Assembly: GCA_000091205.1 (NCBI GenBank)
Contig: AP006488.2
DNA: 64,000 bases
Source of the DNA: Cyanidioschyzon merolae
Lineage: Eukaryota
Direction: 5' to 3' (one strand)
Shown here: one piece after another, positions 1 to 64,000 of the stretch
Layout of the letters: each line of letters opens with the position of its first letter
Position numbering within the stretch: the stretch's first letter is position 1
Notes under the pieces: generated by a model
The model's input: only the letters and a program-made list of their open reading frames with translations
Databases searched by the model: none
Told to the model about the DNA's origin: nothing
Program-made: the position numbers and the translations under genes

Positions 1-1609
1 GGCTCGCCTCGCTGTCATTATAGCTGTGATTGGTGCAGGTGCCCTGGTAGCAGATGGAATCCTGACGCCTGCAATCACGGTGGTCAGTGCCTTTCAGGGT
101 ATTCAGGTTGGGTCGCCTTCATTTCCTACCGGCGCCGTTGTCGGCTTGAGTATCGGTGTGCTTTTTCTCGTCTTTCTGGGCCAGTTTCTGGGCTCATCGC
201 GCCTGGGAATCACCTACGGCCCCGTTCTGGTGGTTTTCTTCGTCGCGCAAGCCATGCTTGGCATGTACGGGATCACAAAGTATCCCGCGATTTTCAAAGC
301 GCTGAATCCGTACTATGCTTTGAAAGGCATCGGCGTATACTGGAATGATGGCAAGGTGGGCTTCCTCAAGATTGCGGACGCGCTGCTCTGTGTGACTGGT
401 TCAGAAGCGATGTATGCAGACATGGGGCATTTTGGGCGCCTGCCCATGCGCCTGGGCTGGTTCACGATCGTGCTGCCGTCGGTTCTGCTGTCGTATTTGG
501 GCCAACTGGCATTACTTGCGTCCAATCCATCACTAGCTGAGACAGCGGGAAACGCTTTGTACTTTTACCAGGCGCCGCGCAGTGTCCTGTGGCCCCTGAT
601 TGTGCTCACGACGTTGGCAGCAATCGTGGCCTCGCAGGCGATCATCAGCGGTGCGTTTTCGATCGTGAGCCAGGCGATTTCCTTGGACCTGCTACCACGG
701 ATGCATATCAAACGCACTGACTGGCGCATTTATGGCCAAGTCTTTATTCCGGAGATGGATCTGGTCATGGGGATTCTAACAGTGGCTGTGACTGCGGGGT
801 TTCAGACGAGTAACGCGCTGACCTCAGCGTACGGTGTGGCTGTCACGACGAGCTTCATCACAACAACATGTTTGTTCGTCATTGTGCTCGTGTTCGTTTG
901 GAAACAGCGCTTCTACGTTTGGCTCAGCTACTTGGCGGTGTTTGGTTTGGTCGACCTCCTGCTCTGGTCGAGTGCCATTACAAAGTTTCCCACCGGCGGC
1001 TATATTCCAGTCATCATCTCTACCGTTTTCATTTTGGCCATGCTTCTCTGGGACTGGGGCACGAAACGAGAACACGAATACTACGAGCGAAAATTACGTG
1101 TTTGGAAAGCACAACAGAGCGAAGGAATTAGACAAGATTCATCGCCGGTGCTCAAGGGTACTTTTGTCTTTCTGGCTGGCTTGCAGCACGGCGTACCGTA
1201 CTCTTTCCAGGTTTTCGTGAGCAAAATTGGTGTGATTCCCCAAACCACCATCTTCGTAACGGTGCGAAACGTTCCAGTGCCGTTCGTCGATGATCATCGG
1301 CGGTTTGTGATTGTGGAGGAGGCACCGGGCCGCTTCCGCGCCCGTATCTACGTCGGGTATGCCCAGTCGATCAGGAGTCTTATGGAGTCTCTACGCGAGG
1401 TACCCGCTGCTTTCTTTCACGAAAGCTTTGGGGAGAAAGTGGTGTTCGTGAAGGGTTACACGGATATTCTCGTGGACTCGCAGCGTCACTGGCTGCACCG
1501 TTTGTTGGTCTACTGCTACCACTACCTGAAGACTATAGCTGCCTCGGTGGACTCGGAACTCGGCATCCCACGAGACCGAGTGGAAATCGGCATGCCGATC
1601 CTTCTTTGA
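1..1609 (+). CDS. KUP/HAK/KT-family potassium transporter, C-terminal ~535 aa. The 5' end lies outside the window and the frame is open from base 2.
   Basis: Strong motif-level similarity across the length to the K+ uptake permease (Kup) family, e.g. TGSEAMYADMGHFGRLPMRLGWFTIVLPSVLLSYLGQ, LAAIVASQAIISGAFSIVSQAISL and the TM-rich core. Position 26 is a GTG, not a real start. Confidence 0.9.
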   Translation, partial: ARLAVIIAVIGAGALVADGILTPAITVVSAFQGIQVGSPSFPTGAVVGLSIGVLFLVFLGQFLGSSRLGITYGPVLVVFFVAQAMLGMYGITKYPAIFKALNPYYALKGIGVYWNDGKVGFLKIADALLCVTGSEAMYADMGHFGRLPMRLGWFTIVLPSVLLSYLGQLALLASNPSLAETAGNALYFYQAPRSVLWPLIVLTTLAAIVASQAIISGAFSIVSQAISLDLLPRMHIKRTDWRIYGQVFIPEMDLVMGILTVAVTAGFQTSNALTSAYGVAVTTSFITTTCLFVIVLVFVWKQRFYVWLSYLAVFGLVDLLLWSSAITKFPTGGYIPVIISTVFILAMLLWDWGTKREHEYYERKLRVWKAQQSEGIRQDSSPVLKGTFVFLAGLQHGVPYSFQVFVSKIGVIPQTTIFVTVRNVPVPFVDDHRRFVIVEEAPGRFRARIYVGYAQSIRSLMESLREVPAAFFHESFGEKVVFVKGYTDILVDSQRHWLHRLLVYCYHYLKTIAASVDSELGIPRDRVEIGMPILL

Positions 1610-3490
1610 GCAGGCCTATAATGGAGCTGCTCGTCGAATGCGGGATTCCATTGTAAAGAGACTTGTTGCGTCTGTCGTTCGCCCAAAGGCGGAAAGCAGT
1701 GCTTTCGTGGAATTGCTCATCGAATGCGGTCTTCGAGCATGCCATGACTTGTTGTATTCTGACGTTCGCCAAACGACAGAGCGCAGTGCCATGGTGGATC
1801 TGCTCACTGAATGCGACGCGAGACTGCGGGGTCGCTTGATGGGTTTGCCTTCCTCTAAAACGCGCAAACTCCGTTGTCCGCAGCGAATTCTGAGTACATC
1901 GTCATTTAAGCCGAGATCGCAGAGCACTTTGCGCACCGTCTGTGTCCCGGCGCGACAGGTCCCCGATCCAGTGCAATTTCGGATGTCCATGGACGCTGCT
2001 TGTGCTGCTCCATACGAAATTGATTATCGCAAAGCACAGATCCAGATGCTCAGCATGCTCCTGTGATGTCGCGTTTTTGTGCCCTGCATCTCTTTTTTCT
2101 CAAAAGTGTGATCATTCCATCGGACATATCATCTGTTCGGAGAATCCGCGAATCAGACGTTCATGCAGACCAGTCGACGCCGCGGAGCATCTCTGGAGGG
2201 TAGGTCGTCCGCGCAGTCATGCATGAATGCGCTCAAGCTTGGATGTATCGTTATCAATGACCTGAAATCACAAGTCCACATGTCTTCCTATCCTGCGCTA
2301 GGGAGGAGCGTCGCGCCCGCGGCCGCCAAGTAACCAAAACATTCACAAGTATTCCGGAAATCGGCGTGCACATTAGCTGAAGAAGAGCTACCACATGCAG
2401 TGCCGCGGAGCGCGCCTGCTGCATGCACTTCGCTCTCGCCTGGCCATTCATCGATGCCTAACGCATTCAACGCATCTTGGGAATCTTTTCCTTTCAAAAC
2501 TGCTTCACAAAGGACTGAGCTTTGGCGCTCGCTCCAGACGGAAGCATCCACTGAGAATGTTCTCGTGACGTTCATTGCACAACGTGGGCTAGACGGATCC
2601 ACCCTCACCCAGTGAAAGCTTCGATACGGTCACCAGTACGATAAAGCCATACCAATACCGGGCTTTTCGCAACGATACACTCCCACTGCTTCCACCACAA
2701 AACGGAGCGAGCCGTGCAGTCGCCGTGTGTGCGCGCTGCGGCACAGACGCGAACGCCAGTCCAGCGCCCTGCCCAGGTCTGCGTACGCTGCGTTGCGATA
2801 CCACCGCTCTGGATGTCTATGTTGCGCGTTCTGAAGGCAGAATTGCAATTTGCTTGCTCATTCAAACCACAGCATGCTCTAAAAGCAGCGTGGCAACCAA
2901 CAAACAACACCGCACGCAGCAATCGTCACCTGCACCGTGGTGTATACACACACGCGCGCGTGAACTGCTACCTGCAGCATAAACTTTGCCGCACCCAACT
3001 ACCAAAGATTAAAAGCTACGCACACGCTCACGCAACCATACCTGTTCTAGTCCATTTCGATACTTGGGGAAGACGAGGCACTGCTTCCCCGTCATCCAAA
3101 TGCCGCGATGCCGGCACGCATGCATGCACATGCAAATGCGCGAAACGCTTTCCCGCCACATCACGCGATTCGCCTGCGATCGCGCTGATGTGGTACTGAG
3201 GCGCGCGCGCGTCCGGCGCTCCCAGCGCAGCGACGACTCCAGAGCGCACCCTGCCCTGCCGAGCCCGGCCCCAGAGGATAGCATCAGCGCCGCTTCCAGT
3301 CGTCAGTGCACCATGCGATGATCGCGCGCAGGCGTCTGTGGATCGCTTGTCAAGCGGCATCGCTTCATGGCAGGTGAGTGTCCAGTTTTGCTTGTCAAGC
3401 GGCGGTACCTTGTTCAGGAGCTGGTTGCGTGAAGCACGCTGCGTGTGTGAGCGGTTACCAGAAACAGGGCTCGCGGGTGGTGAAGGCCTG

Positions 3491-4579
3491 ATGACCCTCC
3501 GCGGTCGCTTTCCGAGTGACGTGTGGCCCGGGCGGAACCGCTTCTACTGTCGAGGCAGGTGCATCAGTGGACCGGACCCCTGGGGTGCCCTGCTAACGTT
3601 TGCTCTGATCGCTGTTGCCACGGGACTTTTTCTCGCGATACCCGTTCCGTTTCTACTGGAAAACTATGTTCGAACGGGAGTTGCTGTGCTAGCGACGACG
3701 CTGCCGCTTCTTGTGGTGACGCTAACGTCGTTCTTCCTGACGGTTTTCGACGACCCTGGTATCCTGCCTCGCCAGAGCGTTGATCTCTTTGCACGGAGAA
3801 TTCGGCGTAACGCGCCGCTTCTTCGGAAGAAGGAGGTGTATTATGACGGTCAACGCTTTGTCTTGAAATACTGCGAGACCTGTCAGCTATACCGACCACC
3901 GCGCTGCTCTCACTGCTCTTCGTGCAATAACTGCGTCGAGCGCTTCGATCATCACTGCCCGTGGGTGAGCAACTGCGTGGGTTTGCGTAACTACCGCACG
4001 TTCTTCATCTTCATATCATCTTGTTTGGTGCTGTCGGGGCTCGTAGTGGCGTACACCATTCTCTACCTGGTGGACGTGTCGAACCAGAAGGTAAGCATCG
4101 GAGCATCGTCGACTGGGTTTGCGGGCTTTGCCCGCTCGCTTTCGAACGGCCCTACCGCTGCGAGCCTGGTCTCCTTAATCATTGCCTTATTTGGTGTGGT
4201 GTTTACGGGCGCGCTTACTGTTTTCCATACGGTGCTTATATTCACGAACAAGACCACTGCTGAGTCCTTTAAGTACACGTTTCGGGGCCATGCTAGTCCT
4301 TTTCAGCCGAAGGGTCTGAAAAATCTGGCCAAGGTGTTGTGTTCGAGGAAGCCCCCGAGCAAAGTTAAGGTGAACGCCCATATTGACCCGAAGTTTCTTG
4401 AGATGATCCTCATTGATCCAAGAGATCTCGAAGCGGCTGCCCAGAATATGGAACTCGATTTGTCTTGGTATCATCCGCTGGATTTGCAAAGAGCACCAGC
4501 GAGTTACAAGTATGATCGAGTGATCTTGCCGGTACCGAATTCTGCGCGGACGTCAGCCGTTCAACAACAAGGCGAATAA
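3491..4579 (+). CDS. DHHC-type zinc-finger protein S-acyltransferase (palmitoyltransferase), plant PAT-like
   Basis: The Cys-rich domain [37 protein letters not shown] is present. The N-terminal [18 protein letters not shown] motif and four TM helices follow the plant PAT pattern. The track start at 3338 is a GTG, and the first in-frame ATG (MTLRG) is at 3491. Confidence 0.85.
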
Positions 4580-6260
4580 GTTATTTCGCGCGTATACCGA
4601 CCGAAGATGATGGCAGCTTCGCCAGGTCGCCCTATTGACCAGGGATATGCTCGTTGTGTGTATCGGTTGCGGCTCCGGGAAAACGCTCACATCGTGTGGC
4701 TCTCGCGTGGAATGCGGGCGCTGGCGACTCGAAGCACGATGGTAACCGCCACGTCGAGTAGAGTGCTTTCGAGATGCGATGTTGACGCGACGACGGCGTT
4801 GTTTTAGTTCGAGCGGTACCTGGGATAGGCAGGTTGCCTCTGAACCGCTCGTTCATTCAGCAAAGATGCTGTCGACGCTCACACCGATCTGGTATGACTC
4901 GTTCCGGATGGAGTGGCGGGCATCAACGCTTATGCCGCAGGTGTTTGTCCATAGTCGCGCATACTGTGCAAGTGGACCCTCGTATCGCAAGGAGTCGCCT
5001 CGCCTAGAGGGAGAAGGCGCCTTCCAGTGGCCATTGCGGATACGGCCTTGTTTTGGATTCTCTTGCGCTGTGAGGCTGTGTTCAGGTTTTATTCGAACGC
5101 TTGTGTTCGCGTGTTTCTACTTGAAGCGGTGCTAGCGTGGCGCATCACAACCATCCTTCGATCGCCTAGTCAGAGATCTCTGACCTTTCAGTTTCGTGGT
5201 CGCGCACCAGAAACCTCTCAGCAATTACTTTTACAGGCTCCGAGTGTCAAGTGTTTTGACAGCGATTTGAGCAGGAAATTGGCTCTAACCCGTGTCGCAA
5301 GCGCACAGCATGCGTCTTTGAAAGGGCTACGTTTTCAACAAAAATGGAAATCAAGAGACTGGCAGCGCTGTGCCAGCACGCTTGCCTCGGAACCATGGTG
5401 GAGAATTTCGGTCATTTGCATCGACCAGTCGTGTATAGCGGAGATGCTGGTCACCGCAGTGTCCCTCACTCGGGCTGTACGACCCCTGGGCCGTATGTCA
5501 TGTGAGCACTCGACGAAGAAATCACCTGCGGGACGCTGTAGTACGTTTATAAGCCTGGTTCATGGAAGCACTTGTGTTCCCCGACCGCAACTCAATATCT
5601 GTTTACTGCCAGGGAGCGCAGGTAACCCACGGCAGCGGCCAAACGCATCCACGGCTTCAGCGAGCCGGCTTACGCAGAGGTCCCGCATGTCTTTCGTAAA
5701 CGGGGAAGCCCTCTATGTCGTCTGGAGCCTACCAGAGTACCCAGTTCGATGGGCAGTGCATCAGATCCCCTGAGTGCATGCCATAAACATGGGACGCTTT
5801 GTTTCGATTTCGATGGTTCACAAACAGACGAGCATGCGTATGGACGCATCCACGAGGACAGGGATCCAGTGAGGGTTCAACCTATGTCCCGTTACAGCGG
5901 GGTCGTCTGTGAACGCTGGACGCGCGCTTGCTTCCCACCTGGACAGACTTCACAGGCGTCGACGTGCCACGACCGCACCGGCGCTATAGGCGGTACCACC
6001 GACGATCAGGGCAAGCACTCGATGCACGGTAGAATGTATGAAGCGACTCGTATATCCGAGAAGAGGTATGGGCTATGGGACTCGGTGAATCGAGCGGTGC
6101 TTCACCGCGCGCTGATATCAAGCGCAGAGACAAGGAATGCTAGCCTGTGTGTCTATGATTGTCTAATTAAAGATGGAAATGGAAAGCGACGGATGCTGGT
6201 GCTGGCACACCTGCGTCGCCTCCTACGCCATGTATTTGTAGTGTTCAGTACGACGTTTCG

Positions 6261-7046
6261 ATGTGTGTTCGATCAAATAGCGCGATAGCGGGTAGACGGG
6301 TCTCGCGATGGGTGCTGCTCATAACGACGCTGCTCTTTTTGGTAGTGTCGCAGCCGCCAGACTGGCTTGGGCGGCAGACGCAGCAGCTGCCGGTGTCACG
6401 GGAGCCTGACTGGTCCAGTAGCCTCCGGAGCACGGCAGCGTTGTTACGGGTGTCGTCTTGGCTTCCACGGGTGGCGCTCGCTGAGGCCGCACAGTCGTAC
6501 TACACAGTGCTGGGGGTTTCGCGAGACGCTACCGAGCGAGAAATCAAGCGGGCATACCTCAAACTCGCGAAACGGTACCATCCGGACAAGAATCGCGGTG
6601 ACAAAAAAGCCGAGCGAAAGTTCCGACTCATTGCTCGAGCCTACGAGGTTTTGAGCGATACAGAGAAACGGAGAGTATACGACCAGCTGGGCGAGGAGGG
6701 CCTGCGTCAGCAGGAGCAGGGTGGCAGCCAAACCGGACCCTACCAGGGCCAGTCTGGTCAATTCCAGCAGTTCTTTTTCCCTGGAGGCGGACCTTTTGGA
6801 CACCAACATGGGTCGAACTTTCGCTTCAGCTTTCAAGATAACGGAGGAAGGGCCGGAGGCGCCTTCGATACAGGTTTCCCTTTTGAGGACCTCTTCAACG
6901 AGTTTATGGGTAGTAACCCGGGCGGTTCTCGCCAGCGTCGCACCTTCCAACAGAGACGCCGCCCTGGTGGTTACCAGCGTTGTGAAGAGACAAAAATATG
7001 CTCAAATGGGCGCTGTCAGACGCGAATCACCTGTAGCACGATTTAG
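6261..7046 (+). CDS. Small secretory-pathway DnaJ/Hsp40 (ERdj-like): signal peptide, J domain, Gly/Phe/Gln-rich tail
   Basis: J domain [54 protein letters not shown] with an HPD motif. Hydrophobic N-terminus [17 protein letters not shown]. Real ATG at 6261. A missed downstream exon cannot be excluded. Confidence 0.7.
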
Positions 7047-7899
7047 GCGTGCCGCTGTACAGAGACGCTGCGCAAGAGCATACAAGTTACTCGTTCGTTC
7101 GCATTGTAGCAAGCTTTGGAGGATCCATGGTACTTGCATGGCTTTGTAAGCGCTTCTGTGACACGTTCTTGTTGACGCGACCCCGCACTGCCCATCGAGC
7201 CGGACGCTTTCCGGAAGCCGTGCTGATTGCAAGAGGCCAGCATATGGTACCGCCCGAGCGCTTCAATCCTTAGAGCAAGTGTTTACTCGGCCGTTATCAT
7301 TAGTCATTGCAGGAAAGGTAATCGTCGCAGTAGTCGTTTACATCGATGTCAGAATAAAGCGCAATTGGTTCCCTAGCTCGGACGTACACTCCGTAGTTTG
7401 GGTCGCTTCCCACTGGTATCAACACCTGAGTTGCAGGCTTTTTCTGCGACTGCGTCCTCCCGCTCTCTCGTATCTGCGGCTTCAAATAAGACCGTCTCCC
7501 CTGTACCTCGAGCTCCGTTGTCACTAGTCGGACGGTATTGATGGTAGCGTTCATGGTCCGATTTCGCTGTGTCCGGCTGCTGTCGACGCATTCCACGCGC
7601 AGACGGGTGTTGTTGCGATCCAGACTGCGGCTTGCCATTTTCATCCGCTCTGGACATAGATTCCGTGCTCCATTTTCACAGTAGTGAAACTGGGCTACGG
7701 TCAGGCGCTCCCGCATTTCTTAGACGCATTCTCCTCCGAGGACCATGCTGTGACGTATGAGCTTTTCATTCATCGCTGGGCACATGTCCGTATCGGATAC
7801 AGCAGACTCCACTTGACTCACTCCTCTATTTCCGCGCCTGAGTGCCATAACCCAGGATCACACGCTTGTTCCTTGCGATCACTATGACGAGTATGCTGT

Positions 7900-8530
7900 C
7901 CGTTGCACGCGCACACTGTTTCAGTCTACAGCGTATTTGTGGAACGCGATGCCGTCCATAACGAGACATGTGCCAGAAGGTGAACCCTGCCTGGAGAACA
8001 AGTCGAGAAATTTCGATCGGTCCAGGATCCTTTCGTGCAAAGTGATGAAGCACGCTCCGACAGCAGCAAATCGCTGAGGTGACTGAAAACCGAGTCCGTG
8101 ATCGTCTTCCATAGAAACGCGAGAGACGGGAGCTCCCGCGGGCATACCCCGGCGAGAGGTATCATGCTGCTGTGAAATTCCATTTCGAGCATGGCCACGT
8201 AGAGAAGAGAGTTTGTCTTTCGAACGGAGTCGATTATTTGAAGTGCCAAGTTCGGAAAAATTTCGTCATGAAATTATGAACGCCTACTCAAGGAATGACA
8301 TCGAGTTTTTTCTTCGTCGTCCATCCAGAGGTGCGAATACCTGCGCCCACAAGTTGCCTTGAGACAGAGAGATTGAAAACTTGATGAATGTGCGATTGGA
8401 ACGTGCTACACACGTTACGAAAGAACAAGAATGGACGCTTATACGCATGGACTTGATAGTGATATCGGTTATTTTAGGAACCTTTGTTCGCGGGCGTCGC
8501 GAATCGTCTTCATTCTGGTCGCGTCATGGA
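7900..8530. repeat. Old, decayed copy of repeat family R
   Basis: Alignable by eye to the 3' half and tail of the young copies: gaaccctgcctggagaacaagtcgagaaatttcgatcgg; gagaggtatcatgctgctg; tttcgaacggagtcgattatttgaagtg; gttgccttgagacagagagattgaaaacttgatgaatg. Confidence 0.6.
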
Positions 8531-9389
8531 TTTCAGCGGAAAAGCGTCGAAGAAGCGACGTCGAAAACACGCCCGAGCAACTTGGAAAAACTACGTATGG
8601 ATCCGCAATTTCTCTTTGATGCAATTCGGATATTGAAACTGCAAATGTGAAAAACAATTCGCAAAACAATCGACACGCAGCAACAGAGCAACCACTTCAG
8701 TGTTCCACATTGGTCTTAAACATGAGTGTACTGCCAGAGAGCCCGGCGAGACTCCGAGAACCCGAATTCATAGCCACTCGCGAACAACGTACGGCATCCT
8801 TGTAGCAGAGGTACTGCTTACGGGTCGCGTATCAAAGGTCGCAAACAGAGGCTTTCCTTCACCTCGTCGCCGCCGCGTCCCAGCGAAATTCCACCTGCAT
8901 CGCTCGCGATATTCTAGTTAGAGAGCACCACGCGACCACCAATAATCTTGCTCTTGATTCGAAAAGATTAATGAATGCTATGTGAAATAGATTCCGCGGC
9001 AGTGGCTTCAACAGCGAACGCTTACCAGCTCGTACCTCACTTGCTCAGAGCGCAGTAGCCTTCATGCAACTCAGCGCGCAGCCGGACAAGTTTACCTCTT
9101 TCTTTACTTTCAAGGACAGAAACTGCGTACCTCGCACTTTTCACGTCATCAACAAGCCAATCTCAGCTTGAACTTGAACTTCCAACAGCAGTCATCTGCA
9201 GTCCACAAGACCTCTTTCAACACACACAGCGCCCTTCTGAAGATACCAGCGCTCGATGCGCTGGAGGCATCGGGCACCCGCGCCATCGCGACGATCCTGG
9301 CGTGCTGCTCATCCGTTGGCGCTGCCAGCCCCGAGAGCGTAACCATACGGTTCAGCAGTCCGTTCTGCGCGCCATATCAAGAAGAACGA

Positions 9390-10637
9390 ATGGGCTCTAC
9401 GACTGCTGTACTGCCCGTTGGCAACGCCGATGGGTCGCTAACGCTGACAAAGCACACAGCGACTGAAAAAGAGAGTCGGACGCTGGCGCTGGAAGACGCG
9501 TTCCTGCGGCTGAAACGCTTGCAACGTCACTACGAACTGCTCTGTATCCAAGAGGAGTACGTGAAAGACGAGCTTCGCCATCTTCAACGAGAGTTCGTGC
9601 ACGCCCAGGAGGAGGTTAGACGAATTCAGTCGGTTCCACTTGTTCTGGGAAGTTTTCTGGAAGCTATCGATGAGCACTACGTCATAGTGAGCAGTACAAC
9701 TGGAGCAAACTCGTACGTGCGGTGTCTGTCCACCGTTAATCGTGAACTCCTCAAACCGAACGCTACGGTTGCTTTACATCGCCACTCTAATGCACTGGTA
9801 GATACACTGCCGCCCGAGTCGGACTCGAGCATTGCAATACTAGAGCAGAGCGAAAAGCCCGATGTCACCTATGCTGATATTGGCGGCCTCGATACCCAGA
9901 AACAAGAGATTCGTGAGGCAGTTGAGCTCCCTCTAACAAACCCGGAGCTCTTTCTATCCATCGGCATTGATCCGCCGCGCGGTGTCTTGCTCTACGGACC
10001 ACCGGGTACCGGCAAGACGCTACTGGCGAAAGCAGTTGCGCATCATACAACCGCCGCCTTCATTCGTGTGCAAGCCTCGCAACTTGTGCAGAAATACCTC
10101 GGCGAGGGCCCACGCATGGTTCGTGACATATTTCGTCTTGCCCGCGAAAACCAGCCGGCTATTGTGTTTATCGATGAGATCGACGCGGTAGCAACCAAGC
10201 GCTTTGATGCGCAAACCGGGGCCGATCGTGAAGTGCAGCGCATTCTCATGGAGCTTCTTCAGTGCATGGACGGATTCGATCAACAAGATAATGTGAAAGT
10301 GATCATGGCTACGAATCGGGCCGATACGCTAGATCCAGCGTTGTTGCGCCCAGGGCGCTTGGATCGCAAGATTGAATTTCCGGTGCCAGACCGCCGCCAG
10401 AAGCGCCAAATATTTCAGGTCATCACGGGGAAAATGAACCTCGCCGAAGACGTCGACCTTGAGGAGTTCGTGTCGCGACCAGATCATCTATCCGGTGCTG
10501 CTATTGCTGCGATCTGTCAACAGGCGGGCATGTTGGCTGTGCGCAACAATCGATATGTGGTGCTCCACAAGGATTTCGATATCGCCTACAAGGAGAATGT
10601 CGGTAAGGACGAAACCGAGTTCGCATTTTATCGCTGA
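9390..10637 (+). CDS. RPT5: 26S proteasome regulatory subunit 6A (Rpt5/PSMC3-type AAA ATPase)
   Basis: Walker [26 protein letters not shown]. The stretch [36 protein letters not shown]...[28 protein letters not shown] matches the Rpt5 family closely. The track start at 9168 is TTG, and the first ATG (MGSTT) is at 9390. Confidence 0.85.
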
Positions 10638-11148
10638 ATAACGACACGCGCACAAGCGCCGCAGTGGCTGCTGTGGCGACGCTGGCGCCGTGCTCCACAC
10701 AGATCCACGTTTCAGGAGGTTGAAACCATAAACACATGGGGACCGCTTGACATGAAGCACTCGGACGCCCCTGTCTCCGTCTTGTTCATGTCTGTGATGG
10801 CGATGTTTTCCAGAGCATGTCGAAAGCAGTGGCGTTGCCAGAGGCGCTGTGCAGGGCGCCTTGCCCGGGTTCGAGCGCTCTATTCGCTTAGACGAAAGCA
10901 GGTGCTGGTCGTCTCACAGGGAGCGCTGAGCGCCAGACGCTGTGTCGAAATGTATGCCTGACCCATGAGAAAGACGCAGCGGATAGCGAACCAGTGCTTC
11001 CCTGCTTCAATGCAGGTCTGCTGCGGATCCAAGGCGCACAGCCTCCGTTCTAGCGTGTATACCACGGGGCAGCGCTCGACATCGCTTCGCATCGCTACTC
11101 GAGGGGGTCGCTCGACGCAGAGAGACTATGGAGTCTTTGGCTGAAAAT

Positions 11149-12072
11149 TCAGCGCTTCTTGTAGAGACAAGGTTTCAGGGAAGGCATCTCGATGATGTGA
11201 ATCCTGCGCGCTGCTGATTCGGTCGCCTCGAATACGAAAAGCGTAAAGTAATCATGAAGCTGGCGATGTTCTTGTAGCCGCAGTCCGAGCGATTCGAGTG
11301 CGACGACAAAGTCTGCCTCGACCGAGCTCGACATCGTGGATGCCGTCGTCGATGCACCCCGTTGCAGCTGGACCCGAGCGCCGGGCGTGTCCCGGGTTTC
11401 CGCTCGGCTCTGAAAACGGCTTGTTATTTCGATAATGAGCAGCAAACCGGATCGAGTCGGGTCGCAACGCAAAAGGCGGAGGCCTTCCTTGACCATCGCG
11501 CCGTAATTGGGACCCATGAGTGAAAGACAGAAAACGACTGCATCTGCGCAGTCGTTGGGTAGACCAGTGCCCCGTGCCAGATCACAGGCCGTCACGAGTT
11601 CGTTTGCCGCAACCAAGTCGTATGAATGCACCTCGACAGTGAAACCGTTTCGGGCCGACCAAGAGTTGGCGAGTCTGCTATCCAGCGAGGCAGCGATGGT
11701 TGCCTCACCACAACCCATGTCGACGATCGAAAAGGCTTGAGCATTGAAAGTGGTGTTCAGCGGATGCGCTTTGGTGCCCCGCATGCGATGAAACTGGTGT
11801 ATCCGCCGCTTCAGCAGCTCCAGGCACACTTGCGTTGGGTTCAGGGGCCACTTTGCGACCTGTTCCTGATAACCCTTATGATAGAGGGCAAAGAGTTCAG
11901 GCTGTTTCAGAAACAGCTGAAATACCTCGTGCGAGTCTAGCGAGTAAAGTTGCTCGTTCAAGTACCGAAAGTGCGCTGCACGTAGACGAGCCTCTAGTTG
12001 GCTTTGCAACCGCGTTAACGCAGACGGTTTGTGACCCTGGTCTTTTCGACGGACCTTGTGCCGTGTTGGCAT
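11149..12072 (-). CDS. RRP8: RRP8/nucleomethylin-family rRNA (m1A) methyltransferase
   Basis: AHFRYLNEQLYS, VAKWPLNPTQV, IVDMGCGEATIA, VHSYDLVAANELVTACD and AVVFCLSLMGPNY are in the order and spacing of the Rrp8 methyltransferase domain. ATG confirmed at 12070-12072. Confidence 0.75.
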   Translation of the reverse strand: MPTRHKVRRKDQGHKPSALTRLQSQLEARLRAAHFRYLNEQLYSLDSHEVFQLFLKQPELFALYHKGYQEQVAKWPLNPTQVCLELLKRRIHQFHRMRGTKAHPLNTTFNAQAFSIVDMGCGEATIAASLDSRLANSWSARNGFTVEVHSYDLVAANELVTACDLARGTGLPNDCADAVVFCLSLMGPNYGAMVKEGLRLLRCDPTRSGLLLIIEITSRFQSRAETRDTPGARVQLQRGASTTASTMSSSVEADFVVALESLGLRLQEHRQLHDYFTLFVFEATESAARRIHIIEMPSLKPCLYKKR

Positions 12073-12999
12073 CGCTTGACGCTCCGGGTCCCTGGCACTT
12101 ACGGCCTGGGTTCACTCGGAAACCACGAGTTTTTGAAGGCGCAGTCCTGCGCGCTACCGCCTACGTTGAAGCTGGAGGAGCGTTGCGCGTATGGATGTTT
12201 GGTGTCGCCAGACTGGTATCTATCCATACTGGCACACAGTTCGACAGGTGCTCTTCATCGGGTACACAAGCTAAAGTTTGGGTTTCTTCCAATTGTCGCA
12301 AACGCAGGCTATTACGAGCTTATTCTGCAACTGCATCCGTTCGCTTTCTCTTCTTGCTGGATTTACATTCGCCGGTCTCTCCTTCCGTCAAGATGCGATG
12401 TCGGCGGTCGAGGGTTATTGACGGCAACGTACAAGTGCTGATTACGTCGCTCATCGCCGTGGTCAAAGCATCTCATGCACAGACGAAAAGTCGCGATCAA
12501 CGCCTCGCTTGCCATTTCCATTGTCTTGTTCGTGCCCAGCGTTGGTGCGCTCTTCACTGCCGCGACACATGGCGGTGTGTTCAGATGCTGTAGCATATCG
12601 TGCATACCGCTTCAACGAATGGCCGTCCCGTGGCGCCTGAACGCTTGCTTCATCGTTCGGTACATGCTGGTGAAGATTGCTGAAGGCGCTCTACGATACG
12701 CACTTCCGTTTCCGTAACTGGTGGTGTACCCTACACGCACACGGGCTTGATGTGGGCGATGCCCTCGGCGAGTACGGCGTCCGCTGCAAGCGCACGCTCG
12801 TCTATTCGATCGAGGAGTTCTGAAACGCAATATTCTCCATGATAAAACACGCACCGGGAGCAAGTTCCGGACTCGAGAAGACGCCATAAGGCCTCAACCC
12901 GTGTTGGCAGCCTTCGTGCCAAGCGGTAACGCGCTGTCCACTGTAAGCGATCGCAGCGTTGCCTGAGGTCTGAGTTCAAGATTCTTTTCCATGCAAGTG

Positions 13000-13500
13000 G
13001 AACAAAAGGAAGCCTCTTGGTGAACAGCCCGTACGAGATATCATGCTGCTGCTGTTGAATGCAGTTTCATCGATGTCCGCGAAGCGGTTAGATTCTCTCT
13101 TTCGAATGGACTCCATTATTTGACATGAAAAGCCCGGTAAAATTTTGGCAGGTACTTGTGAACAAGCCGACAAGAGACGAGGTCGATTTTCTGTTCCATT
13201 TCAATCCAGTTGGATGCGTTGCTGCGCCAACGAGATGACTTGAAACACAATGTTCTAAAACTTCAAGCACGGGTGATTTGAGCATGCTACGAGTAAGGAC
13301 GGGAAACGAATGGAGGCTTCTGCGAAGGCGATGGATAATGATATCGGTTATTTTATGAACCCTTGTTGGAGGGTGTCGCGAACCATCTTGGTGACGATGG
13401 CGAAACGAATTTCAGCGTGGAGAGTCGACGGATCCACTCCAAAAACATAACCGAGAATACTAAAATTACACACGAATCCGCAAGCACTTGTTCCAGCACC
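13000..13500. repeat. Old, decayed copy of repeat family R (tail portion)
   Basis: ttcgaatggactccattatttgacatgaaaag...cttgaaacacaatgttctaaaacttcaagcacgggtgatttgagcatgct aligns to the tail of copy 2 (29690-29800). Confidence 0.6.
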
Positions 13501-16500
13501 TCGAGCGTCGAGGATGGACATGTGAAAAAATTCGAAAAAAATCGAAACGTTTCAGCCTTATCAACCAGAAGGTGCAGTTGCCAATGATCAGCGGACGATT
13601 GCGCTCCGGACAGTGGCACAATCGACACCTGCACCACGTGGCCAAGTATCCGCATGTCGAAGGTGCGATTCCCAATACGTCTGCCTATGGACACTTCACC
13701 CATACTGGTCTGTGCGAACTCGAGCCCTGAGAGACCCGCACTCTGCCTATCTACATGGTCGCAACAATCGCCAAGAATAGGCTAGCGCCGCTCGTTCCAC
13801 TCAGAGCAGTGAATCCCGGAACATCTGTACCAGCAGGCGGTTTTTTGTCTAACAAAGAGAGTCTCTATGAAGGTTGGAGAATGGTCGCGGAAAGACTTTG
13901 TGTGCGCACTGCTAGCTTTGGAGAAATGGCCTCACTTGTGCAAATCAGCTATTCGTCGGTCAGCTAGTGAGTGATCCATCCCTCTGCTCGTTCATATCCC
14001 GAATGCAGTACACCAAAAACTGAACTTGCCAAACTCTAGGCCAACGACTCTTCCCTCGACAATCTATTCCAGTCCAAATGCTCGCACCGTAATGCCACCA
14101 AAGATGCAATTCCATGTAAACTTTCGGTAACGTTTCCTCGAGCGGAGCTGAAGAGACGCGGATGGATCAAGAAACAGGCACGCCTCAACAGGAGACCGCA
14201 CCATTTCGAACAATACACAACAGATTCTGTATAGAAATGCGAATACTTTTCGTGGAAGCGACGGGCGTTCATCTCGCATGATGACAAATTCATCGATGAC
14301 CAATGCGAGACTTGTATAGACGTTGCCGTAGAGGGGCAAGCCGCTGTTTGTGAAGAAGAGTCAAGCGAGCATTCCGACAACGTCAGTTCTCGCGACGATT
14401 CAATACTGTGGTCGCCCATGAATCGCAACACAGAAAGCAGCGCTCAGCACCTGATCCTCCGTTGAAACACGCCTCGAGTTCCATCTTTTCGTGTCCTTCT
14501 CCTGGGCAATATCTCTCAGTCCATCACTGATGTCGGTCGGGGGGCGGGGGCGCGGTTTGTAGCTGCTCTTCGTGCTAGCACACGCTCGCGGGTTCCATCC
14601 GCTTAAAGACGTCGTATAGGATTTCAAACGCCATTTTGATCTACCGGAAGAACAGACGAGTCGTACGTAACCGTGTTACAGAAGTTCTTCGACAAATCAC
14701 TCTTTGTGTTCACCAGAACCGAATCCATGCATTGATTCTCCGCTCATTGGCAGCTGAGAAGGGAAAGGTGCGCTCCGGTCTGGGAGCGGGCATGCGATGG
14801 CTAAGGCGACGAAAAAGCACTTGAGAAACAGTGCGTACATTCAAAGAGAAGACGAGTTTCAGGCACGTCGAGCGATCAGTGCGTCTGAGTGCCAAGAAAG
14901 AAAACGTATACAGCGTATCATGAAAAAATCCACGCTACCTAGCCGAGTAAGCGAAAAGGCAAAGATGTCGAAGCCGAAAGAGATGCAACCACACGTCAAA
15001 GCAGAGAAATAGCTTCCCTAAAAGATGACGAGTTCCGACGGGAACGGAGCACCTTCCGATCGGAAAGATCATTGTTGGACCGCTGTCAACGCCTCACCAA
15101 TAAATCATATCCATTGGGAGAATCCTTGAAGGCGTCAGGCACACGACGCCATTAGAGATCGCGTAGCTTCTTACGCGCACAAGTCTTGCCTATTTCGTCT
15201 TGTCTTGGTGCACCGCGCCACGCGACGCTTCGGTGGAGTTCCAGACACGGGCGGCAAGCTCTCGGCATTTCTCTGGATTTTTTTCGGATCAGACCTTCGT
15301 GCGAGAACACCACTTATGCTCCGGATAGAAGGCGCAACACGGCCTGTTCATAGGATTCCGGATGTACTCGCACGCTTCCCAGAATACCTTGACACATTAC
15401 CGCGCCACCTCGGCGATCTGAGGATCGACAACGCAGATGCCAGAAAGTACGGAACTACATTCAACATACCAAATTAGGTTCAGTGTCGAGCGCTTCACGA
15501 AACACCTCCCATGCGCATTGTATCCTCACGTCACATACGCGATAAAATACGGATGGATGGACGGGATGCTTAGCGGGTCGATGGAGGAAAATGACGAGCG
15601 ATTGGCGGCAAGAGATCGAGGTGGTAGCGAGTTCGGAACTGATGTGCCAGCGATAGGGAGTATCGCTTCAGGTAATCCAAGCTCGTCGTGTTGCCGTCAG
15701 CCTCGGGTCGGCGGATTTCGTACCGAAAAGGATCGTTGAGACGCAACGCCTACCTTGCTTGCATCTACGGTTCCATGTTTCGCTGAGCAGATCTTCCCAG
15801 AGCAGACCAGAGCAGATTCCATCAGACCGTCGCCTCGAATCCAAGCGCCGTAGCCTCCGAAATCGCCAAGTGGATGTGCTCCCAGCACCTCAGATGGAAG
15901 CCCAGTCGATCACCCGAGACGCTTCTGCTCTGTACTGTATCGCATCTTCAGTGAGCTACAGCTGGTCTGTCTGCGCGCAGCTATTCCGCATTCCACTATA
16001 GAGGCTAAGAGCATTGCAGAGCTCGTTCAAGGCTCCTCGTGTACGGAGAAGGAATGGAACGAATTCTACAGTGCCGATGGAGCTCGCTGGAATACAAATC
16101 CGCATGTACTTGTGAGATCGAGGCCCAAGTCAAGCGATGCGACTCGGTCTCAGCCAAAGAAGACATATCAAGAGAGAAACATCATGGTGGGCCCGGATCC
16201 CCAGGTCTGAGAATATCATGACGGTTGTCGTACCTCTGAATCGAGAGAACGTATCGAGGGATATGCAGGGAATGCAAACGAAGCTACTCAGCTTTTCCCG
16301 GGCTCGATTTCACCCAGGAATGGGCATGATGAATGCGAGAAGGCACACGAAAACTGGAAAGACGGCGTCAGGGACCAGACCCCGGTGCTCTGAGCACACT
16401 GTCCTGCAGACGAGGATGCTTTGTGTGCTGCATTCAGAGAGAACACGAGCGTCCAAATGGCGTATGTCGACGATCTCTGGCAGAAATACCTGCGGACGCA

Positions 16501-18076
16501 CGGGAATGGCCAACGATTTTCGGCGTACAGGGGCAGGACGCGAGTATTCAGCGACTTGTTTCATGAACAGGAAAAGAAATACGACGGATCGTTCGTCTCG
16601 TTGGGTGACGGTACCCTATGGCGCAAGACGTGCTGTGGCGCTCGTGGGCTGCACGCCTGCTCCTCTGACGAGAACGTAGAACGAGTGCAGGAAACGATTC
16701 TGTACGACGCCTGTCGATGAGTTACGGCCAACAGAGAAACGTCACGAGCACGAGTGCCCGTTGAAACAGCCAGAAACGAAGCGCTTGAAACAGAGCACGA
16801 TGGACGAGATGGGGTACGGCATGCCGAGCGGACGTCTGCTTACGAGGCAGTCAGATGCATGAGGCTCGCAATGTTGCGATACAGTCGCCAACAAGGTATG
16901 CAAGCGCTTTCTGTGCCAAGACTTGGACGCCTCAATCAACACCCGAAAAAGTCGAGTGCTTTCGGAGCGTCCTGCGGCTCTGTGTCAAGCGAAAATTCCT
17001 GGTAATCGTTTCGTATTCTTTGTCGGCATTGCGCTGAAATGCTGAAGACTCCGGATTGAAAAAACTCAGTGGCCAGGAGAGATGGCATTAGATTCTCGCC
17101 CGGAGCGAGGCACTGTTGTGGTCGAGCGCATCCATCGAGCGAGGTAGCAGCGTCGTATGTGTATACTGCGAACGTTTTACCTCGGCAGTGATGTCATGAT
17201 CATGGTGTTCCATTATTCGGCGTTACCAAGCATATGCGTCTCTTTACAGAGTCGTGAAATCCAATCCCTTGATCCTACTCCCAGCGGGACTTGCATGCCT
17301 AGTGGTCGGTTCGAAAACAGTCTCCCATGTCTCTTTGCGATCATGTCACAAGGATGAACCAATCTATGTGCAGGCGTTCATTCCGAAAGCAACAGTGTCG
17401 GTCCTTAGACGAATTTTCGAATCCGGTCGCCTCGTCCGATACAGCGCTGCGTATGCGCGACGATATTGATATCAGTGTTTGCATAAGAAAATCATATCAT
17501 TTCCACCACTTCCGGTTCAGGTATAAAACGTCGGTATGAGGAATCTGGTGCCCATCATCGCAAATGGTCGCGTAACGAGTTCCCGCCGACGACCTGAGGC
17601 ACAGTGCACGGGCCATGCTCCATCGGTGTCGCGTATTGCACCAGTTACGAGCACGAGAAAGCACTATCCTTCCATGACATGGTGGCAGTGCGCATGTGCC
17701 CGGGTCTGTTCTGACGCTTTCAGGGTCGCAACAGGAACGCAAGGCCCCGTCCCGTAATCCACCGACCGCAAAGCTGCCTTTGTTCCATAGTGGGAGCCTT
17801 ACAGGATCCAGTGCGTCCTGTCCGTGCCTCGGGGATATCTTGGAGCCGGACGGATCGGCCGTACCCGCAAGCGTCACAAAGCCAGCACGGAAACTGTACG
17901 AGGAATCCCATAGATTCTGCACCAGACCCGACACACTGGCATGAATCCGCTGACAGCATCAGTGTTCCCGAACAGCACAACAACGATCCGTTGGGTATTG
18001 TGTACCTCGACTGCACGGTTCACCTTGCAGCGAGCTCGCGCGTTTGTACCGAGTGTCTATCCGCTCGTCCCGCATC

Positions 18077-19865
18077 TCAATTGTTTGCCGAGTTCTCCGA
18101 AACTGCGTGCACCTCGGGGCGTACAAAGGGATACGCAAAATCGGGAAAGAACCATCCACGGCGTGCGTCCTCCTTGAACGGCCTTATAGGCACTGGCAGA
18201 CTTTGAACCGCCTCGCGCATCTCCCGCAACAGTTCGGAGACATCAGGACCTTCAAAGATGATTTCCGCGACCCAGTCCGGCATCCCATCCTCGGGGCCGG
18301 TGACCTTGGCACCGGCCTTCGCAAGGTAACGTTTCAAACGGCAGTGCGCGTACTTGTCAAGACCCTCGAGCCAATCGCTACGCTCCACAATACCTGAATA
18401 CGGAGCGTTAACGGCTGCCTGTGCGAAGCAGACGAGGGGCTCTGGCGGCATCCGCGGACGGATGGGAATTCCGAGCGCAGTCATGATGTGTTCTTCGACG
18501 AGATCAACGCCCCAGGTGCGCAAGTTTGCGTCACGAACGCACATACCTCCCATGCGGGCGTTGACTTCTATCAAACGCGGTCCTCTGGAGGTGTACTTCA
18601 CTTCAACGTGGAAGGCCCCATCTGTGAACCCCAGCGCTCGGAGTGTCTGCGATGCGAACGCTTTCAGCTCCGCCTGTTTTTCCTCCGGGTACAGCGAGGG
18701 AATGTTCATGCCAGTCTCCTGGAACCAAGGCTCCCAGCACGCCCAATTATCGGACAGGGAGGCGTAGACAACCTCACCCTTCGACATGAGCGCATCGACA
18801 TCGAATTCATCGCCATCGTAGAACTCTTCGAGCAGCAGATCCGTGCCCTGAGTCCAGATTGTATCAAGATGAACATCCATTGTCGCACGGATCGCCCGAA
18901 ATGTGTCGACCAGCTCATCTTGACTCGACACTTTATGCACGCCCATGGAGGCTGCGCCAAACGCAGGTTTCAGGATTGCCGGGAAGCCCACATGCTGACC
19001 CGCAGGCTCCAGATCCACCACATCGGTGATGCGGTAGCATTTGGGCGTCGCCAAACCATGTTGTCGCATGATTTCCCTGGTGACATACTTGTTCCGAGCT
19101 GCTTGGCAGGCGGCGCTCGGGTTTCCAGGCAAGTTCAGAGCTTCTGCCAAACGGGCAACCACGGCAACTGCGTCCTCATAAAATGTGGCCACAGCGTCAA
19201 ACGTTATTCCGGAATCAAGAATAGCATCGACTGCACGCTCAAAAAGGGTGTTGTAGTCTGTAAAATCCAATTCAATGTAGGACTCGATGACGTCCTCGTC
19301 GACGAGGCATTTCGCCCAGCTGTCAGGGCCATCCAGAATGCTAACTTTGACCCCAAGTTCCTTCAAATGTTCAAAGATAAATCGCTTACCACTGTATCCG
19401 GCCTGGAAAATGAGAACCTGTGCACCTCTGAGCAGCTTCCGCCGAATAGCCTGAGCTTCGGGTGTATCTCGCTCTAGGAGCTGCGGTTTGACGTGCGGAA
19501 AGTTACTGAATACTGGCGAGAAGTCCATCGGACTCGCCCCACTTCTGCCGAACTTCAGTCGACTGAGAAGAGAGGGAGAAAATGACTCGCCACTGCCCCG
19601 TGCGAGCACTGCTTTTGGCACCAGAAAGTTTGCCGATTGGAGTGAGCGTGCGAGCTCCTGGCCCTGGTCCTGCTGGCGGCCGCTGCGCGCACTCCCTGGT
19701 GCGTCCAAGCTGCCGCTGATCATAACCTCTAGCTCTGCGACGCCAGGTACCCGCTCGATCGCTGTCGACGGCAGCTTCCGCTTATTGAGCAAAAAGTCGA
19801 CACTGTCACCGGCACTGCCTACCGGCTCGCGATACTGCGCGAGAGACTCGGTGAAGGAGCTCATG
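18077..19865 (-). CDS. ATP-grasp enzyme, carnosine synthase / L-amino-acid ligase-like (595-600 aa)
   Basis: ATP-grasp core FPAILKPAFGAASMGVHKV...LLLEEFYDGDEFDVDALM...FHVEVKYTSRGPRLIEVNARMGG, preceded by a pre-ATP-grasp region of about 250 aa. The track start is a non-ATG codon, and the first ATG is about 5 codons in (MSSFTESL), near 19863. Confidence 0.75.
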
Positions 19866-22377
19866 AGCACGACTGTCACAATGTACTACTTTGAAGTGCT
19901 CCCCAATCCAGCCACTTTAGCCGTGCTATGTGCACTCCCAGGATCCGGGATCGTCTAAAGTGGACCGAATGCCCCTTGACGAAATATCCTGCACCCAAAA
20001 CTCTGCTCTGCGGTGCTGCGCAAATGTCAGCCGCAGAGGCTACGAGCAGGAAACTCGCTCCATCATCGCCGCCGCTGGTACGCAGGATCGACTCAGATTC
20101 GTCGATCAGTTCAACGGTTGCTTTCTGATCGCGGCGGCGGCGGGCGCACGAGCGGTCTACGTGCAACGCTGCGATCAGCGAGATGTGACGATGCGGTGCT
20201 GCAGCGCGTCACATCTGCTGCAGCATGCGCATCACCGGAGGACGCTGGCCTACGGAAACGTTTTGTCCATGAAAAAGATCTGCTGCTGCATCGGATTGCA
20301 GCAGCTATTGTCTTTCACCAGGATTCTGTTCCACATCCAGTAGCGTGGCATCAAATGCTTTTCCGCGGTTCATAGCAGATATGTTCGAAGTGTGTTTATT
20401 TGGAGAAACAAAAGATCCATGGCACAGGAATAGACGTGGATGTCGGGCATCCTGGAGCGCTGTCATCGATGATCGCCAGAATGAAACGGAAAAACCCTCT
20501 TTTCGCCGACTATGGAGCGAAGGAGAGGAAGAGCAACAAGGGGAGATGCACGAGAAGCGGTGCTTGCACAGCGGGACGGTGACTAAACTGTAGAGGCACA
20601 GAGCGCACGAGTTCAAGGAATCCTTGCATTGGTGCGTTCAACAGTGGCAAAAGACGCATGGAGTTCATCAACCGAGACTGTAACGCCGCTGTGAATATCA
20701 TACAATGAGTGGCGTTGTAGACGAGACCCGAGGAGCTAGCGAAATCTAATTTTATTCGGCAAACTCTCAGGCTCGAGAGGTGCCTTGATAAACTGAAACC
20801 GAAAGCAGGCGGTCGGTCGAAAAAGTTGGGAGACGCCTGCGTATGGGTATTCATTTACCCACCATGGTTGTGGGATATTTTTCGTTCTATCAACGATGTC
20901 TTTCTCGTCGATGGACCATGGGCAAGCGTGTTTAGCTCATCTGGAGGTTCGCGGTTGCACAGGCCCGACCGGAGCCCGAGTTAGGGGGCCTCTTCTCGCT
21001 GGCGGACACGTCTACATAGCACCCGACGAGCAACGTCTAGCGGATGAGAGTCGTTGCCTTTTGGTAGCGCACAGCGAGCGATAAGCAGAGGAAGGTGCCA
21101 GTTTTACGCATGGACCTGAAACGGTGCTCGCGCAATGCTCGGAAAAGCCTCACAGAATATCGGCAAGTGTTCGTTCGTTCATTCAGCGTTTGGAATTGAT
21201 GAGGCTCTGGATACCTGTGTCTCCCAGTGGTTTCCAGAGAGTCGGGGCATGTGTTGTGTTCTTTCCCAGCCGTGTCTTCATCCTCGCGGATTCTGCCGAG
21301 GGGCGCGCTTCACGTCGGAGCGCGGTAGCTTCCGCGCCATCCCGGGCAACACGGAATTCGTTCTGCTGCTGTGGTGCATTCGCCGCTGGAGTGTCGACCT
21401 GTTCGGCACTGTGTTTCTTTCGTGCCGCTCTGTCTCGAAACGCTGTGTCCTGTGCGAGTCGGCAGCCTCCATCGACGGAATGTTGAGGTCGACTCTCGAG
21501 CGACGCTTCACGCACGGTCGTGCACTTGAAAAAACACTTCATTAACGTTCGGCGAAGCATCATGCTCGCATGCAACTCGTGAATAACATTTTGCCAACGA
21601 GAAATATCTCAGCGGTTTGCCGAAAGTATTTCTCATTTCGAAACGCGGTGGAATTGAGTGCTGCAGCCAGCCATATTGAAGCGCTGTAATGGGAACGCGC
21701 TTTCAGAGGCACGTGCACGGGCAAGAGAGCCTCTTCGGTGCTCTACTTCTGGTCGAGCACCAAGAGCACGACACTTGAGCGATGTGACGGCGGACGGATG
21801 ACACCCGTTGCATCCGGCCACGGTAACGCTACTGGATAAAAGTAGTGGCATGATGTAGACAGAATATGGAATTACAGCATACCCACCGCCATAGTGAGAT
21901 GCGGGACGCTTAGTACGGAAAAGTTACGCATGTACTACTTCCTGTGCCACAAGCAGACTTTCTGTCAAGGTACGAAACGCTGCGTACCTACATCTTTCTC
22001 CTGGACGCGGCGAACGAGGTATCTGCAGATGCGAGCGCACGCACTTCCATTGCAGCCAGCACATTATCGTCCATATTTGCGCGATCTATCCAAAATGAAG
22101 GCAATCTTCGCTGTCGCGTGTCTGTACTGAGAGGCAAAGAGCAAAGCCCAATTCCTAGGCGAGCACGCTTCTGGTATTTATGACGGCGACGGCAATCGTT
22201 TTGCAGAGATACCGACTTACGCGGGGGTATATCCGACGCCGCGGGGAATGGTTTAGACGAAATCGCGTGTACAGCAGAAACGTATCGATATCCTGGACCA
22301 CAGGCATTTGGGTGTGACAGCTGCTGCTGCTGCCGAGTCCAAAACGCCGCTATGTTGCAGTGAGGCTCCCAGCCACC

Positions 22378-23793
22378 TCATGAGGTCACAGGCGGCAACC
22401 TGTTTTTCCCGTGGATGAAAAAGCAGTATGGATGACGATACCGATACTCATGCCAGCGATACGGTTCGTTTCCGAGATTGTGAATAAACTCGATCTGGGC
22501 AAAATACTGCAGTCGAAATGATCGATCCCAGAACTCCTCTGTGCTGGCAAAAAGCTGCCGATCAATCGCAACATCAAACGCCGCAGAGCGGTGACGATTC
22601 CAGACTCGCCACAGCCATCGACAGAAATCCAAGTCACCTACTCGATAGAGCGCATTTCCGTTCATCTGCGTTCGATGCGCATCTTGGTGGTACTGCAGTC
22701 GCCAGGAGATGCGTGCATCCAGGTTGGTGCTTCGCAGCGGAGAGCCCAGCATCCACAGACGACGAGCATCCGCGAGCGCTACGATCCGACGAAGCGCATC
22801 ATTGTACTGCGCTTGCACCGCATTGCAGTCTGGTTCGCACCAAAACAAGTATCGTACTCGGGGTAGACTCGTGGACTCATGTGGACCACTAAAGATGCTT
22901 CGCTGCGATGACTGTCGCCCCAGGGACAATCGATGGAAGCGCAGCGCCCTGTGTTCCGTGTTCATCCAGGGCTCTGCGGAGCGTTCAGCCGGCTTGCCGC
23001 CAGCGGCGGCCAGGCTCAGAGCAAACACCAAAGGATAGAACATACTGCCGGTGCCTGCAGAGTCACGTTCGGAAAGCCATGAGCTAGGCCTGTAACGATC
23101 AGCAGTGCTGTCCAGACGCGCCTCGATGAGGTACACACCATGATCCAAACAGGAAGGCCATGTTGGAGCTGTCGCTTTTCGGAGCGCGTCGACGACACGA
23201 AGGTAGAGGTCGCTATCCCAGATTGTGTTGATATAAAACGCCAACACTGTTTGACTCGAAGTGCGCTCTGCAGTCTCTACCGGGCAAGCTAGTGGAAGAT
23301 TCCAGTGAATCCACCGCTCAACTGCCTCGAATTGATGTTTTGCAAACGGCACAACAATCACTTGCCCACGGGCATGCGTCTGCCGCATCGACGACGACCT
23401 ATCCATCGAAGATCGCTTCATGGAATCAGGAATATCCTCGCTTACTCTCCGATGCAGAATGTGTTGAGGCGTTAGAAGAGTCCATGGAAAGCTCTCGTTG
23501 AACCAGGCGTTACCAGGTGCTACCATGAACGCGTTTCGGGGCGTTGCGGCGTTCCATGGACTGCTCCCGTTATACCATGCAGTCGCAGTCGCCGGTCCCT
23601 CGCTGCCGCTAGACTGCAGAACGGCATATGGTGATAGGAGACGCACCATACCCCACTGCTTATCGCGCTGGTCAAGGTTTCGGTTCTCTATACCCGCCAA
23701 GTCGTGCGTGAACAACCCCGCGCGGTGAAAGAAAAGGATTCGCGTCAGCAATATCTTACACAGTTGTAAGAAAACACGCCAGCAGCGCTTCAT
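22378..23793 (-). CDS. Hypothetical signal-anchored (type II membrane) protein, possible Golgi glycosyltransferase-like; function unassigned
   Basis: 471-aa ORF with real ATG. N-terminal hydrophobic anchor WRVFLQLCKILLTRILFF. N-x-S/T sites. Trp/Arg-rich luminal domain. No family recognised. Confidence 0.5.
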   Translation of the reverse strand: MKRCWRVFLQLCKILLTRILFFHRAGLFTHDLAGIENRNLDQRDKQWGMVRLLSPYAVLQSSGSEGPATATAWYNGSSPWNAATPRNAFMVAPGNAWFNESFPWTLLTPQHILHRRVSEDIPDSMKRSSMDRSSSMRQTHARGQVIVVPFAKHQFEAVERWIHWNLPLACPVETAERTSSQTVLAFYINTIWDSDLYLRVVDALRKATAPTWPSCLDHGVYLIEARLDSTADRYRPSSWLSERDSAGTGSMFYPLVFALSLAAAGGKPAERSAEPWMNTEHRALRFHRLSLGRQSSQRSIFSGPHESTSLPRVRYLFWCEPDCNAVQAQYNDALRRIVALADARRLWMLGSPLRSTNLDARISWRLQYHQDAHRTQMNGNALYRVGDLDFCRWLWRVWNRHRSAAFDVAIDRQLFASTEEFWDRSFRLQYFAQIEFIHNLGNEPYRWHEYRYRHPYCFFIHGKNRLPPVTS

Positions 23794-24203
23794 CTTTCCG
23801 CGTTAGTGCTGCTGAGTGCGTTTAAGACGGTACAACAGACGAGCTCAAGTCGCTGCCGAACGGCTGGACGTTTCTGACGGGTCACTTATCCATCGCTTCA
23901 AACGTGCTGGAAGACACACTTTATTCAGTTGTCTTTGTCGCGGAGCAACTATTCAGTACCAACGTCAAATTTGTAACTTGTCCTGGAAGCGTTGCCGTTC
24001 AGAGCTTAGAGCGTGCCAGCAACGCGTTTAGTGGAAGAAAGACCCGCGACTGCCGGAAAAGGATGCGAACACCGTGCAGGGCAAGCACCCGTTCCACGAG
24101 GAATCAGCAGATACGCCACCACTTCAACTCAGTTCAACTAGAAACGAGTGAACCTCGAGCCCTTGACACAGTATCCATCATATCGACGAAGCGCTCTTGA
24201 TGG

Positions 24204-25160
24204 CTCGATGCAATTACATCAGCATAGAACGGAAAAGGTTTTCCGATTCGTACGCACCTACCAAAGTTTAGGTTGTACCCGCGCTCATCAACACCAGAAT
24301 TTGCGGGCTTTTTCTGCGACAGCTTCCTTTGCCGCTCGCTTTTCTCCAGTTTAAAGCAAGGTAGTCGTATCTGCAGCCTAAGGCTCCAGTGTCAGCAGTC
24401 GGAGGATATACCGATGGCGCCAATAACGCCTAGCTTTCGTTGCTTCCCGCAGTTGTGAACGCGTTGCATGTGTAGAAGGTAGCTGCGATCTAGACACTTT
24501 GCTCGCCGCTATCCTATTCGCCTTTCGGTGAAACCTCGGTGCGTTCCGCAAAGCGATTACACGTGCCTGTGGTCGGTGTTGCTCACAAGTCCACAGCATG
24601 TTCTCCATCGAGCGCCGTACCATGGTGCATCGACGCTTGCTTCATTACTCGGTCCGTGCGCTTGACTGGCGAAGAAGGCTCTCTGCGGTGCTTGCCTCCT
24701 TGACAGCGTCCAGCGCGGTACCCGGACGGTCGTGGACTTGTTCTTGGCGATACCTCCCGCGCGTATGCGTTCCAGTGCATGGAAAAGGATACGCGTTTCC
24801 GTCCAATGGATAGCCTGTTGAACGCAATATGAACCCTGCTGAAACCATTACCCAAAGACAAGTCCAGGTAATAGAACGAATCGGGGGAAATTGTCGCGTG
24901 TACGCTCCTGTAGTGCGAAGCGGTTGCGTATTGCCCGCTGTAAGCGAATCGCTGTGGTGACGGAGGCTCAAGACCCTTTACCACACAAATCATTGAACGT
25001 GGAGTCTCTGGGAGCATATCCCATGAGAGGTAGCATGCTGCTGACGAATGCAGTTTCGTTGATAACCGCATATAGAAGAGGAGGAGTCGTTCAAACGGAA
25101 TCGAATCTTCGTGGTGACCATTTCATTCCAATTTTGACATGAAGATATCGAAAAGTCGTC
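24204..25160 (+). repeat. Young dispersed repeat, copy 1 (~0.95 kb); non-coding member of window-wide repeat family R
   Basis: Near-identical (few percent divergence by eye) to 28704-29646 and 59042-59877. Starts tcagcatagaacggaaaaggttttccgattcgtacgcacc. Internal ORFs accumulate nonsynonymous differences between copies. Confidence 0.85.
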
Positions 25161-25756
25161 AAGAAGTGACGCCGAGCATTCGTCCTCAAAACAGAGGCGC
25201 GAATCCCTTCGTCCATGAGTTGCCTTGAAATAGAAGGATCGCAAATTAGGTGAATGCGTGTTCTGAGCACACTACTCATAAAGAAAGGAATATAGTGGAT
25301 GCTTGTGCACATGAACAATTCCATCGTGTCTACGTTTTACCAACTGTTGTCTGAGTGCGTCGGGAGCCATTCTGATATCGGTGACGGAACCTATTCCAGA
25401 GACAACGCGTCAAAGAAGCCACTCCGACCACACGATCGAGAGTCCTAAGAACACATTCGAAGCCATAAACCCTTTTGTTGCACCTCAGACGTCCAGGCTG
25501 AACGTCAACCAAAACGAAATCGGGAACAAATACCGAAACACCTGAACACAGGGATCCAATCAACCTTCCTGTTTTGCTCTAACAATGAGAGCGCGTCGAC
25601 TGCGAGCTTCGCAGGCAGCGTCTCCTCGAATGGCGAGGCGTTCATCGCGCCTCTGAACGCAAGCTCTATGCCAGGCGTCCGGGAAGAGCCTCCTTCATAG
25701 GCGTTCTGCCGGACACGCTCCGAAGGTACTCACAGGCAGCACATCATAGGTTTCTG

Positions 25757-36275: not shown

Positions 36276-36917
36276 TCACCGTTTGCTGAATGCATCAGTG
36301 ATTCGTCCAGTGGAGCGATCATTGCGTGCAACGACGGAAAACCCGCCTTCGATGGGGCTCAACCACGGAGAGCGCGGAGGAATGAAAAGCAGCTCGACAC
36401 CAATAGCATCAGCAACAGCTCCAAAGTAACAGGAGTGGTCAAATGCTATGTTGTCCAACAGAATGAAGTCGCCAGGCATCAGGGGGCAAGTCTTTGATGA
36501 TTCGACAAAGTGGTTGGAGCAGTTGGATAGGCGTTCTCTGCCTGCGAAACTGAGGTCGCCGAATATATCCTCAAAAGCTTGAATAAAAGTATGATATCCT
36601 CGTTCTACTCGAGTTCCATCGTACGTACAACGGGTTTCCTAATCCGCGAATATCCATATACGTTCCGATCGGTTCTCCCGATGGAATTCTTATCAACTGA
36701 AAAAAAACAAACCGACGCCCCTCTGCTTCATACTGATAGTGACGTTCCAAGAACTTTGTTGTCTTTGAGCTTTCAGTAGAAGACGGCCGTGCGTGAAAAC
36801 GGTAATATTTTTGCGACGATATCCAAGTGTTTTCAGAGCCGAACGAACAAGCTTTTGAGAAACAGAAATGCCAGTGGTGGCTACTACCGTCGCTTTTGCT
36901 CTCCGTAAGGTGATCAA
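36276..36917 (-). mobile_element. Degenerate Tc1/mariner/IS630-type (DDE_3) transposase pseudogene. HTH fragment 36693-36917; C-terminal DDE fragment 36276-36479.
   Basis: FILLDNIAFDHSCYFGAVADAIGVELLFIPPRSPWLSPIEGGFSVV matches the LDNAxxH ... PPYSPDLNPIE block of Tc1-like transposases. Upstream fragment SVSQKLVRSALKTLGYRRKNITVF is HTH-like. Broken by frameshifts. The region is AT-richer than its surroundings. Confidence 0.6.
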
Positions 36918-38883
36918 CCAGTCTCTTTTTTACGATTTACTGCGAGCAGTCTCTGAAAATATTGGTAGCTGGAATAGAGCACAAGTACTTGTTTCTTTCA
37001 GTGTGCCTCAACCATGTCATTCCAGTTGTGTTGCTGACCTGAGGGACGAATGCAATCCCCCTCGCATTTTTCACTAAAGAATATATCCTATATTCAATTC
37101 ATCTGTGACCTCTACGGTACATTGAATGGTCATTTCGATCTCCTGCTCTACACCGAATAGGGGGTGAATCAAAATTGAGTTGAAAAACGATCATCATGGC
37201 GCATACATTGTTTCGCGATTGTGCGTTGGATTCCATGCCTGCACACGGAAACGTACATGTCACTGAACTTTTTGGACCCAGGATCTCCAGGTTCAGTCCT
37301 GAGCGCTGTCGGCAGAACGCCGCGAACACCAGCTGTGCGACTCCTTCGGCTGGTGCGGCGACCAGTTGATGATTTTTCTTTGGGCTGCAGGACGGATGGG
37401 TCGAAGCTGACGCTGCAGCGAACCAGCATTCTCGGGTACATCCCGTTGGCAGGCCCTGGCATCATCCACGCGTTCCATTTCTTGAAGCGAGGGGATCGAT
37501 GACTCCGAGCCGAGGCTCCTGGGATGCAGGGGAAGCATTGGTGATGCTTCCGCTTTCACTGCACATGATCGATATGCCAGCGAAATGATAAGCACGTCCA
37601 TGAAACTGCTCTGAAGCACTGATATGAACGAAGGTCGCCTCCTATTCTGAAAGGATAAAAACTTTGAAATTTTTGCGCACCGCTATGTGTACAATTCGAG
37701 TCCCTTGCTCGCTACTCGTTGTACGAACGGGACGCGGTTTGCAGCGTAGGTCTGGAGCCTGCATGAATATCAACGCGTCATGATAGCGCGTCCACGCGGA
37801 GACTTAGCCGAATACCAATCCAGGTTTTGAGATCTGGATATCCTTCGATATATATGGTAACCATATGAACTGTGCGATCCGTGGCATCGGGTCGCGAAAA
37901 ATAAATCAATCGAAAAAGAGCCCCGTGGCTACTTCTGGAATGTATCTACGCACGGTCGCTTCGTTTCAGCAGCCACGTTTTCTCGCAACGAGCACAAGTT
38001 CCAGCTTGCACGCCTCAGCTGCGTTCGACTCAGCGCTCTCTGGGAAGCACACACTCGCGTTTTTCGCACGGTCTGCAAGACCCCGAGGCATCCGCGGAAC
38101 CCTGCGGCGTCCGCGAGTGCTCACAGGCGCTCTGAGCTCGGAAGAGCGGATCGTATCCCGGTGAAGAAGATGCCTGCTTCAGGCACGGAACCAAAATTGA
38201 TATTGTGGAGATGATTCCCGCACAAGAAGCACAGCCACTCATGCTGAATGCCCGACAACGGGCGGGGATCATGGAATACGATGCATGTTGACCGTGGACG
38301 AGCGGTTGAACGTAACGCGCCCTTGTGTGCTCCCAGCCGTGAACCCGTCATCGCTCACGTATCGGTATCGATTTCCATAGGTTCCCCGCATAGCCACCGA
38401 ATGCGATCCACTAAACCATTTCATATATCCGAAATGTAGGTCGTCTCGGGTGGCTGAATTCCTTGCGAGCACGGACACGGCACATACAGCATGCACCAAT
38501 ACAACGTTTATGATGCCTGCCCCCTCGAAGACACATAGGAAAGCACATGCTGCACCCTTCAATATAACATGCGTCCTGTTTGCTTCCTCGCAGAGTCAAG
38601 CAGAGCTCATACTGCACGCACCTTCGCGATGTATTCGACGCCAGCGAAAGTTAAGCGTTCGGGCCGTGCCAAACAAGACCAGCAAAGTCATCGCTGCGAG
38701 CAATTTCATAGTGCATTGATGATTACATTTATCATGATGATTCTAAAGAGCGATACACTTGGTACTGCCGCCGATCCGACTCGAGAAATTTCACCCGCCA
38801 CTACAATAGATATTGATCCACAGAGTACATCCTCCAGGAATGCCCGCTAAAGTGCGCAAGTACATGCATCCGAGCTAGCGTCA

Positions 38884-40188
38884 TCACTGCCCATCCCAGT
38901 CGTGCAGCTCCGGTGGGAGCGGCCGATCGACCTCGCTGATCTTTACCGGCATGCCGGTCTGGTAGCTTTGCCGAGCAGCCATGGCAATGACTACCGGCGC
39001 TCGGCCGTCGAAACCGGTGCACTGAATGGGTGTCCCATCGAGCAATGAGCTGCAAAAGGCATCCATTTCCCGAATGAACGAGTCCGTATATCGCTCCATA
39101 AAAAAATGCATAGGCAAGTCGCGCTGAATATGGTGAGCGGTGCTGACAATCGCTGTGTTCGGATAGCTGTTGTTGATAGAAATCGACCCAGCACTACCGA
39201 ACACCTCGCAGCGCTGATCGTATCCGTAGACTGCACTGCGGGAGTTGTCGATCGTGCCGATCGTACGGTTCCGAAACTTCAACATTACCACAGACGTGTC
39301 GACGTCTCCGTACTGAGCAATCTCAGGTGATATGCGGACAGCTCCATACGCGAAGACCTCGTCGACTTCATTGCCAATAAGAAAGCGAGCCATATCAAAA
39401 TCGTGGATTGCGCAGTCCATCCAGATTCCCCCTGAGGTTGCGGAGTAGTGGGCCGGTGGTGGCTCCGGATCACGGCTCACGATGTGGAAAATATGGGTTT
39501 CGCCGATCTCACCGGTCTCGATCGCTTTGCGAACTCGCATGTAGTTGGTATCGAAACGACGATTGAAGCCGACCTGAAGCTTGACGCCAGCCTTGCGGAC
39601 TGCGGTAAGGGCCTCGTCGATCCTGCCCAAATCGATGTCGATCGGTTTCTCGACGAAAATGTGTTTTCCTGCCTGAGCTGCCTCAATCATCTGCCGCGTA
39701 TGCTGCGTACTTGCTGAGCAAATGCATACTGCGTCCACATTCGGGTCGTCCAGGAGCTGGTGATAGTCAAAGTAGGGTTTGCAGCCAGCGGCCAGGGAGC
39801 AGCGCTCCGCGAGCTCCCGGGTGCCGGAGGCCACCCCGCACAAGTTGGCGCGTCGAAGTCTGAAAGCGATGTTCTCAGCGTGGACTTGGCCGATCCGCCC
39901 CGCACCGATGACCGCTACATTCACCTTATCACGAGCAACCACACCTTTCTTAGCGGAAGGTCCAGACGCGGGCGAAGCTGACGCTGGAGCAGGCGACGCC
40001 GACTGCGAGCGCAGCCCGCGCAGTGCCGAACAACCGGAGCGGCGCCGCGGAAACGCTCTCGTCCTCGAACGAAACACATAGCGGTTGTTTTCTCCCGTAA
40101 ACCTCAAGCAAAATCCTGCACATTGAGAGTTGCAGTCGTCCCTGGGAACAATATTCAACGAAACAAACGCCATGAGTACAGAGTTCAT
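38884..40188 (-). CDS. Gfo/Idh/MocA-family NAD(P)-dependent oxidoreductase, myo-inositol 2-dehydrogenase (IolG)-like, with ~80-aa Ser/Arg/Ala-rich N-terminal extension
   Basis: Rossmann VNVAVIGAGRIGQVH, VDAVCICSASTQHTRQMIEAAQAGKHIFVEKP, KLQVGFNRRFD and GEIGETHIFHIVSRDP are colinear with IolG. ATG at 40186-40188. Confidence 0.8.
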   Translation of the reverse strand: MNSVLMAFVSLNIVPRDDCNSQCAGFCLRFTGENNRYVFRSRTRAFPRRRSGCSALRGLRSQSASPAPASASPASGPSAKKGVVARDKVNVAVIGAGRIGQVHAENIAFRLRRANLCGVASGTRELAERCSLAAGCKPYFDYHQLLDDPNVDAVCICSASTQHTRQMIEAAQAGKHIFVEKPIDIDLGRIDEALTAVRKAGVKLQVGFNRRFDTNYMRVRKAIETGEIGETHIFHIVSRDPEPPPAHYSATSGGIWMDCAIHDFDMARFLIGNEVDEVFAYGAVRISPEIAQYGDVDTSVVMLKFRNRTIGTIDNSRSAVYGYDQRCEVFGSAGSISINNSYPNTAIVSTAHHIQRDLPMHFFMERYTDSFIREMDAFCSSLLDGTPIQCTGFDGRAPVVIAMAARQSYQTGMPVKISEVDRPLPPELHDWDGQ

Positions 40189-40572
40189 GCCTTCGTCGCA
40201 ACTGCGTTCCAGCGCTTGAACGAAATCCGTTGCGCGTGCAGCTGAGACGACGTAGACGCCTTCATCGCCGTGACACCGTCGATTTCGCGGAAGGCGATGT
40301 CGGGGCTGGTGCGTTTTTTCCCATCATGCTCGATACGGAACGATGCAAATCAGAGTTCTATGGAAAATGGATGCTGAGCGGGCGGTTTTTAGTCTGTTGA
40401 ACAAATATTTGGTTCCCAGGAATTTCTGTCGAAGAGAGATATTCCTCTGGTAACCGTGACGCTGGTGGAATCGAAACGCGCAGCAGTCGGTTGTTGCAGG
40501 TAGATGGCGTACAACTGTCGTTCAGGTAATTGTACGCCATGGAGATGCAGGAGAGAAACGTGCATGACGTAT

Positions 40573-41100
40573 TCATGCGTGCATACAGCAGTAGAGACCT
40601 TTCGCTCTTCGGGATAACGGTTTGGAATCGCGTCTACGGGGCCTCGGCGGGCGTTGGACAGGCATCTGCTCCGAGTTCTTGGGTGTCCCAGCGTGCATAC
40701 GATTCTGGAAAAAGCTGGCAACATTCAAGACTTTTGGAATTTTGAGAGGCGGATTCTCAAGTTTTCGTTTATGCGCGACGCGAGCATGAAATGCAGCACG
40801 CATCAGAGCTTTGGCTTCGTCTTTGGGCGCAGTGCATCGGACGCGGCATTCTTCAGAATGCTTGGTTTCGGGGGATTTTCGAGTCAAAAACGGAACCTGA
40901 TGGAGCACCGTGTCGCGCATGATGCGAACAAGGTCGCAGATCCGGGCAGCATATGACGGGCAGAGAACAATTTTCATTATGAGGACCAACACCTTAGAGC
41001 AAGCATCCTTCCCATGCGGAAATGATCCAGGGATATAAGGAAGTGCAGTGCGCCGTTCGGGCGTGACTTGTGGGATTTCCTGAGGAGAAAGCGCTTCCAT
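40573..41100 (-). CDS. Hypothetical basic protein (175 aa); no family recognised; may be non-coding
   Basis: ORF with real ATG, lying between the divergent IolG-like and coiled-coil genes. Composition only. Confidence 0.25.
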   Translation of the reverse strand: MEALSPQEIPQVTPERRTALPYIPGSFPHGKDACSKVLVLIMKIVLCPSYAARICDLVRIMRDTVLHQVPFLTRKSPETKHSEECRVRCTAPKDEAKALMRAAFHARVAHKRKLENPPLKIPKVLNVASFFQNRMHAGTPKNSEQMPVQRPPRPRRRDSKPLSRRAKGLYCCMHA

Positions 41101-41599
41101 GGAAACTCTAGTGGAGCAAACTTCTGTTCCTGGAGGTGGATTTACTTTAAACCTTTAGTGCCCGGCTACACCAAACCCCGGAATCAACTATATCCTAAAT
41201 CCATTTGGAGAACTGGCTTATGCAGCGTCTGGCTTCTGCCGTCACTCGACCCATAGAAAGAACAAAAGATGCCGCGATGTTCATTCCTTGCCAGGAAATC
41301 CGAGCGAGACGCCAGCGATCGACTCGTGACGCGCACGCCTCGAAAATCGGACAGCAGCGCGTACGCCGCTCAAGGCTCGAAACGTGTCCGTCAAAATATC
41401 GGAACGCTTACAGGTAGTAACGCAAGAACACAGGTACGCGAGCTTCCTAGTCTATTTCGCTGAACAACTTTGTAGACTGCAAGCAGAAGCGCTCAAAATA
41501 AAGGCTACTCGCAAGAATTGAGCGCTTGCTGGCTGAACTCGGACTGGTCTTCCGGAGCCCTGGACAAGCCGCTCTAATCGTCAAACGCCTCGAGTTTAT

Positions 41600-42163
41600 A
41601 TGGCCACGCTGCCAAAGGACCTTCCGTCGCTAGAAGAGCTATTTGTTAATTGCCTGCAGAAAAGACTTGAGGGGAGAAACTCTGCAGAACTTGAAGTCGT
41701 TGACGCTGTAGAAGAGGAGTTTACGCAACTTTACAACGCGACATATCCTGTTGCCACGCTTCGCGGAAGTTTAGCTGATTTGGAGCGTAGCTTGGACAAT
41801 GCGCGCGAGAACAGGCTCCATCTCCATCGAGAGCGTACCAGAGTAATGCTCGAAGAAATAGAATCTATGCAGAGACAGCTGGCCGCTGAAAAAGAGGTGC
41901 TGGACCGGCTCACACGGAGGCGAAACGAGCTCCTCGAACGTTGGTCGGCAGCAGCGCACCGACGGGTGCTGCAGAATGCACTGCAGGAACAGGCAGCGGC
42001 AGTTGAGGATGCCCGCCAGGCATTAATTCAGTGTCGTCGTGAATGCACTTTTGATGAAATACGAAGCTATGGGGAGAACTTTTTGCAGAAACGCACGCGA
42101 CAGCGCATGATAGAGGATATGATTGGCCGGTCTGAAGATTTTTTGACGAGGAATCACGCTTGA
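41600..42163 (+). CDS. Hypothetical coiled-coil protein (187 aa)
   Basis: Real ATG. Heptad-rich Glu/Arg/Leu sequence (LEEIESMQRQLAAEKEVLDRLTRRRNELLERW). No family assigned. Confidence 0.4.
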   Translation: MATLPKDLPSLEELFVNCLQKRLEGRNSAELEVVDAVEEEFTQLYNATYPVATLRGSLADLERSLDNARENRLHLHRERTRVMLEEIESMQRQLAAEKEVLDRLTRRRNELLERWSAAAHRRVLQNALQEQAAAVEDARQALIQCRRECTFDEIRSYGENFLQKRTRQRMIEDMIGRSEDFLTRNHA

Positions 42164-43439
42164 GCCCAGCATCTTCATAGAAGACGTGCTCCAGACGCCA
42201 AGATTTTGCGTGGCTCGTATACCAGATGAAAACTTGCCCAAAGCCTAGAACATGGTTGCAAGGAACCCTGGGTCCAACTGGATCATGCAGGATGCGCTTT
42301 CGTAAGGGCATGTGGTAGCCACGGTCACCGCACCGGTATCGATGCACCGCGGCGCATAAACATGGCTCAGATGCAACGGGGCAACGGTTGAAGGCTACCG
42401 GGTAGCGTCAGCTGTGGAGCTGCACGGGTACGTACACAAGCAGAGCAGCGAATCATGTGCAGCGGGAGCTCATTGTCGCAAATTCATCATGGTTTCGTTA
42501 CAGCATGCTTGTAACTAGCGAATACACGACATAGGCGCGCAAAAGTCTTTTATATTACCGTTGTGCGTTCCTGAAACATGAATGCTGTGGCTGTTCAGCG
42601 AGTGCATGCCACTTCGCACGATGAACTCCGCTGTCGTGCTCGAGAATGCATGGCCCATGCCATCAGCGGTGGCACTGAAACGAAACCTGCTGCAACTTCG
42701 ATGGTCGGTCGGCGAAAAGCATGAACCTGTCCCATGGTAATCGGCGTCATGGTTGTAACGCTCTCTGTTCGACACTGGGACACCGCGCCGGACTAGGTTG
42801 CGCAGGTCCATCACATCATCATGAAGCTTCCGCTGGAGACATAGGACTTTGCCATCTCTTCAACTCGTGTCCCGAATGTTTTGTCAAATAAGCCTCTACA
42901 CCCAAGTCGGACGAGAATAGAGCAGATAAACTTTGCCAACTCGGGTGCATACTCCAGAGTTCTCTATTCTTCGAGCCATCACGAGCGCCGTCCTTGGCAA
43001 TGTCTTTCTGCGACTCCTTCTTCCTTATCTCTTATCTCCGGTATTGAAATACGCCAATCCCTCCTGTCCCGCCAGCTTTTTTGTCAGCTGTCGAGGGACG
43101 TTGATCCCAGCGCTAGTCCCGATATTGCCGGTTGCGGGTGTTGACGACACATTTCATGCACTGGCGCAGGTTGAGATCTAGGCTGCGCATGCCATTGCCA
43201 TCTTCTCGTTTGTAAAGCGTGTTGGTGTATCCCTCGCAGCGGTGACACTCTAGTGTGATACGATGTTTCGAGATGTCCACCGCATCTCATGCTCTGGGAG
43301 CCTCCTCGTAGCACGCGAAGCAGTCCAGAGGTCTCGCCTCTATGCCCTAGTCCATTTCCGCACCCATCGCCATCCCCTATAATAACAGGCTTATTATGAG
43401 CGACTTTCTCGGCGAACGCGCTATCCGCTGCGCGCGCAA

Positions 43440-43800
43440 GAGCACGCTGTTCCATTGAATAGAGAGGATTTCTGGAACGCGATGTTTTCCATGATGAAAC
43501 AAATACCAGAAGGAAAATTCAGACTGGAGACAAAGTCGATCAATTTCGAGCCGTCTGCGCCCCGTGTGTGTCATGCGTTGGCGCGCGCTCTCTCCACTCG
43601 GAGCGATCGTTGCGAGGACTCAAGTCCGAGTTTAGGACCCTTTGCCATTCGAACAGAAGACACGGGAACCTCTCGGAGCATAAACATTGATCGAAATACT
43701 GCAGGTGACGAATGGCGATTCGTCGACGGCCACAGCCCCAGGCAGAAATGTCTTTCGAGTGAAATCCATTGTTTGACATGTGAAGTTCATTGAGTTTTCG
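43440..43800. repeat. Old, decayed copy of repeat family R
   Basis: ccagaaggaaaattcagactggagacaaagtcgatcaatttcgagcc ... gagtgaaatccattgtttgacatgtgaag is homologous to 7940-8260 and to the young copies. Confidence 0.5.
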
Positions 43801-44845
43801 ACACGAGCTTTTGAACGATTCGTCAAGGAACACGCCGAGAGTTCTTCCTCATCAATCCAATGGCGTGAGTTTTTGTTGCGCCTTCGAGTTGCTTTGTGGC
43901 AGCTTGACCGAGTATTTGAAGAATGCGTAATTTGCACGTGTCGCATGCAAGGAAAAGAGAAGAGTGGCGGTTTGTAGGTATGACTCGATTGATGTTATCT
44001 GTTTGTTTACGAATCCCTGATCGCGGGCCTTGTGAATCATGTCGATGACGATGTCGTGACAAATCCCGGCGGCAAAGTATCGAATGAGCCATTCCAAAAA
44101 GTCCACCGCAAATCCGAAACCACTGCGTAGATCCATATGCCACTACTAGTGCAGTTTAGATTCACAGGTTGCACATAAATGAAAATATCGGAATATAATC
44201 GAAAAGCAGGAAGAGAACGAGCTGTTCAGCGTTCCGATTTGATTCTGAAACAGGACTAGTACCAGTGGGTTGTCTGGTTTCCGAAAGCAAACATATACTC
44301 GGGAAGTTTTCGTTGGATTTATCGATCTCACGCCGCAAAAAAGATTCGCGGGGAAACATTGTTGTACGCTTGCAGATAGTGAAACATTTAGTCCGTTATC
44401 AGAAAGCGTTTGGGAGAACGCGGACCAGGACTTTTGTAGGCAACGCTTAGAGATGAGGCTCGCCTTAAAACAGCATGGGCAGCCTATCGAGCTGCTGCTT
44501 CCCTGATGATGTCGTCGGCACCACAGTGAATATCCACGGTGCGCTCATCAGAAGGAGACCTGGTGGAATGAACGAGCGTGGGATCTTGACGCAAGACCCA
44601 CTTGGAGCAAACGGAAACTTGGAGCTGCTGGGTAGAAGCTAATATGCGTTCTTGCTACGGGTAGCTTTCGTCCAACTGCGATCATTTATTTTGATCTGTT
44701 TACCCACAAACCAGTTAAACTTATGCTCTGTGAAACGAACAACATTTCACGACTATGACGTGTACATATTCACCCTTTCACAGACGCTTCCCAGCCTCTT
44801 TCGACCGGTCGCCTGCTATCGGTTTTCGTTTCTCCAGGCACTCCT

Positions 44846-45094
44846 CTAGCCGTAGAGCGTGTACCACAAGTTGGATCGCGTCAGCTCCTCGGGCCTCGTC
44901 TTCAGCACCGATCCTCGTATGATATTGACGGCAGCATTGAAATTCCGTTTCACGAGCTCATTGCGTGTATTGCCTCTGGCTGAACTTGCTAATGCAGGGA
45001 CTGCTAAATCAAGCAATCCTCTCTGCCGCTGCAGTCTCGATATCATCGCGTCAGACATGAAAACCTCTCCTCGCCTATCGCCCGCCTTCTTCAT
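44846..45094 (-). pseudogene. TnpB/Fanzor-like RuvC-III remnant, copy B (catalytic D replaced by N). The homologous flank extends roughly 44840-45300.
   Basis: ELVKRNFNAAVNIIRGSVLKTRPEELTRSNL aligns to copy A, GFVNRDFNASINIRSCAVLKTRPSKLTQSNF. Flanking DNA at 45170-45260 aligns to 36120-36200. Confidence 0.4.
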
Positions 45095-45795
45095 CTCCGT
45101 TACGCGCTCTTATTCGCTCGATGATCGGTGAGACAAGGATTTTTCCGTTTTTTTGCCGGCAGCCGGCGACACCGAGCCTCCAAGATCCTCGACTTCCATG
45201 TCCATAAATTTCCCTTGGATTTCTTATTTTTGAAAACTTACGCACTTCGAAAGCATCTGCCACGAACCAGGAAAAATCATCTGATGACACACACCGAGAG
45301 GTGGAACGCAACTGAGGTGTAAAACGATAACAACCCAATGCGACGTTGCAGATGCCTAGTCGCAGCGGTGACACGGGCGCCCGCGCATTCCTCCCCAAGT
45401 CCTGGCCAGGTGTGTTGCTCGCCGAGACAGTGCGAAGCAGCTGCGTAAAGGTTCAACGGAGACCGCACGAGTTCCTCGGAGGACACGAACCAAACCCATA
45501 ACACGCTGAGTAAGCGTGCTAGTACATCGCAGAGCTTGATCGCCATCGAGCAAAGCAGCAAACTTTGCGCGCCCTGAGCAAGTCGATAACCGTAACGCAG
45601 CCCCTCCAGGTGGAAAGACGCGCTCGTTCGGGCGTCAGAGAAAACCAACCATAGTCTATCGTAGCGCTCCGTCGTTCAATTAGATGTTTTGTTACGGAAA
45701 GTTGTTATGCATTCACTTGTAACCTGCGACATTCGGCTGCAGTAACCCGTCCTTGCGAGATAGTTTGCTACCCGAAGCCCGTCCCGAGGTGTACG

Positions 45796-46941
45796 ATGTG
45801 GCCAGAAACACTCAGCGAAACACCGCTCTGGAAACGGGTACGTTTTGAGGAGCGCTTGTCGATATCTCCAGCTGTGCTGCAAGGTCCAAAAACTGTCTTC
45901 AACGCGATCTACCGCAGTCTATTCAACCGACTTTTTCGTTACGACCCGCTTCTGCAGGGAACCGTGGTGTCGTTGCGTGCGGTACCTGGCGCCGCACTGG
46001 ATCCACTGCACAAGCGTCGGGCAAACACGTACACCGCTGCAGAACCAAAACTCGACCTAGAGGTTACGGATCGAGGGTTTTTCCATGTTCGGCTCCATGT
46101 GGAGGCTCTTGTTTTCTCTCCGCCGGTGGTTGATGGCGAAGCATCGATCGTTGTGAAGAATGGAACCCGGACGCGGCAGCTTCCTCGATTGTATGGTCGA
46201 GTCGTATTTCTCGGCACGCGGCATGTTGCACTACGAGTGTTTGGTATTTTTCACGCAGCCATTAGCGTGGATGATTTTCCGGGAGAATATCGACGAGAGC
46301 ATGACCGATGGATACCGTTAGCAGTAGATGCCCCAGGTGTCGACTTATCGGAGAAACAAGTTCGTGTCGGGGACGTGCTCTGTTTTGAGGTGAAAGATCT
46401 CCAGCACGCGTCCAATGGTATCTTTGTGATCCGAGGAGGGGTTCCCGTCCCCGATGCAAACTGCGTGGAGACGACGCCGGCCCCGGGAGCACCACAAGCT
46501 GATACCACAACGCGCCCTCTAGAGTATACGCTTCCGGATTACGAGGCACTTCACGATGAGTTACTTCGGAACCAAGTCGAGCGATTCCTCACGGCTGCCT
46601 GGCGCGCGTCGACGCTGGGCGACCATGTGGACATCGCGACGTTCCAGGAGCTTGTGAGCCTGGAAATACCAGGTCACGATGGAGCTGCAAAGCTACCACG
46701 AACCACGACAGATACGGAGACGAATCTGGGGGTTATCAGACTCACTGCGGACGCTATTGACCGCGAAATCATATGGGACGCTGATAGCGATAGCATTTCC
46801 GAAAACAGCACCGCTCACGAGGATCCGTCGGCGTCGAAACTCGAAGCCCTATCCGGAGAGTTCTTCACATTGGGGAACGCTGACTCGGACCCGCTGGCAG
46901 AGCTTGTAGCTGCTTCACGTGGGCACCCCACAGTCGGGTAG
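45796..46941 (+). CDS. Putative Rpb7/RPA43-like RNA polymerase subunit (tentative); acidic C-terminal tail
   Basis: Real ATG. Rpb7-N-like FHVRLHVEALVFSP followed by S1-like VRVGDVLCFEVKDLQHASNGIFVIRGG. Assignment by pattern only. Confidence 0.4.
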   Translation: MWPETLSETPLWKRVRFEERLSISPAVLQGPKTVFNAIYRSLFNRLFRYDPLLQGTVVSLRAVPGAALDPLHKRRANTYTAAEPKLDLEVTDRGFFHVRLHVEALVFSPPVVDGEASIVVKNGTRTRQLPRLYGRVVFLGTRHVALRVFGIFHAAISVDDFPGEYRREHDRWIPLAVDAPGVDLSEKQVRVGDVLCFEVKDLQHASNGIFVIRGGVPVPDANCVETTPAPGAPQADTTTRPLEYTLPDYEALHDELLRNQVERFLTAAWRASTLGDHVDIATFQELVSLEIPGHDGAAKLPRTTTDTETNLGVIRLTADAIDREIIWDADSDSISENSTAHEDPSASKLEALSGEFFTLGNADSDPLAELVAASRGHPTVG

Positions 46942-49900
46942 CTGCTGTGTGCCACATGGCGTCGAGAACGATGGGTATGGAAAGCAACGCATGGCAGCGT
47001 TCTTGTCAGCTGAAGATGACGTCGCGGGTCACGTTTCTCCAGTCGTAAAGGGCAACCGCTGGATCCAGCGCCTGCCTCACATTCTATGATGAAAGCAGCT
47101 GAAGCGAATGTGGCGTTTCATATGCACTCCCTGGGATCTGATTCGCTTTCTCGATGCACTCATGTTGCAGCTGGAATATGATCCCATGCTTCCAACAGAA
47201 TACCGTTCTCCTCAATGGAGCCGCTTCGCTCCAGAGGTGTGCATTCATTCAGTTCGGCCCAAAATGGTGTGTTCAGCACGACGCCTTCTTGCAGGGACCG
47301 GTGCAGCGCTCTCGTACGAGCATTTAGTTCTGGTTCGGAACACGGTACAGCCAGCTCGATGCGAAACCTGAACGAGTGCATTCAGCCTGCGTTAAAGCAA
47401 GCGCATGCGAATACATATGGACTAGTAATGCGTTAAATGGAGGAGCACTCGCTCTCTTGGACCACCGTGCTGCTTTGAAGAAACAAGACAGGTTCTGTGG
47501 CATCCTTTTCTGACGCATGCACAACGATATTGCCCACAAGTTGCAGCAACCGAAGGTGTATCGGCACCGAAATAGATGGACCCCAGAAGCGATTGGTAAC
47601 GCCCGTGCCAATCGAACCCCGGCGAGACTGAGGCTCACGCAATGGATCTTTGTAGGCATGCTTAGTGATACAGGTCAATGGAGCACCATGACTGACTGGA
47701 AAATGGCAAACAAAACCGTTCGCTTTTTGTGTATGTGGCGCCCAAAATACGCTGGACCAGGGGCCCGTACCATACCAGCGAAATACTCGGGGCGAGAATC
47801 CAATGCCCCCTGTCCTGGGCTGTGATTTGTTCTCATCGAAAGTCTCTCCACGAGCCGACGCTCTCTGAATGGTACGGCAACGCCGTTCTGTCTCCGTGCA
47901 GCGACCGCACCGGCGCTATAGGCGCCATTGCGGATGCTCTCGGCAGGCATTTGGCACACAATAGGACGTTTAAAATGACCAGTATATCCGAGAAGAAGTA
48001 TAGGTAATGTAACTTGGAGGTAGGGGGTTTGATGGATACTTCACCGCGTACTGAAAAAAAATAAGAAAAGAAAAAGCACACAATCGGCGAACGCTGGCCT
48101 AACTTAAAGTTTTGTCAAGTAAGAAAACGAAACTCTCCAGCGTTTGAGCTCAATCTCCGCAGTGCATACAACACACTGCGCACGAACAAACGACTCACGG
48201 GAAATAGCTGGACGCTCCGTATGTATGAGACACTTTCAGATATTGATCGGTGCGTTGAAGCGCGGGTGTGGAGAACGTGCTTCCGCGCATTGCGGCTGAT
48301 GGAATCACATCATCGTGATGCGCTCTCTTGCGACTGCCTCGCCATTTGACGTTCGTTCAGCTTACCGTTCACCTTTTCGTGCGCCAGTTATTGTTTCACC
48401 TTCTTCTTCTTTACATGTTTCAGCGTTCATGCCCGCTCGTGATACGCATATGTGGTCCCGAACGCATCGATGGAAATCGTGCAACATCGATTCCCGCACT
48501 TGTTCTGGGTGCTCTTGTGGAAAGAGCAATCGTGCATCCCCGGCGAGTTACTGAACATCCAGCACCATACGCTGCCGCTCAACGAAGCGAAACCTAGGCC
48601 ATTTTGGTTTCCATTTCATAGCACAGTCTGACGAATGGAAGCTTCTTGCTTCAGTACAGCAGTCAATGTTGGCGAGCCTGGCGCGTTCACATAAACCACT
48701 GCCAAGTATCGTCGGCATGGGGCACTTTCGGTTTATGTGATCCACGAACGAAGCCTGCAATGCCTCCCCATTTGCTCGAGATGGTGCATCGGGGGTCGAA
48801 GAAGGTCCTGGCGCCGTCGTTCCACATGTTGGCACGCCTCCTGGCGTCAAAGAAGCCCGCCTCCAGATAATACCGAGTTCTGGAAAAGTTGAGCAGCTTC
48901 ATTAGCTCTCCATGCAGATCTTGGGTTCCGTACTCATGGTTAAGAGGTACGCCCAGAAACATGACGACCTTGAACCCGGAATCCAAAACGTCTACCAAAA
49001 CTTTTTCTCCTATATCCTGAACTGTTGACATTGAGATTTATTGCTCGTCTTGGGCATGGGGTTCACAATCTGAAAGCAGACAGATATTTCAAGGGTCGCC
49101 ACTGTCTATTTTCACCTTTTCCCGCTTGCTCCCCCAAACCTGGAAACCCTGAAGGATCTCCATCCCGCTATCCCCACAAACTGTTTCGAATGCCTCTGAG
49201 TTGTAAGCAGAGATCACCCGTTGCTCACCTAGTTGGGTATAAAGTTCAGTACAGATTTGTCTACGATGTTGAGATCTACCCTAGTCTGACGTACACGGAG
49301 CATGTTGAGTGATAGCTCGAGGAGACGACGGGCACTCTAATGCAGGCAGGGAGTCTGCATTGCCCCGGAGGACTCTGTTCACTTGCCCAAATCGCAGTGC
49401 AGATAGGAACACTGTTTCAACCATCCTTTGAATATGACCTCATTTGGCCCGAGGCCGAGACCAACACCATGCCCTCGGACGATTTGAAGCGATCGCCACG
49501 CTCGTTGCGGCATCTCTTCCAAACTCGCTACCTCTTCGATCTCCTGCGCCAGCAGCTCGTCACCCGCCTCCACTGACACTCGGAGACTACTCTCCATGAC
49601 TCCCATTTTTCTTCGCCAGTAAGGAGATCGGAAAACGCCCACAGAGTGCGCTCCACGCAGCGCTCGAGCTAGAACCGCATTTGGGTTTTCTAGTCAGTTT
49701 GATACTGTTTGACACCTGCTTTGTGGATGTACCACTCGCAGACTGGGCACAGCAATGCGTCAACAAGTTCGAGGAAGCGCGTGCGCGAAGCTCTGATCCG
49801 ACGATCAGACCATTTTTGCATCCTCTGTCCAGAGCGTCAGCCGCTGCATGAGGGTATTATGGAAGGATTCCAGTGGAATGTGCACAGCTGGCTGCCCTGC

Positions 49901-51860
49901 GTCCGGAACACCCACAAATGTTTGTTTCATGATGTGCATCAAAGCGAGAGAAGCTCGACGAGCCTCCCTCGGGCCGGGAGTTCGACTACTCCGTATGGCG
50001 TCCTGCCTCGCGCTCTATGGAAGATTTCATCAATGAATACATTGCATGTGGGAGACGATGACACCCGTCTCGGATAGTTCTTTCTGCTCCGATTGTTTAA
50101 CTTGCTGTTCCATCTCGTCCTCTTTTGAGCTGGACTTTGCTCTTCTTAGTCTCGTAGGTTCTTCTCCTTCTCATCGTTAGCCTTGCCCTGTACGTGGTAG
50201 CGTAGCACGCATGTGGTTGCTATAATCTGTAACCATTGTTCTTGCGGACTCTGGAGTTCTGGGTAGACACTGATGCTGAAAAAAAGCCTTTTCTCTCTAT
50301 GAATCTACTAGTTTATATCCCTTTTCATAGTGTTATCCGTTGCGAGTACGCCCACCGGCATATGCGCTCGTTTCTGCTCCTTCTCCTCGCACGAGAAGCG
50401 GAGCAGCGCAGCAATCTAGATGTGGTGATCGTCGAGAACAACTTGTATATACATTGCGGTTTCACGGATGCACACGACTTTAATGCTGTTCAGTGAGCGT
50501 CGAAATGGCGCTCGACAACTGGAAAGGCACCATCGACAGGATTGATCCAGGGGCACGGGCTGGCGCGCAGAGACGCTCAGAATCAGCCTCAGCTGCGCAC
50601 ACGATGGCCTATTGAGCGTGGCAGAACTGGGCGTTGTTGAAGATCAGGACAGTTATATGTTAGGAGCATTCGCCACGAACATTTCTTCGACCAAGGATGG
50701 GGTGTTTAAGTATCCTTTATTTTTCCGATATGTAGATAGCCATACGACAGCGTCGCCGCTATGGCTAAGGTTGTCGTCATTCTCGCCTGTCACGTCTTTC
50801 CGAACAGCGGCTTGCCTCACATTGAAGGACCGCCGAGTTCTACTATCCATCCCGAGTGAAGCCATATCGAGTGAGACGAACAGCCGCTTCTGCTTTCACA
50901 AGCGTTCGCATCTCAGAGCGTCATTGAAAGCATTTTGTTCAACGCGCGCTTGCCTTCTAGATAAGCGTGCAATGTACTCGCCCACTTTGTACACCGTTCG
51001 TGTCAACGGTAACAAATCTTGGAATCCTGCGACTTCTTGAGATATTCTTCTTCGAGAGCATATGAAATGCAATGGATTGATGCGTGGATAGTCGTACTAG
51101 TAGCGTAAAACAAGTTCTTCCCTGGGTACACGTCGTTCAGGAGAGGAACTACGCCAAGCTTGGCGCTTATCCACCTGCTGACCCTGGAGCAACTGATTTG
51201 TTCGAGTAGGACCTTTTACCCATGTTCTCGGTGACGGCATCATGTTTTTCTTCGACTATTCTCTATTGTAAAAAGGCAGACTCCTTTTGTTGTGCTACTG
51301 ACAGAAGAACAAACAAAAAAGCGTGCTGCTGCATCTGCTCCAGCGTGCAGTGCTCTGAATCGAACGCTGCTTTGGCGATACCTCTGAACCTCGTCATTCT
51401 GGACACAATACATGCAACGCGGCGGCATCGACAGTGCCCGAGCGTTTCATGCACAGAACTAGACAATCCAGCACGGATTGTTGCCCTAGGCAACGTCGAG
51501 CACATATGTCCATTATAAAACCAATATGTTCAGCATCAGGAGCGTGCTCCTAGCGGCGCCTCATTTCGCCATCGATGGTGGCGGAGACGCTCGCACGGGC
51601 AATGACGTGCGCGCTCACGTCGCAAAGCCAGCGCATCGCGCTGCGTGAGCGTTCAAAACGTGAAACTACTCCGGTGTGTGAACTGACTCGTGTGCAGGGC
51701 GTGATCCCACTTCGTCCTTGTTCATCAGTTGGTTGCAGTGACATCTTTGTGTTTGTGGCGAAGAATTTGGCAGATCTGCTCGGTCTCTGAACTTGAAACC
51801 TTGTACTGCAGGAACGCACCGAAGACACCGCTTGGTGACGCATTGTGCTGGTGGTTTTTC

Positions 51861-54179
51861 ATGGAGGTACAACAACGTCTAGCATTTGTGGGATCTGTGG
51901 CAAGCAAGCAGTCGACTTGGACACCGTGCCAAACCGACGCCTTGAAAGCGTTGAACCAGTGCACGTGTGCACAGCTGCAGACGTCGCGGAGGCGTGCTGC
52001 ACGGACGCGTTCTCGTGCCGCATTACTGCGCTGTGCTGCTGACGATGGGTCGCTTGGAGAGTCCCACTCTGTCGAGTATACGAGCGCGGCACCGCTGAGC
52101 ACGCCTCTTCTGGATGCAGTGCGCTTCCCCGCGGATATGCGCCAGTTCACCGTGGGTGAAGTGAAACAGCTGGCGCACGAACTGCGCTGGGAACTCTTGC
52201 GTGCAGTGAGCAAGACTGGTGGACACCTCGGCGCCTCGCTTGGTGTCGTAGAACTGACGGTAGCGCTACACTACGTATTCAATACCCCGGAGGACGCGAT
52301 CGTCTGGGACGTCAGCCACCAAACGTATCCGCACAAGATTCTGACCGGCCGGCGTCATCGTATGCACACTCTGCGCAAAAGCGGAGGTATAAGCGGTTTC
52401 ACTAGAAGAGTCGAAAGCGAATACGATGTTTTTGGCGCTGGCCATTCGTCGACTTCTATCTCGGCGGCTTTGGGTCTAGCGATAGGACGCGATCTCGCAG
52501 GAAAGAAACAACATGTGATTGCCGTTATCGGAGACGGCGCGCTTACCGGAGGCATGGCCTACGAAGCAATGAACAACGCTGGGTACTTGAACTCGCGGAT
52601 CATTGTCATTCTGAATGACAACGGCCAGGTGAGCCTTCCGACGGGCACCAAGTCCGCTGCAGGCACCGGACCAGCTGGGGCGCTCAGTGGCTATATGTCG
52701 CGCTTGTTAACGAGCAAGGAGTTCCAGGACGTTCGCGCTATTGCAAAAGAGTTTTCTCGTCTGTTTCCGGATCCGCTGCAGCGCACTGCAGCCCAGCTTG
52801 ACGAGTATGCGCGAGCCTGGGTTGCACAGGGAGCTGGCGGCAACCGCGCGACGCTCTTTGAAGAACTGGGCTTTTACTACGTCGGGCCTGTCGACGGCCA
52901 CGACGTTGAGGTTCTCGTCAATGTCCTGAAGAATATTCGAGATGCACCCGGGAACAAACCGATTTTTCTTCACGTGAAGACGGAGAAGGGGCGAGGCTAC
53001 CCTCCCGCCGAATCCGCTCTAGACAAGTATCACGGTGTATCCAAATTCGACCTAGCCACTGGAAAGCAGATGGTTCCGATGCATTCACCTCCGAGCTACA
53101 CATCCGTTTTCGCCAAAGCGCTTATCGCAGAGGCCGATGAAGATCGCCGCATTGTTGGCATCACCGCAGCAATGCCGGGCGGTACCGGCATGGGCGCCTT
53201 TGGAGAGGCTCACCCTACGCGTTGTTTCGATGTAGGTATCGCTGAACAACATGCGGTAACTTTTGCCGCAGGCCTGAGTATCCAGGGTTTCAAACCGTTT
53301 TGCTGCATTTACTCGACCTTCTTGCAGCGTGGCTATGATCAGGTTATTCACGATGTTGCATTGCAAAAGCTACCAGTGCGATTCATTCTGGACAGGGCGG
53401 GCCTTGTTGGGAATGATGGGCCCACACATCATGGAACCTTTGACCTGGCATATTTGGGTTGCATTCCAAACATGATGATTATGGCCCCCAGTGATGAAAT
53501 CGAGTTGGTGCATATGGTGGCGACGGCGCGGGCCTACGATGAGGGCCCCTGTGCATTACGGTATCCACGTGGTACCGCTGTTGGCCTCGATGTTCTCCGT
53601 GAACACTTCGGGTACGATCTGGAGGCCATTCCAGTGCGGGGTAAGGTGCTTCCGATCGGCAAAGGCCGAATCATCCGCGAAAAGAAGTCCGCCAGTACCG
53701 CCGATGGCGCCGAAATCCCACGAGGCGTCGCAATCCTTTCACTCGGGACGCGTCTGCTCGAAGCGGTACACGCTGCAGGGCAGCTGGAGGCTCTGGATGT
53801 TGCATGTACAGTTGCAGATGCTCGATTTATGAAACCGCTTGATACGGATCTGATCCGTCGCCTCATTCGGAATCACGAAGTGCTGATCACCATTGAGGAG
53901 GGCAGCATCGGAGGATTCGGCGATCACGTGCTCCACTACGCTGCTCTGAACGGACTTTTGGACGAAGGCAAATGCAAAGTGCGACCCATGGTCATTCCCG
54001 ACGTCTTCATCGAAACAGGAACACAAGCTGAACAATATGAGGAAGCCGGACTGACAGCCGCACACATCGTGCGTACGGCTCTGCAACTGGTTGGAAAAGG
54101 CAATCTGCGCTTTGGTGGAAACGGAGTGGCGAATCCATCAGCGGGCACCGCGGCTGCCTCCCGCAACGCGCGGACTTGA
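51861..54179 (+). CDS. DXS: 1-deoxy-D-xylulose-5-phosphate synthase (plastid MEP pathway) with transit-peptide-like N-terminus
   Basis: [49 protein letters not shown]-binding [18 protein letters not shown]...[11 protein letters not shown], transketolase-like pyrimidine-binding and C-terminal domains. The track start at 51729 is TTG, and the first ATG is at 51861. N-terminus is Ser/Arg/Ala-rich ([19 protein letters not shown]). Confidence 0.9.
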
Positions 54180-55329
54180 GATGCCACTGCTCTTGAGCAG
54201 CGTCTGCGAGGCGTCCGGGCTTGAGGCTTCGCAGCGAGCGAACTGGCATGGATATGGTGCCTGATCAAGTCCGGTACCACGGGCATTTATCTTTGACACA
54301 AAGATCGTAAAATCATGACCTGAATCCGATCTATGGTGACAAACGCCGTGTGTTGCATGTTCCAGCAGCGAGTGGCCGGACAGTGCTGCCAGCACACCAC
54401 CGTGGACGACGGGTACAGACGGTGCTGGTATTGCGTTCCCGCGAATAGAAGCCGCCCCGACGACGTTCGTCGAAGCGCGACACCCGCGTCACCAATAGAT
54501 GCGATGGCATTCAGCAGGTCGTCCTTAACATGGGTATCGTGCGTAGGCGCAATGTCTGGAGGAATACTCCGTGTTGTTGTTGGCTGTTACGCAGCGCGCG
54601 TCTAAAACAGGTACAGCGTTGGATAAAGCTGGATGCGAGAACGTGCAGCTAGCGCCGAGGCTTCAAGATAGACAGGACATGCGGCATGGCTTCGTGCACC
54701 AGGTACGCGCACCCGGTGGCGAATGAGCAGAAACTGCGATCGGACGCATGGGGCAAAGCTACCGGCTTTGATGCGCCTCACGAGTGCCACAGTCATGTTT
54801 TTAGAGAAAGTGAGACACAATCGGCGCTCACTCTGGTGCCGCATAACGAGTATGCAACGGGTACAGCGTCAAGCACCTTGGGCGCGCGAACTCGAACTCA
54901 GATTTCTTTTCTACATACGGCTTGGTGTGAACGGGCGCAGAGCGCCAGCTCGGTCTCTGCGCTTTTCCACTTTTGTATCGTAGAACCTGGCGTCCTCGGT
55001 GTGCATGGAATGACGCTGGCACATCGGCTACGCAAAATGCCAAGCGCTTTTGGCAACGCGACCTGCGCGAAATGGACGGCGATCGGACGCTTACAACTAC
55101 TTTTGTAGTCGCGCAGCAGACCAGTGGACAGCAGGGACACCAGCTAAGGACAGCGGAAAACGTTTGGACGCTACGCTGCGGCGCGCAGTGCGCCTCGTTT
55201 CCATACGTTCCGAGTACAGCGCTCTCCGTAAAGCCAGTCAGCGAGACAATTCGACGGCGCGTCCGATAGGAAGCTGCACAAACAACCGTACACACCGACC
55301 CGAGAGGAAACGCACACAACGTCTACAGC

Positions 55330-55500
55330 GGATTCATGGATAAATAAATCCACAGTCTATGTATCCATTGACACGCCCATATATTTCAATGATCTATATA
55401 AAATATATCCACAGTCTATGCATCCATTGAACAAATCCATACAGAACATTGCTCTATTCGAAATAAATCCTCAGTCTATGGATTCGTCAACGTCTCCATG
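55330..55500. promoter_or_regulatory. AT-rich island with three ~60-bp tandem repeats (aaataaatccacagtctatgtatccattga) and short catgga/tccatg palindromes, 0.2-0.4 kb upstream of the CHO2-like ATG
   Basis: Read directly. Units at ~55343, ~55401 and ~55462. Contains tatataaaatata. Strongly AT-biased relative to the window. Confidence 0.45.
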
Positions 55501-55544
55501 CATCGCATCGATTCATGGGAGCCAGTGAAACTGGACGTGCGCGC

Positions 55545-55660
55545 CCGCCGCCGCCAGTCGTGAGCGCGCACGCATACCGATGCGCGCGCACGCACGTCGA
55601 TGCGTGTCGCGTGTGACGCACGCATACACGCCTGCACGCATACACGCCTGCACCACTTTC
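55545..55660. repeat. Alternating purine-pyrimidine (CG/CA-rich) low-complexity tract, potentially Z-DNA-forming
   Basis: gcgcgcacgcataccgatgcgcgcgcacgcacgtcgatgcgtgtcgcgtgtgacgcacgcatacacgcctgcacgcatacacgcctgcac. Confidence 0.6.
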
Positions 55661-55718
55661 TTCCAAGTGCTCGTGCCGTGTCGGCCGGCTCGTGGTCATC
55701 ATCTTGCACATCTTCTGT

Positions 55719-57968
55719 ATGGAGTTACCGAGCGTCCAAGAAAATGCGGTAGCGACGCTGGGCGGACGGCGGAACTCCAAGTCGCGAAAGAGCCGTAGGG
55801 TGCCGAGTCGAGCACCGTCGACATCCTCGCTGTCAGATGAGGCGAGCTCGCTACGATCCACAGAGCGTAGACGAGGGCGGACTAGCCTTGGATCGCCGTC
55901 ACTATCAACGTTAGATCATGATGAGCAGGGTCCTGTGCGAGCGGGAATCGATGTTACGCTCAAACAAAGTGCGACGACGAACTCGGGCGATAGAGTTCAT
56001 TTTGGTGTACCGCCAGCGTCGCCGATGACGGAGCGAGCCGCATCCCAGGTACAGGGCGCCTCCAATGCGCATGGAGAAGAACTACGTCCTACACAACGCT
56101 ATGGGACCGGTCTTATATCAGGAGAGCGGTTTCGAGTCCCGGTAACACGAACCATGGCGGCTCTCGTTTTCGATGTTAGAAACTGGGGTCCTCTGGAGTT
56201 CGTGGTGCACGCCTTGTTCCTGGTCCAGCTCTTTGCGACATTCTGGGTGTTTCCACGACTGGACCCACTGTGCACCGATGCGTTGAGCGGCTCCTGCGCG
56301 GCTGGTGTCATTTCCTCTGTGATGCTCTTTCTCAGTTGGCGACTGGCGTACAACGTAGGGCTTGGCTGGCTCTTGCGTCGGCAGTCCCGTCACGCCGCTA
56401 TTACCCATTGGTGGGCAGGTCTGTCCCCGAAATGGAAGCGAATTATTCGCAGATGCTTTCGCAGTTCGCTCTTGCCGGATGAACGGGTAGCGTCGCGAGC
56501 TCGCTACGGACCATCGCCACCTTGGCCAGTTGATTTCGAAGCCTGGGCCGCTTTCCGATGTCTTGCGACCATCGTCTTGGCAAATGACGGCTGGTCGTAC
56601 CTGTTGCTCTGCTGCAGAGTGTTCCACTTTCCATGGATAGAGCGCTGGTATGCGAGGCCGGATGTCTGGCTCTGCTACCTCTTGGGCGTTGCGCTGATCG
56701 CATTTTCGCTCTGGGCAAAAGCGAGTGCGCATCGCGTGGTGGGTGACTTTGCCTGGTATTGGGGCGACTTTTTTTTCATCATGGAAGGTGAGCTCACTTT
56801 CGATGGCGTGTTTGAGCTTTTCCCCCATCCAATGTACACTGTCGGATATACTGCATACTACGGCTTTAGTTTGATATGCCGCTCGTACACTTTGCTGATT
56901 GCGTCGCTCATCGCACACATGTCTCAGCTGCTCTTTCTCATGAGCGTGGAGGAGCCCCATATCGAAAAAACATACGGCCCGAGCGAGAGGGCGCAGAGCC
57001 CCTCCTGTGCTGCAGAAAGCGTCTCTCCTGAGCGCATCTGCACCGTGTCATGCTGTTCCCGAAACAAAATCGAAAAGGAAGCTGTGGTCCTGGCGAATCT
57101 GGACCCGTTTCGAAATTCGGATCTGTCTCTGCTCATTATGGCGTGTATGACAATCTTTACGCCGGCCCTATCGGGATGGACGCTTACATCTCGATACTAT
57201 GCAATGCAGGTCGTTGGCTGGATGGTCTTCCATTGGTGTGGTCTCGGCACTGTACTCTATCTCCAGAGTACTCGGCGCTGGTGGACACGGCATTTCGAAC
57301 AGCGAGGCCACTGTGCGGCTGAAGCCTTTCGCCAATGGCAGCGGACGTTCAACATGAGCCTTGTGATGAACCACCTGGTATTTGTGATGCTCGCGCTTCA
57401 CGACGCCCAACCGATCCGAATTCCTTCCGTTTGGTCGCTGGTTTCCGGTCGCACTGCGGCGCTCGTCGGCGGGTCTGCTCTTATCATCGTGGGAGCGTCG
57501 TCTTCTATTTCCGCATATCGGATTCTCGGAGATTACGGCTGGTTCTACGGAGACTTTTTTCTCGAACCGTGTGCGTTGTCGAACCATCAGGGGCCTTGGA
57601 AACGACCCGCATCGGTTGAAGCTTCTCTGCGCCCGTCATACGCGGGTATTTATCGGTATTTGAACAACCCTGATTGTGTGCTGGGCTACCTCTGGATGTA
57701 CGGGCTGAGTCTAGCCACTGAAAGCTGGCGGGCGTTCTGGTTCGCGGTTTGTTCCCAAGCGCTTCATGTCTTGTTCTTGGTGCTGGTAGAGGTCCCGCAT
57801 ATGCACCGCACGTATGGGCCGCACTGTCGACGTGCAGCAGCGCTGGAACTGCTCTTACGTCGCCAAGTGCAACGCATTCGTGACCAGCCGCTGCTTCGGG
57901 AGGTAACTTGCAAAGTTGAAGCGCGCGTTGATGAGCTGCGCGGCCGGCTCCTGCACAAGTATCGATAG
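55719..57968 (+). CDS. CHO2: Phosphatidylethanolamine N-methyltransferase, Cho2-type with two PEMT-like domains
   Basis: HRVVGDFAWYWGDFFFIMEGELTFDGVFELFPHPMYTVGYTAYYG...EEPHIEKTYG, and a second copy FGWFYGDFFL...RYLNNPDCVLGY...VEVPHMHRTYG, both close to yeast Cho2. The track start is GTG, and the first ATG (MELPSV) is at 55719. Confidence 0.8.
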   Translation: MELPSVQENAVATLGGRRNSKSRKSRRVPSRAPSTSSLSDEASSLRSTERRRGRTSLGSPSLSTLDHDEQGPVRAGIDVTLKQSATTNSGDRVHFGVPPASPMTERAASQVQGASNAHGEELRPTQRYGTGLISGERFRVPVTRTMAALVFDVRNWGPLEFVVHALFLVQLFATFWVFPRLDPLCTDALSGSCAAGVISSVMLFLSWRLAYNVGLGWLLRRQSRHAAITHWWAGLSPKWKRIIRRCFRSSLLPDERVASRARYGPSPPWPVDFEAWAAFRCLATIVLANDGWSYLLLCCRVFHFPWIERWYARPDVWLCYLLGVALIAFSLWAKASAHRVVGDFAWYWGDFFFIMEGELTFDGVFELFPHPMYTVGYTAYYGFSLICRSYTLLIASLIAHMSQLLFLMSVEEPHIEKTYGPSERAQSPSCAAESVSPERICTVSCCSRNKIEKEAVVLANLDPFRNSDLSLLIMACMTIFTPALSGWTLTSRYYAMQVVGWMVFHWCGLGTVLYLQSTRRWWTRHFEQRGHCAAEAFRQWQRTFNMSLVMNHLVFVMLALHDAQPIRIPSVWSLVSGRTAALVGGSALIIVGASSSISAYRILGDYGWFYGDFFLEPCALSNHQGPWKRPASVEASLRPSYAGIYRYLNNPDCVLGYLWMYGLSLATESWRAFWFAVCSQALHVLFLVLVEVPHMHRTYGPHCRRAAALELLLRRQVQRIRDQPLLREVTCKVEARVDELRGRLLHKYR

Positions 57969-59041
57969 AAGGATTGAAATCCGGTTCGAAGCTTCCAACA
58001 GGACCTGCAGGAAGCGACGATTGCTGGAAAGAAAGCACTTTTTGGCACAAGGCACCTCCGCATGTATGCTTCCTTGCGTTGGTATCTGACTCCCAGTCCA
58101 AACCATGTTGTACACGACAATCATCGCTCCGCATTGACGGAGCTTGAAGTTAGGCGGAAAACGTGTTCAATATATGAAACAAATGCTCGAAAACGGCCTG
58201 ATTCGGGACAGACTATGTTCCGAAACGCTCCGAAAATGCATTGATGATGACCTGATATTCGCCGCTGTGGACCAGTACAAGAGAGCGCCATCGCTATGCT
58301 CCGGGGTCGCGTGTCTGCGCAAGGCATCTCATCGGGGACCTCCACGGTGACACTCGTTCGATCGATGCTTCGGGTGCAGCAATCGGATCACTTGGTGATC
58401 ATTCGTGGTATCAGAAGCGATGTTGTGGAGACGCTTTCGAGCTTCGCGTCCACAGCGACTCAAGTCCGGACCAGTGAACGTGGAACGATAACGCGTTCGG
58501 CACGCGTCCACGGAAACGCGGCCCCCGAGGACATTGGTCTCTGGCGAACGCTGCACGGGTCTGTTCGAGCACACCGTTCTGATGCCGCTGACGCCGATGA
58601 ACCGCCCGTTGCGGAAAGACGCAAGGCCCCCGGCAGCGATCTAATCGGTACGGATGCATCTGTGTCCAGCGCTAAGGTGTTGTCTGAGAGGCTTTGCCAC
58701 GAACTGTACACGATTCGCTGTTACTGAACAGTGCGCGCCTTGGCTCGCCACGTCTATGCTGCCCGTTCCGCTGGAAACCCAGTTGCGTCAAAAAGCTTTC
58801 AATGTGGGGATGTCCAAGGAAACGCTCGGTATCGCGGCTGCCTAGGACGAACATCTGGAAAGACTTTCGAACCAGGGCTGATGTATCTGAGTTTGCGCAA
58901 GTTAGAATCTAATTGCTACGTTTCGTTTCGCATAGACAAGACTCCGTTCTCGGACGTGGACTCGGCGATTTCAAACGTCAGCTACCAAGTAAATATCCTG
59001 ATTAGGATAGCGCTTTTTCCGCTGTGCCATACACCCGAGTC

Positions 59042-59877
59042 AGCATAGAACGGAAAAGGTTTTCCGATTCGTACGCACCTACCAAAGTTTAGGTTGTATC
59101 CGCGCTCATCAACACCAGAATTTGCGGGCTTTTTCTGCGACAGCTTCCTTTGCCGCTCGCTTATCTCCAGTTTAAAGCAAGGTAGTCTTATCTGTCGCCT
59201 AAGGCTCCAGTGTCAGCAGTCGGAGGATATACCGATGCCGCCAATAACGCCTAGCTTTCGTTGCTTCCCGCAGTTGTGAACGCGTTGCATGTGTAGACGG
59301 TAGCTGCGATCTAGACACTTTGCTCGCCGCTATCCTATTCGCCTTTCGGGGAAACCTCGGTGCGCTCCGCAAAGCGATTACACGTGCCTGTGGTCGGTGT
59401 TGCTCACGAGTCCACAGCATGTTCTCCATCGAGCGCCGTACCATGGTGCATCGACGCTTGCTTCATTACTCGGTCCGTGCGCTTGACTGGTGAAGAAGGC
59501 TCTCTGCGGTGCTTGCCTCCTCGACAGCGTCCAGCGCGGTACCCGGACGGTCGTGGACTTGTTCTTGGCGATACCTCCCGCGCGTACGCGTTCCAGTGCA
59601 TGGAAAAGGGCACGCGTTTCCGTCCAATGGATAGCCTGTTGCACGCAATATGAACCCTGCTGAAACCATTACCCAAAGACAAGTCCAGGTAATAGAACGA
59701 ATCGGGGGAAATTGTCGCGTGTACGCTCCTGTAGTGCGAAGCGGTTGCGTATTGCCCGCTGTAAACGAATCGCTGTGGTGACGGAGGCTCAAGACCCTTT
59801 ACCACACAAATCATTGAACGTGGAGTCTCTGGGAGCATATTCCATGAGTGGTAGCATGCTGCTGACGAATGCAGTTT
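59042..59877 (+). repeat. Young dispersed repeat, copy 3, ~1.1 kb downstream of the CHO2-like stop. It continues as a more diverged tail to ~60300.
   Basis: Near-identical to copies 1 and 2 up to ~59877, then diverges. The downstream sequence carries the older family motifs (ttcgaa.gga.tcgat.atttga, gagttgccttgaaat...gatcgaaaacttga). Confidence 0.85.
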
Positions 59878-60695
59878 TGTCGACGCCCGCAACGAAGGCA
59901 GAAATCGTCATTCGAACGTGATCGATTATTCGAAAGGACAAGGTCAGCGAACTTTCGGCATGAGCTCATGAACAAGCTTTCAAAGGACGACCTCGTCAAG
60001 TATTCTGCCTCGTTTTTCCAGCGGTGCCAAAATGACGCCCGACGAGTTGCCTTGAAATCCAGAGATCGAAAACTTGAAGAACGCATGCTTGCATTGTTCT
60101 ACTCGATGGCGAACGCGAAAAATGGATGCAGGAACGTATGCATCGGATCGTGATAGAGAATACTTTACGAATTCTTGTTCGAAGGCGTCGCGAATGATCT
60201 TGCTTCCGGTTAGGTATAGGTTTTGAACGACCAAGCGCCCAACGACGCACTTGGCGAATACGACCAAAGTCCGAAAACTACGTATGAATCGAAAGGTCCA
60301 TTTTGCTGCACTTTGAATCTAGAAGCTGTTCCCATGAGAAACCACTCGATATGCAGGGATCGAGCGAGCATCTCAACGTTCCATGGTACTCCAACAGATC
60401 CAAGCACGCTTGAGCCCAGCGGCCATAAGCAGCACCAGACCGAGAGCAGTGTGCTCTGCCCGCGCAACGATCCAAAAATGTACAGTTTACAGAACCCTGT
60501 CTCGGAAATGCGTCCATCAAGCGAACCTCACGACATTCAACACCTGTGCAACCGCCAACGTTCGCTCGTCCATGAAATATACACGTATCATTCGTTCGAC
60601 TCGGATGTAGTTTGCATCACTTGGGAGCCGCTGTCTGGTTGGCGCTACCGTCCGATTGTCTGCGCCAACGAGGACTAACCTGGTCGTTCGATTAC

Positions 60696-62003
60696 TCACT
60701 CGGAGTTGGGCATGGACCGCTTCAGGTGGCTGCGCAAAATGGTCAAATGCTCTTCTTTGATTTTCTCCGGCGCCAGATGGGAACGCCACTCACGCGCTAA
60801 CAACGAGCGTAGAATCAGGAGCTCATCCACGAAATCGCTCGGCATGAAACCGACGCTCTTTTCGGTGCGTGCACCGACACCTTCGCGTTCGACGACTCGA
60901 TCATGGTTTTCGACAAAGAATTTCTGGCCTTCGCAGCGGACGTTGCCAAGACGCAAAAGAGAACGGATAAAGTCGTCGCCGTCCCCAATTTCCTCTTCCC
61001 AACGCGGCCACTTGCTCAACCATTCATGTTCAGCATGACGTCCTTCGAAACGTAGACGATTCAGGAAACGCACAGTCGCTCTTCTCGTCAAGAGCGCCTT
61101 CACGTAGCGATAGTTGTGGTACCGGAGCGGGGACTCATCCGTCGTAAAATCGTCATGGTCTAGAATACGCTGGGCCTGATGCGCCTGACCACTCTGTTCA
61201 TGTACCAGTTCGGAGAGTATTTCACTGTTTTCAACGCTCACCAACCCGAGATCCCGACGCAACTCTTCCGCAATGGACTCGCGGGCCGCCATGATACGCT
61301 GCGCGTAGCGAAACGGTTCCAGAGTAAAAGTGAACTCGCGTCGAATACGCGTCCCGACAACCATCGTGTGCATCTCCGAGGGCGCCGACATCATCCCACT
61401 CAGGTACTCAACAGTGTTCCGAAGAAAATGGTATGCTTGCTCGTGACGTCGAGAACCAATGGAGGCTCCACCGAACCACTTCCCATAGTCGTCAAAATCC
61501 AGCAGCCAACGCCGCGCTGGCTCGTCCCGAAACTCCGTGAGATAGTAGATGATCGTTCGCACTGCTCGGTCTGTGGCAAAGTCTCGGATCAGGTTTGCGT
61601 CAGTATCGTGCGCTGGCGTACTGGCACAGATAGATCGAACACGCTGCCCGGAGGTACGCGCGCCACCAAACGAAACGCTGGCGTTCTTGTGCTCCTCCAG
61701 CGTTCCCTGGTCTACCGCGTAGCCCTGCTCTTGCCGCCCGTTTCCTTCGTTGGTGGATTCACGTGCTCCCTCTGAGTCCGAGCCCTCACCAAGCACACAC
61801 TTTAGTGAATGGATCTGCTCCGCGCACGGCTGCCGTCCAAGTCGTGTTCCGGTTCGTCCAGCTGGGATAGGTCTCCAGTGACGCCGTCGCCCAGTGCTGG
61901 GGCAGCGCACAGCGCCCGTTGACGTTGCCACCCACGCGCACCGCGAGAAAGCGCCCCGAGAAAACCGCAATGGAGATGCGCTAAACTGAACAATATCCGT
62001 CAT
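60696..62003 (-). CDS. RbcX-like domain protein with transit-peptide-like N-terminus and ~200-aa uncharacterised C-terminal extension (435 aa)
   Basis: HEQAYHFLRNTVEY ... YAQRIMAARESIAEELRRDL resembles the RbcX core (cyanobacterial LALRIMTVREHIAEE; plant HDGHAFLEALMRE). N-terminus is Ser/Thr/Arg/Gly-rich. Real ATG at 62001-62003. Confidence 0.45.
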   Translation of the reverse strand: MTDIVQFSASPLRFSRGAFSRCAWVATSTGAVRCPSTGRRRHWRPIPAGRTGTRLGRQPCAEQIHSLKCVLGEGSDSEGARESTNEGNGRQEQGYAVDQGTLEEHKNASVSFGGARTSGQRVRSICASTPAHDTDANLIRDFATDRAVRTIIYYLTEFRDEPARRWLLDFDDYGKWFGGASIGSRRHEQAYHFLRNTVEYLSGMMSAPSEMHTMVVGTRIRREFTFTLEPFRYAQRIMAARESIAEELRRDLGLVSVENSEILSELVHEQSGQAHQAQRILDHDDFTTDESPLRYHNYRYVKALLTRRATVRFLNRLRFEGRHAEHEWLSKWPRWEEEIGDGDDFIRSLLRLGNVRCEGQKFFVENHDRVVEREGVGARTEKSVGFMPSDFVDELLILRSLLAREWRSHLAPEKIKEEHLTILRSHLKRSMPNSE

Positions 62004-63019
62004 GACTTTGAACTAAAAAACAATGAGAAAGCGTTGATCGTAGAAAACACACAGACGCGAAACCTCCGCTCCAGCGAAATAACTGTCGCGAATATATACC
62101 CAAAATCCTGGTACGTTTATCTGCTGGCGCTGGTGCTGCTGGTGCTTGTGCTGCCAACGGATTTTGGCGCTGCTGAATGCACGCGCGCCAAGGCGCCTCG
62201 CCCACGCGCAGATCTGAACGCTGCGGTTGAAATGCCCGGCGCAGCAGCAGCGCAGATTCGAGCATTGCGCGGGAAAGCTGCAGAGCGCGCGCGCGCGCGC
62301 AAGCATCGTACGGTGCACCCGTATACAGCGACGCAATGGACAGCGTTGTTGAATCCAGGTGCGTACATGATATCGTTTGGGTTTCATCCTATTATCGTGA
62401 ACGAGAGGTTTGAAGGCCTCCTTGTGGGAGCTTCCTGTTTCCGGTTTCATATCTGCTGCTGTCATTCCGCCAGTCTCTGCTTTACTACTAGTTCCGTTAT
62501 CAGCTGTTGAAAAAACGCGGTTACCGCAGCATCATATCGTCCTGATTTTGCTACTTCCGGTTGTTGTTTATGCATCTCATGCCGAGACGGTAGTTAGGAT
62601 CTAGATTCGGTTGCAGTTCGCGTCCTGTATGAGAACAGCCTCGGTGGAATCAATGCAGCGGCGATTCTTGACAGTGGTTAAATGTTCCTGGGTAGGCGGC
62701 GCACATCCTCCATCGAGCGCTGCAGTCCAGCGCCCGAACGCGTGCTTCATCGCTCGGGTTGCGTCCTGGACGGGAATGGAAGGCCCGGGTCGATGCCCTC
62801 CTATGATTCCGCGTATGGTGCCGTACGCTCTGGGTAGGGACTTCATTTTCAGGGTGCCCTCGGCGAGTAATTTTTCAGCTGCACTCGCAAGCACATAATA
62901 TCCCATCCGATGCGAAATTTTTTGAAGGCGATGTTGTTTATGATGAAACCTGAACCCCAAATGAAAATCTAGCCTGGAGATCAGATCGAGAAACGTCGTT
63001 TCGTCGACGCTTCATTACT

Positions 63020-63420
63020 GTCGAGTGGTCTTGCACGCTCCATTGAGCGCGATCACAGCAAGAAAAACGTCCGAGTCCGATTCCTTTCGCCATCCTCAAA
63101 CGAGAGACCGGAGCCTCTGAAAGCATATGCTGTGAGAGGCATCAAGCCGCTGCGGGTGCCGTTTCTTAGATACACCACGAAGAGAGGAGAATATATCTTT
63201 CGGACGGAATCGATGATTTGACGTGACATGGTCTGTGAATTGCGGCATGGGCGTGTGAGCAAGTCGCAAACGGACGACGTCAAGAGCTTGTCGTCAACGA
63301 TCCAGCGACGCGAGTTGCGAGGCGCACTATTCACCTCGATATAGAGAGATCGAAAACTTGAAGTATGCATGATTCGGGCATTCTTCACCAAAGAATAGGA
63401 GACAAGTGGATGTTTTTACC
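63020..63420. repeat. Old, decayed copy of repeat family R
   Basis: ctttcggacggaatcgatgatttgacgtgacatgg ... gatatagagagatcgaaaacttgaagtatgcatg. Confidence 0.5.
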
Positions 63421-64000
63421 TATGAACTCCATCCCATTGTATATAACTTTAGAATGCTTGTTCAAGGCCGTCACGACTCATGCTGATTCTGGTGATGGAG
63501 CGAATTCGAGATGCGCAGAGTCAGTGCAGCTATTCCCAAAAAAGACCGGGAGCCTTGGAGTATCGACGAGTGAATCCATACATCCATATTTCTGCACTAC
63601 AAATATCGAAGTCGTACACCTAAAACGCACGCGAAAATCGACAGGCAGGAACAGAGCGAGCAGGCTAGTTTTCCATCGTAATCTGACACGAATGTCGCGG
63701 TCATGACCTGCACGTCAATGCGACCAACGAACCTCCGTTTTTTTTTTCGTAGAAAACGGGCGTTCATCATCGTAGATCCGCCTGGATGATTCGCATCACG
63801 TCCACTACGGGAAGCGTGTTATGCGGATGCACGGAGCGGTCCCCGACGCATGTGCCCGTGCCCTAGCGTTGATCCTCATGCAATGCGACAACTCCAGATG
63901 GAGGGGTTTGCAAGTCACGCCACACAGCGGTGATGCACACCGCTGATCCTCTGTAACCGGGAAACTCCGGGACGGCAACCCGCGTGATGTACTCGCTCGA

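Follow-up and report, generated by a model that had tools for sequence, protein, structure and literature searches.

The closest described systems to the repeats considered here are the mariner-type Fanzor1 transposons PUl-1 of Pythium ultimum and PGv-1 of Phaeocystis globosa virus (Bao & Jurka 2013, PMC3627910), which are 3.6-4.4 kb long, are present in 1-8 copies with intact genes and are bounded by TA-flanked terminal repeats of 24-29 nt (PMC3627910). From Cyanidioschyzon merolae itself the 3169-bp element CMe-1A (also TE-N2_CMe) has been described, which lacks terminal repeats, is unclassified and has copies ~80% identical to its consensus (PMC3627910). It is probably the same as the 253-copy '3.2-kb element with a WSV486-like ORF' reported from this species (Nozaki et al. 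2007, PMC1955436). MITE-finding programs have reported no MITEs in C. merolae (P-MITE, PMC3964958). The repeats of this alga are in general poorly classified, with published tables listing them mostly as 'LTR' or 'unclassified'. C. merolae is a model 'minimal' eukaryote, and repeats make up about a quarter of its genome.

The stretch of DNA analysed here (hereafter the window) comprises 64,000 nucleotides of C. merolae nuclear DNA, in which the original prediction had recognised one abundant non-coding repeat family of at least nine copies, occupying ~10% of its length. One protein encoded in it agrees with its counterpart in strain 10D at 432/434 positions. The homology of the repeats was borne out: nhmmer searches with single copies as queries linked even divergent copies with E = 1e-59 to 1e-98, and a degenerate 26-nt pattern gave 5 matches against 0 expected. 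Their number and extent had to be redrawn. Of the nine segments originally listed, seven fall within a repeat of ~1.38 kb, which we term family A, whereas the other two (5940-6120 and 47830-48010) match the 5' end of CMe-1A and not family A. The seven family A copies are each full length and intergenic and together cover 9.6 kb, i.e. 15% of the window; a profile search of the window recovered no fragments of the family, even at E<=10. The intervals 7900-8530, 13000-13500, 43440-43800, 60030-60300 and 63020-63420, by which copies had earlier been delimited, are only the most visible parts of such ~1.38 kb units. Pairwise identity among the copies is 54-63%, and about 10 more distinct copies of 1340-1410 nt are found in hot-spring metagenome contigs. 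In a 13-copy alignment column conservation rises abruptly from ~0.3 in the flanks to ~0.55-0.65 within the element. The copies lie 3.3-30 kb apart with genes in between, and a TRF scan detected no tandem array of the unit, which speaks against the satellite DNA earlier entertained. All seven are on the same strand (plus as aligned; two-sided p ~0.016), a bias that the origin proposed below does not account for.

For the individual copies the minus strand denotes the ancestral reading direction, from a transposase remnant to a Fanzor remnant. The best preserved is copy 1 (7339..8730, minus; 77% identity to the consensus), placed by nhmmer, its ends and tblastn; residues 3-416 of the reconstructed protein match 8640-7396 (tblastn, E=8e-68), with the transposase remnant at ~8646-7940 and the Fanzor remnant at ~7900-7396, both minus. 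Copy 2 (~12219-13601, minus; nhmmer, tblastn E=1e-47) has its 3' end placed to within about 10 nt, and an old CMe-1-like element begins 186 nt downstream of it. Copy 5 (42897..44258, minus; tblastn E=1e-39) and copy 7 (62314..63696, minus; tblastn E=9e-29) were delimited by nhmmer/profile searches and their ends. The remaining copies 3 (24209..25592), 4 (28694..30057) and 6 (59030..60404), all minus, share a homogenised tract at 24219-25163, at 28704-29648 and from 59040 to about 59891, respectively, the remainder of copy 3 being old sequence. Copy 6 also retains, at 59030-59050, the best-kept terminal repeat in the window.

Single copies look non-coding, as originally stated: tblastn comparisons of copies against each other show equal similarity in all six frames, and column conservation has no period-3 signal. 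A 7-copy consensus was uninformative because the three near-identical tracts dominate it. A consensus of 15-17 copies (founder reconstruction, 1378 bp) did reveal coding remnants; its minus strand has open frames of 184+76 aa and of 336 aa, which cover the whole element between points ~80 nt inside one terminal repeat and ~30 nt short of the other. The notion that family A had never been coding was therefore dropped once a 15-copy consensus opened these long frames, the frame and period tests showing neutral divergence only. Thus, neutral decay wipes the coding signal from single copies, while a consensus of ~15 copies recovers it.

The transposase part matches the NCBIfam IS630 transposase profile NF033545 (E=6.1e-18) over positions 20-237 of 299; owing to its truncation the score of 65 bits falls under the 100-bit naming cut-off. 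It also matches Pfam DDE_3 (E=3e-9, its 37.3 bits exceeding the cut-off of 28.6), and weakly HTH_Tnp_Tc3_2 and HTH_33 (Pfam, consensus translation). This remnant represents the first ~236 codons, which encode the helix-turn-helix domains as well as the first and second of the catalytic Asp residues. The match stops just past the second of these (FIMDNIAFHKS) and the third acidic residue is missing, for which reason family A counts as a non-autonomous derivative. The Fanzor part matches Pfam PF07282 (Cas12f1-like_TNB; E=4e-8, its 33.6 bits exceeding the cut-off of 26.3) and NCBIfam guided_TnpB (E=1.5e-4), the TnpB match being limited to the last ~60 profile positions. It represents the last ~170 codons (the C-terminal third) of a Fanzor1 protein, a TnpB-like protein of eukaryotes, and includes the Glu of RuvC-II, a zinc ribbon and, for RuvC-III, the motif 'NRDLNAAINIL'; the consensus lacks both the aspartate of RuvC-I and the protein's N-terminal half. 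The C-terminal motif given for such proteins, [TS][TS]-x-x-C4 zinc finger-x(5,50)-RD (Bao & Jurka 2013, PMC3627910), is present as ...EHLTTAKCHRCEG...FRLCMKC...RNRDLNAAINIL. The MDN and GYG anchors on either side of the junction lie 107-115 nt apart in the 13 of 14 copies that span this region, and these copies accordingly share one transposase-Fanzor junction; in 7/14 the spacing is 113 nt, placing the halves out of frame. This frame relation is that of a 7/14 majority, and the consensus has one in-frame stop.

The consensus ends in 28-nt terminal inverted repeats that match at 24/28 positions (none of 200,000 random pairs reached this value, the maximum being 18). They read TACACCC(A/G)TGTCAGA..., with a TA dinucleotide at both ends of the consensus and termini of the form (TA)CAC...GTG(TA). 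As to a guide (omega) RNA, which in Fanzor1/TnpB elements is encoded at the nuclease-proximal end, only a 7-bp terminal/subterminal inverted heptamer was noticed, with a fold that does not surpass shuffled sequence. Beside CAC..., TA is present at 8 of 13 5' ends as well as at several 3' ends; it may represent a target-site duplication, although lacking an empty site it is inseparable from the terminal repeat. The arms of single copies match at just 9-12/28 positions, and a motif search allowing <=3 mismatches recovered only 2 ends; the copies being so decayed, the terminal repeats become visible only in the consensus. The two protein remnants, their order and strand and the terminal repeats are directly observed features of the family. 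Its inverted-repeat ends uphold the earlier comparison with MITEs; together with the lack of any tRNA or RNA family match (ARAGORN, Rfam) they speak against the SINE that had been proposed alongside.

The copies have decayed neutrally and in star-like fashion. Their K2P distances to the consensus are 0.28-0.40 with ts/tv about 1, their identity to the reconstructed founder is 69-77%, and the decay is uniform along the element, leaving no conserved blocks. In the syntenic region of Cyanidiococcus the order of the genes is conserved, and the gaps between them are reduced by roughly the lengths of the elements; this region contains no family A matches, and the elements are absent from it. This agrees with the original view of lineage-specific, interspersed, now non-coding and non-autonomous repeats.

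The description of the family as being of mixed ages, with three young copies, is misleading. Copies 3, 4 and 6 do share a tract that is ~95-98% identical (differences of 1.4-2.1% over the first 852-945 nt), and the high identity and common 5' boundary, along with a 162-aa ORF (24583..25071, minus; also at 29068-29556 and 59404-59892) that is intact in these three copies and in 17 metagenome variants, are what recent transpositions of a still-active young subfamily might be expected to show. We nevertheless consider such transpositions unlikely. The high identity stops within the element at differing points, ~945 nt in copies 3 and 4 and ~852 nt in copy 6, and the remaining ~450 nt are only ~55% identical, like any other pair. 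The tract begins ~10 nt within the terminal repeat, with the outermost bases differing among the three copies. Moreover, its sequence is as distant from the consensus as are the old copies, and therefore it was decayed sequence that was copied. Copies 3, 4 and 6 are thus most likely old insertions in which 0.85-0.95 kb was lately overwritten from one copy by ectopic gene conversion. How conversion would operate between sequences only ~55-60% identical is mechanistically hard to explain. Speculatively, dead copies could still be subject to break-induced copying that gave rise to these tracts, e.g. upon repair from another copy of cuts made by a resident Fanzor or transposase. As for the 162-aa ORF, it has no Pfam match, its database relatives are only the same loci in metagenomes, and its synonymous:non-synonymous differences (5:3, 5:11 and 5:8) show no clear constraint; we rejected it as a gene, and it is most likely a chance ORF partly reading the old Fanzor frame.

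Every copy that spans the junction aligns across it, and family A is therefore most likely an internal-deletion derivative that was mobilised in trans and has since decayed. As a whole, we think it probable that these are dead copies of a class II (cut-and-paste) DNA transposon belonging to the IS630/Tc1/mariner superfamily, namely of a Fanzor-tailed deletion derivative, with the seemingly young tracts produced by conversion. The founder would have arisen when a larger transposon of the PUl-1/PGv-1 kind, with a mariner and a Fanzor1 gene, lost an internal part, a deletion that would have joined a transposase front out of frame to a Fanzor1 tail between ~28-nt terminal inverted repeats. Having no working transposase or nuclease of its own, it would have been moved in trans by a full-length relative recognising the same ends, and presumably inserted whole at TA sites in the intergenic DNA of the Cyanidioschyzon lineage before decaying to 69-77% identity. 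A full-length parent carrying the two genes between identical ends did not come to light, nor did an active IS630-type transposase in this genome. It might alternatively be supposed that the founder was autonomous, encoding one functional fusion protein of ~415 aa with an IS630 N-terminus and a Fanzor C-terminus, given that the reconstructed frames occupy the entire element, that its 1.38 kb equal an autonomous mariner/IS630 element in size and that some copies match the concatenated protein as a single tblastn segment. This appears improbable, as in the majority of copies, with 113 nt separating the anchors, the two halves are in different frames, the transposase match ends at 237/299 and does not reach the third catalytic residue, the match to TnpB lacks RuvC-I and is confined to the last ~60 profile positions, and intact relatives of the Fanzor part have 551-712 aa.

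Two further readings would dispense with a DNA transposon altogether. An origin as solo LTRs, derived from an LTR retrotransposon, would fit the full length and sharp ends of the copies, the position of copy 2 abutting a 3.5-kb repeat, the assignment of 12.7% of the C. merolae genome to 'LTR' by RepeatModeler, and the 1930 'LTR' pieces (2.09 Mb) of Cho et al. 2023, close to an extrapolation of the window density. It is scarcely tenable in view of the termini, which are inverted repeats rather than direct TG...CA ends, and of the DDE-transposase and TnpB remnants in the interior, and on these grounds we rejected it. The neighbouring 3.5-kb repeat is a CMe-1-type Fanzor element without reverse transcriptase, neither the family A copies nor the sequence next to them gave a reverse-transcriptase signal, and LTR retrotransposons have been reported absent from this genome (Nozaki et al. 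2007, PMC1955436). A non-coding unit maintained by selection, such as a lncRNA gene or a regulatory or structural module of SINE/MITE-like or satellite-like character, is very improbable too. The conserved length with few long indels, the single strand shared by 7/7 copies, the 0.9-kb tract 98% identical in three of them and the transcription of interspersed repeats in C. merolae (Nozaki et al. 2007, PMC1955436) might be cited for it, but the decay is uniform with no conserved blocks, Rfam/tRNA matches and tandem arrays are lacking, the syntenic Cyanidiococcus intergenic regions do not contain the unit, the terminal hairpin is no more stable than shuffled sequence (z=-0.1), and the consensus is clearly transposon-derived.

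The two segments excluded from family A belong, with five further repeats, to a second set derived from CMe-1A, which occupies another 15% of the window; at ~30% for both sets the impression of unusual density proved correct. The motif cgaccgcaccggcgctataggcg, earlier attributed to the single family, occurs at 5970 and 47902, within these segments. The first is a CMe-1A 5'-end fragment at 5957..6168 (minus; CMe-1A 36-215 on 6131-5959, nhmmer E=2e-13). The second, 47843-48117, is a 5'-end piece 81% identical to CMe-1A within an old CMe-1-like element of ~3.7 kb at 47618..51376 (minus; CMe-1A 967-3000 on 50142-48184 and 4-261 on 48117-47843). A second such old element of ~3.5 kb lies at 13787..17288 (plus; CMe-1A 1072-3016 on 15089-17017), and an internally deleted derivative, with CMe-1A ~777-1019 joined to ~2834-3087, at 20147..20960 (plus), with sister copies at 35672-36202 and 44670-45471 (both minus). 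The 3169-bp CMe-1A consensus has no nucleotide match to the seven family A copies in the window (nhmmer and blastn). Accordingly, family A is not part of the published CMe-1A; it may already bear a name in Repbase/Dfam. The refuting condition originally set, a consensus match to a known transposable element family, applies to family A at superfamily level, and two of the nine original segments belong to a separate published family.

These observations assign an abundant C. merolae repeat family to the mariner/IS630-type deletion derivatives with a Fanzor tail. The repeat expansion by which Cyanidioschyzon differs from its sister genus is thereby given, in part, a concrete mechanism, and this genome a second Fanzor-associated lineage, tied to Fanzor genes on giant-virus-like contigs. 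As all copies are dead, no direct functional or biotechnological consequence follows. It is conceivable, if rather doubtful, that a giant virus infecting red algae of hot springs anciently brought a mariner+Fanzor1 transposon into the Cyanidioschyzon lineage, and that a crippled deletion derivative of this transposon reached hundreds or more copies. If true, the expansion of this derivative helped to enlarge the intergenic space of C. merolae relative to Cyanidiococcus. On the matter of such delivery, the intact Fanzor genes closest to family A are today carried by giant-virus-like contigs whose environment is of the same kind, i.e. hot springs.

Giant-virus-like metagenome contigs encode the intact Fanzor1-like proteins P0152, P0153, P0156 and P0157 (551-712 aa), which are 42-49% identical in amino acid sequence to the family A Fanzor remnant, including QRALARAAD...PVI(I/V)GYGTGRGNGGG; their genes show weak nucleotide similarity to family A (nhmmer E=7e-12). 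They carry DPGRVNLY upstream, in the half that family A lacks. The flanks examined beside these genes contain neither an IS630-type transposase nor family-A-like terminal repeats, and no relatives of the intact proteins were found in IMG/VR viral contigs. PUl-1 and PGv-1 resemble family A in having an IS630/Tc1/mariner-type transposase followed by Fanzor1 in the same direction and TA-flanked terminal repeats, and the family A transposase part aligns with the PUl-1 mariner transposase over the DE and DN motifs (E=1e-5). In contrast to these elements, family A measures 1.38 kb with just a transposase front and a Fanzor tail, its many copies are all decayed, and nucleotide similarity to them is undetectable. 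CMe-1A shares with family A the genome, the intergenic habitat and the Fanzor1-derived sequence; the Fanzor part aligns with the CMe-1 C-terminus (E=4e-4), with LVVAYGAGR and NRDFNAAINI in CMe-1A corresponding to VIVGYGTGR and NRDLNAAINI in family A, but over this common tail the proteins are merely ~23% identical. MITEs usually measure <800 bp and have no recognisable coding remnant, the Stowaway type being derived from Tc1/mariner elements with a TA target. Like Stowaway-type MITEs, family A is non-autonomous, bounded by terminal inverted repeats, probably TA-flanked and of high copy number in gene-rich DNA, and it differs from MITEs in its 1.38 kb length, which consists almost wholly of gene remnants.

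Self-comparison of the window revealed three near-identical stretches together with weaker repeats, and profile searches with any single copy as query recovered seven co-linear homologous units, all on the + strand as aligned, with E = 1e-59 to 1e-98, which establishes that the predicted repeat family is real. These units, family A, lie at 7339-8730 (copy 1), ~12219-13601 (copy 2), 24209-25592 (copy 3), 28694-30057 (copy 4), 42897-44258 (copy 5), 59030-60404 (copy 6) and 62314-63696 (copy 7). Every one is full length and intergenic; together they occupy 15% of the window (9.6 kb), and their pairwise identities of 54-63% form a star-like pattern. Searching the window with a profile of all seven copies, at a threshold as loose as E<=10, revealed neither an eighth copy nor fragments. 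Nine copies had originally been listed: seven of these belong to family A, while those at 5940-6120 and 47830-48010 represent another repeat, the 5' end of the published C. merolae Fanzor1 element CMe-1A. The motif cgaccgcaccggcgctataggcg is confined to window positions 5970 and 47902. The segments described as decayed (7900-8530, 13000-13500, 43440-43800, 60030-60300 and 63020-63420) are indeed homologous, but are the more legible parts of full-length units. The shared orientation of the seven copies (two-sided p about 0.016), among neighboring genes on both strands, may reflect chance or local history; family A copies in other metagenome loci (L009, L029) occur in both relative orientations.

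A degenerate 26-nt family A pattern, with 5 matches in the window and 0 expected, was used to scan metagenome contigs. Family A is carried by 34 of the 45 loci returned, which yield ~10 further distinct copies once the window's own loci are excluded, of 1340-1410 nt where not clipped by the locus edge. In a 13-copy alignment that includes the flanks, conservation steps abruptly at both ends of the element. The consensus ends are the inverted repeats that the original prediction had proposed to look for: they share the motif TACACCCRTGTCAGA, the 5' end reading TACACCCATGTCAGAATAGAACGGAACA and the reverse complement of the 3' end TACACCCGTGTCAGATTAAAATGGAACA, and the two arms agree at 24/28 positions, the best of 200,000 random pairs reaching 18. 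A TA, which may be either a target-site duplication or part of the terminal repeat itself, adjoins CAC... at 8/13 of the 5' ends. The heptamer TACACCC at the terminus is accompanied by an inverted copy, GGGTGTA, ~35 nt inside the Fanzor-proximal end, giving a 7-bp stem (consensus + strand nt 1-48; for example, window 59030-59080) that folds no better than shuffled sequence (z=-0.1); the inverted heptamer might represent the relic of a guide-RNA scaffold or an additional binding site for the transposase. The suggestion of a SINE-like or satellite-like element found no backing, with Rfam and tRNA searches of family A empty and tandem arrays of it absent.

The original prediction had also seen no transposase or other coding signature. 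Single copies do appear non-coding: in translation they resemble one another equally well across the six frames, and the column conservation of the family lacks a period-3 component. However, when 15-17 independent copies are combined into a majority consensus (element 1378 bp), long frames open on the minus strand and remnants of both a transposase and a Fanzor/TnpB protein emerge. The first part, of ~236 codons, is recognized by the IS630-family transposase model of NCBIfam (E=6.1e-18, profile positions 20-237 of 299) and by Pfam DDE_3 (37.3 bits, exceeding the gathering cut-off), with weak matches to the Tc3-type helix-turn-helix; it contains the typical transposase motifs VAIDETAF...GYAPRGS and FIMDNIAFHKS, and stops right after the second catalytic Asp. 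The second part, comprising the last ~170 codons in a different frame, matches Pfam PF07282 (Cas12f1-like TNB, the TnpB/Fanzor zinc ribbon; 33.6 bits, again exceeding the cut-off) and NCBIfam guided_TnpB (E=1.5e-4), and its motifs VIVGYGTGRG, DIREHLTTAKCHRC and NRDLNAAINIL agree with the Fanzor/TnpB signature of Bao & Jurka. Across the junction of the two parts, the spacing between the MDN and GYG anchors is 107-115 nt in 13 of the 14 junction-spanning copies (84 nt in the other, an incomplete copy abutting a locus edge) and 113 nt in 7/14. This indicates that the founder carried its transposase and Fanzor halves in different frames and was therefore already truncated and non-autonomous.

Relative to their consensus the copies are 69-77% identical (K2P 0.28-0.40, ts/tv about 1), consistent with a single old burst followed by neutral decay. 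Copies 3, 4 and 6 had been regarded as young members of a family of mixed ages. They differ by 1.4-2.1% starting at 24219, 28704 and 59040, respectively; copies 3 and 4 share this near-identity for ~945 nt, and copy 6 shares it for ~852 nt. Identity then falls abruptly to ~55% in mid-element, which makes the description as mixed ages misleading. The start of the tract lies ~10 nt within the terminal repeat, the outermost bases varying among the three copies, and its distance from the family consensus is that of any old copy. Taken together, these features show that copies 3, 4 and 6 are not new transpositions. They are old insertions in which part of the sequence has been replaced by that of a single decayed copy, most probably through ectopic gene conversion, although the initiation of conversion between sequences only ~55-60% identical is hard to account for. 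A 162-aa ORF within the tract has no Pfam match, no clear coding constraint and database relatives only at the same loci. One metagenome contig (L003, JGI24721J26819_10022238) runs from the copy 3 flank through the common tract into the copy 4 flank, and others end within the tract, which shows that such near-identical stretches cause breaks or false joins in short-read assemblies.

A tiled self-search of the window uncovered three further sets of repeats, all matched by the CMe-1A consensus taken from the supplementary file of Bao & Jurka 2013, which matches no family A copy in the window. The first is a 3.5-3.7 kb pair of old near-complete CMe-1A copies at 13787-17288 (+) and 47618-51376 (-). 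The second is a 0.5-0.8 kb trio (20147-20960, 35672-36202 and 44670-45471) of internal-deletion derivatives with CMe-1A ~777-1062 joined to ~2834-3087, a deletion common to all three. The third is a ~200-nt pair matching the CMe-1A 5' end, at 5957-6168 and at 47847-48024, the latter 81% identical to the consensus. CMe-1A was described (Bao & Jurka 2013, PMC3627910) as a 3169-bp Fanzor1 element of about 150 copies, without terminal repeats and of unknown class; the same authors give a Fanzor1 for the shrimp-infecting white spot syndrome virus. A C. merolae repeat of 253 copies and mean length 3.2 kb, whose truncated ORF bears a weak resemblance to WSV486 of that virus (Nozaki et al. 2007, PMC1955436), appears to be the same element. 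CMe-1A-derived sequence makes up ~15% of the window and repeats in total about 30%, in line with Cho et al. 2023 (PMC9812998, Supplementary Dataset 4), where C. merolae 10D stands at 25.9% and Cyanidiococcus at 3.2%.

The window is intron-poor nuclear DNA with a GC content of about 54%, and contigs from Logan and from hot-spring metagenomes match it at 99% identity. Ordinary genes occupy both of its strands; they encode a K+ transporter, a DHHC palmitoyltransferase, DnaJ, a proteasome AAA-ATPase, a methyltransferase, an ATP-grasp protein, an Hsp70-like protein, adaptin, DXP synthase, PEMT and an inositol dehydrogenase (38884-40188, - strand; 432/434 identical to C. merolae 10D BAM79464). These identities assign the window to C. 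merolae or to a strain very near it. Short tandem duplications occur within the adaptin ORF (31929-32054, 63-nt unit x2) and upstream of the PEMT gene (55342-55480, 60-nt unit x2.3). Three + strand ORFs overlap in different frames at 5027-7046 (5027-5773, 5749-6288 and 6261-7046); only the last has a recognized domain (DnaJ), and those upstream are probably spurious, since the middle one holds the CMe-1A 5' fragment.

The syntenic region of Cyanidiococcus yangmingshanensis keeps the gene order PEMT, DXS, 408-aa gene, 198-aa gene, inositol dehydrogenase, LSM, adaptin, Hsp70, and matches neither family A nor CMe-1A. The Hsp70-adaptin interval measures 2242 nt in the window versus 736 nt in Cyanidiococcus, that from the 187-aa to the 381-aa gene 3633 versus 1209 nt, and that from the 381-aa gene to DXS 4788 versus 671 nt. 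The excess approximates the lengths of the inserted elements; hence, either the insertions are confined to the Cyanidioschyzon lineage or its sister has lost them.

Database searches with the reconstructed protein returned two kinds of matches: chance ORFs of other decayed copies and four Fanzor-like metagenome proteins, which are 551-712 aa long and share 42-49% identity with the Fanzor part of family A. Genes for such proteins lie at L051 6001-8139, L052 6001-7833 and L056 5569-7224; directly upstream of the first is a second, CMe-1-like Fanzor C-terminal fragment (L051 5524-5958). The contigs of three of the four proteins (P0152, P0153 and P0157) encode an Rpb2 homolog, a Peptidase_S74 protein with a length of 2625 aa or more, an RNA ligase, a UvrD helicase, ATG8 and many orphan ORFs. 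Their Rpb2 is divergent, scoring 485 bits against Pol II RPB2, barely above its archaeal Rpo2 score, as expected of a giant-virus-like rather than a nuclear gene. This gene content suggests that the contigs derive from giant-virus-like hot-spring viruses. IMG/VR contained no relatives, and neither an IS630-type transposase nor family-A-like ends were seen beside the Fanzor-like genes on the contigs.

In its mechanism as in its membership, family A agrees with the IS630/Tc1/mariner superfamily: its type of transposase and its terminal repeats are those of the superfamily, the TA beside its ends is a possible target-site duplication, and the catalytic triad is incomplete, making the family non-autonomous. 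It has a truncated Fanzor1 tail and is distinct from CMe-1A. The papers compared here describe no mariner-type or second Fanzor-associated family in C. merolae, though Repbase or Dfam may already name one: Bao & Jurka 2013 (PMC3627910) give one Fanzor family, P-MITE (PMC3964958) lists zero MITEs for the species, and the Ensembl repeat classes, as quoted by Rudenko & Korotkov 2024, include no Tc1/mariner class. Most simply, the founder would have come from a two-gene mariner+Fanzor1 transposon, of the type of PUl-1 from Pythium ultimum and PGv-1 from Phaeocystis globosa virus, that underwent an internal deletion, and it was presumably mobilized in trans. The transposase part of family A is alignable with the mariner transposase of PUl-1, and its Fanzor part with the C-terminal tail of CMe-1.

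Follow-up and report, generated by a model that had tools for sequence, protein, structure and literature searches.

A predicted ATP-grasp ligase of the L-amino-acid-ligase type, conserved in red and green algae, encoded in the nuclear genome of Cyanidioschyzon merolae

An open reading frame of 600 codons on the minus strand of a 64,000-nucleotide stretch of the Cyanidioschyzon merolae genome (the window) was noticed for its ATP-grasp core. The original prediction assigned its product to the L-amino-acid-ligase (Lal) or carnosine-synthase-like enzymes, credited it with the architecture of animal carnosine synthase and considered it a possible horizontal acquisition, unusual in the green lineage. 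The locus thus raises the questions of which kind of ligase is encoded, how it is related to animal carnosine synthase (CARNS1) and how the gene came to be in a red alga.

The gene and the predicted structure of its product

The features identified in the locus are as follows.

18077..19864, minus strand: complete coding sequence, 595 codons in a single exon, ATG at 19864-19862, TGA stop at 18079-18077
19865..19879, minus strand: the 5 extra codons, from the GTG start, of the mechanically called reading frame; probably untranslated 5' UTR
19460..19864, minus strand: N-terminal extension, residues 1-135, predicted to be disordered, with short conserved motifs
19124..19372, minus strand: ATP-grasp N-terminal (pre-ATP-grasp, Rossmann-like) domain; Pfam PF18130 ATPgrasp_N, 1.2e-10; pLDDT 86-93
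18533..18988, minus strand: ATP-grasp core (central and C-terminal nucleotide-binding subdomains); Pfam PF13535 ATP-grasp_4, 7.6e-25
18743..18754, minus strand: SDNW loop, residues 371-374, placed by alignment with homologues and CARNS1
18545..18568, minus strand: EVNARMGG motif, residues 433-440, invariant among 22 homologues
18197..18406, minus strand: C-terminal beta-rich domain, assigned as L-amino-acid-ligase C-terminal domain 2 from a weak LAL_C2 match and structure superposition
18125..18154, minus strand: C-terminal tail motif WFFPDFAYPF, residues 571-580; red-algal consensus FFFPxxxHPF

The gene is real and intact. The mechanical reading frame (18077..19879, minus strand) yields 600 aa when counted from GTG, which is preceded 8 codons upstream by a stop codon in the same frame. 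The likely start, however, is the ATG at 19864 and not the GTG. Translation from this first ATG gives 595 aa, the length of the database protein, and the C. merolae proteins in the databases are mostly 595 aa long and begin with MSSFTES, a start that is also conserved in Cyanidiococcus-like and Cyanidium orthologues. The single exon is unbroken, its product aligns end to end with the orthologues and the expected Pfam domains were found, so that the reading of the locus as a single-exon ATP-grasp gene was confirmed. Its algal nuclear setting was confirmed as well by 100 % identity to the C. merolae 10D protein BAM79459.1 / XP_005535745.1 and by the eukaryotic neighbouring genes, which encode a proteasome ATPase, an adaptin, an Hsp70-family protein, a DHHC protein and DXS. 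The database annotation of BAM79459.1 is 'hypothetical protein, conserved'. Searches for tRNA genes and Rfam elements near the gene returned none.

The protein is predicted, from its modelled fold and motifs, to be an ATP-grasp enzyme of the L-amino-acid-ligase structural type, and on this point the original assignment was borne out by Pfam, NCBIfam, PDB sequence matches and Foldseek alike. A homology search returned 743 database proteins at E ≤ 1e-5, the top matches with E = 0. In the numbering of the 600-aa product, the Pfam matches cover residues 170-252 (ATPgrasp_N) and 298-449 (ATP-grasp_4). The LAL_C2 match at residues 492-561 of the same numbering falls below the threshold (E 0.077), whereas the same region of bacterial relatives is recognized at 1e-11 to 8e-12; this beta-rich region was modelled at a pLDDT of about 90 and lies within the 424-column superposition on 3VOT. 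The resulting order of ATPgrasp_N, ATP-grasp core and Lal C-terminal domain 2 is that of the Lal group. The AlphaFold2 model (core pLDDT about 90) has the three-subdomain ATP-grasp fold, and the best 50 of the 481 Foldseek matches in the PDB at E ≤ 0.001 were all ATP-grasp enzymes, headed by 3VOT (E 2.7e-31, TM 0.86 on target) and followed by BacD and RizA. A phmmer search of PDB sequences also placed BL00235 (3VOT, 4e-33) before BacD (2e-17). The best local NCBIfam matches were DdaF (2e-20, 73 bits against a cut-off of 840) and BacD (2.8e-16, 59 bits against 850), and all equivalog cut-offs were missed by a wide margin.

The residues K299, E346, E347, D350, H419 and E421, as well as E433, N435 and R437, are invariant among 22 red-algal, green-algal and bacterial homologues. 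The lysine of ILKP, the Glu-Glu hinge and the E-x-N-x-R positions align with the motifs of BacD and BL00235, EVNARMGG lying opposite LIESAARFAG of BacD, so the residues typical of ATP-grasp enzymes are in place. By analogy, E433 and N435 would be Mg2+ ligands and R437 the catalytic arginine, and the SDNW loop is a candidate substrate-specificity loop.

Compared with BL00235 of Bacillus licheniformis, the algal protein has the same predicted three-domain fold, including the additional Lal domain at the C-terminus (rmsd 3.3 Å), and the catalytic Lys, Glu, Asn and Arg occupy the same positions in BL00235, BacD and RizA, but the identity to BL00235 is only 25 %. Furthermore, the Bacillus Lal enzymes have neither the disordered N-terminal extension of 135 aa nor the conserved C-terminal tail; the tail is kept among the red-algal homologues, whereas those of green algae and bacteria lack it. 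The algal ligase is encoded in a eukaryotic nucleus, unlike the Bacillus Lal enzymes (BacD/YwfE, RizA, BL00235), whose genes belong to antibiotic or dipeptide clusters. The 'long pre-ATP-grasp domain' noted originally was correct insofar as an ordinary ATP-grasp N-terminal domain is present; the rest of that length is the extension of about 135 aa, predicted to be disordered from its low pLDDT.

Carnosine synthase and other enzyme identities

Among characterized enzymes, CARNS1/ATPGD1 (EC 6.3.2.11) is the closest by sequence. The two proteins have a homologous Lal-type ATP-grasp module (BLASTP 32 % identity over 302 aa, E 4e-44), D372, N373 and the ExNxRMGG motif in common. To examine the relationship, a CARNS1 set was assembled from database entries fetched with a CARNS1 ATP-grasp sequence as bait, which itself was not used afterwards; a Macaca entry was 99 % identical to it. 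Sequence comparison indicates that the algal protein is a distant paralogue of animal CARNS1 and not its orthologue, because it is only 24-29 % identical to members of that clade, does not group with them in the tree, scores low on CARNS1 profiles and lacks the CARNS1 N-terminal domain. In a neighbour-joining tree of 403 columns with 200 bootstraps the CARNS1 clade was recovered in 200/200 replicates, whereas red algae plus CARNS1 and red plus green algae plus CARNS1 each appeared in 0/200. The C. merolae protein scored 198 bits on the animal CARNS1 profile and 227 on that of the whole clade, in comparison to 650-1111 bits for true members; its scores on the profiles of Chloroflexota, green algae and red algae were 445-678 bits. 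CARNS1 has its own N-terminal domain of about 300-385 aa; neither the C. merolae protein nor any of the red and green orthologues scored above -1 bit on a 385-position profile of it, with filters off, while Elusimicrobiota fusion proteins, the positive control, scored 120-160 bits. Since this domain is absent, the architecture is unlike that of animal carnosine synthase and the original description had to be dropped in this respect. Within the core, 31 positions are identical between the algal family and the CARNS1 clade, and EVNARMGG is the same in the latter save for V434->I. Five positions conserved within both clades differ, including two near the active site where CARNS1 has Gly and Asn in place of the algal W374 and H419.

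It could be argued that, despite this distant paralogy, the enzyme nevertheless makes the carnosine (beta-alanyl-histidine) or homocarnosine of red algae. The position of CARNS1 as the closest characterized homologue and the common SDN loop and E[VI]NxRMGG motif speak for such an activity, several databases tag the orthologues as 'Carnosine synthase 1' or K14755, and the presence of carnosine in red algae has been reported (Tamura et al. 1998, as cited in PMC10629481). The database labels are, however, automatic transfers, and the separate grouping, the profile scores, the missing N-terminal domain and the exchanged clade-conserved positions all weigh against it, which makes carnosine synthesis by this enzyme quite unlikely. 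A protein- or peptide-modifying ligase resembling RimK, tubulin-tyrosine ligase or cyanophycin synthetase is more improbable still. In NCBIfam, the RimK family (1.4e-11, 44 bits) and cyanophycin synthetase (2e-07) did give weak local matches, and the conserved disordered termini could serve as docking sites, but these matches span the generic ATP-binding half only and compare with cut-offs of 143 bits (RimK) and 877 and 850 bits (two cyanophycin synthetase models). No Mur-ligase or TTL domain was found with Pfam; cyanophycin synthetases are Mur-ligase fusions of about 870-930 aa, and the protein scored 27-30 bits against 850-877. Moreover, the whole-chain structure most resembles those of the Lal enzymes BL00235, BacD and RizA, and in bacteria the relatives occur together with transporters for small molecules or peptides. 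The identical protein is called 'biotin carboxylase' by JGI, in line with a Pfam CPSase_L_D2 match of 24.7 bits and the occurrence of biotin carboxylases among the Foldseek matches. A paralogue of biotin carboxylase or carbamoyl-phosphate synthase is effectively refuted, though, by the lack of Biotin_carb_N and Biotin_carb_C in the Pfam search, by 24.5 bits against the NCBIfam biotin carboxylase cut-off of 739 and by a poor fold match (TM 0.5-0.65, rmsd 6-9 Å, versus the values given above for BL00235).

The preferred reading is that of an orphan subfamily of a known enzyme class. The labels on its orthologues are inconsistent ('carnosine synthase 1', 'biotin carboxylase', 'glutathione synthetase ATP-binding domain') and enter algal metabolic reconstructions, which then predict carnosine synthesis; a separate clade without the CARNS1 N-terminal domain corrects the carnosine-synthase labelling.

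Distribution, descent and bacterial relatives

Orthologues were found in every red-algal class sampled, including Cyanidium, Galdieria and all mesophilic classes sampled, and in the chlorophytes Chlamydomonas, Volvox, Chlorella, Trebouxia, Ulva, Dunaliella, Haematococcus, Pedinophyceae and Pyramimonas, as well as in the colourless Prototheca and Helicosporidium; in the first homology search the distribution was taken from the best 120 of the 743 matches. The C. merolae protein is 52-88 % identical to its red-algal and 41-50 % to its green-algal counterparts. Red-algal monophyly was recovered in 198/200 replicates of the neighbour-joining tree, with a topology resembling the species tree. The GC3 value of the gene, 0.62, lies within the 0.54-0.65 of the neighbouring genes, and so does its RSCU correlation (0.71 versus 0.57-0.80). 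Judged from these comparisons, the gene is one passed down vertically in red algae and common to most green microalgae. Given the wide occurrence in red algae and chlorophytes and the neighbour-like codon usage, the gene cannot be called unusual in algae, nor is it a recent transfer. The supposed rarity in the green lineage thus proved wrong, and ordinary vertical descent in red algae is the very outcome that the original prediction had named as speaking against it. Recent horizontal transfer into Cyanidioschyzon was ruled out by codon usage, GC3, red-algal monophyly and the wide range of red orthologues; of the proposed acquisition only an ancient bacterial origin is left.

The nearest relatives outside the algae are bacterial ligases found in Chloroflexota, Elusimicrobiota, Actinomycetota and Vicinamibacteria; they are 34-46 % identical over residues of about 130-560, and the C. 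merolae protein scores 445 bits on the Chloroflexota profile. By these measures the algal proteins are a distinct subfamily closest to the ligases of these four groups, which are uncharacterized too. The ligases of Chloroflexota (Anaerolineae, Caldilineaceae) have the same domain order including LAL_C2, but carry a folded N-terminal STAS domain instead of the disordered extension, and those of Elusimicrobiota differ in having the CARNS1-type N-terminal domain.

An ancient transfer from bacteria to the ancestor of red and green algae is a genuine possibility, if somewhat short of an even one. It agrees with the bacterial nature of the closest non-algal relatives (Chloroflexota 41-46 %, Elusimicrobiota 39-43 % identity), with the nesting of the algal clade among four bacterial phyla in the neighbour-joining tree and with the lack of any land plant among the best 120 matches to a green-algal query. 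A plastid origin is not indicated, since no cyanobacterium was present among the 80 best prokaryotic loci of a scan that relied on two peptide patterns only. On the other hand, the direction and timing of such a transfer depend on deep nodes with bootstraps of 50-60 % (red plus green algae 116/200, algae with Chloroflexota and Vicinamibacteria 105/200).

In 14 of about 35 bacterial loci an MFS transporter with a cNMP-binding domain adjoins the ligase gene, often operon-linked in Chloroflexota and Actinomycetota, and a gene for a peptidase M3, a peptidase M28 or an OPT oligopeptide transporter lies close by at single loci; these contexts, read by naive ORF calling from MAGs of high GC content, belong to relatives that are 34-46 % identical and may not carry over to algae. 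The Elusimicrobiota neighbourhoods showed no conserved gene that would supply a substrate, for example one for a decarboxylase. A small-molecule or peptide product is favoured because MFS-cNMP, OPT and peptidase genes adjoin the bacterial ligases.

Proposed reaction and regulation

The gene probably encodes a catalytically competent, ADP-forming amide ligase of the Lal-type ATP-grasp class, belonging to a distinct subfamily and probably cytosolic. Competence is suggested by the intactness of all catalytic motifs. The uncharacterized peptide or amide ligation foreseen originally fits this reading. ATP-Mg2+ would be held between the central and C-terminal subdomains by K299, E346/E347, E421, E433 and N435. 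A first small substrate, which is most likely a free amino acid, would then be phosphorylated on its carboxylate, and the resulting acyl-phosphate would be attacked by the amino group of another amino acid or of an amine while R437 steadies the transition state. The products would be a dipeptide-like amide, ADP and Pi.

Plastid or mitochondrial targeting was judged unlikely, given the 8 acidic residues among the first 60, the conserved MSSFTES start and the almost complete lack of a presequence in mesophilic red orthologues; the N-terminus is not transit-peptide-like, which points to the cytosol as the probable location. In the extension, pLDDT is below 50 at residues 1-94 and 106-119. Its motifs DFxLNxRxxP (23-32), SL[RQ]xANF (74-80) and SPVF (116-119) are kept in 56 mostly red-algal homologues and recognizable in green algae, and the extension is absent from the bacterial relatives. 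The disordered 135-residue N-terminus most likely regulates the enzyme, probably via phosphorylation. A regulatory role is suggested by the conserved motifs, by the STAS regulatory domain that sits at the same position in the Chloroflexota relatives and by a TORC1-sensitive phosphosite of the Chlamydomonas orthologue Cre13.g582800, at which, according to one preprint, phosphorylation decreased at least 5-fold upon TORC1 inhibition. Literature searches on the family in algae, Cre13.g582800, the accessions and the C. merolae TOR proteome and phosphoproteome yielded two leads, this phosphosite and the citation on carnosine in red algae, but no paper on the family.

Tentatively, and with more doubt than confidence, the algal clade and its bacterial sisters (STAS-fused or MFS-cNMP-linked) may represent a regulated pathway for an unrecognized dipeptide-like metabolite. 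The metabolite would occur almost throughout the red and chlorophyte algae and be kept even in the colourless parasites Helicosporidium and Prototheca, its synthesis would be switched by nutrient (TOR) signalling through the disordered N-terminus, and the enzyme would be specific for neither carnosine nor any known Lal product. If true, such a dipeptide, new, widespread in algae and controlled by TOR, would matter for algal nitrogen or stress physiology. The enzyme is conserved in C. merolae, a genetically tractable model red alga.

The ligase gene and its nuclear setting

The open reading frame at 18077-19879 (-), already recognized in the original prediction, was confirmed as intact. Counted mechanically from a GTG codon, it runs without interruption for 600 aa, with an in-frame stop eight codons upstream of this GTG. 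The first ATG is located at 19864 (context GTGCTCATGAGC) and the resulting product of 595 aa terminates at a TGA codon (18079-18077). This protein is 100 % identical to C. merolae 10D BAM79459.1 / XP_005535745.1, annotated as 'hypothetical protein, conserved' in a record of 536,163 bp. A literature search found no paper on the algal ligase family, on the protein of C. merolae or on the accessions of the latter; the ligase is already annotated, belongs to a known kind of enzyme and is an orphan as to function.

The surrounding ORFs are ordinary eukaryotic nuclear genes, encoding a proteasomal AAA ATPase, a Methyltransf_8 protein, an Hsp70-family protein, an adaptin, a DHHC palmitoyltransferase, DXS and a PEMT-domain protein. 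These neighbours and the identity with the C. merolae protein indicate that the window is red-algal (Cyanidiophyceae) nuclear DNA, so the predicted algal nuclear context was correct but the lineage is red, not green.

The ligase region shows 99 % nucleotide identity to hot-spring metagenome contigs, and at this identity three of them, L001, L003 and L004, run collinear to the window. Another hot-spring contig, L002, encodes the homologue P0001, differing from the window ligase by one residue. Over segment 1-4008, which holds an FKBP_C gene, L002 departs from the sequence found upstream of the ligase gene in the window; it stems from a rearranged strain or is a chimera of the assembly. Other features of the window were as follows.

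18488-19477 (+): 329-aa ORF, rejected as a gene; a shadow ORF wholly within the GC-rich ligase coding sequence
12600-18000: approximately 5.4 kb downstream of the ligase with no ORF of at least 250 aa, tRNA or Rfam match; long given the compact C. merolae genome
22378-23793 (-): 471-aa ORF with no Pfam match, also called as a gene (no Pfam) on collinear contig L001
45796-46941 (+): 381-aa ORF with no Pfam match

Fold, catalytic residues and terminal extensions

The predicted ATP-grasp core was borne out, and the enzyme looks to be of the L-amino acid ligase (Lal) structural type. Pfam detected ATPgrasp_N (1.2e-10) and ATP-grasp_4 (7.6e-25), with LAL_C2 below threshold (E 0.077); NCBIfam matches were local and far sub-threshold, the best specific ones being the dipeptide ligases DdaF and BacD. 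The top PDB sequence matches were the L-amino acid ligase BL00235 (3VOT, 4e-33) and BacD (2e-17). An AlphaFold2 model built from a 22-sequence alignment had a mean pLDDT of 76 (core ~90; residues 1-94 and 106-119 below 50), and in Foldseek it ranked 3VOT first (E 2.7e-31, TM 0.86 on target, rmsd 3.3 Å), followed by BacD and RizA, with biotin carboxylases and PurK/PurT clearly worse.

K299 (ILKP), E346/E347, H419/E421 and E433/N435/R437 (EVNARMGG) are invariant in red, green and bacterial homologues, and the signature residues align with the corresponding motifs of BacD and BL00235. Sequence and model thus show a Lal-type fold and domain order with intact ATP, Mg2+ and catalytic residues, and the ligase looks catalytically competent. 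ATP-grasp enzymes convert a carboxylate and ATP to an acyl-phosphate, which is attacked by an amine to give an amide, ADP and Pi. The window ligase would follow this route, its substrates probably being free amino acids or amines closely related to them.

The 'long pre-ATP-grasp domain' of the prediction resolved into an ordinary ATP-grasp N-domain and, ahead of it, a stretch of ~135 residues predicted to be disordered. This extension contains the motifs DFxLNxRxxP, SL[RQ]xANF and SPVF followed by a helix, EAQxLRRKLLRG, which are kept in 56 mostly red-algal homologues and recognizable in green algae; a C-terminal tail, FFFPxxxHPF, is common to the red-algal proteins. The N-terminus is acidic (8 Asp/Glu among the first 60 residues) and the mesophilic red orthologues start almost directly at the first motif. 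It is therefore not transit-peptide-like, which suggests that the enzyme is cytosolic.

Relation to carnosine synthase

Since the first homology search did not reach animal sequences, an ATP-grasp sequence of animal carnosine synthase (CARNS1) was used as bait; later analyses were based on genuine database entries only. The bait retrieved sequences of Macaca (99 % identical to it), Saguinus, Myotis, birds, paddlefish, salmonids and molluscs, and protist sequences labelled K14755. Over 302 aa the window ligase shows 32 % identity to macaque CARNS1; in the trimmed alignment its identity to the CARNS1 clade is 24-29 %. Neighbour joining of 57 sequences over 403 columns (200 bootstraps) recovered the CARNS1 clade in 200/200 replicates, and in 0/200 was it joined by red algae, whether by themselves or together with green algae. 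With clade-specific HMMs the ligase scored 198 bits for animal CARNS1 and 227 for the whole CARNS1 clade, where true members reach 650-1111, and 445, 487 and 678 bits for Chloroflexota, green algae and mesophilic red algae, respectively. The N-terminal region of CARNS1, searched for as a 385-position profile with filters off, was found in none of the algal orthologues tested (-1 bit or less). The two clades have 31 conserved core positions in common and differ at five others conserved in each (ligase/CARNS1: A232/C, W374/G, H419/N, V434/I, P529/E).

CARNS1 is, from these comparisons, the closest characterised homologue, but by identities, bootstraps, HMM scores and the N-terminal profile the ligase gene is a distant paralogue and not a member of its clade; CARNS1 orthology was rejected. 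Carnosine as the product is a minority possibility, given that red algae have been reported to contain it (Tamura et al. 1998, cited in PMC10629481). The Porphyridium, Gracilariopsis and Auxenochlorella orthologues are labelled 'Carnosine synthase 1', JGI entries 'carnosine synthase' or 'biotin carboxylase' and that of Trebouxia 'glutathione synthetase ATP-binding domain' (conflicting names: homologues P0001, P0002, P0017, P0031, P0102 and P0249), all of them automatic transfers and none supported here.

The same N-terminal profile matched 1000-1700-aa Elusimicrobiota proteins at 120-160 bits (E 1e-39 to 1e-52, nearly the whole model), ahead of a Lal-type ATP-grasp module, so the full two-domain CARNS1 architecture exists in bacteria; for this region Pfam gave no more than a faint ATP-grasp signal of YheC/D type. 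The loci are:

L070:5791-8823
L043:4311-9269
L012:5910-9305
L013:1123-5880
L015:5607-9260
L020:4257-9353
L036:159-5060

Distribution, descent and bacterial relatives

Homologues with 45-83 % identity occur in red algae (a Cyanidiococcus-like genome, Cyanidium, Galdieria, Porphyridium, Timspurckia, Rhodosorus, Compsopogon, Purpureofilum, Hildenbrandia, Chondrus, Gracilariopsis, Agarophyton) and, with ~40-50 % identity, widely in Chlorophyta: Chlamydomonas (CHLRE_13g582800), Volvox, Gonium, Dunaliella, Haematococcus, Tetradesmus, Monoraphidium, Chlorella, Micractinium, Auxenochlorella, Coccomyxa, Trebouxia, Myrmecia, Ulva, Pedinophyceae and Pyramimonas. With the chlorophyte orthologues the window ligase forms a distinct subfamily. 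The family is also found in non-photosynthetic Helicosporidium (P0257, P0272) and Prototheca (P0293) and in a Euglena transcript (P0296), so its role does not hinge on photosynthesis; P0255 (label 'Polyt'), listed with these green algae, is probably from Polytomella. No land plant was among the 120 best matches to a green-algal query, which is weak evidence of absence.

The prasinophyte-type proteins P0133 (Pyramimonas parkeae, 1076 aa), P0046 (802 aa), P0005 and P0230 contain the whole ligase module twice in tandem, with two copies each of ATPgrasp_N, ATP-grasp_4 and LAL_C2. In Pyramimonas the two modules pair with one another as closest relatives at 100 % bootstrap, which makes this a lineage-specific tandem duplication.

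GC3 of the ligase gene (0.62) and its RSCU correlation (0.71) lie within the ranges of neighbouring ORFs (0.54-0.65 in 13 ORFs and 0.57-0.80, respectively). The red-algal sequences formed a single clade in 198/200 replicates, in which Cyanidioschyzon grouped with Cyanidium and the Cyanidiococcus-like sequence. Descent within Rhodophyta is thus ordinary and vertical, an outcome that the prediction had itself named as counting against it. The prediction is thus upheld in part: the gene is algal, nuclear and of Lal type, but it is not unusual among algae, did not arrive by recent transfer and is no orthologue of CARNS1.

A scan covering one genome for each prokaryotic species yielded 112 relatives. 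The 80 best of them belong almost all to uncultured Chloroflexota (Anaerolineae, Caldilineaceae, Promineifilum), Elusimicrobiota, Actinomycetota (Acidimicrobiia, Gaiellales, Thermoleophilia) and Vicinamibacteria; none of these 80 is cyanobacterial. Most are 34-44 % identical over residues ~130-560, and a few (Gammaproteobacteria, a Magasanikbacteria MAG, a Woesearchaeota genome and one divergent Elusimicrobiota genome) 27-30 %. The algal clade grouped with Chloroflexota and Vicinamibacteria in only 105/200 replicates and red with green algae in 116/200, so an ancient bacterial origin of the gene is possible.

In 14 of ~35 loci examined the ligase gene adjoins, and often overlaps, one for an MFS_1/MFS_3 transporter (~560-610 aa) that ends in a cyclic-nucleotide-binding domain. 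Chloroflexota ligases have an N-terminal STAS domain, fused or, by naive ORF calling, as a separate small ORF:

Transporters: L019:6241-7992; L030:6190-7974; L009:9358-11148; L077:9388-11223; L023:5468-7273 and 9165-10997
STAS-ligases: L077:7614-9422; L008:7521-9341; L023:7287-9125; homologue P0100
Small STAS ORFs beside ligases: L009:7394-7792; L010:323-817; L007:5-334

This context agrees with a regulated, small peptide-like product moved across a membrane, and bears indirectly on the algal enzyme, which may make a similar one. The algal N-terminal extension may be regulatory, given its conserved motifs, the STAS domain at the same position and a TORC1-sensitive phosphosite in the Chlamydomonas orthologue Cre13.g582800 (P0118), which a preprint (bioRxiv 10.1101/310102) places among five proteins with phosphosites down at least 5-fold on TORC1 inhibition. 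The interest of the ligase is modest, and would be higher if its product proved to be a metabolite that is new, conserved widely in algae and controlled by nutrient signals.

Single bacterial loci also carry a peptidase M3, a peptidase M28 or an OPT oligopeptide transporter, and in L077 a GAF-histidine kinase adjoins the STAS-ligase.

Follow-up and report, generated by a model that had tools for sequence, protein, structure and literature searches.

The described system closest to the locus reported here is CMe-1A, a Fanzor1 element of Cyanidioschyzon merolae with a 3169-bp consensus and about 150 copies that are approximately 80% identical to that consensus (Bao & Jurka 2013, Mobile DNA 4:12; PMC3627910). 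As published, CMe-1A has no reported terminal inverted repeats (TIRs), an undetermined target-site duplication and no known class; its 5' 635 bp correspond to another repeat, TE-N2_CMe, and its Fanzor1 protein, CMe-1, has 734 aa (PMC3627910 and its supplement). The same study gave the full Fanzor1 motif as D-X(125,275)-[TS][TS]-X-X-[C4 zinc finger]-X(5,50)-RD, representing RuvC-I, RuvC-II, the zinc finger, and RuvC-III, noted that Fanzor elements are often chimeric, and described Mariner-type Fanzor1 elements from Pythium ultimum (PUl-1 and PUl-2) and from a virus of Phaeocystis globosa (PGv-1). Associations between Mariner/Tc1 transposons and Fanzor1, autonomous ones included, have already been published (PMC3627910; Jiang et al. 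2023, PMC10530073; PMC10711439). These elements have the layout that recurs below, in which a transposase is followed by Fanzor1 on the same strand and one TA-flanked TIR pair encloses the whole, about 3.2 to 3.8 kb. Our literature search found no paper linking the C. merolae Fanzor family (CMe-1), or Cyanidioschyzon, to a DDE/IS630 transposase. Both the kind of element (Tc1/mariner-Fanzor1) and the C. merolae Fanzor family are already known; the transposase link, and with it a class for CMe-1, appears to be new.

We analyzed a 64,000-nucleotide stretch of C. merolae 10D chromosome 6 (hereafter the window), in which seven long open reading frames (ORFs) are exact matches to BAM79456-BAM79469 (locus tags CMF). 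Between an SmD1-like gene (34961-35416; LSM domain, E=2.8e-11) and a myo-inositol dehydrogenase gene (38884-40188) lies a decayed repeat unit, here called copy A, whose parts are listed in Table 1. A first-pass annotation had placed an HTH fragment, a DDE fragment, and a TnpB-like fragment colinearly on the minus strand, and we recovered all three in that order. Five distinct copies of the repeat-unit core are 64-71% identical in pairwise comparison and about 80% identical to their consensus. The evidence set out below makes it very probable that copy A is a single dead copy, with internal deletions, of a DNA transposon that carried two genes, a transposase and Fanzor1. Copy A is incapable of acting on its own, as its transposase is broken and the middle of its Fanzor gene is gone, and in being a nonfunctional deletion derivative it differs from PUl-1, PUl-2, and PGv-1. 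An Rfam scan of 34000-39000 gave no family at threshold, and a tRNA scan of the element region found nothing.

Table 1. Features of copy A and its flank, in window coordinates
Feature	Coordinates	Strand	Evidence or remark
Whole repeat unit: degenerate, internally deleted Tc1/mariner(DDE_3)-Fanzor1 element, ~1.5 kb	~35677..37190	-	Conserved core, unrelated flanks
5' terminal region and 5' UTR before the transposase ATG	37123..37190	-	Family 5' consensus aligns to CMe-1A 790-862
Transposase pseudogene, IS630/Tc1-mariner type, DDE_3	36276..37122	-	tblastn with family consensus and five intact homologues; Pfam
Second helix-turn-helix region of the transposase ("HTH fragment")	36693..36917	-	Aligns to consensus residues 64-130
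First catalytic Asp segment (FFSVDKNSIGR...YGYSR)	36629..36724	-	tblastn, frame -1, consensus residues 133-164, 56% identity
DDE C-terminal fragment, second Asp (LLDNIAFDHS) and Glu (SPIEGGF)	36276..36479	-	Pfam DDE_3
Spacer, transposase stop to Fanzor ATG	36157..36275	-	Last ~43 nt (36157-36199) correspond to CMe-1A leader 869-905
Fanzor1 N-terminal remnant, MDMKVGDPTGP... (CMe-1: MEKEVEDPGGP...)	35987..36156	-	blastn to CMe-1A 906-1062, 64% identity, E=1e-14
Fanzor1 C-terminal remnant, RuvC-III motif (VNRDFNASINI) and stop codon	35730..35990	-	tblastn/blastn to CMe-1/CMe-1A
3' terminal inverted-repeat homologue, + strand TGCTCAGTAAAACAAAAAAAGTTCCACAG	35677..35705	-	Aligns to TIR of relatives (CACTCAGACCAATGAAAAATGTTACAC, preceded by TA)
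TA abutting the 3' end	35675..35676	.	Read from sequence; possibly half of a TA duplication, a dinucleotide carrying little information

The degenerate Tc1/mariner/IS630-type transposase proposed in the first-pass annotation was confirmed and proved to be larger than had been stated, running from an ATG at 37122 to a stop at 36276-36278. At least four frameshifts, together with several in-frame stops, interrupt it, and tblastn alignments are distributed over three frames: frame -2 holds residues 1-176, frame -1 residues 133-164, and frame -3 residues 64-280. The minus-strand ORF 36276-36479 matches Pfam DDE_3 (PF13358) with E=8.1e-7 and 29.4 bits, above the curated cutoff of 28.6 bits; a 210-aa window translation from which stops had been removed gave E=2.1e-7, and the transposase consensus of five copies gave E=1.1e-20 over profile positions 4-136 of 146. 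The three catalytic motifs (FFSVDKN, LLDNIAFDHS, and SPIEGGF) are all retained in copy A in different reading frames, the segment with the first catalytic Asp lying in a frame other than that of the remaining DDE domain. On the strength of its DDE_3 domain and its D-D-E triad, the predicted transposase belongs to the IS630/Tc1/mariner (ITm) superfamily. The ORF 36693-36917 on the minus strand, annotated as an HTH fragment, has by itself weak Pfam matches (HTH_33, E=0.04; HTH_Tnp_Tc3_2, E=0.15), and the five-copy consensus gave E=0.019. The whole fragment can nevertheless be aligned with the second HTH region of intact homologues, in which matches to HTH_Tnp_Tc3_2 and HTH_33 are likewise weak (e.g., L019, described below). 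Bacterial IS630 elements, as represented by Pfam DDE_3, have the same catalytic domain family and a similar D-D-E spacing; the window element differs from them in being eukaryotic and in being coupled to a Fanzor1 gene. We know of no bacterial IS630 element that carries Fanzor or TnpB.

The second gene was identified through homology to the published CMe-1A consensus and CMe-1 protein (supplement of PMC3627910), the TnpB-like peptides of copy A and of two related copies in the window (copies B and C; see below) having no Pfam match even at E<=10. The remnant annotated as TnpB-like at 35730-35981 is Fanzor1: the C-terminal piece matches residues 640-726 of the CMe-1 protein (tblastn, 45% identity, E=8e-16), and its DNA at 35935-35740 matches CMe-1A 2881-3076 (blastn, 70% identity, E=2e-25). 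To this remnant can be added the N-terminal codons immediately upstream, which lie within a blastn match between 36199-35987 and CMe-1A 869-1062. Approximately 50 N-terminal and 90 C-terminal codons are thus kept in copy A, and approximately aa 50-625 are missing. The full Fanzor1 motif is absent, the terminal RD of VNRDFNASINI being all that remains, and RuvC-I and RuvC-II have been lost. Judged by this homology, the piece annotated as TnpB-like is what is left of CMe-1A, the published Fanzor1 element, and is not a functional Fanzor1.

Copy A is not collinear with CMe-1A, as it matches only positions 790-862, 869-1062, and 2881-3076. The two are alike in that they share a genome, in the homology (64-70% nucleotide identity) of the Fanzor N- and C-terminal remnants, the leader at 869-905, the 3' end, and the 5' 75 nt, and in their similar age, each family being about 80% identical to its consensus. 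They differ in three respects. CMe-1A has no transposase, whereas copy A carries a transposase pseudogene of about 850 bp at the point where CMe-1A passes directly from 862 to 869; the first ~785 bp of CMe-1A (TE-N2_CMe plus about 150 bp) are absent from copy A; and copy A lacks Fanzor residues ~50-625. The DDE segment was found only once in the window and has no match to CMe-1A 1-785. Because the 5' ~75 nt match 790-862 and the leader matches 869-905, the core of CMe-1A may be regarded as a transposase-deleted derivative; from about position 790 onward, CMe-1A looks like the two-gene element minus its transposase ORF. Relative to CMe-1A, copy A is most suitably classed as a sister subfamily and parent form.

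Other CMe-1 remnants are present in the window. Approximately 540 bp at 35675-36200 is repeated, with about 66% identity, in copy B (44722-45351) and copy C (20283-20889), which match CMe-1A 786-969/1019 and 2840/2855-3084. These ~0.6-kb copies have lost both genes and start at the same 5' sequence as the copies that bear DDE. Two larger Fanzor remnants lie at 15609-17003 and 48185-49022. Four of the five CMe-1 remnants in the 64-kb window have no transposase, and neither does the CMe-1A consensus; these transposase-less remnants appear to be transposase-deleted derivatives. The converse of the co-occurrence described in the next paragraph accordingly fails, most Fanzor (CMe-1) remnants being found without a transposase.

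The paralogous copies described here derive from metagenomes of C. merolae-like hot-spring populations rather than from the 10D assembly itself. A first protein search, made with the raw window translation, returned a single relative, P0001. It lies on L001, a Logan contig of 1016 bp that is about 71% identical to 36946-36164 and runs on into Fanzor sequence. The Fanzor deletion of L001 is unlike that of copy A, its leader being followed by CMe-1A 2738-2971, and its DDE-to-leader junction is the same. A scan of JGI metagenome contigs with a two-sequence DDE alignment gave 13 loci, two of which (L002 and L003) are the window locus itself in the natural population, with 99.3% identity over 10-12.6 kb. 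The remaining loci match the window across the element only (from about 37156 to 35740, at about 70% identity), and their flanks are unrelated. Three further copies with different neighbors (L020, L021, and L022) came from a second protein search. Distinct, non-syntenic copies are thus present at eight loci in C. merolae-type metagenome contigs, and the genes beside them form clusters at >=90% identity with 10D proteins of other chromosomes (CMA010C and an aminoacylase, ornithine carbamoyltransferase, and SIN3). The first-pass annotation had suggested examining whether the DDE and TnpB-like ORFs co-occur in other copies. A DDE remnant is followed by a truncated Fanzor on the same strand at seven of seven assessable loci, the contig of the eighth ending too early, and at none of the seven were the two found apart. 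In the assessable copies the Fanzor C terminus (residues ~605/640-733) lies 100-300 bp downstream of DDE, and the spacer junction is common to copy A, L001, and all other copies.

Two Fanzor breakpoints recur among these loci. One, at which the leader is joined to approximately aa 603-612, is common to L004, L006, L010, and L020, and a second is common to copy A and L013, and probably to L022. Five representative copies, from which a 1.46-kb family consensus was built that still contains frameshifts, are roughly equidistant from one another. This star-like divergence, with each copy about 80% identical to the consensus, is consistent with a burst as old as that of CMe-1A. Dispersed, sharing an internal deletion and having unrelated flanks, the window-type copies are an amplified non-autonomous deletion derivative.

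The consensus transposase retrieved 110 homologues, many of them intact at about 290-300 aa. We examined five intact relatives: L015 (JGI metagenome), L016/L017 (NCBI GCA_013573275.1 and Logan), L019 (Logan), L023 (Logan), and L025/L026 (ENA and JGI). In all five, an ORF of 619-669 aa begins 30-230 nt after the gene for a DDE_3 transposase of 293-298 aa, in the same orientation. These ORFs had no Pfam match, and each is a full-length homologue of CMe-1 (28-39% identity over about 600-700 aa, E values from 6e-150 to 1e-67). The five intact transposases can be aligned over their entire length with the C. merolae consensus transposase (36-43% identity), and the spacing D-76-D-34-E (DD34E) was found in the three relatives that were checked. 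The PUl-1 transposase is more distant. The window remnant aligns with it near the DDE C terminus (33% over 60 aa, E=7e-8), and the family consensus is 27% identical to it over 207 aa; the nearest intact relatives form a separate, previously unnamed set. In each of the three relatives examined for ends (L015, L016, and L019), a TA-flanked pair of 28-34-bp TIRs encloses both genes, a span of approximately 3.1-3.4 kb, and the TIR reads TA followed by CACTC..TGAAAAATGTTACAC. The gene order and spacing of the intact two-gene elements match those of the C. merolae copies, and the 3' ends of the latter resemble their TIR; the difference is one of state, the C. merolae copies having decayed and lost internal sequence. 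The neighborhoods of L023 and L025 contain genes of the sort usually found in giant viruses (ERCC4, RNase III, DNA methylases, GIY-YIG, NAD-dependent ligase, and eIF4E). This giant-virus-like context echoes that of the virus-borne PGv-1 (PMC3627910).

The first-pass annotation had also proposed a search for TIRs and a TA target-site duplication. In addition to the single TIR pair that spans both genes in three relatives, this search yielded a 3' end in copy A that resembles the relatives' TIR and falls where the CMe-1A consensus ends; a 5' TIR and a TA duplication were without statistical support. Measured empirically against random window segments, the 3'-end match to the relatives' TIR has p values of 0.004-0.023 for copy A, 0.0008 for L006, and 0.007 for L010, and it is not significant in the other copies. 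At the 5' end, all copies begin with GTTT(T)CAACTC (about 37188-37190 in the window), and the sequence upstream is unrelated. The family 5' ~75 nt align to CMe-1A 790-862 with a score of 65 (null maximum, 42), and copy A alone, which has a 22-nt deletion in its 5' terminal region relative to the other copies, gives p=0.0003. Comparison of the 5' end of the DDE copies with the TIRs of the intact elements, with those of PUl-1/PUl-2, and with the C. merolae 3' ends gave no significant match; the CMe-1A 778-827 version of the 5' end gave a marginal one to the TIR (p=0.02-0.28). The 5' flank of copy A (37191-37192) is GA, in contrast to the TA at its 3' flank, and copy B apparently has TA at both ends. 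The 15-mer TIR core TGAAAAATGTTACAC, allowing <=3 mismatches, had 0 matches in the window, and an inverted-repeat scan of 34800-38500 found short internal pairs (e.g., 35758-35774 and 36773-36789) and none at the element ends. A TIR candidate pairing 36925-36948 with 35677-35697 was rejected, because copy homology runs about 240 bp further upstream and the site is therefore internal.

The suggestion that the fragments represent one composite element rather than two insertions is upheld by the composite structure of all seven other assessable loci and by the two-gene structure of all five intact relatives. A different route to the same structure would be a chimera specific to this lineage, in which a CMe-1 fragment that had already suffered its deletion was fused a single time with a Tc1/mariner-type element, through nested insertion or recombination, and the non-autonomous product then spread, with no autonomous two-gene ancestor. 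The chimerism common among Fanzor elements speaks for such an event, as does the truncation of Fanzor in every Cyanidiales copy found; the Cyanidiales sequences available to this analysis contained no copy in which both genes are full length. Furthermore, copies B and C, which lack DDE, have modules in common with the two deletion variants, and variant 2 itself recurs in them; such sharing implies that family members have recombined. However, two different Fanzor deletions share one DDE-to-leader junction, which argues for an undeleted ancestor with DDE and Fanzor in the lineage, and intact relatives, though distant, carry homologues of both genes with matching order, orientation, and spacing inside a single TIR pair, an arrangement that chance is unlikely to have re-created. 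We therefore regard a lineage-specific chimera as unlikely. Chance adjacency, in which two unrelated insertions left a mariner-like relic beside a CMe-1 fragment at this one locus, could draw on the density of CMe-1 remnants (five in 64 kb, most of them without DDE), but the identical junction recurs at no fewer than seven other non-syntenic loci and the gene pair is conserved in intact elements elsewhere, making this explanation highly improbable. That the host has kept a short Fanzor- or transposase-derived protein as a domesticated or functional gene can scarcely be credited, even though the transposase stop (after AFSKR or AFSTR) has the same position in all copies and the locus is kept in a 99.3% identical natural population, since the transposase has multiple frameshifts and in-frame stops, Fanzor lacks RuvC-I, RuvC-II, and most of the protein, the copies carry different lesions and have diverged until they are 64-71% identical in pairwise comparison, and 99.3% identity is too close to be informative about selection.

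The reading of copy A as a dead deletion derivative of a two-gene transposon can be extended to the whole family. It is possible, and we propose it tentatively, that all CMe-1 descends from a DD34E Tc1/mariner-type transposon with Fanzor1 as its second gene, and that three derivatives arose from it: CMe-1A by deletion of the transposase, the ~1.5-kb copies by deletion of Fanzor, and the ~0.6-kb mini-elements by loss of both. The 5' ~75 nt and the Fanzor 3' end with the putative TIR are common to CMe-1A and to the ~1.5-kb and ~0.6-kb forms. The two-gene ancestor of copy A itself would have consisted of the 5' end and a short UTR, the transposase, a spacer of about 120 nt, Fanzor1, and a 3' UTR with the TIR. 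Its transposase would have been an IS630/Tc1-mariner-type DD34E enzyme of approximately 280-300 aa with DDE_3 and N-terminal HTH motifs, and its Fanzor1 a TnpB-like RNA-guided nuclease of approximately 730 aa. In the active form, as suggested by the relatives and by established knowledge of the family, the transposase would bind the ~30-bp TIRs and move the element by cut-and-paste into TA sites. Fanzor1, by what is established for TnpB and Fanzor, would cut DNA under the direction of a guide RNA specified by the element's 3' end, and by analogy with TnpB such cutting would probably favor the persistence, retention, or spread of the element. A viral route of entry into Cyanidiales fits the giant-virus-like contigs around the closest intact relatives.

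The window copy is inert, and the association of mariner-type transposons with Fanzor1 was already published; both limit what this locus by itself can add. What the DDE link provides is a class for CMe-1, a family of about 150 copies that had been unclassified since 2013 and can now be assigned to the Tc1/mariner-type Fanzor1 elements. The same link also explains the mosaic derivatives of CMe-1 in C. merolae, a model alga with a very compact genome. If the common descent proposed above is correct, the ends shared by the derivatives, perhaps including the guide-RNA region, would suggest what is needed in cis. Finally, the conserved two-gene element of about 3.2 kb with shared TIRs that is present elsewhere, including on giant-virus-like contigs, offers a compact system for studying the role of Fanzor1 in a cut-and-paste transposon.

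The published 3169-bp C. merolae Fanzor1 consensus, CMe-1A (PMC3627910), appears to be a compound of positions 1-789 and positions 790-3169. The 5' end proper to the two-gene element, in which a transposase gene is paired with Fanzor1, lies at CMe-1A position ~786-790, with the boundary falling between TA and TAGTTTTTCAG..., and the first ~785 bp, consisting of TE-N2_CMe (a separate repeat equal to the 5' 635 bp of the consensus) and a further ~150 bp, seem to form a module of their own. Two fragments of the TE-N2_CMe part are present in the window, with 71-79% identity to CMe-1A, and neither is collinear with any Fanzor remnant. Beside copy A, the decayed DDE_3 transposase and Fanzor1 relic, the window holds four other remnants of CMe-1, the protein of this consensus, which makes five within the 64 kb, in a compact genome. 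The transposase is absent from all four.

Dispersed repeats and Fanzor remnants in the window
Feature	Window position	Strand	Match
CMe-1 Fanzor remnant	15609-17003	+	CMe-1 residues 217-699
CMe-1 Fanzor remnant	48185-49022	-	CMe-1 residues 418-698
CMe-1 Fanzor remnant, mini copy	44781-45205	-	
CMe-1 Fanzor remnant, mini copy	20628-20831	+	
TE-N2_CMe-part fragment	5958-6085		CMe-1A 91-216
TE-N2_CMe-part fragment	47847-48046		CMe-1A 60-257
Second repeat family	43506-44263		
Second repeat family	7973-8731		
Second repeat family	12853-13547		
Second repeat family	62960-63689		
Second repeat family	29457-30029		
Second repeat family	59793-60382		
Second repeat family	24972-25574		

A second dispersed repeat family of ~700 bp is represented in the window by seven copies sharing 58-66% identity. 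It has no match to CMe-1A and no obvious ORF, and it also lies near DDE-Fanzor copies elsewhere, on metagenome contigs (L004/L014, 10552-10943; L006/L008, ~7895-8998). Two host genes in the window carry oddities of their own. The Pfam match of the SmD1-like LSM gene at 34961-35416(-) is broken by ~35 residues, which are probably one of the rare introns of C. merolae, read through in frame. The HSP70-like "oxygen regulated protein" gene at 25757-28540 falls in a cluster in which some JGI/IMG members are named "transposase-like protein," a label that is probably an annotation artefact.

Within copy A, a 17-nt inverted pair (35758-35774 and 36773-36789; 94% complementary) has one arm in the 3' part of Fanzor and the other in the HTH part of the transposase, a pairing that is probably due to chance. 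In its 5' untranslated region, at ~37150, on the way from the 5' end to the transposase ATG, copy A is missing 22 nt; this GCTGTATGGAATCGGATGCTTT-like stretch is present in every other DDE-bearing copy. On two contigs, L023 and L025, intact transposase-Fanzor1 elements have neighbours characteristic of giant viruses, namely ERCC4, RNase III, DNA methylases, GIY-YIG, phage-type Collar, eIF4E, and NAD-dependent DNA ligase (L023, 1264-4652 and 7993-10065; L025, 168-4788 and 8173-10882). The C. merolae transposase stops ~20 to 25 codons before that of the intact relatives. The position of this stop (AFSKR* or AFSTR*; window 36276-36278) is common to all C. merolae copies, including that on Logan contig L001, and is the same in the five-copy family consensus; the founder of the family may therefore already have had the shortened transposase C terminus.

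Follow-up and report, generated by a model that had tools for sequence, protein, structure and literature searches.

What is an open reading frame resembling the RuBisCO assembly chaperone RbcX doing in a red alga? The frame lies in a 64,000-nucleotide stretch of DNA (the window) from Cyanidioschyzon merolae, and in the list of its open reading frames it is intronless and complete, spanning 60696..62003 on the minus strand from an ATG start through 435 amino acids to a stop. Its translation is identical to CYME_CMF092C of C. merolae 10D (100% identity, 100% coverage), a nuclear gene with unrelated neighbours that is annotated as encoding a hypothetical protein. Canonical RbcX is a four-helix protein of ~15 kDa that is functional solely as a homodimer, and it occurs with form IB RuBisCO in β-cyanobacteria, green algae and plants. 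The central groove of the dimer holds the C-terminal tail of the large subunit RbcL, whose C-terminal Phe residues are held by the groove tyrosines Y17 and Y20; the corner surfaces, with the peripheral residues Q29, E32 and R70 required for RbcL8 assembly, clamp adjacent RbcL subunits, so that RbcL2 and RbcL8 stay stable up to the point at which the small subunit takes the place of the chaperone. Residues are numbered as in Synechococcus 7002 RbcX.

The usual setting of RbcX, form IB RuBisCO and often an rbcL-rbcX-rbcS operon, is not matched by CMF092C, a nuclear gene of a red host. A preliminary description of the locus had deduced a green-type, form IB host; this was wrong because the host has a red-type enzyme, rhodophytes possessing form ID RuBisCO (reviewed in PMC9833100). 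Reviews including PMC9833100 also state that RbcX, Raf1, Raf2 and BSD2 are without homologues in red-type organisms, and the last three are therefore not supported in the role of co-expression partners that had been proposed for them.

Is the resemblance to RbcX then real? With the single CMF092C sequence, RbcX (PF02341) was the sole Pfam match (19.8-21.7 bits, E 1e-3 to 2.6e-4); the score lies below the gathering score of 27 bits, and the match is short, being confined to residues 134-172 and leaving the C-terminal half blank. Neither phmmer with this sequence against PDB sequences nor a four-sequence Cyanidiales profile against the PDB gave a meaningful match, the former giving none at all. 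Several orthologues, however, do pass the Pfam gathering score: Porphyridium scores 44.6 bits, Madagascaria 40.1, Compsopogon 39.4, Galdieria 27.6 and Fibrocapsa 27.3, and 27 of 68 family members match Pfam RbcX, with a best E of 2.8e-15. When searched against the PDB, the whole-family profile finds RbcX chains only, at two separate profile positions, and family profiles reach RbcX structures with E down to 8.5e-9. These profile data support the view that CMF092C is truly homologous to RbcX and unusual in its architecture, as the preliminary description had suspected.

A non-coding frame or a chance likeness between helical proteins would account for the sub-threshold Pfam score of the single sequence and for a Foldseek search without significant match, but is barely conceivable given that three further Cyanidiales have the frame at 55-74% identity, that at least 153 representative proteins are found as remote homologues at E<=1e-3 (a word-indexed homologue search with alignments gave 5 and then 19 matches, most of them without a name), and that the CMF092C transcript is regulated; we consider it ruled out on these grounds. 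The predicted fold is that of RbcX, a bundle of four helices of which the C-terminal one is long and kinked, and the profile matches agree with it. Foldseek against the PDB returned nothing significant, with an RbcX chain only at rank 25 (E 6).

CMF092C contains two modules. The first RbcX-like module comprises residues 134-272 (61188..61604, minus strand), with helices at 135-157, 161-178, 197-206 and 230-252, the last continuing at 255-271; the motifs quoted in the preliminary description, HEQAYHFLRNTVEY and YAQRIMAARESIAEEL, could be placed at residues 187-200 and 233-248. The second module, delimited by hhalign and by its own profile, comprises residues 293-431 (60711..61127, minus strand), with helices at 294-319, 323-331, 342-351 and 389-409, the last continuing at 412-430. 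Identity between the modules is only ~13-14%, yet hhalign aligns them with a probability of 99.0-99.3% (E 5.4e-18 and 5.3e-20), and profiles of module 1 alone and of module 2 alone each match only RbcX in the PDB. For module 2 the best matches are 2py8 (8.4e-8), 2peo (1.7e-7, RbcX residues 32-128) and 7xsd (2.1e-7), followed by AtRbcX1 (1.5e-4) and AtRbcX2 (5.3e-4), while the first match outside RbcX has an E of 0.5.

The C-terminal half had been described as an uncharacterised domain of ~200 residues, so that the protein would be one RbcX module joined to something unrelated, in a form IB host. The single-sequence Pfam result, one short match followed by a blank C-terminal half, is what such a protein would give; but the C-terminal half shares homology with the N-terminal one and, taken by itself, with RbcX, and the host is a red alga, all of which makes this reading extremely improbable, and module homology and host together rule it out. 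Profile comparisons instead show the mature part of CMF092C to be a head-to-tail fusion of two RbcX modules that have diverged from each other. Orthologues with the same fusion had been worth seeking, and both modules are spanned by 104 of 123 homologues.

The modules are joined by a linker of residues 273-292 (61128..61187, minus strand), for which AlphaFold2 (AF2) predicts no regular secondary structure and a dip in pLDDT to 74-81. It closes with a conserved [ST]-P-L-R motif (residues 291-294), which marks the start of module 2; of 120 sequences, 110 have P292 and 116 have R294. The AF2 model was built from the 123-sequence alignment and covers a core of 323 residues, an earlier one from only four sequences having been discarded for its pLDDT of 48. 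The pTM is 0.86 over all 323 residues, so the model predicts with confidence that the two modules pack against each other.

Both modules carry an insertion with predicted β-strands. The one between helices of module 1 had already been noticed, and the AF2 strands together with gaps in the HMMER alignments define it as a β-hairpin between helices 3 and 4, at residues 210-228 (61320..61376, minus strand; strands E98-104 and E110-116 in the numbering of the core, pLDDT >90). HMMER alignments to RbcX jump over this segment, which ends in the near-invariant [YF]224-x3-[ILV]228-E229-P230, where the alignment has P230 in 121 of 123 sequences and, at position 224, Y or F in 110 of 122. At the equivalent position of module 2, AF2 and the alignment place residues 355-386 (60846..60941, minus strand), with strands E243-246, 249-254, 257-262 and 272-274 in core numbering; residues 362-376 (60876-60920) are largely a property of close Cyanidiales orthologues, no more than 4-5 of 123 aligned sequences occupying the columns of residues 364-376.

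Upstream of the modules, the alignment of Cyanidiales orthologues and the composition of the protein delimit a poorly conserved leader of residues 1-112 (61668..62003, minus strand), conservation starting only at about residue 113. Its first ~60 residues, as read from the translation, are basic and rich in Arg, Ser, Thr and Gly, with a single acidic residue, and an 'IxQF' Phe motif at the N-terminus is common to the CMF092C orthologues; residues ~72-110 are acidic and of low complexity. Rhodophyte transit peptides have a Phe near the N-terminus. The transit-peptide-like leader of the preliminary description is thus borne out in its features: residues ~1-60 fit a plastid transit peptide, and CMF092C is probably targeted to the plastid.

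Plastid-targeting-type leaders are also present in the named members of the family. As judged from about a dozen such members obtained by cluster look-ups, these come only from Rhodophyta (several classes) or Ochrophyta, and all are phototrophs with a red-type plastid; many of the non-rhodophyte members have a signal peptide and then an xxA|F motif, as is usual for complex red plastids. Homology searches show a tandem RbcX family that is conserved across red algae and algae with red-derived plastids, and since a diverged tandem RbcX is conserved in the red lineage, the statement that red-type organisms have no RbcX does not hold.

We suggest, with moderate confidence, that CMF092C is a nuclear-encoded, probably plastid-targeted, single-chain pseudo-dimeric RbcX that acts as an assembly chaperone for red-type RbcL. 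By folding back, the two fused modules would pair with each other as a pseudo-dimer, and this would do the canonical RbcX job on form ID RbcL, the tail of which keeps a related motif. In solved structures, the red-type RbcL chain terminates in ...LWKDI[TS]FNYTSTDT..., with the aromatic F-x-[FY] kept, and the red-type tail peptide (WKDITFNYTSTD; LWKDITFNYTSTDT) would be the candidate ligand of the groove. Comparing the tail motifs directly, the red type reads WKDITFNY and the green type WKEIKFEF.

The conservation of functional residues, mapped through HMMER alignments to RbcX, bears on this proposal in both directions. In module 1 the equivalents of E32 (E157, 76 of 112), R70 (R236; R in 68 of 123, plus 27 Q and 11 K), R75 (R241, 109 of 123) and E76 (E242, 89 of 123) are retained, and the Q29 position is Y154. 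Module 2 shows no conservation at the positions of E32 and R70 and retains only R75 (R399, 109 of 111). Neither groove tyrosine is kept: the position of Y17 is F142 in module 1 (family F48/L36/M9) and L304 in module 2, and that of Y20 is D145 in module 1 (Q46/R15/D7) and a variable R307 in module 2. The fusion may have let the halves diverge, so that one retains the four equivalents and the other only that of R75. The β-insertions, which lie just before helix 4, would adjoin the RbcX corner surface and may be an adjustment of the clamp to the red-type form of RbcL. Against a chaperone role we note the lost groove tyrosines and the missing E32 and R70 equivalents in module 2, as well as the sub-threshold Pfam score and the Foldseek result already described.

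CMF092C is among the heat-memory genes, just 15 of them nuclear, that are hyperinduced along with 55 chloroplast-encoded genes (bioRxiv 10.64898/2026.03.31.715551), and it behaves as a heat-memory effector alongside small HSPs. Even when one mismatch is allowed, no copy of the heat-shock element GAAnnTTCnnGAA lies in the promoter region 62004-62700, and across the window its frequency at this stringency is that of chance.

This behaviour, the absence of the groove tyrosines and of half of the corner residues, and the altered surfaces that the large predicted insertions would create next to the RbcX corner could also mean that the fold was repurposed: after a proteobacterial RuBisCO replaced the cyanobacterial enzyme, the duplicated scaffold would have come to serve another plastid client, for instance a different complex or peptide tail, or to act as a general heat-stress holdase, and no longer to act on RbcL. 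A further argument in its favour is the β-hairpin extension of red-type RbcS, the βE-βF hairpin or 'built-in RbcX', which in form IC enzymes substitutes for RbcX, according to Joshi et al. 2015 as cited in reviews; since the hairpin replaces RbcX there, an RbcX-type staple may be unnecessary, which weighs against the chaperone reading. We nonetheless consider repurposing unlikely, if to be reckoned with, as all nameable members are phototrophs with a red-type plastid, the red-type RbcL tail retains its aromatic F-x-[FY], and module 1 retains the equivalents of E32, R70, R75 and E76. The hairpin is the currently accepted account of how red-type RbcL8 assembles without RbcX, and thereby addresses the very step proposed for CMF092C; it is, however, a part of the client enzyme rather than a chaperone, has no homology to RbcX, and was demonstrated for Rhodobacter form IC (Joshi et al. 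2015, as cited in reviews). Foreign hosts still do not yield assembled form ID enzymes (reviews including PMC9833100).

Three family members (P0027, P0030 and P0080) have 2-4 C-terminal [ST]SW[YF]D.G.RL repeats, which bring to mind the short motifs with Trp that bind RuBisCO. They might indicate that the family attaches to red-type RuBisCO once this is assembled, with a part in its localisation, condensation, protection or turnover, and is no assembly factor. Such a role is decidedly improbable: CMF092C and most members are without the repeats, the repeat was not found in the literature searched, canonical RbcX gives way to the small subunit and does not bind the holoenzyme, and C. merolae, to our knowledge, has no pyrenoid. 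A possible parallel is the Ulva protein UM003_0241 (bioRxiv 10.64898/2026.07.16.738900), likewise an RbcX-domain protein of a eukaryotic alga with non-canonical architecture; it is described as combining an RbcX domain with a single C-terminal RuBisCO-binding motif, which we liken to the short repeats of the few tandem-family members, and as residing in the pyrenoid matrix. That protein belongs to the green lineage with its green-type RuBisCO, and the text consulted makes no mention of a tandem duplication.

To return to CMF092C as a chaperone for red-type RbcL, the functional class would be that of Raf1, a dimeric post-chaperonin factor that brackets antiparallel RbcL dimers; the fold of Raf1 is unrelated, however, we detected no similarity, and Raf1 is reported absent from red-type organisms. 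In comparison to known RbcX (PF02341; PDB 2PEN/2PEO/2PY8/3Q20/4GR2/4GR6/5BS2/7XSD), that is, cyanobacterial RbcX and the RbcX-I and RbcX-II of plants and green algae, CMF092C has two modules in one chain where RbcX pairs two identical chains of ~15 kDa, each module has gained β-strands between helices 3 and 4 in an insertion of ~20-32 residues, the conserved Y17/Y20 are missing, corner residues are found in module 1 only, and the host enzyme is red-type form ID, not green-type form IB. We found no interaction reports for the tandem RbcX family in the literature searched.

Crop improvement has long aimed at the red-algal form ID RuBisCOs, whose CO2/O2 specificities are the best known. Neither tobacco nor E. 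coli assembles them, for which reviews up to 2026 (including PMC9833100) blame unknown chaperones. An RbcX homologue in a lineage said to lack RbcX is a testable candidate for a helper of red-algal RuBisCO assembly. Gene targeting is established in C. merolae. At its most far-reaching, which we regard as quite unlikely, the family would be the missing lineage-specific form ID assembly chaperone, an RbcX from the cyanobacterial endosymbiont that outlived the exchange of its client for a proteobacterial RuBisCO gained by horizontal transfer, through duplication, asymmetric fusion and re-tuning of its surface, and its co-expression along with cognate chaperonins would be needed for the high-specificity red-algal RuBisCO to assemble in E. 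coli or in crop chloroplasts. If the dimer geometry is as we infer, CMF092C provides a clear example of an obligate homodimer turned into a pseudo-dimer of a single chain, the halves of which are asymmetric. It also poses the evolutionary question of how an assembly chaperone may survive the full replacement of its client enzyme.

The ORF at 60696..62003 (minus strand) begins with ATG and encodes a protein of 435 aa with 100% identity, end to end, to CYME_CMF092C of Cyanidioschyzon merolae 10D, annotated as "hypothetical protein"; the window is thus nuclear DNA of a red alga. The genes around CMF092C are ordinary eukaryotic ones in an ORF survey of the window (DXP synthase, a PEMT-like methyltransferase, adaptin, an Hsp70-family protein and an ATP-grasp enzyme), and no tRNAs were found in the window. 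The ORF at 55692-57968 (+) encodes 758 aa in which the phospholipid methyltransferase (PEMT) domain is matched in two stretches, a tandem PEMT-like architecture of a length unusual for that family; the ORFs at 45796-46941 (+; 381 aa) and 22378-23793 (-; 471 aa) are without a Pfam match at E<=1e-5, and their products are further uncharacterised C. merolae proteins.

Searches with one or four sequences are only suggestive of a relationship to RbcX, the RuBisCO assembly chaperone. RbcX (PF02341) is the sole Pfam match of CMF092C, covers residues 134-172 only, and scores 19.8-21.7 bits, below the curated cut-off of 27. A word-indexed protein search returned only three other homologues, all Cyanidiales and 55-74% identical (Cyanidiococcus, Cyanidium and one JGI sequence), and PDB sequence searches with CMF092C alone, or with the four Cyanidiales sequences, gave no match. 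An exhaustive HMMER search with the Cyanidiales profile against 1.84 billion representative proteins found 153 proteins at E<=1e-3 and 45 at E<=1e-10, most of the 153 being 300-400 aa long and aligned across most of the CMF092C core. Pfam RbcX was matched by 27 of 68 aligned members (best E 2.8e-15), and no other Pfam family recurred among the 68. Orthologues from named genera score above the 27-bit cut-off: 44.6 in Porphyridium, 40.1 in Madagascaria, 39.4 in Compsopogon, 27.6 in Galdieria and 27.3 in Fibrocapsa. The 68-sequence profile, searched against all PDB sequences, retrieved RbcX chains only (2PY8 8.5e-9, 2PEO 1.5e-7, 7XSD 1.6e-7, then 3Q20, 2PEJ/2PEM and AtRbcX2). AlphaFold2, run on residues 113-435 with a 123-sequence alignment, gave a mean pLDDT of 87.0 and a pTM of 0.86; a Foldseek search against PDB did not recover the relationship. 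We conclude that CMF092C is homologous to RbcX, as the preliminary description had proposed for its N-terminal module; its inference of a green-type, form-IB host from this homology fails, since C. merolae, a red alga, has red-type RuBisCO.

RbcX chains match the 68-sequence profile in two separate places. With the family alignment divided at residue 291 (conserved motif SPLR), hhalign aligned the halves over 125 columns with the 123-sequence alignment (probability 99.0%, E 5.4e-18), and over 113 columns with independent alignments of 16 and 17 sequences (99.25%, E 5.3e-20). Against PDB, the N-terminal half profile matched RbcX only (4.2e-6, 5.9e-6, 5.7e-4), as did the C-terminal half (2PY8 8.4e-8, 2PEO 1.7e-7, 7XSD 2.1e-7, AtRbcX1 1.5e-4, AtRbcX2 5.3e-4; next match E 0.5), its 2PEO match spanning RbcX residues 32-128. 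A second RbcX module thus makes up the C-terminal region of ~200 aa formerly described as an uncharacterised domain, and we consider the RbcX fold and internal duplication to be nearly certain. The unusual architecture expected earlier is thus real, in the form of tandem modules; since 104 of the 123 homologues span both, this fusion defines the family.

In the AlphaFold2 model (full-protein numbering), module 1 comprises residues 134-272: helices 1, 2 and 3 span 135-157, 161-178 and 197-206, a beta hairpin follows (210-228), and helix 4 spans 230-252, continuing at 255-271. A linker (273-292) leads to module 2 (293-431), whose first three helices span 294-319, 323-331 and 342-351; a beta insertion (355-386) separates these from the last two, 389-409 and 412-430. 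The two insertions, of which the first had been noticed previously, lie at the helix 3/helix 4 junction, and both are skipped by the HMMER alignments to RbcX. The second is ~15 residues longer in 4-5 of 123 aligned sequences, chiefly close Cyanidiales orthologues, the extra beta segment being FFVENHDRVVEREGV (residues 362-376, window 60876-60920). In the module-1 hairpin, strand two (window 61320-61346, region of residues 220-228) reads REFTFTLEP (motif at residues 222-230; family consensus RE[YF]xxxIEP). It is invariant in Cyanidiales and loosely resembles the tail motif of the RuBisCO large subunit (RbcL) bound by RbcX (green EIKFEFD, red DITFNY); the likeness may be coincidental, or the strand could serve as a pseudo-substrate within the protein. 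Ochrophyte members (e.g. P0021, P0023, P0175), of the non-rhodophyte subfamily, carry a conserved G-G-S-G-N-N-P-[YF] loop in the module-1 insertion (columns ~98-110 of alignment A5) that is absent from red-algal members, a distribution that suggests subfamily-specific surfaces.

The family's most strongly conserved positions recur in both modules: the helix 1 motif LTxxA (L143-T144-x-x-A147; L304-x-T306-x-x-A309), WL in helix 2 (W166-L167; W328-L329), P-x3-A at the start of helix 4 (P230-x3-A234; P388-x3-A392), and R-x3-A-x-E-W within it (R241-x3-A245-x-E247-[WL]248; R399-x3-A403-x-E405-W406). Identity between the two halves is ~13-14%. Positions were transferred through HMMER alignments to Synechococcus 7002 RbcX, whose relevant residues we take to be Y17, Y20, E32, R70, R75 and E76. 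Module 1 retains E32 (E157, 76/112), R70 (R236, 68/123), R75 (R241, 109/123) and E76 (E242, 89/123), with the groove tyrosines altered (Y17 to F or L; Y20 to Q, R or D); of the mapped residues, module 2 keeps only R75 (R399, 109/111). The halves thus appear to be functionally asymmetric.

Conservation among Cyanidiales begins at about residue 113 of CMF092C, residues 1-112 being variable. The first ~60 residues are rich in basic and hydroxyl side chains and contain a single acidic residue, and an N-terminal "IxQF" is kept among the Cyanidiales orthologues; such a leader with an N-terminal Phe motif is typical of rhodophyte plastid transit peptides, and the one reported earlier is indeed present and looks like one. 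P0002, a JGI/Logan homologue of 526 aa, extends ~93 residues N-terminally of the Met equivalent to the CMF092C start; the gene model is probably too long, and the extension not real. Named members, placed by cluster look-ups and source names, comprise Rhodophyta (Cyanidioschyzon, Cyanidiococcus, Cyanidium, Galdieria sulphuraria, G. partita, Porphyridium, Erythrolobus, Compsopogon, Madagascaria) and Ochrophyta (Mallomonas, Chrysoparadoxa, Cladosiphon, Fibrocapsa); their annotations read hypothetical or uncharacterised throughout, and the remaining matches come mostly from transcriptome or metagenome assemblies. In many non-rhodophyte members the sequence opens with a hydrophobic signal peptide and then an xxA|F junction (e.g. 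SLA|FRP, VSA|FTR, ASA|FAP), the bipartite signal for red-derived complex plastids; in red-algal members, a Phe lies among the first 4-13 residues. From these leaders, the family looks plastid-targeted across the red plastid lineage.

Canonical RbcX needs to be a homodimer to function: its two protomers enclose a groove that binds the RbcL C-terminal motif EIKFEFD, and Q29, E32 and R70 on the corner surfaces touch the adjacent RbcL. The chaperone reportedly staples RbcL2 units into RbcL8 until the small subunit, RbcS, displaces it. A head-to-tail fusion predicted as one compact unit (pTM 0.86) would most simply be a single-chain pseudo-dimer. In solved structures of red-type RbcL the chains end in ...LWKDI[TS]FNYTSTDT...: the tail motif is altered but still aromatic (F-x-[FY]), which would fit the altered groove residues of the tandem RbcX. 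The beta insertions directly precede the R70-equivalent position and by homology adjoin the corner surface; the contact with the neighbouring RbcL is thus probably remodelled.

Among the hyperinduced heat-stress memory genes of C. merolae only 15 are nuclear, CMF092C being one; its induction accompanies that of 55 chloroplast-encoded genes. Four genes, this one included, are reported to fail specifically in post-priming hyperinduction in a PRC2 (E(z)) mutant (bioRxiv 10.64898/2026.03.31.715551), implying that H3K27me3-dependent heat memory acts on CMF092C. A search of the 700 bp upstream found no canonical heat-shock element. Co-induction with chloroplast genes would suit a factor needed while plastid proteins are re-made. 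We rate a function in RbcL assembly at even odds or slightly better. One main rival is that the RbcX scaffold has been repurposed for another client; the other, a RuBisCO-associated role other than assembly, is suggested by 2-4 C-terminal [ST]SW[YF]D.G.RL repeats in three members (P0027 at 428 and 448; P0030 at 411, 445, 477 and 553; P0080 at 264, 278 and 316), and by an Ulva RbcX-like protein that parallels these three through its C-terminal RuBisCO-binding motif. The repeats, for which the searchable literature holds no match, could be RuBisCO-binding or pyrenoid-targeting stickers.

CMF092C is named in a single paper of the searchable literature, as one anonymous gene of heat memory. No description of the tandem family was found in the literature on RbcX in red-lineage algae, with most subscription-journal papers outside the search, and some orthologues have probably already been flagged with an RbcX domain by automatic Pfam or InterPro annotation; we therefore rate the family as a variant of known RbcX—tandem, insertion-bearing and red-lineage—and not as a new kind. 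Accessible reviews state that RbcX is absent from red-type organisms (PMC9833100), the opposite of the present finding, and that form ID RuBisCO still fails heterologous assembly, with unknown chaperones suspected (reviews including PMC9833100). A red-lineage RbcX contradicts a repeated statement of the RuBisCO field, and brings a practical question of long standing, the requirements of red-type RuBisCO assembly, within reach of direct tests.
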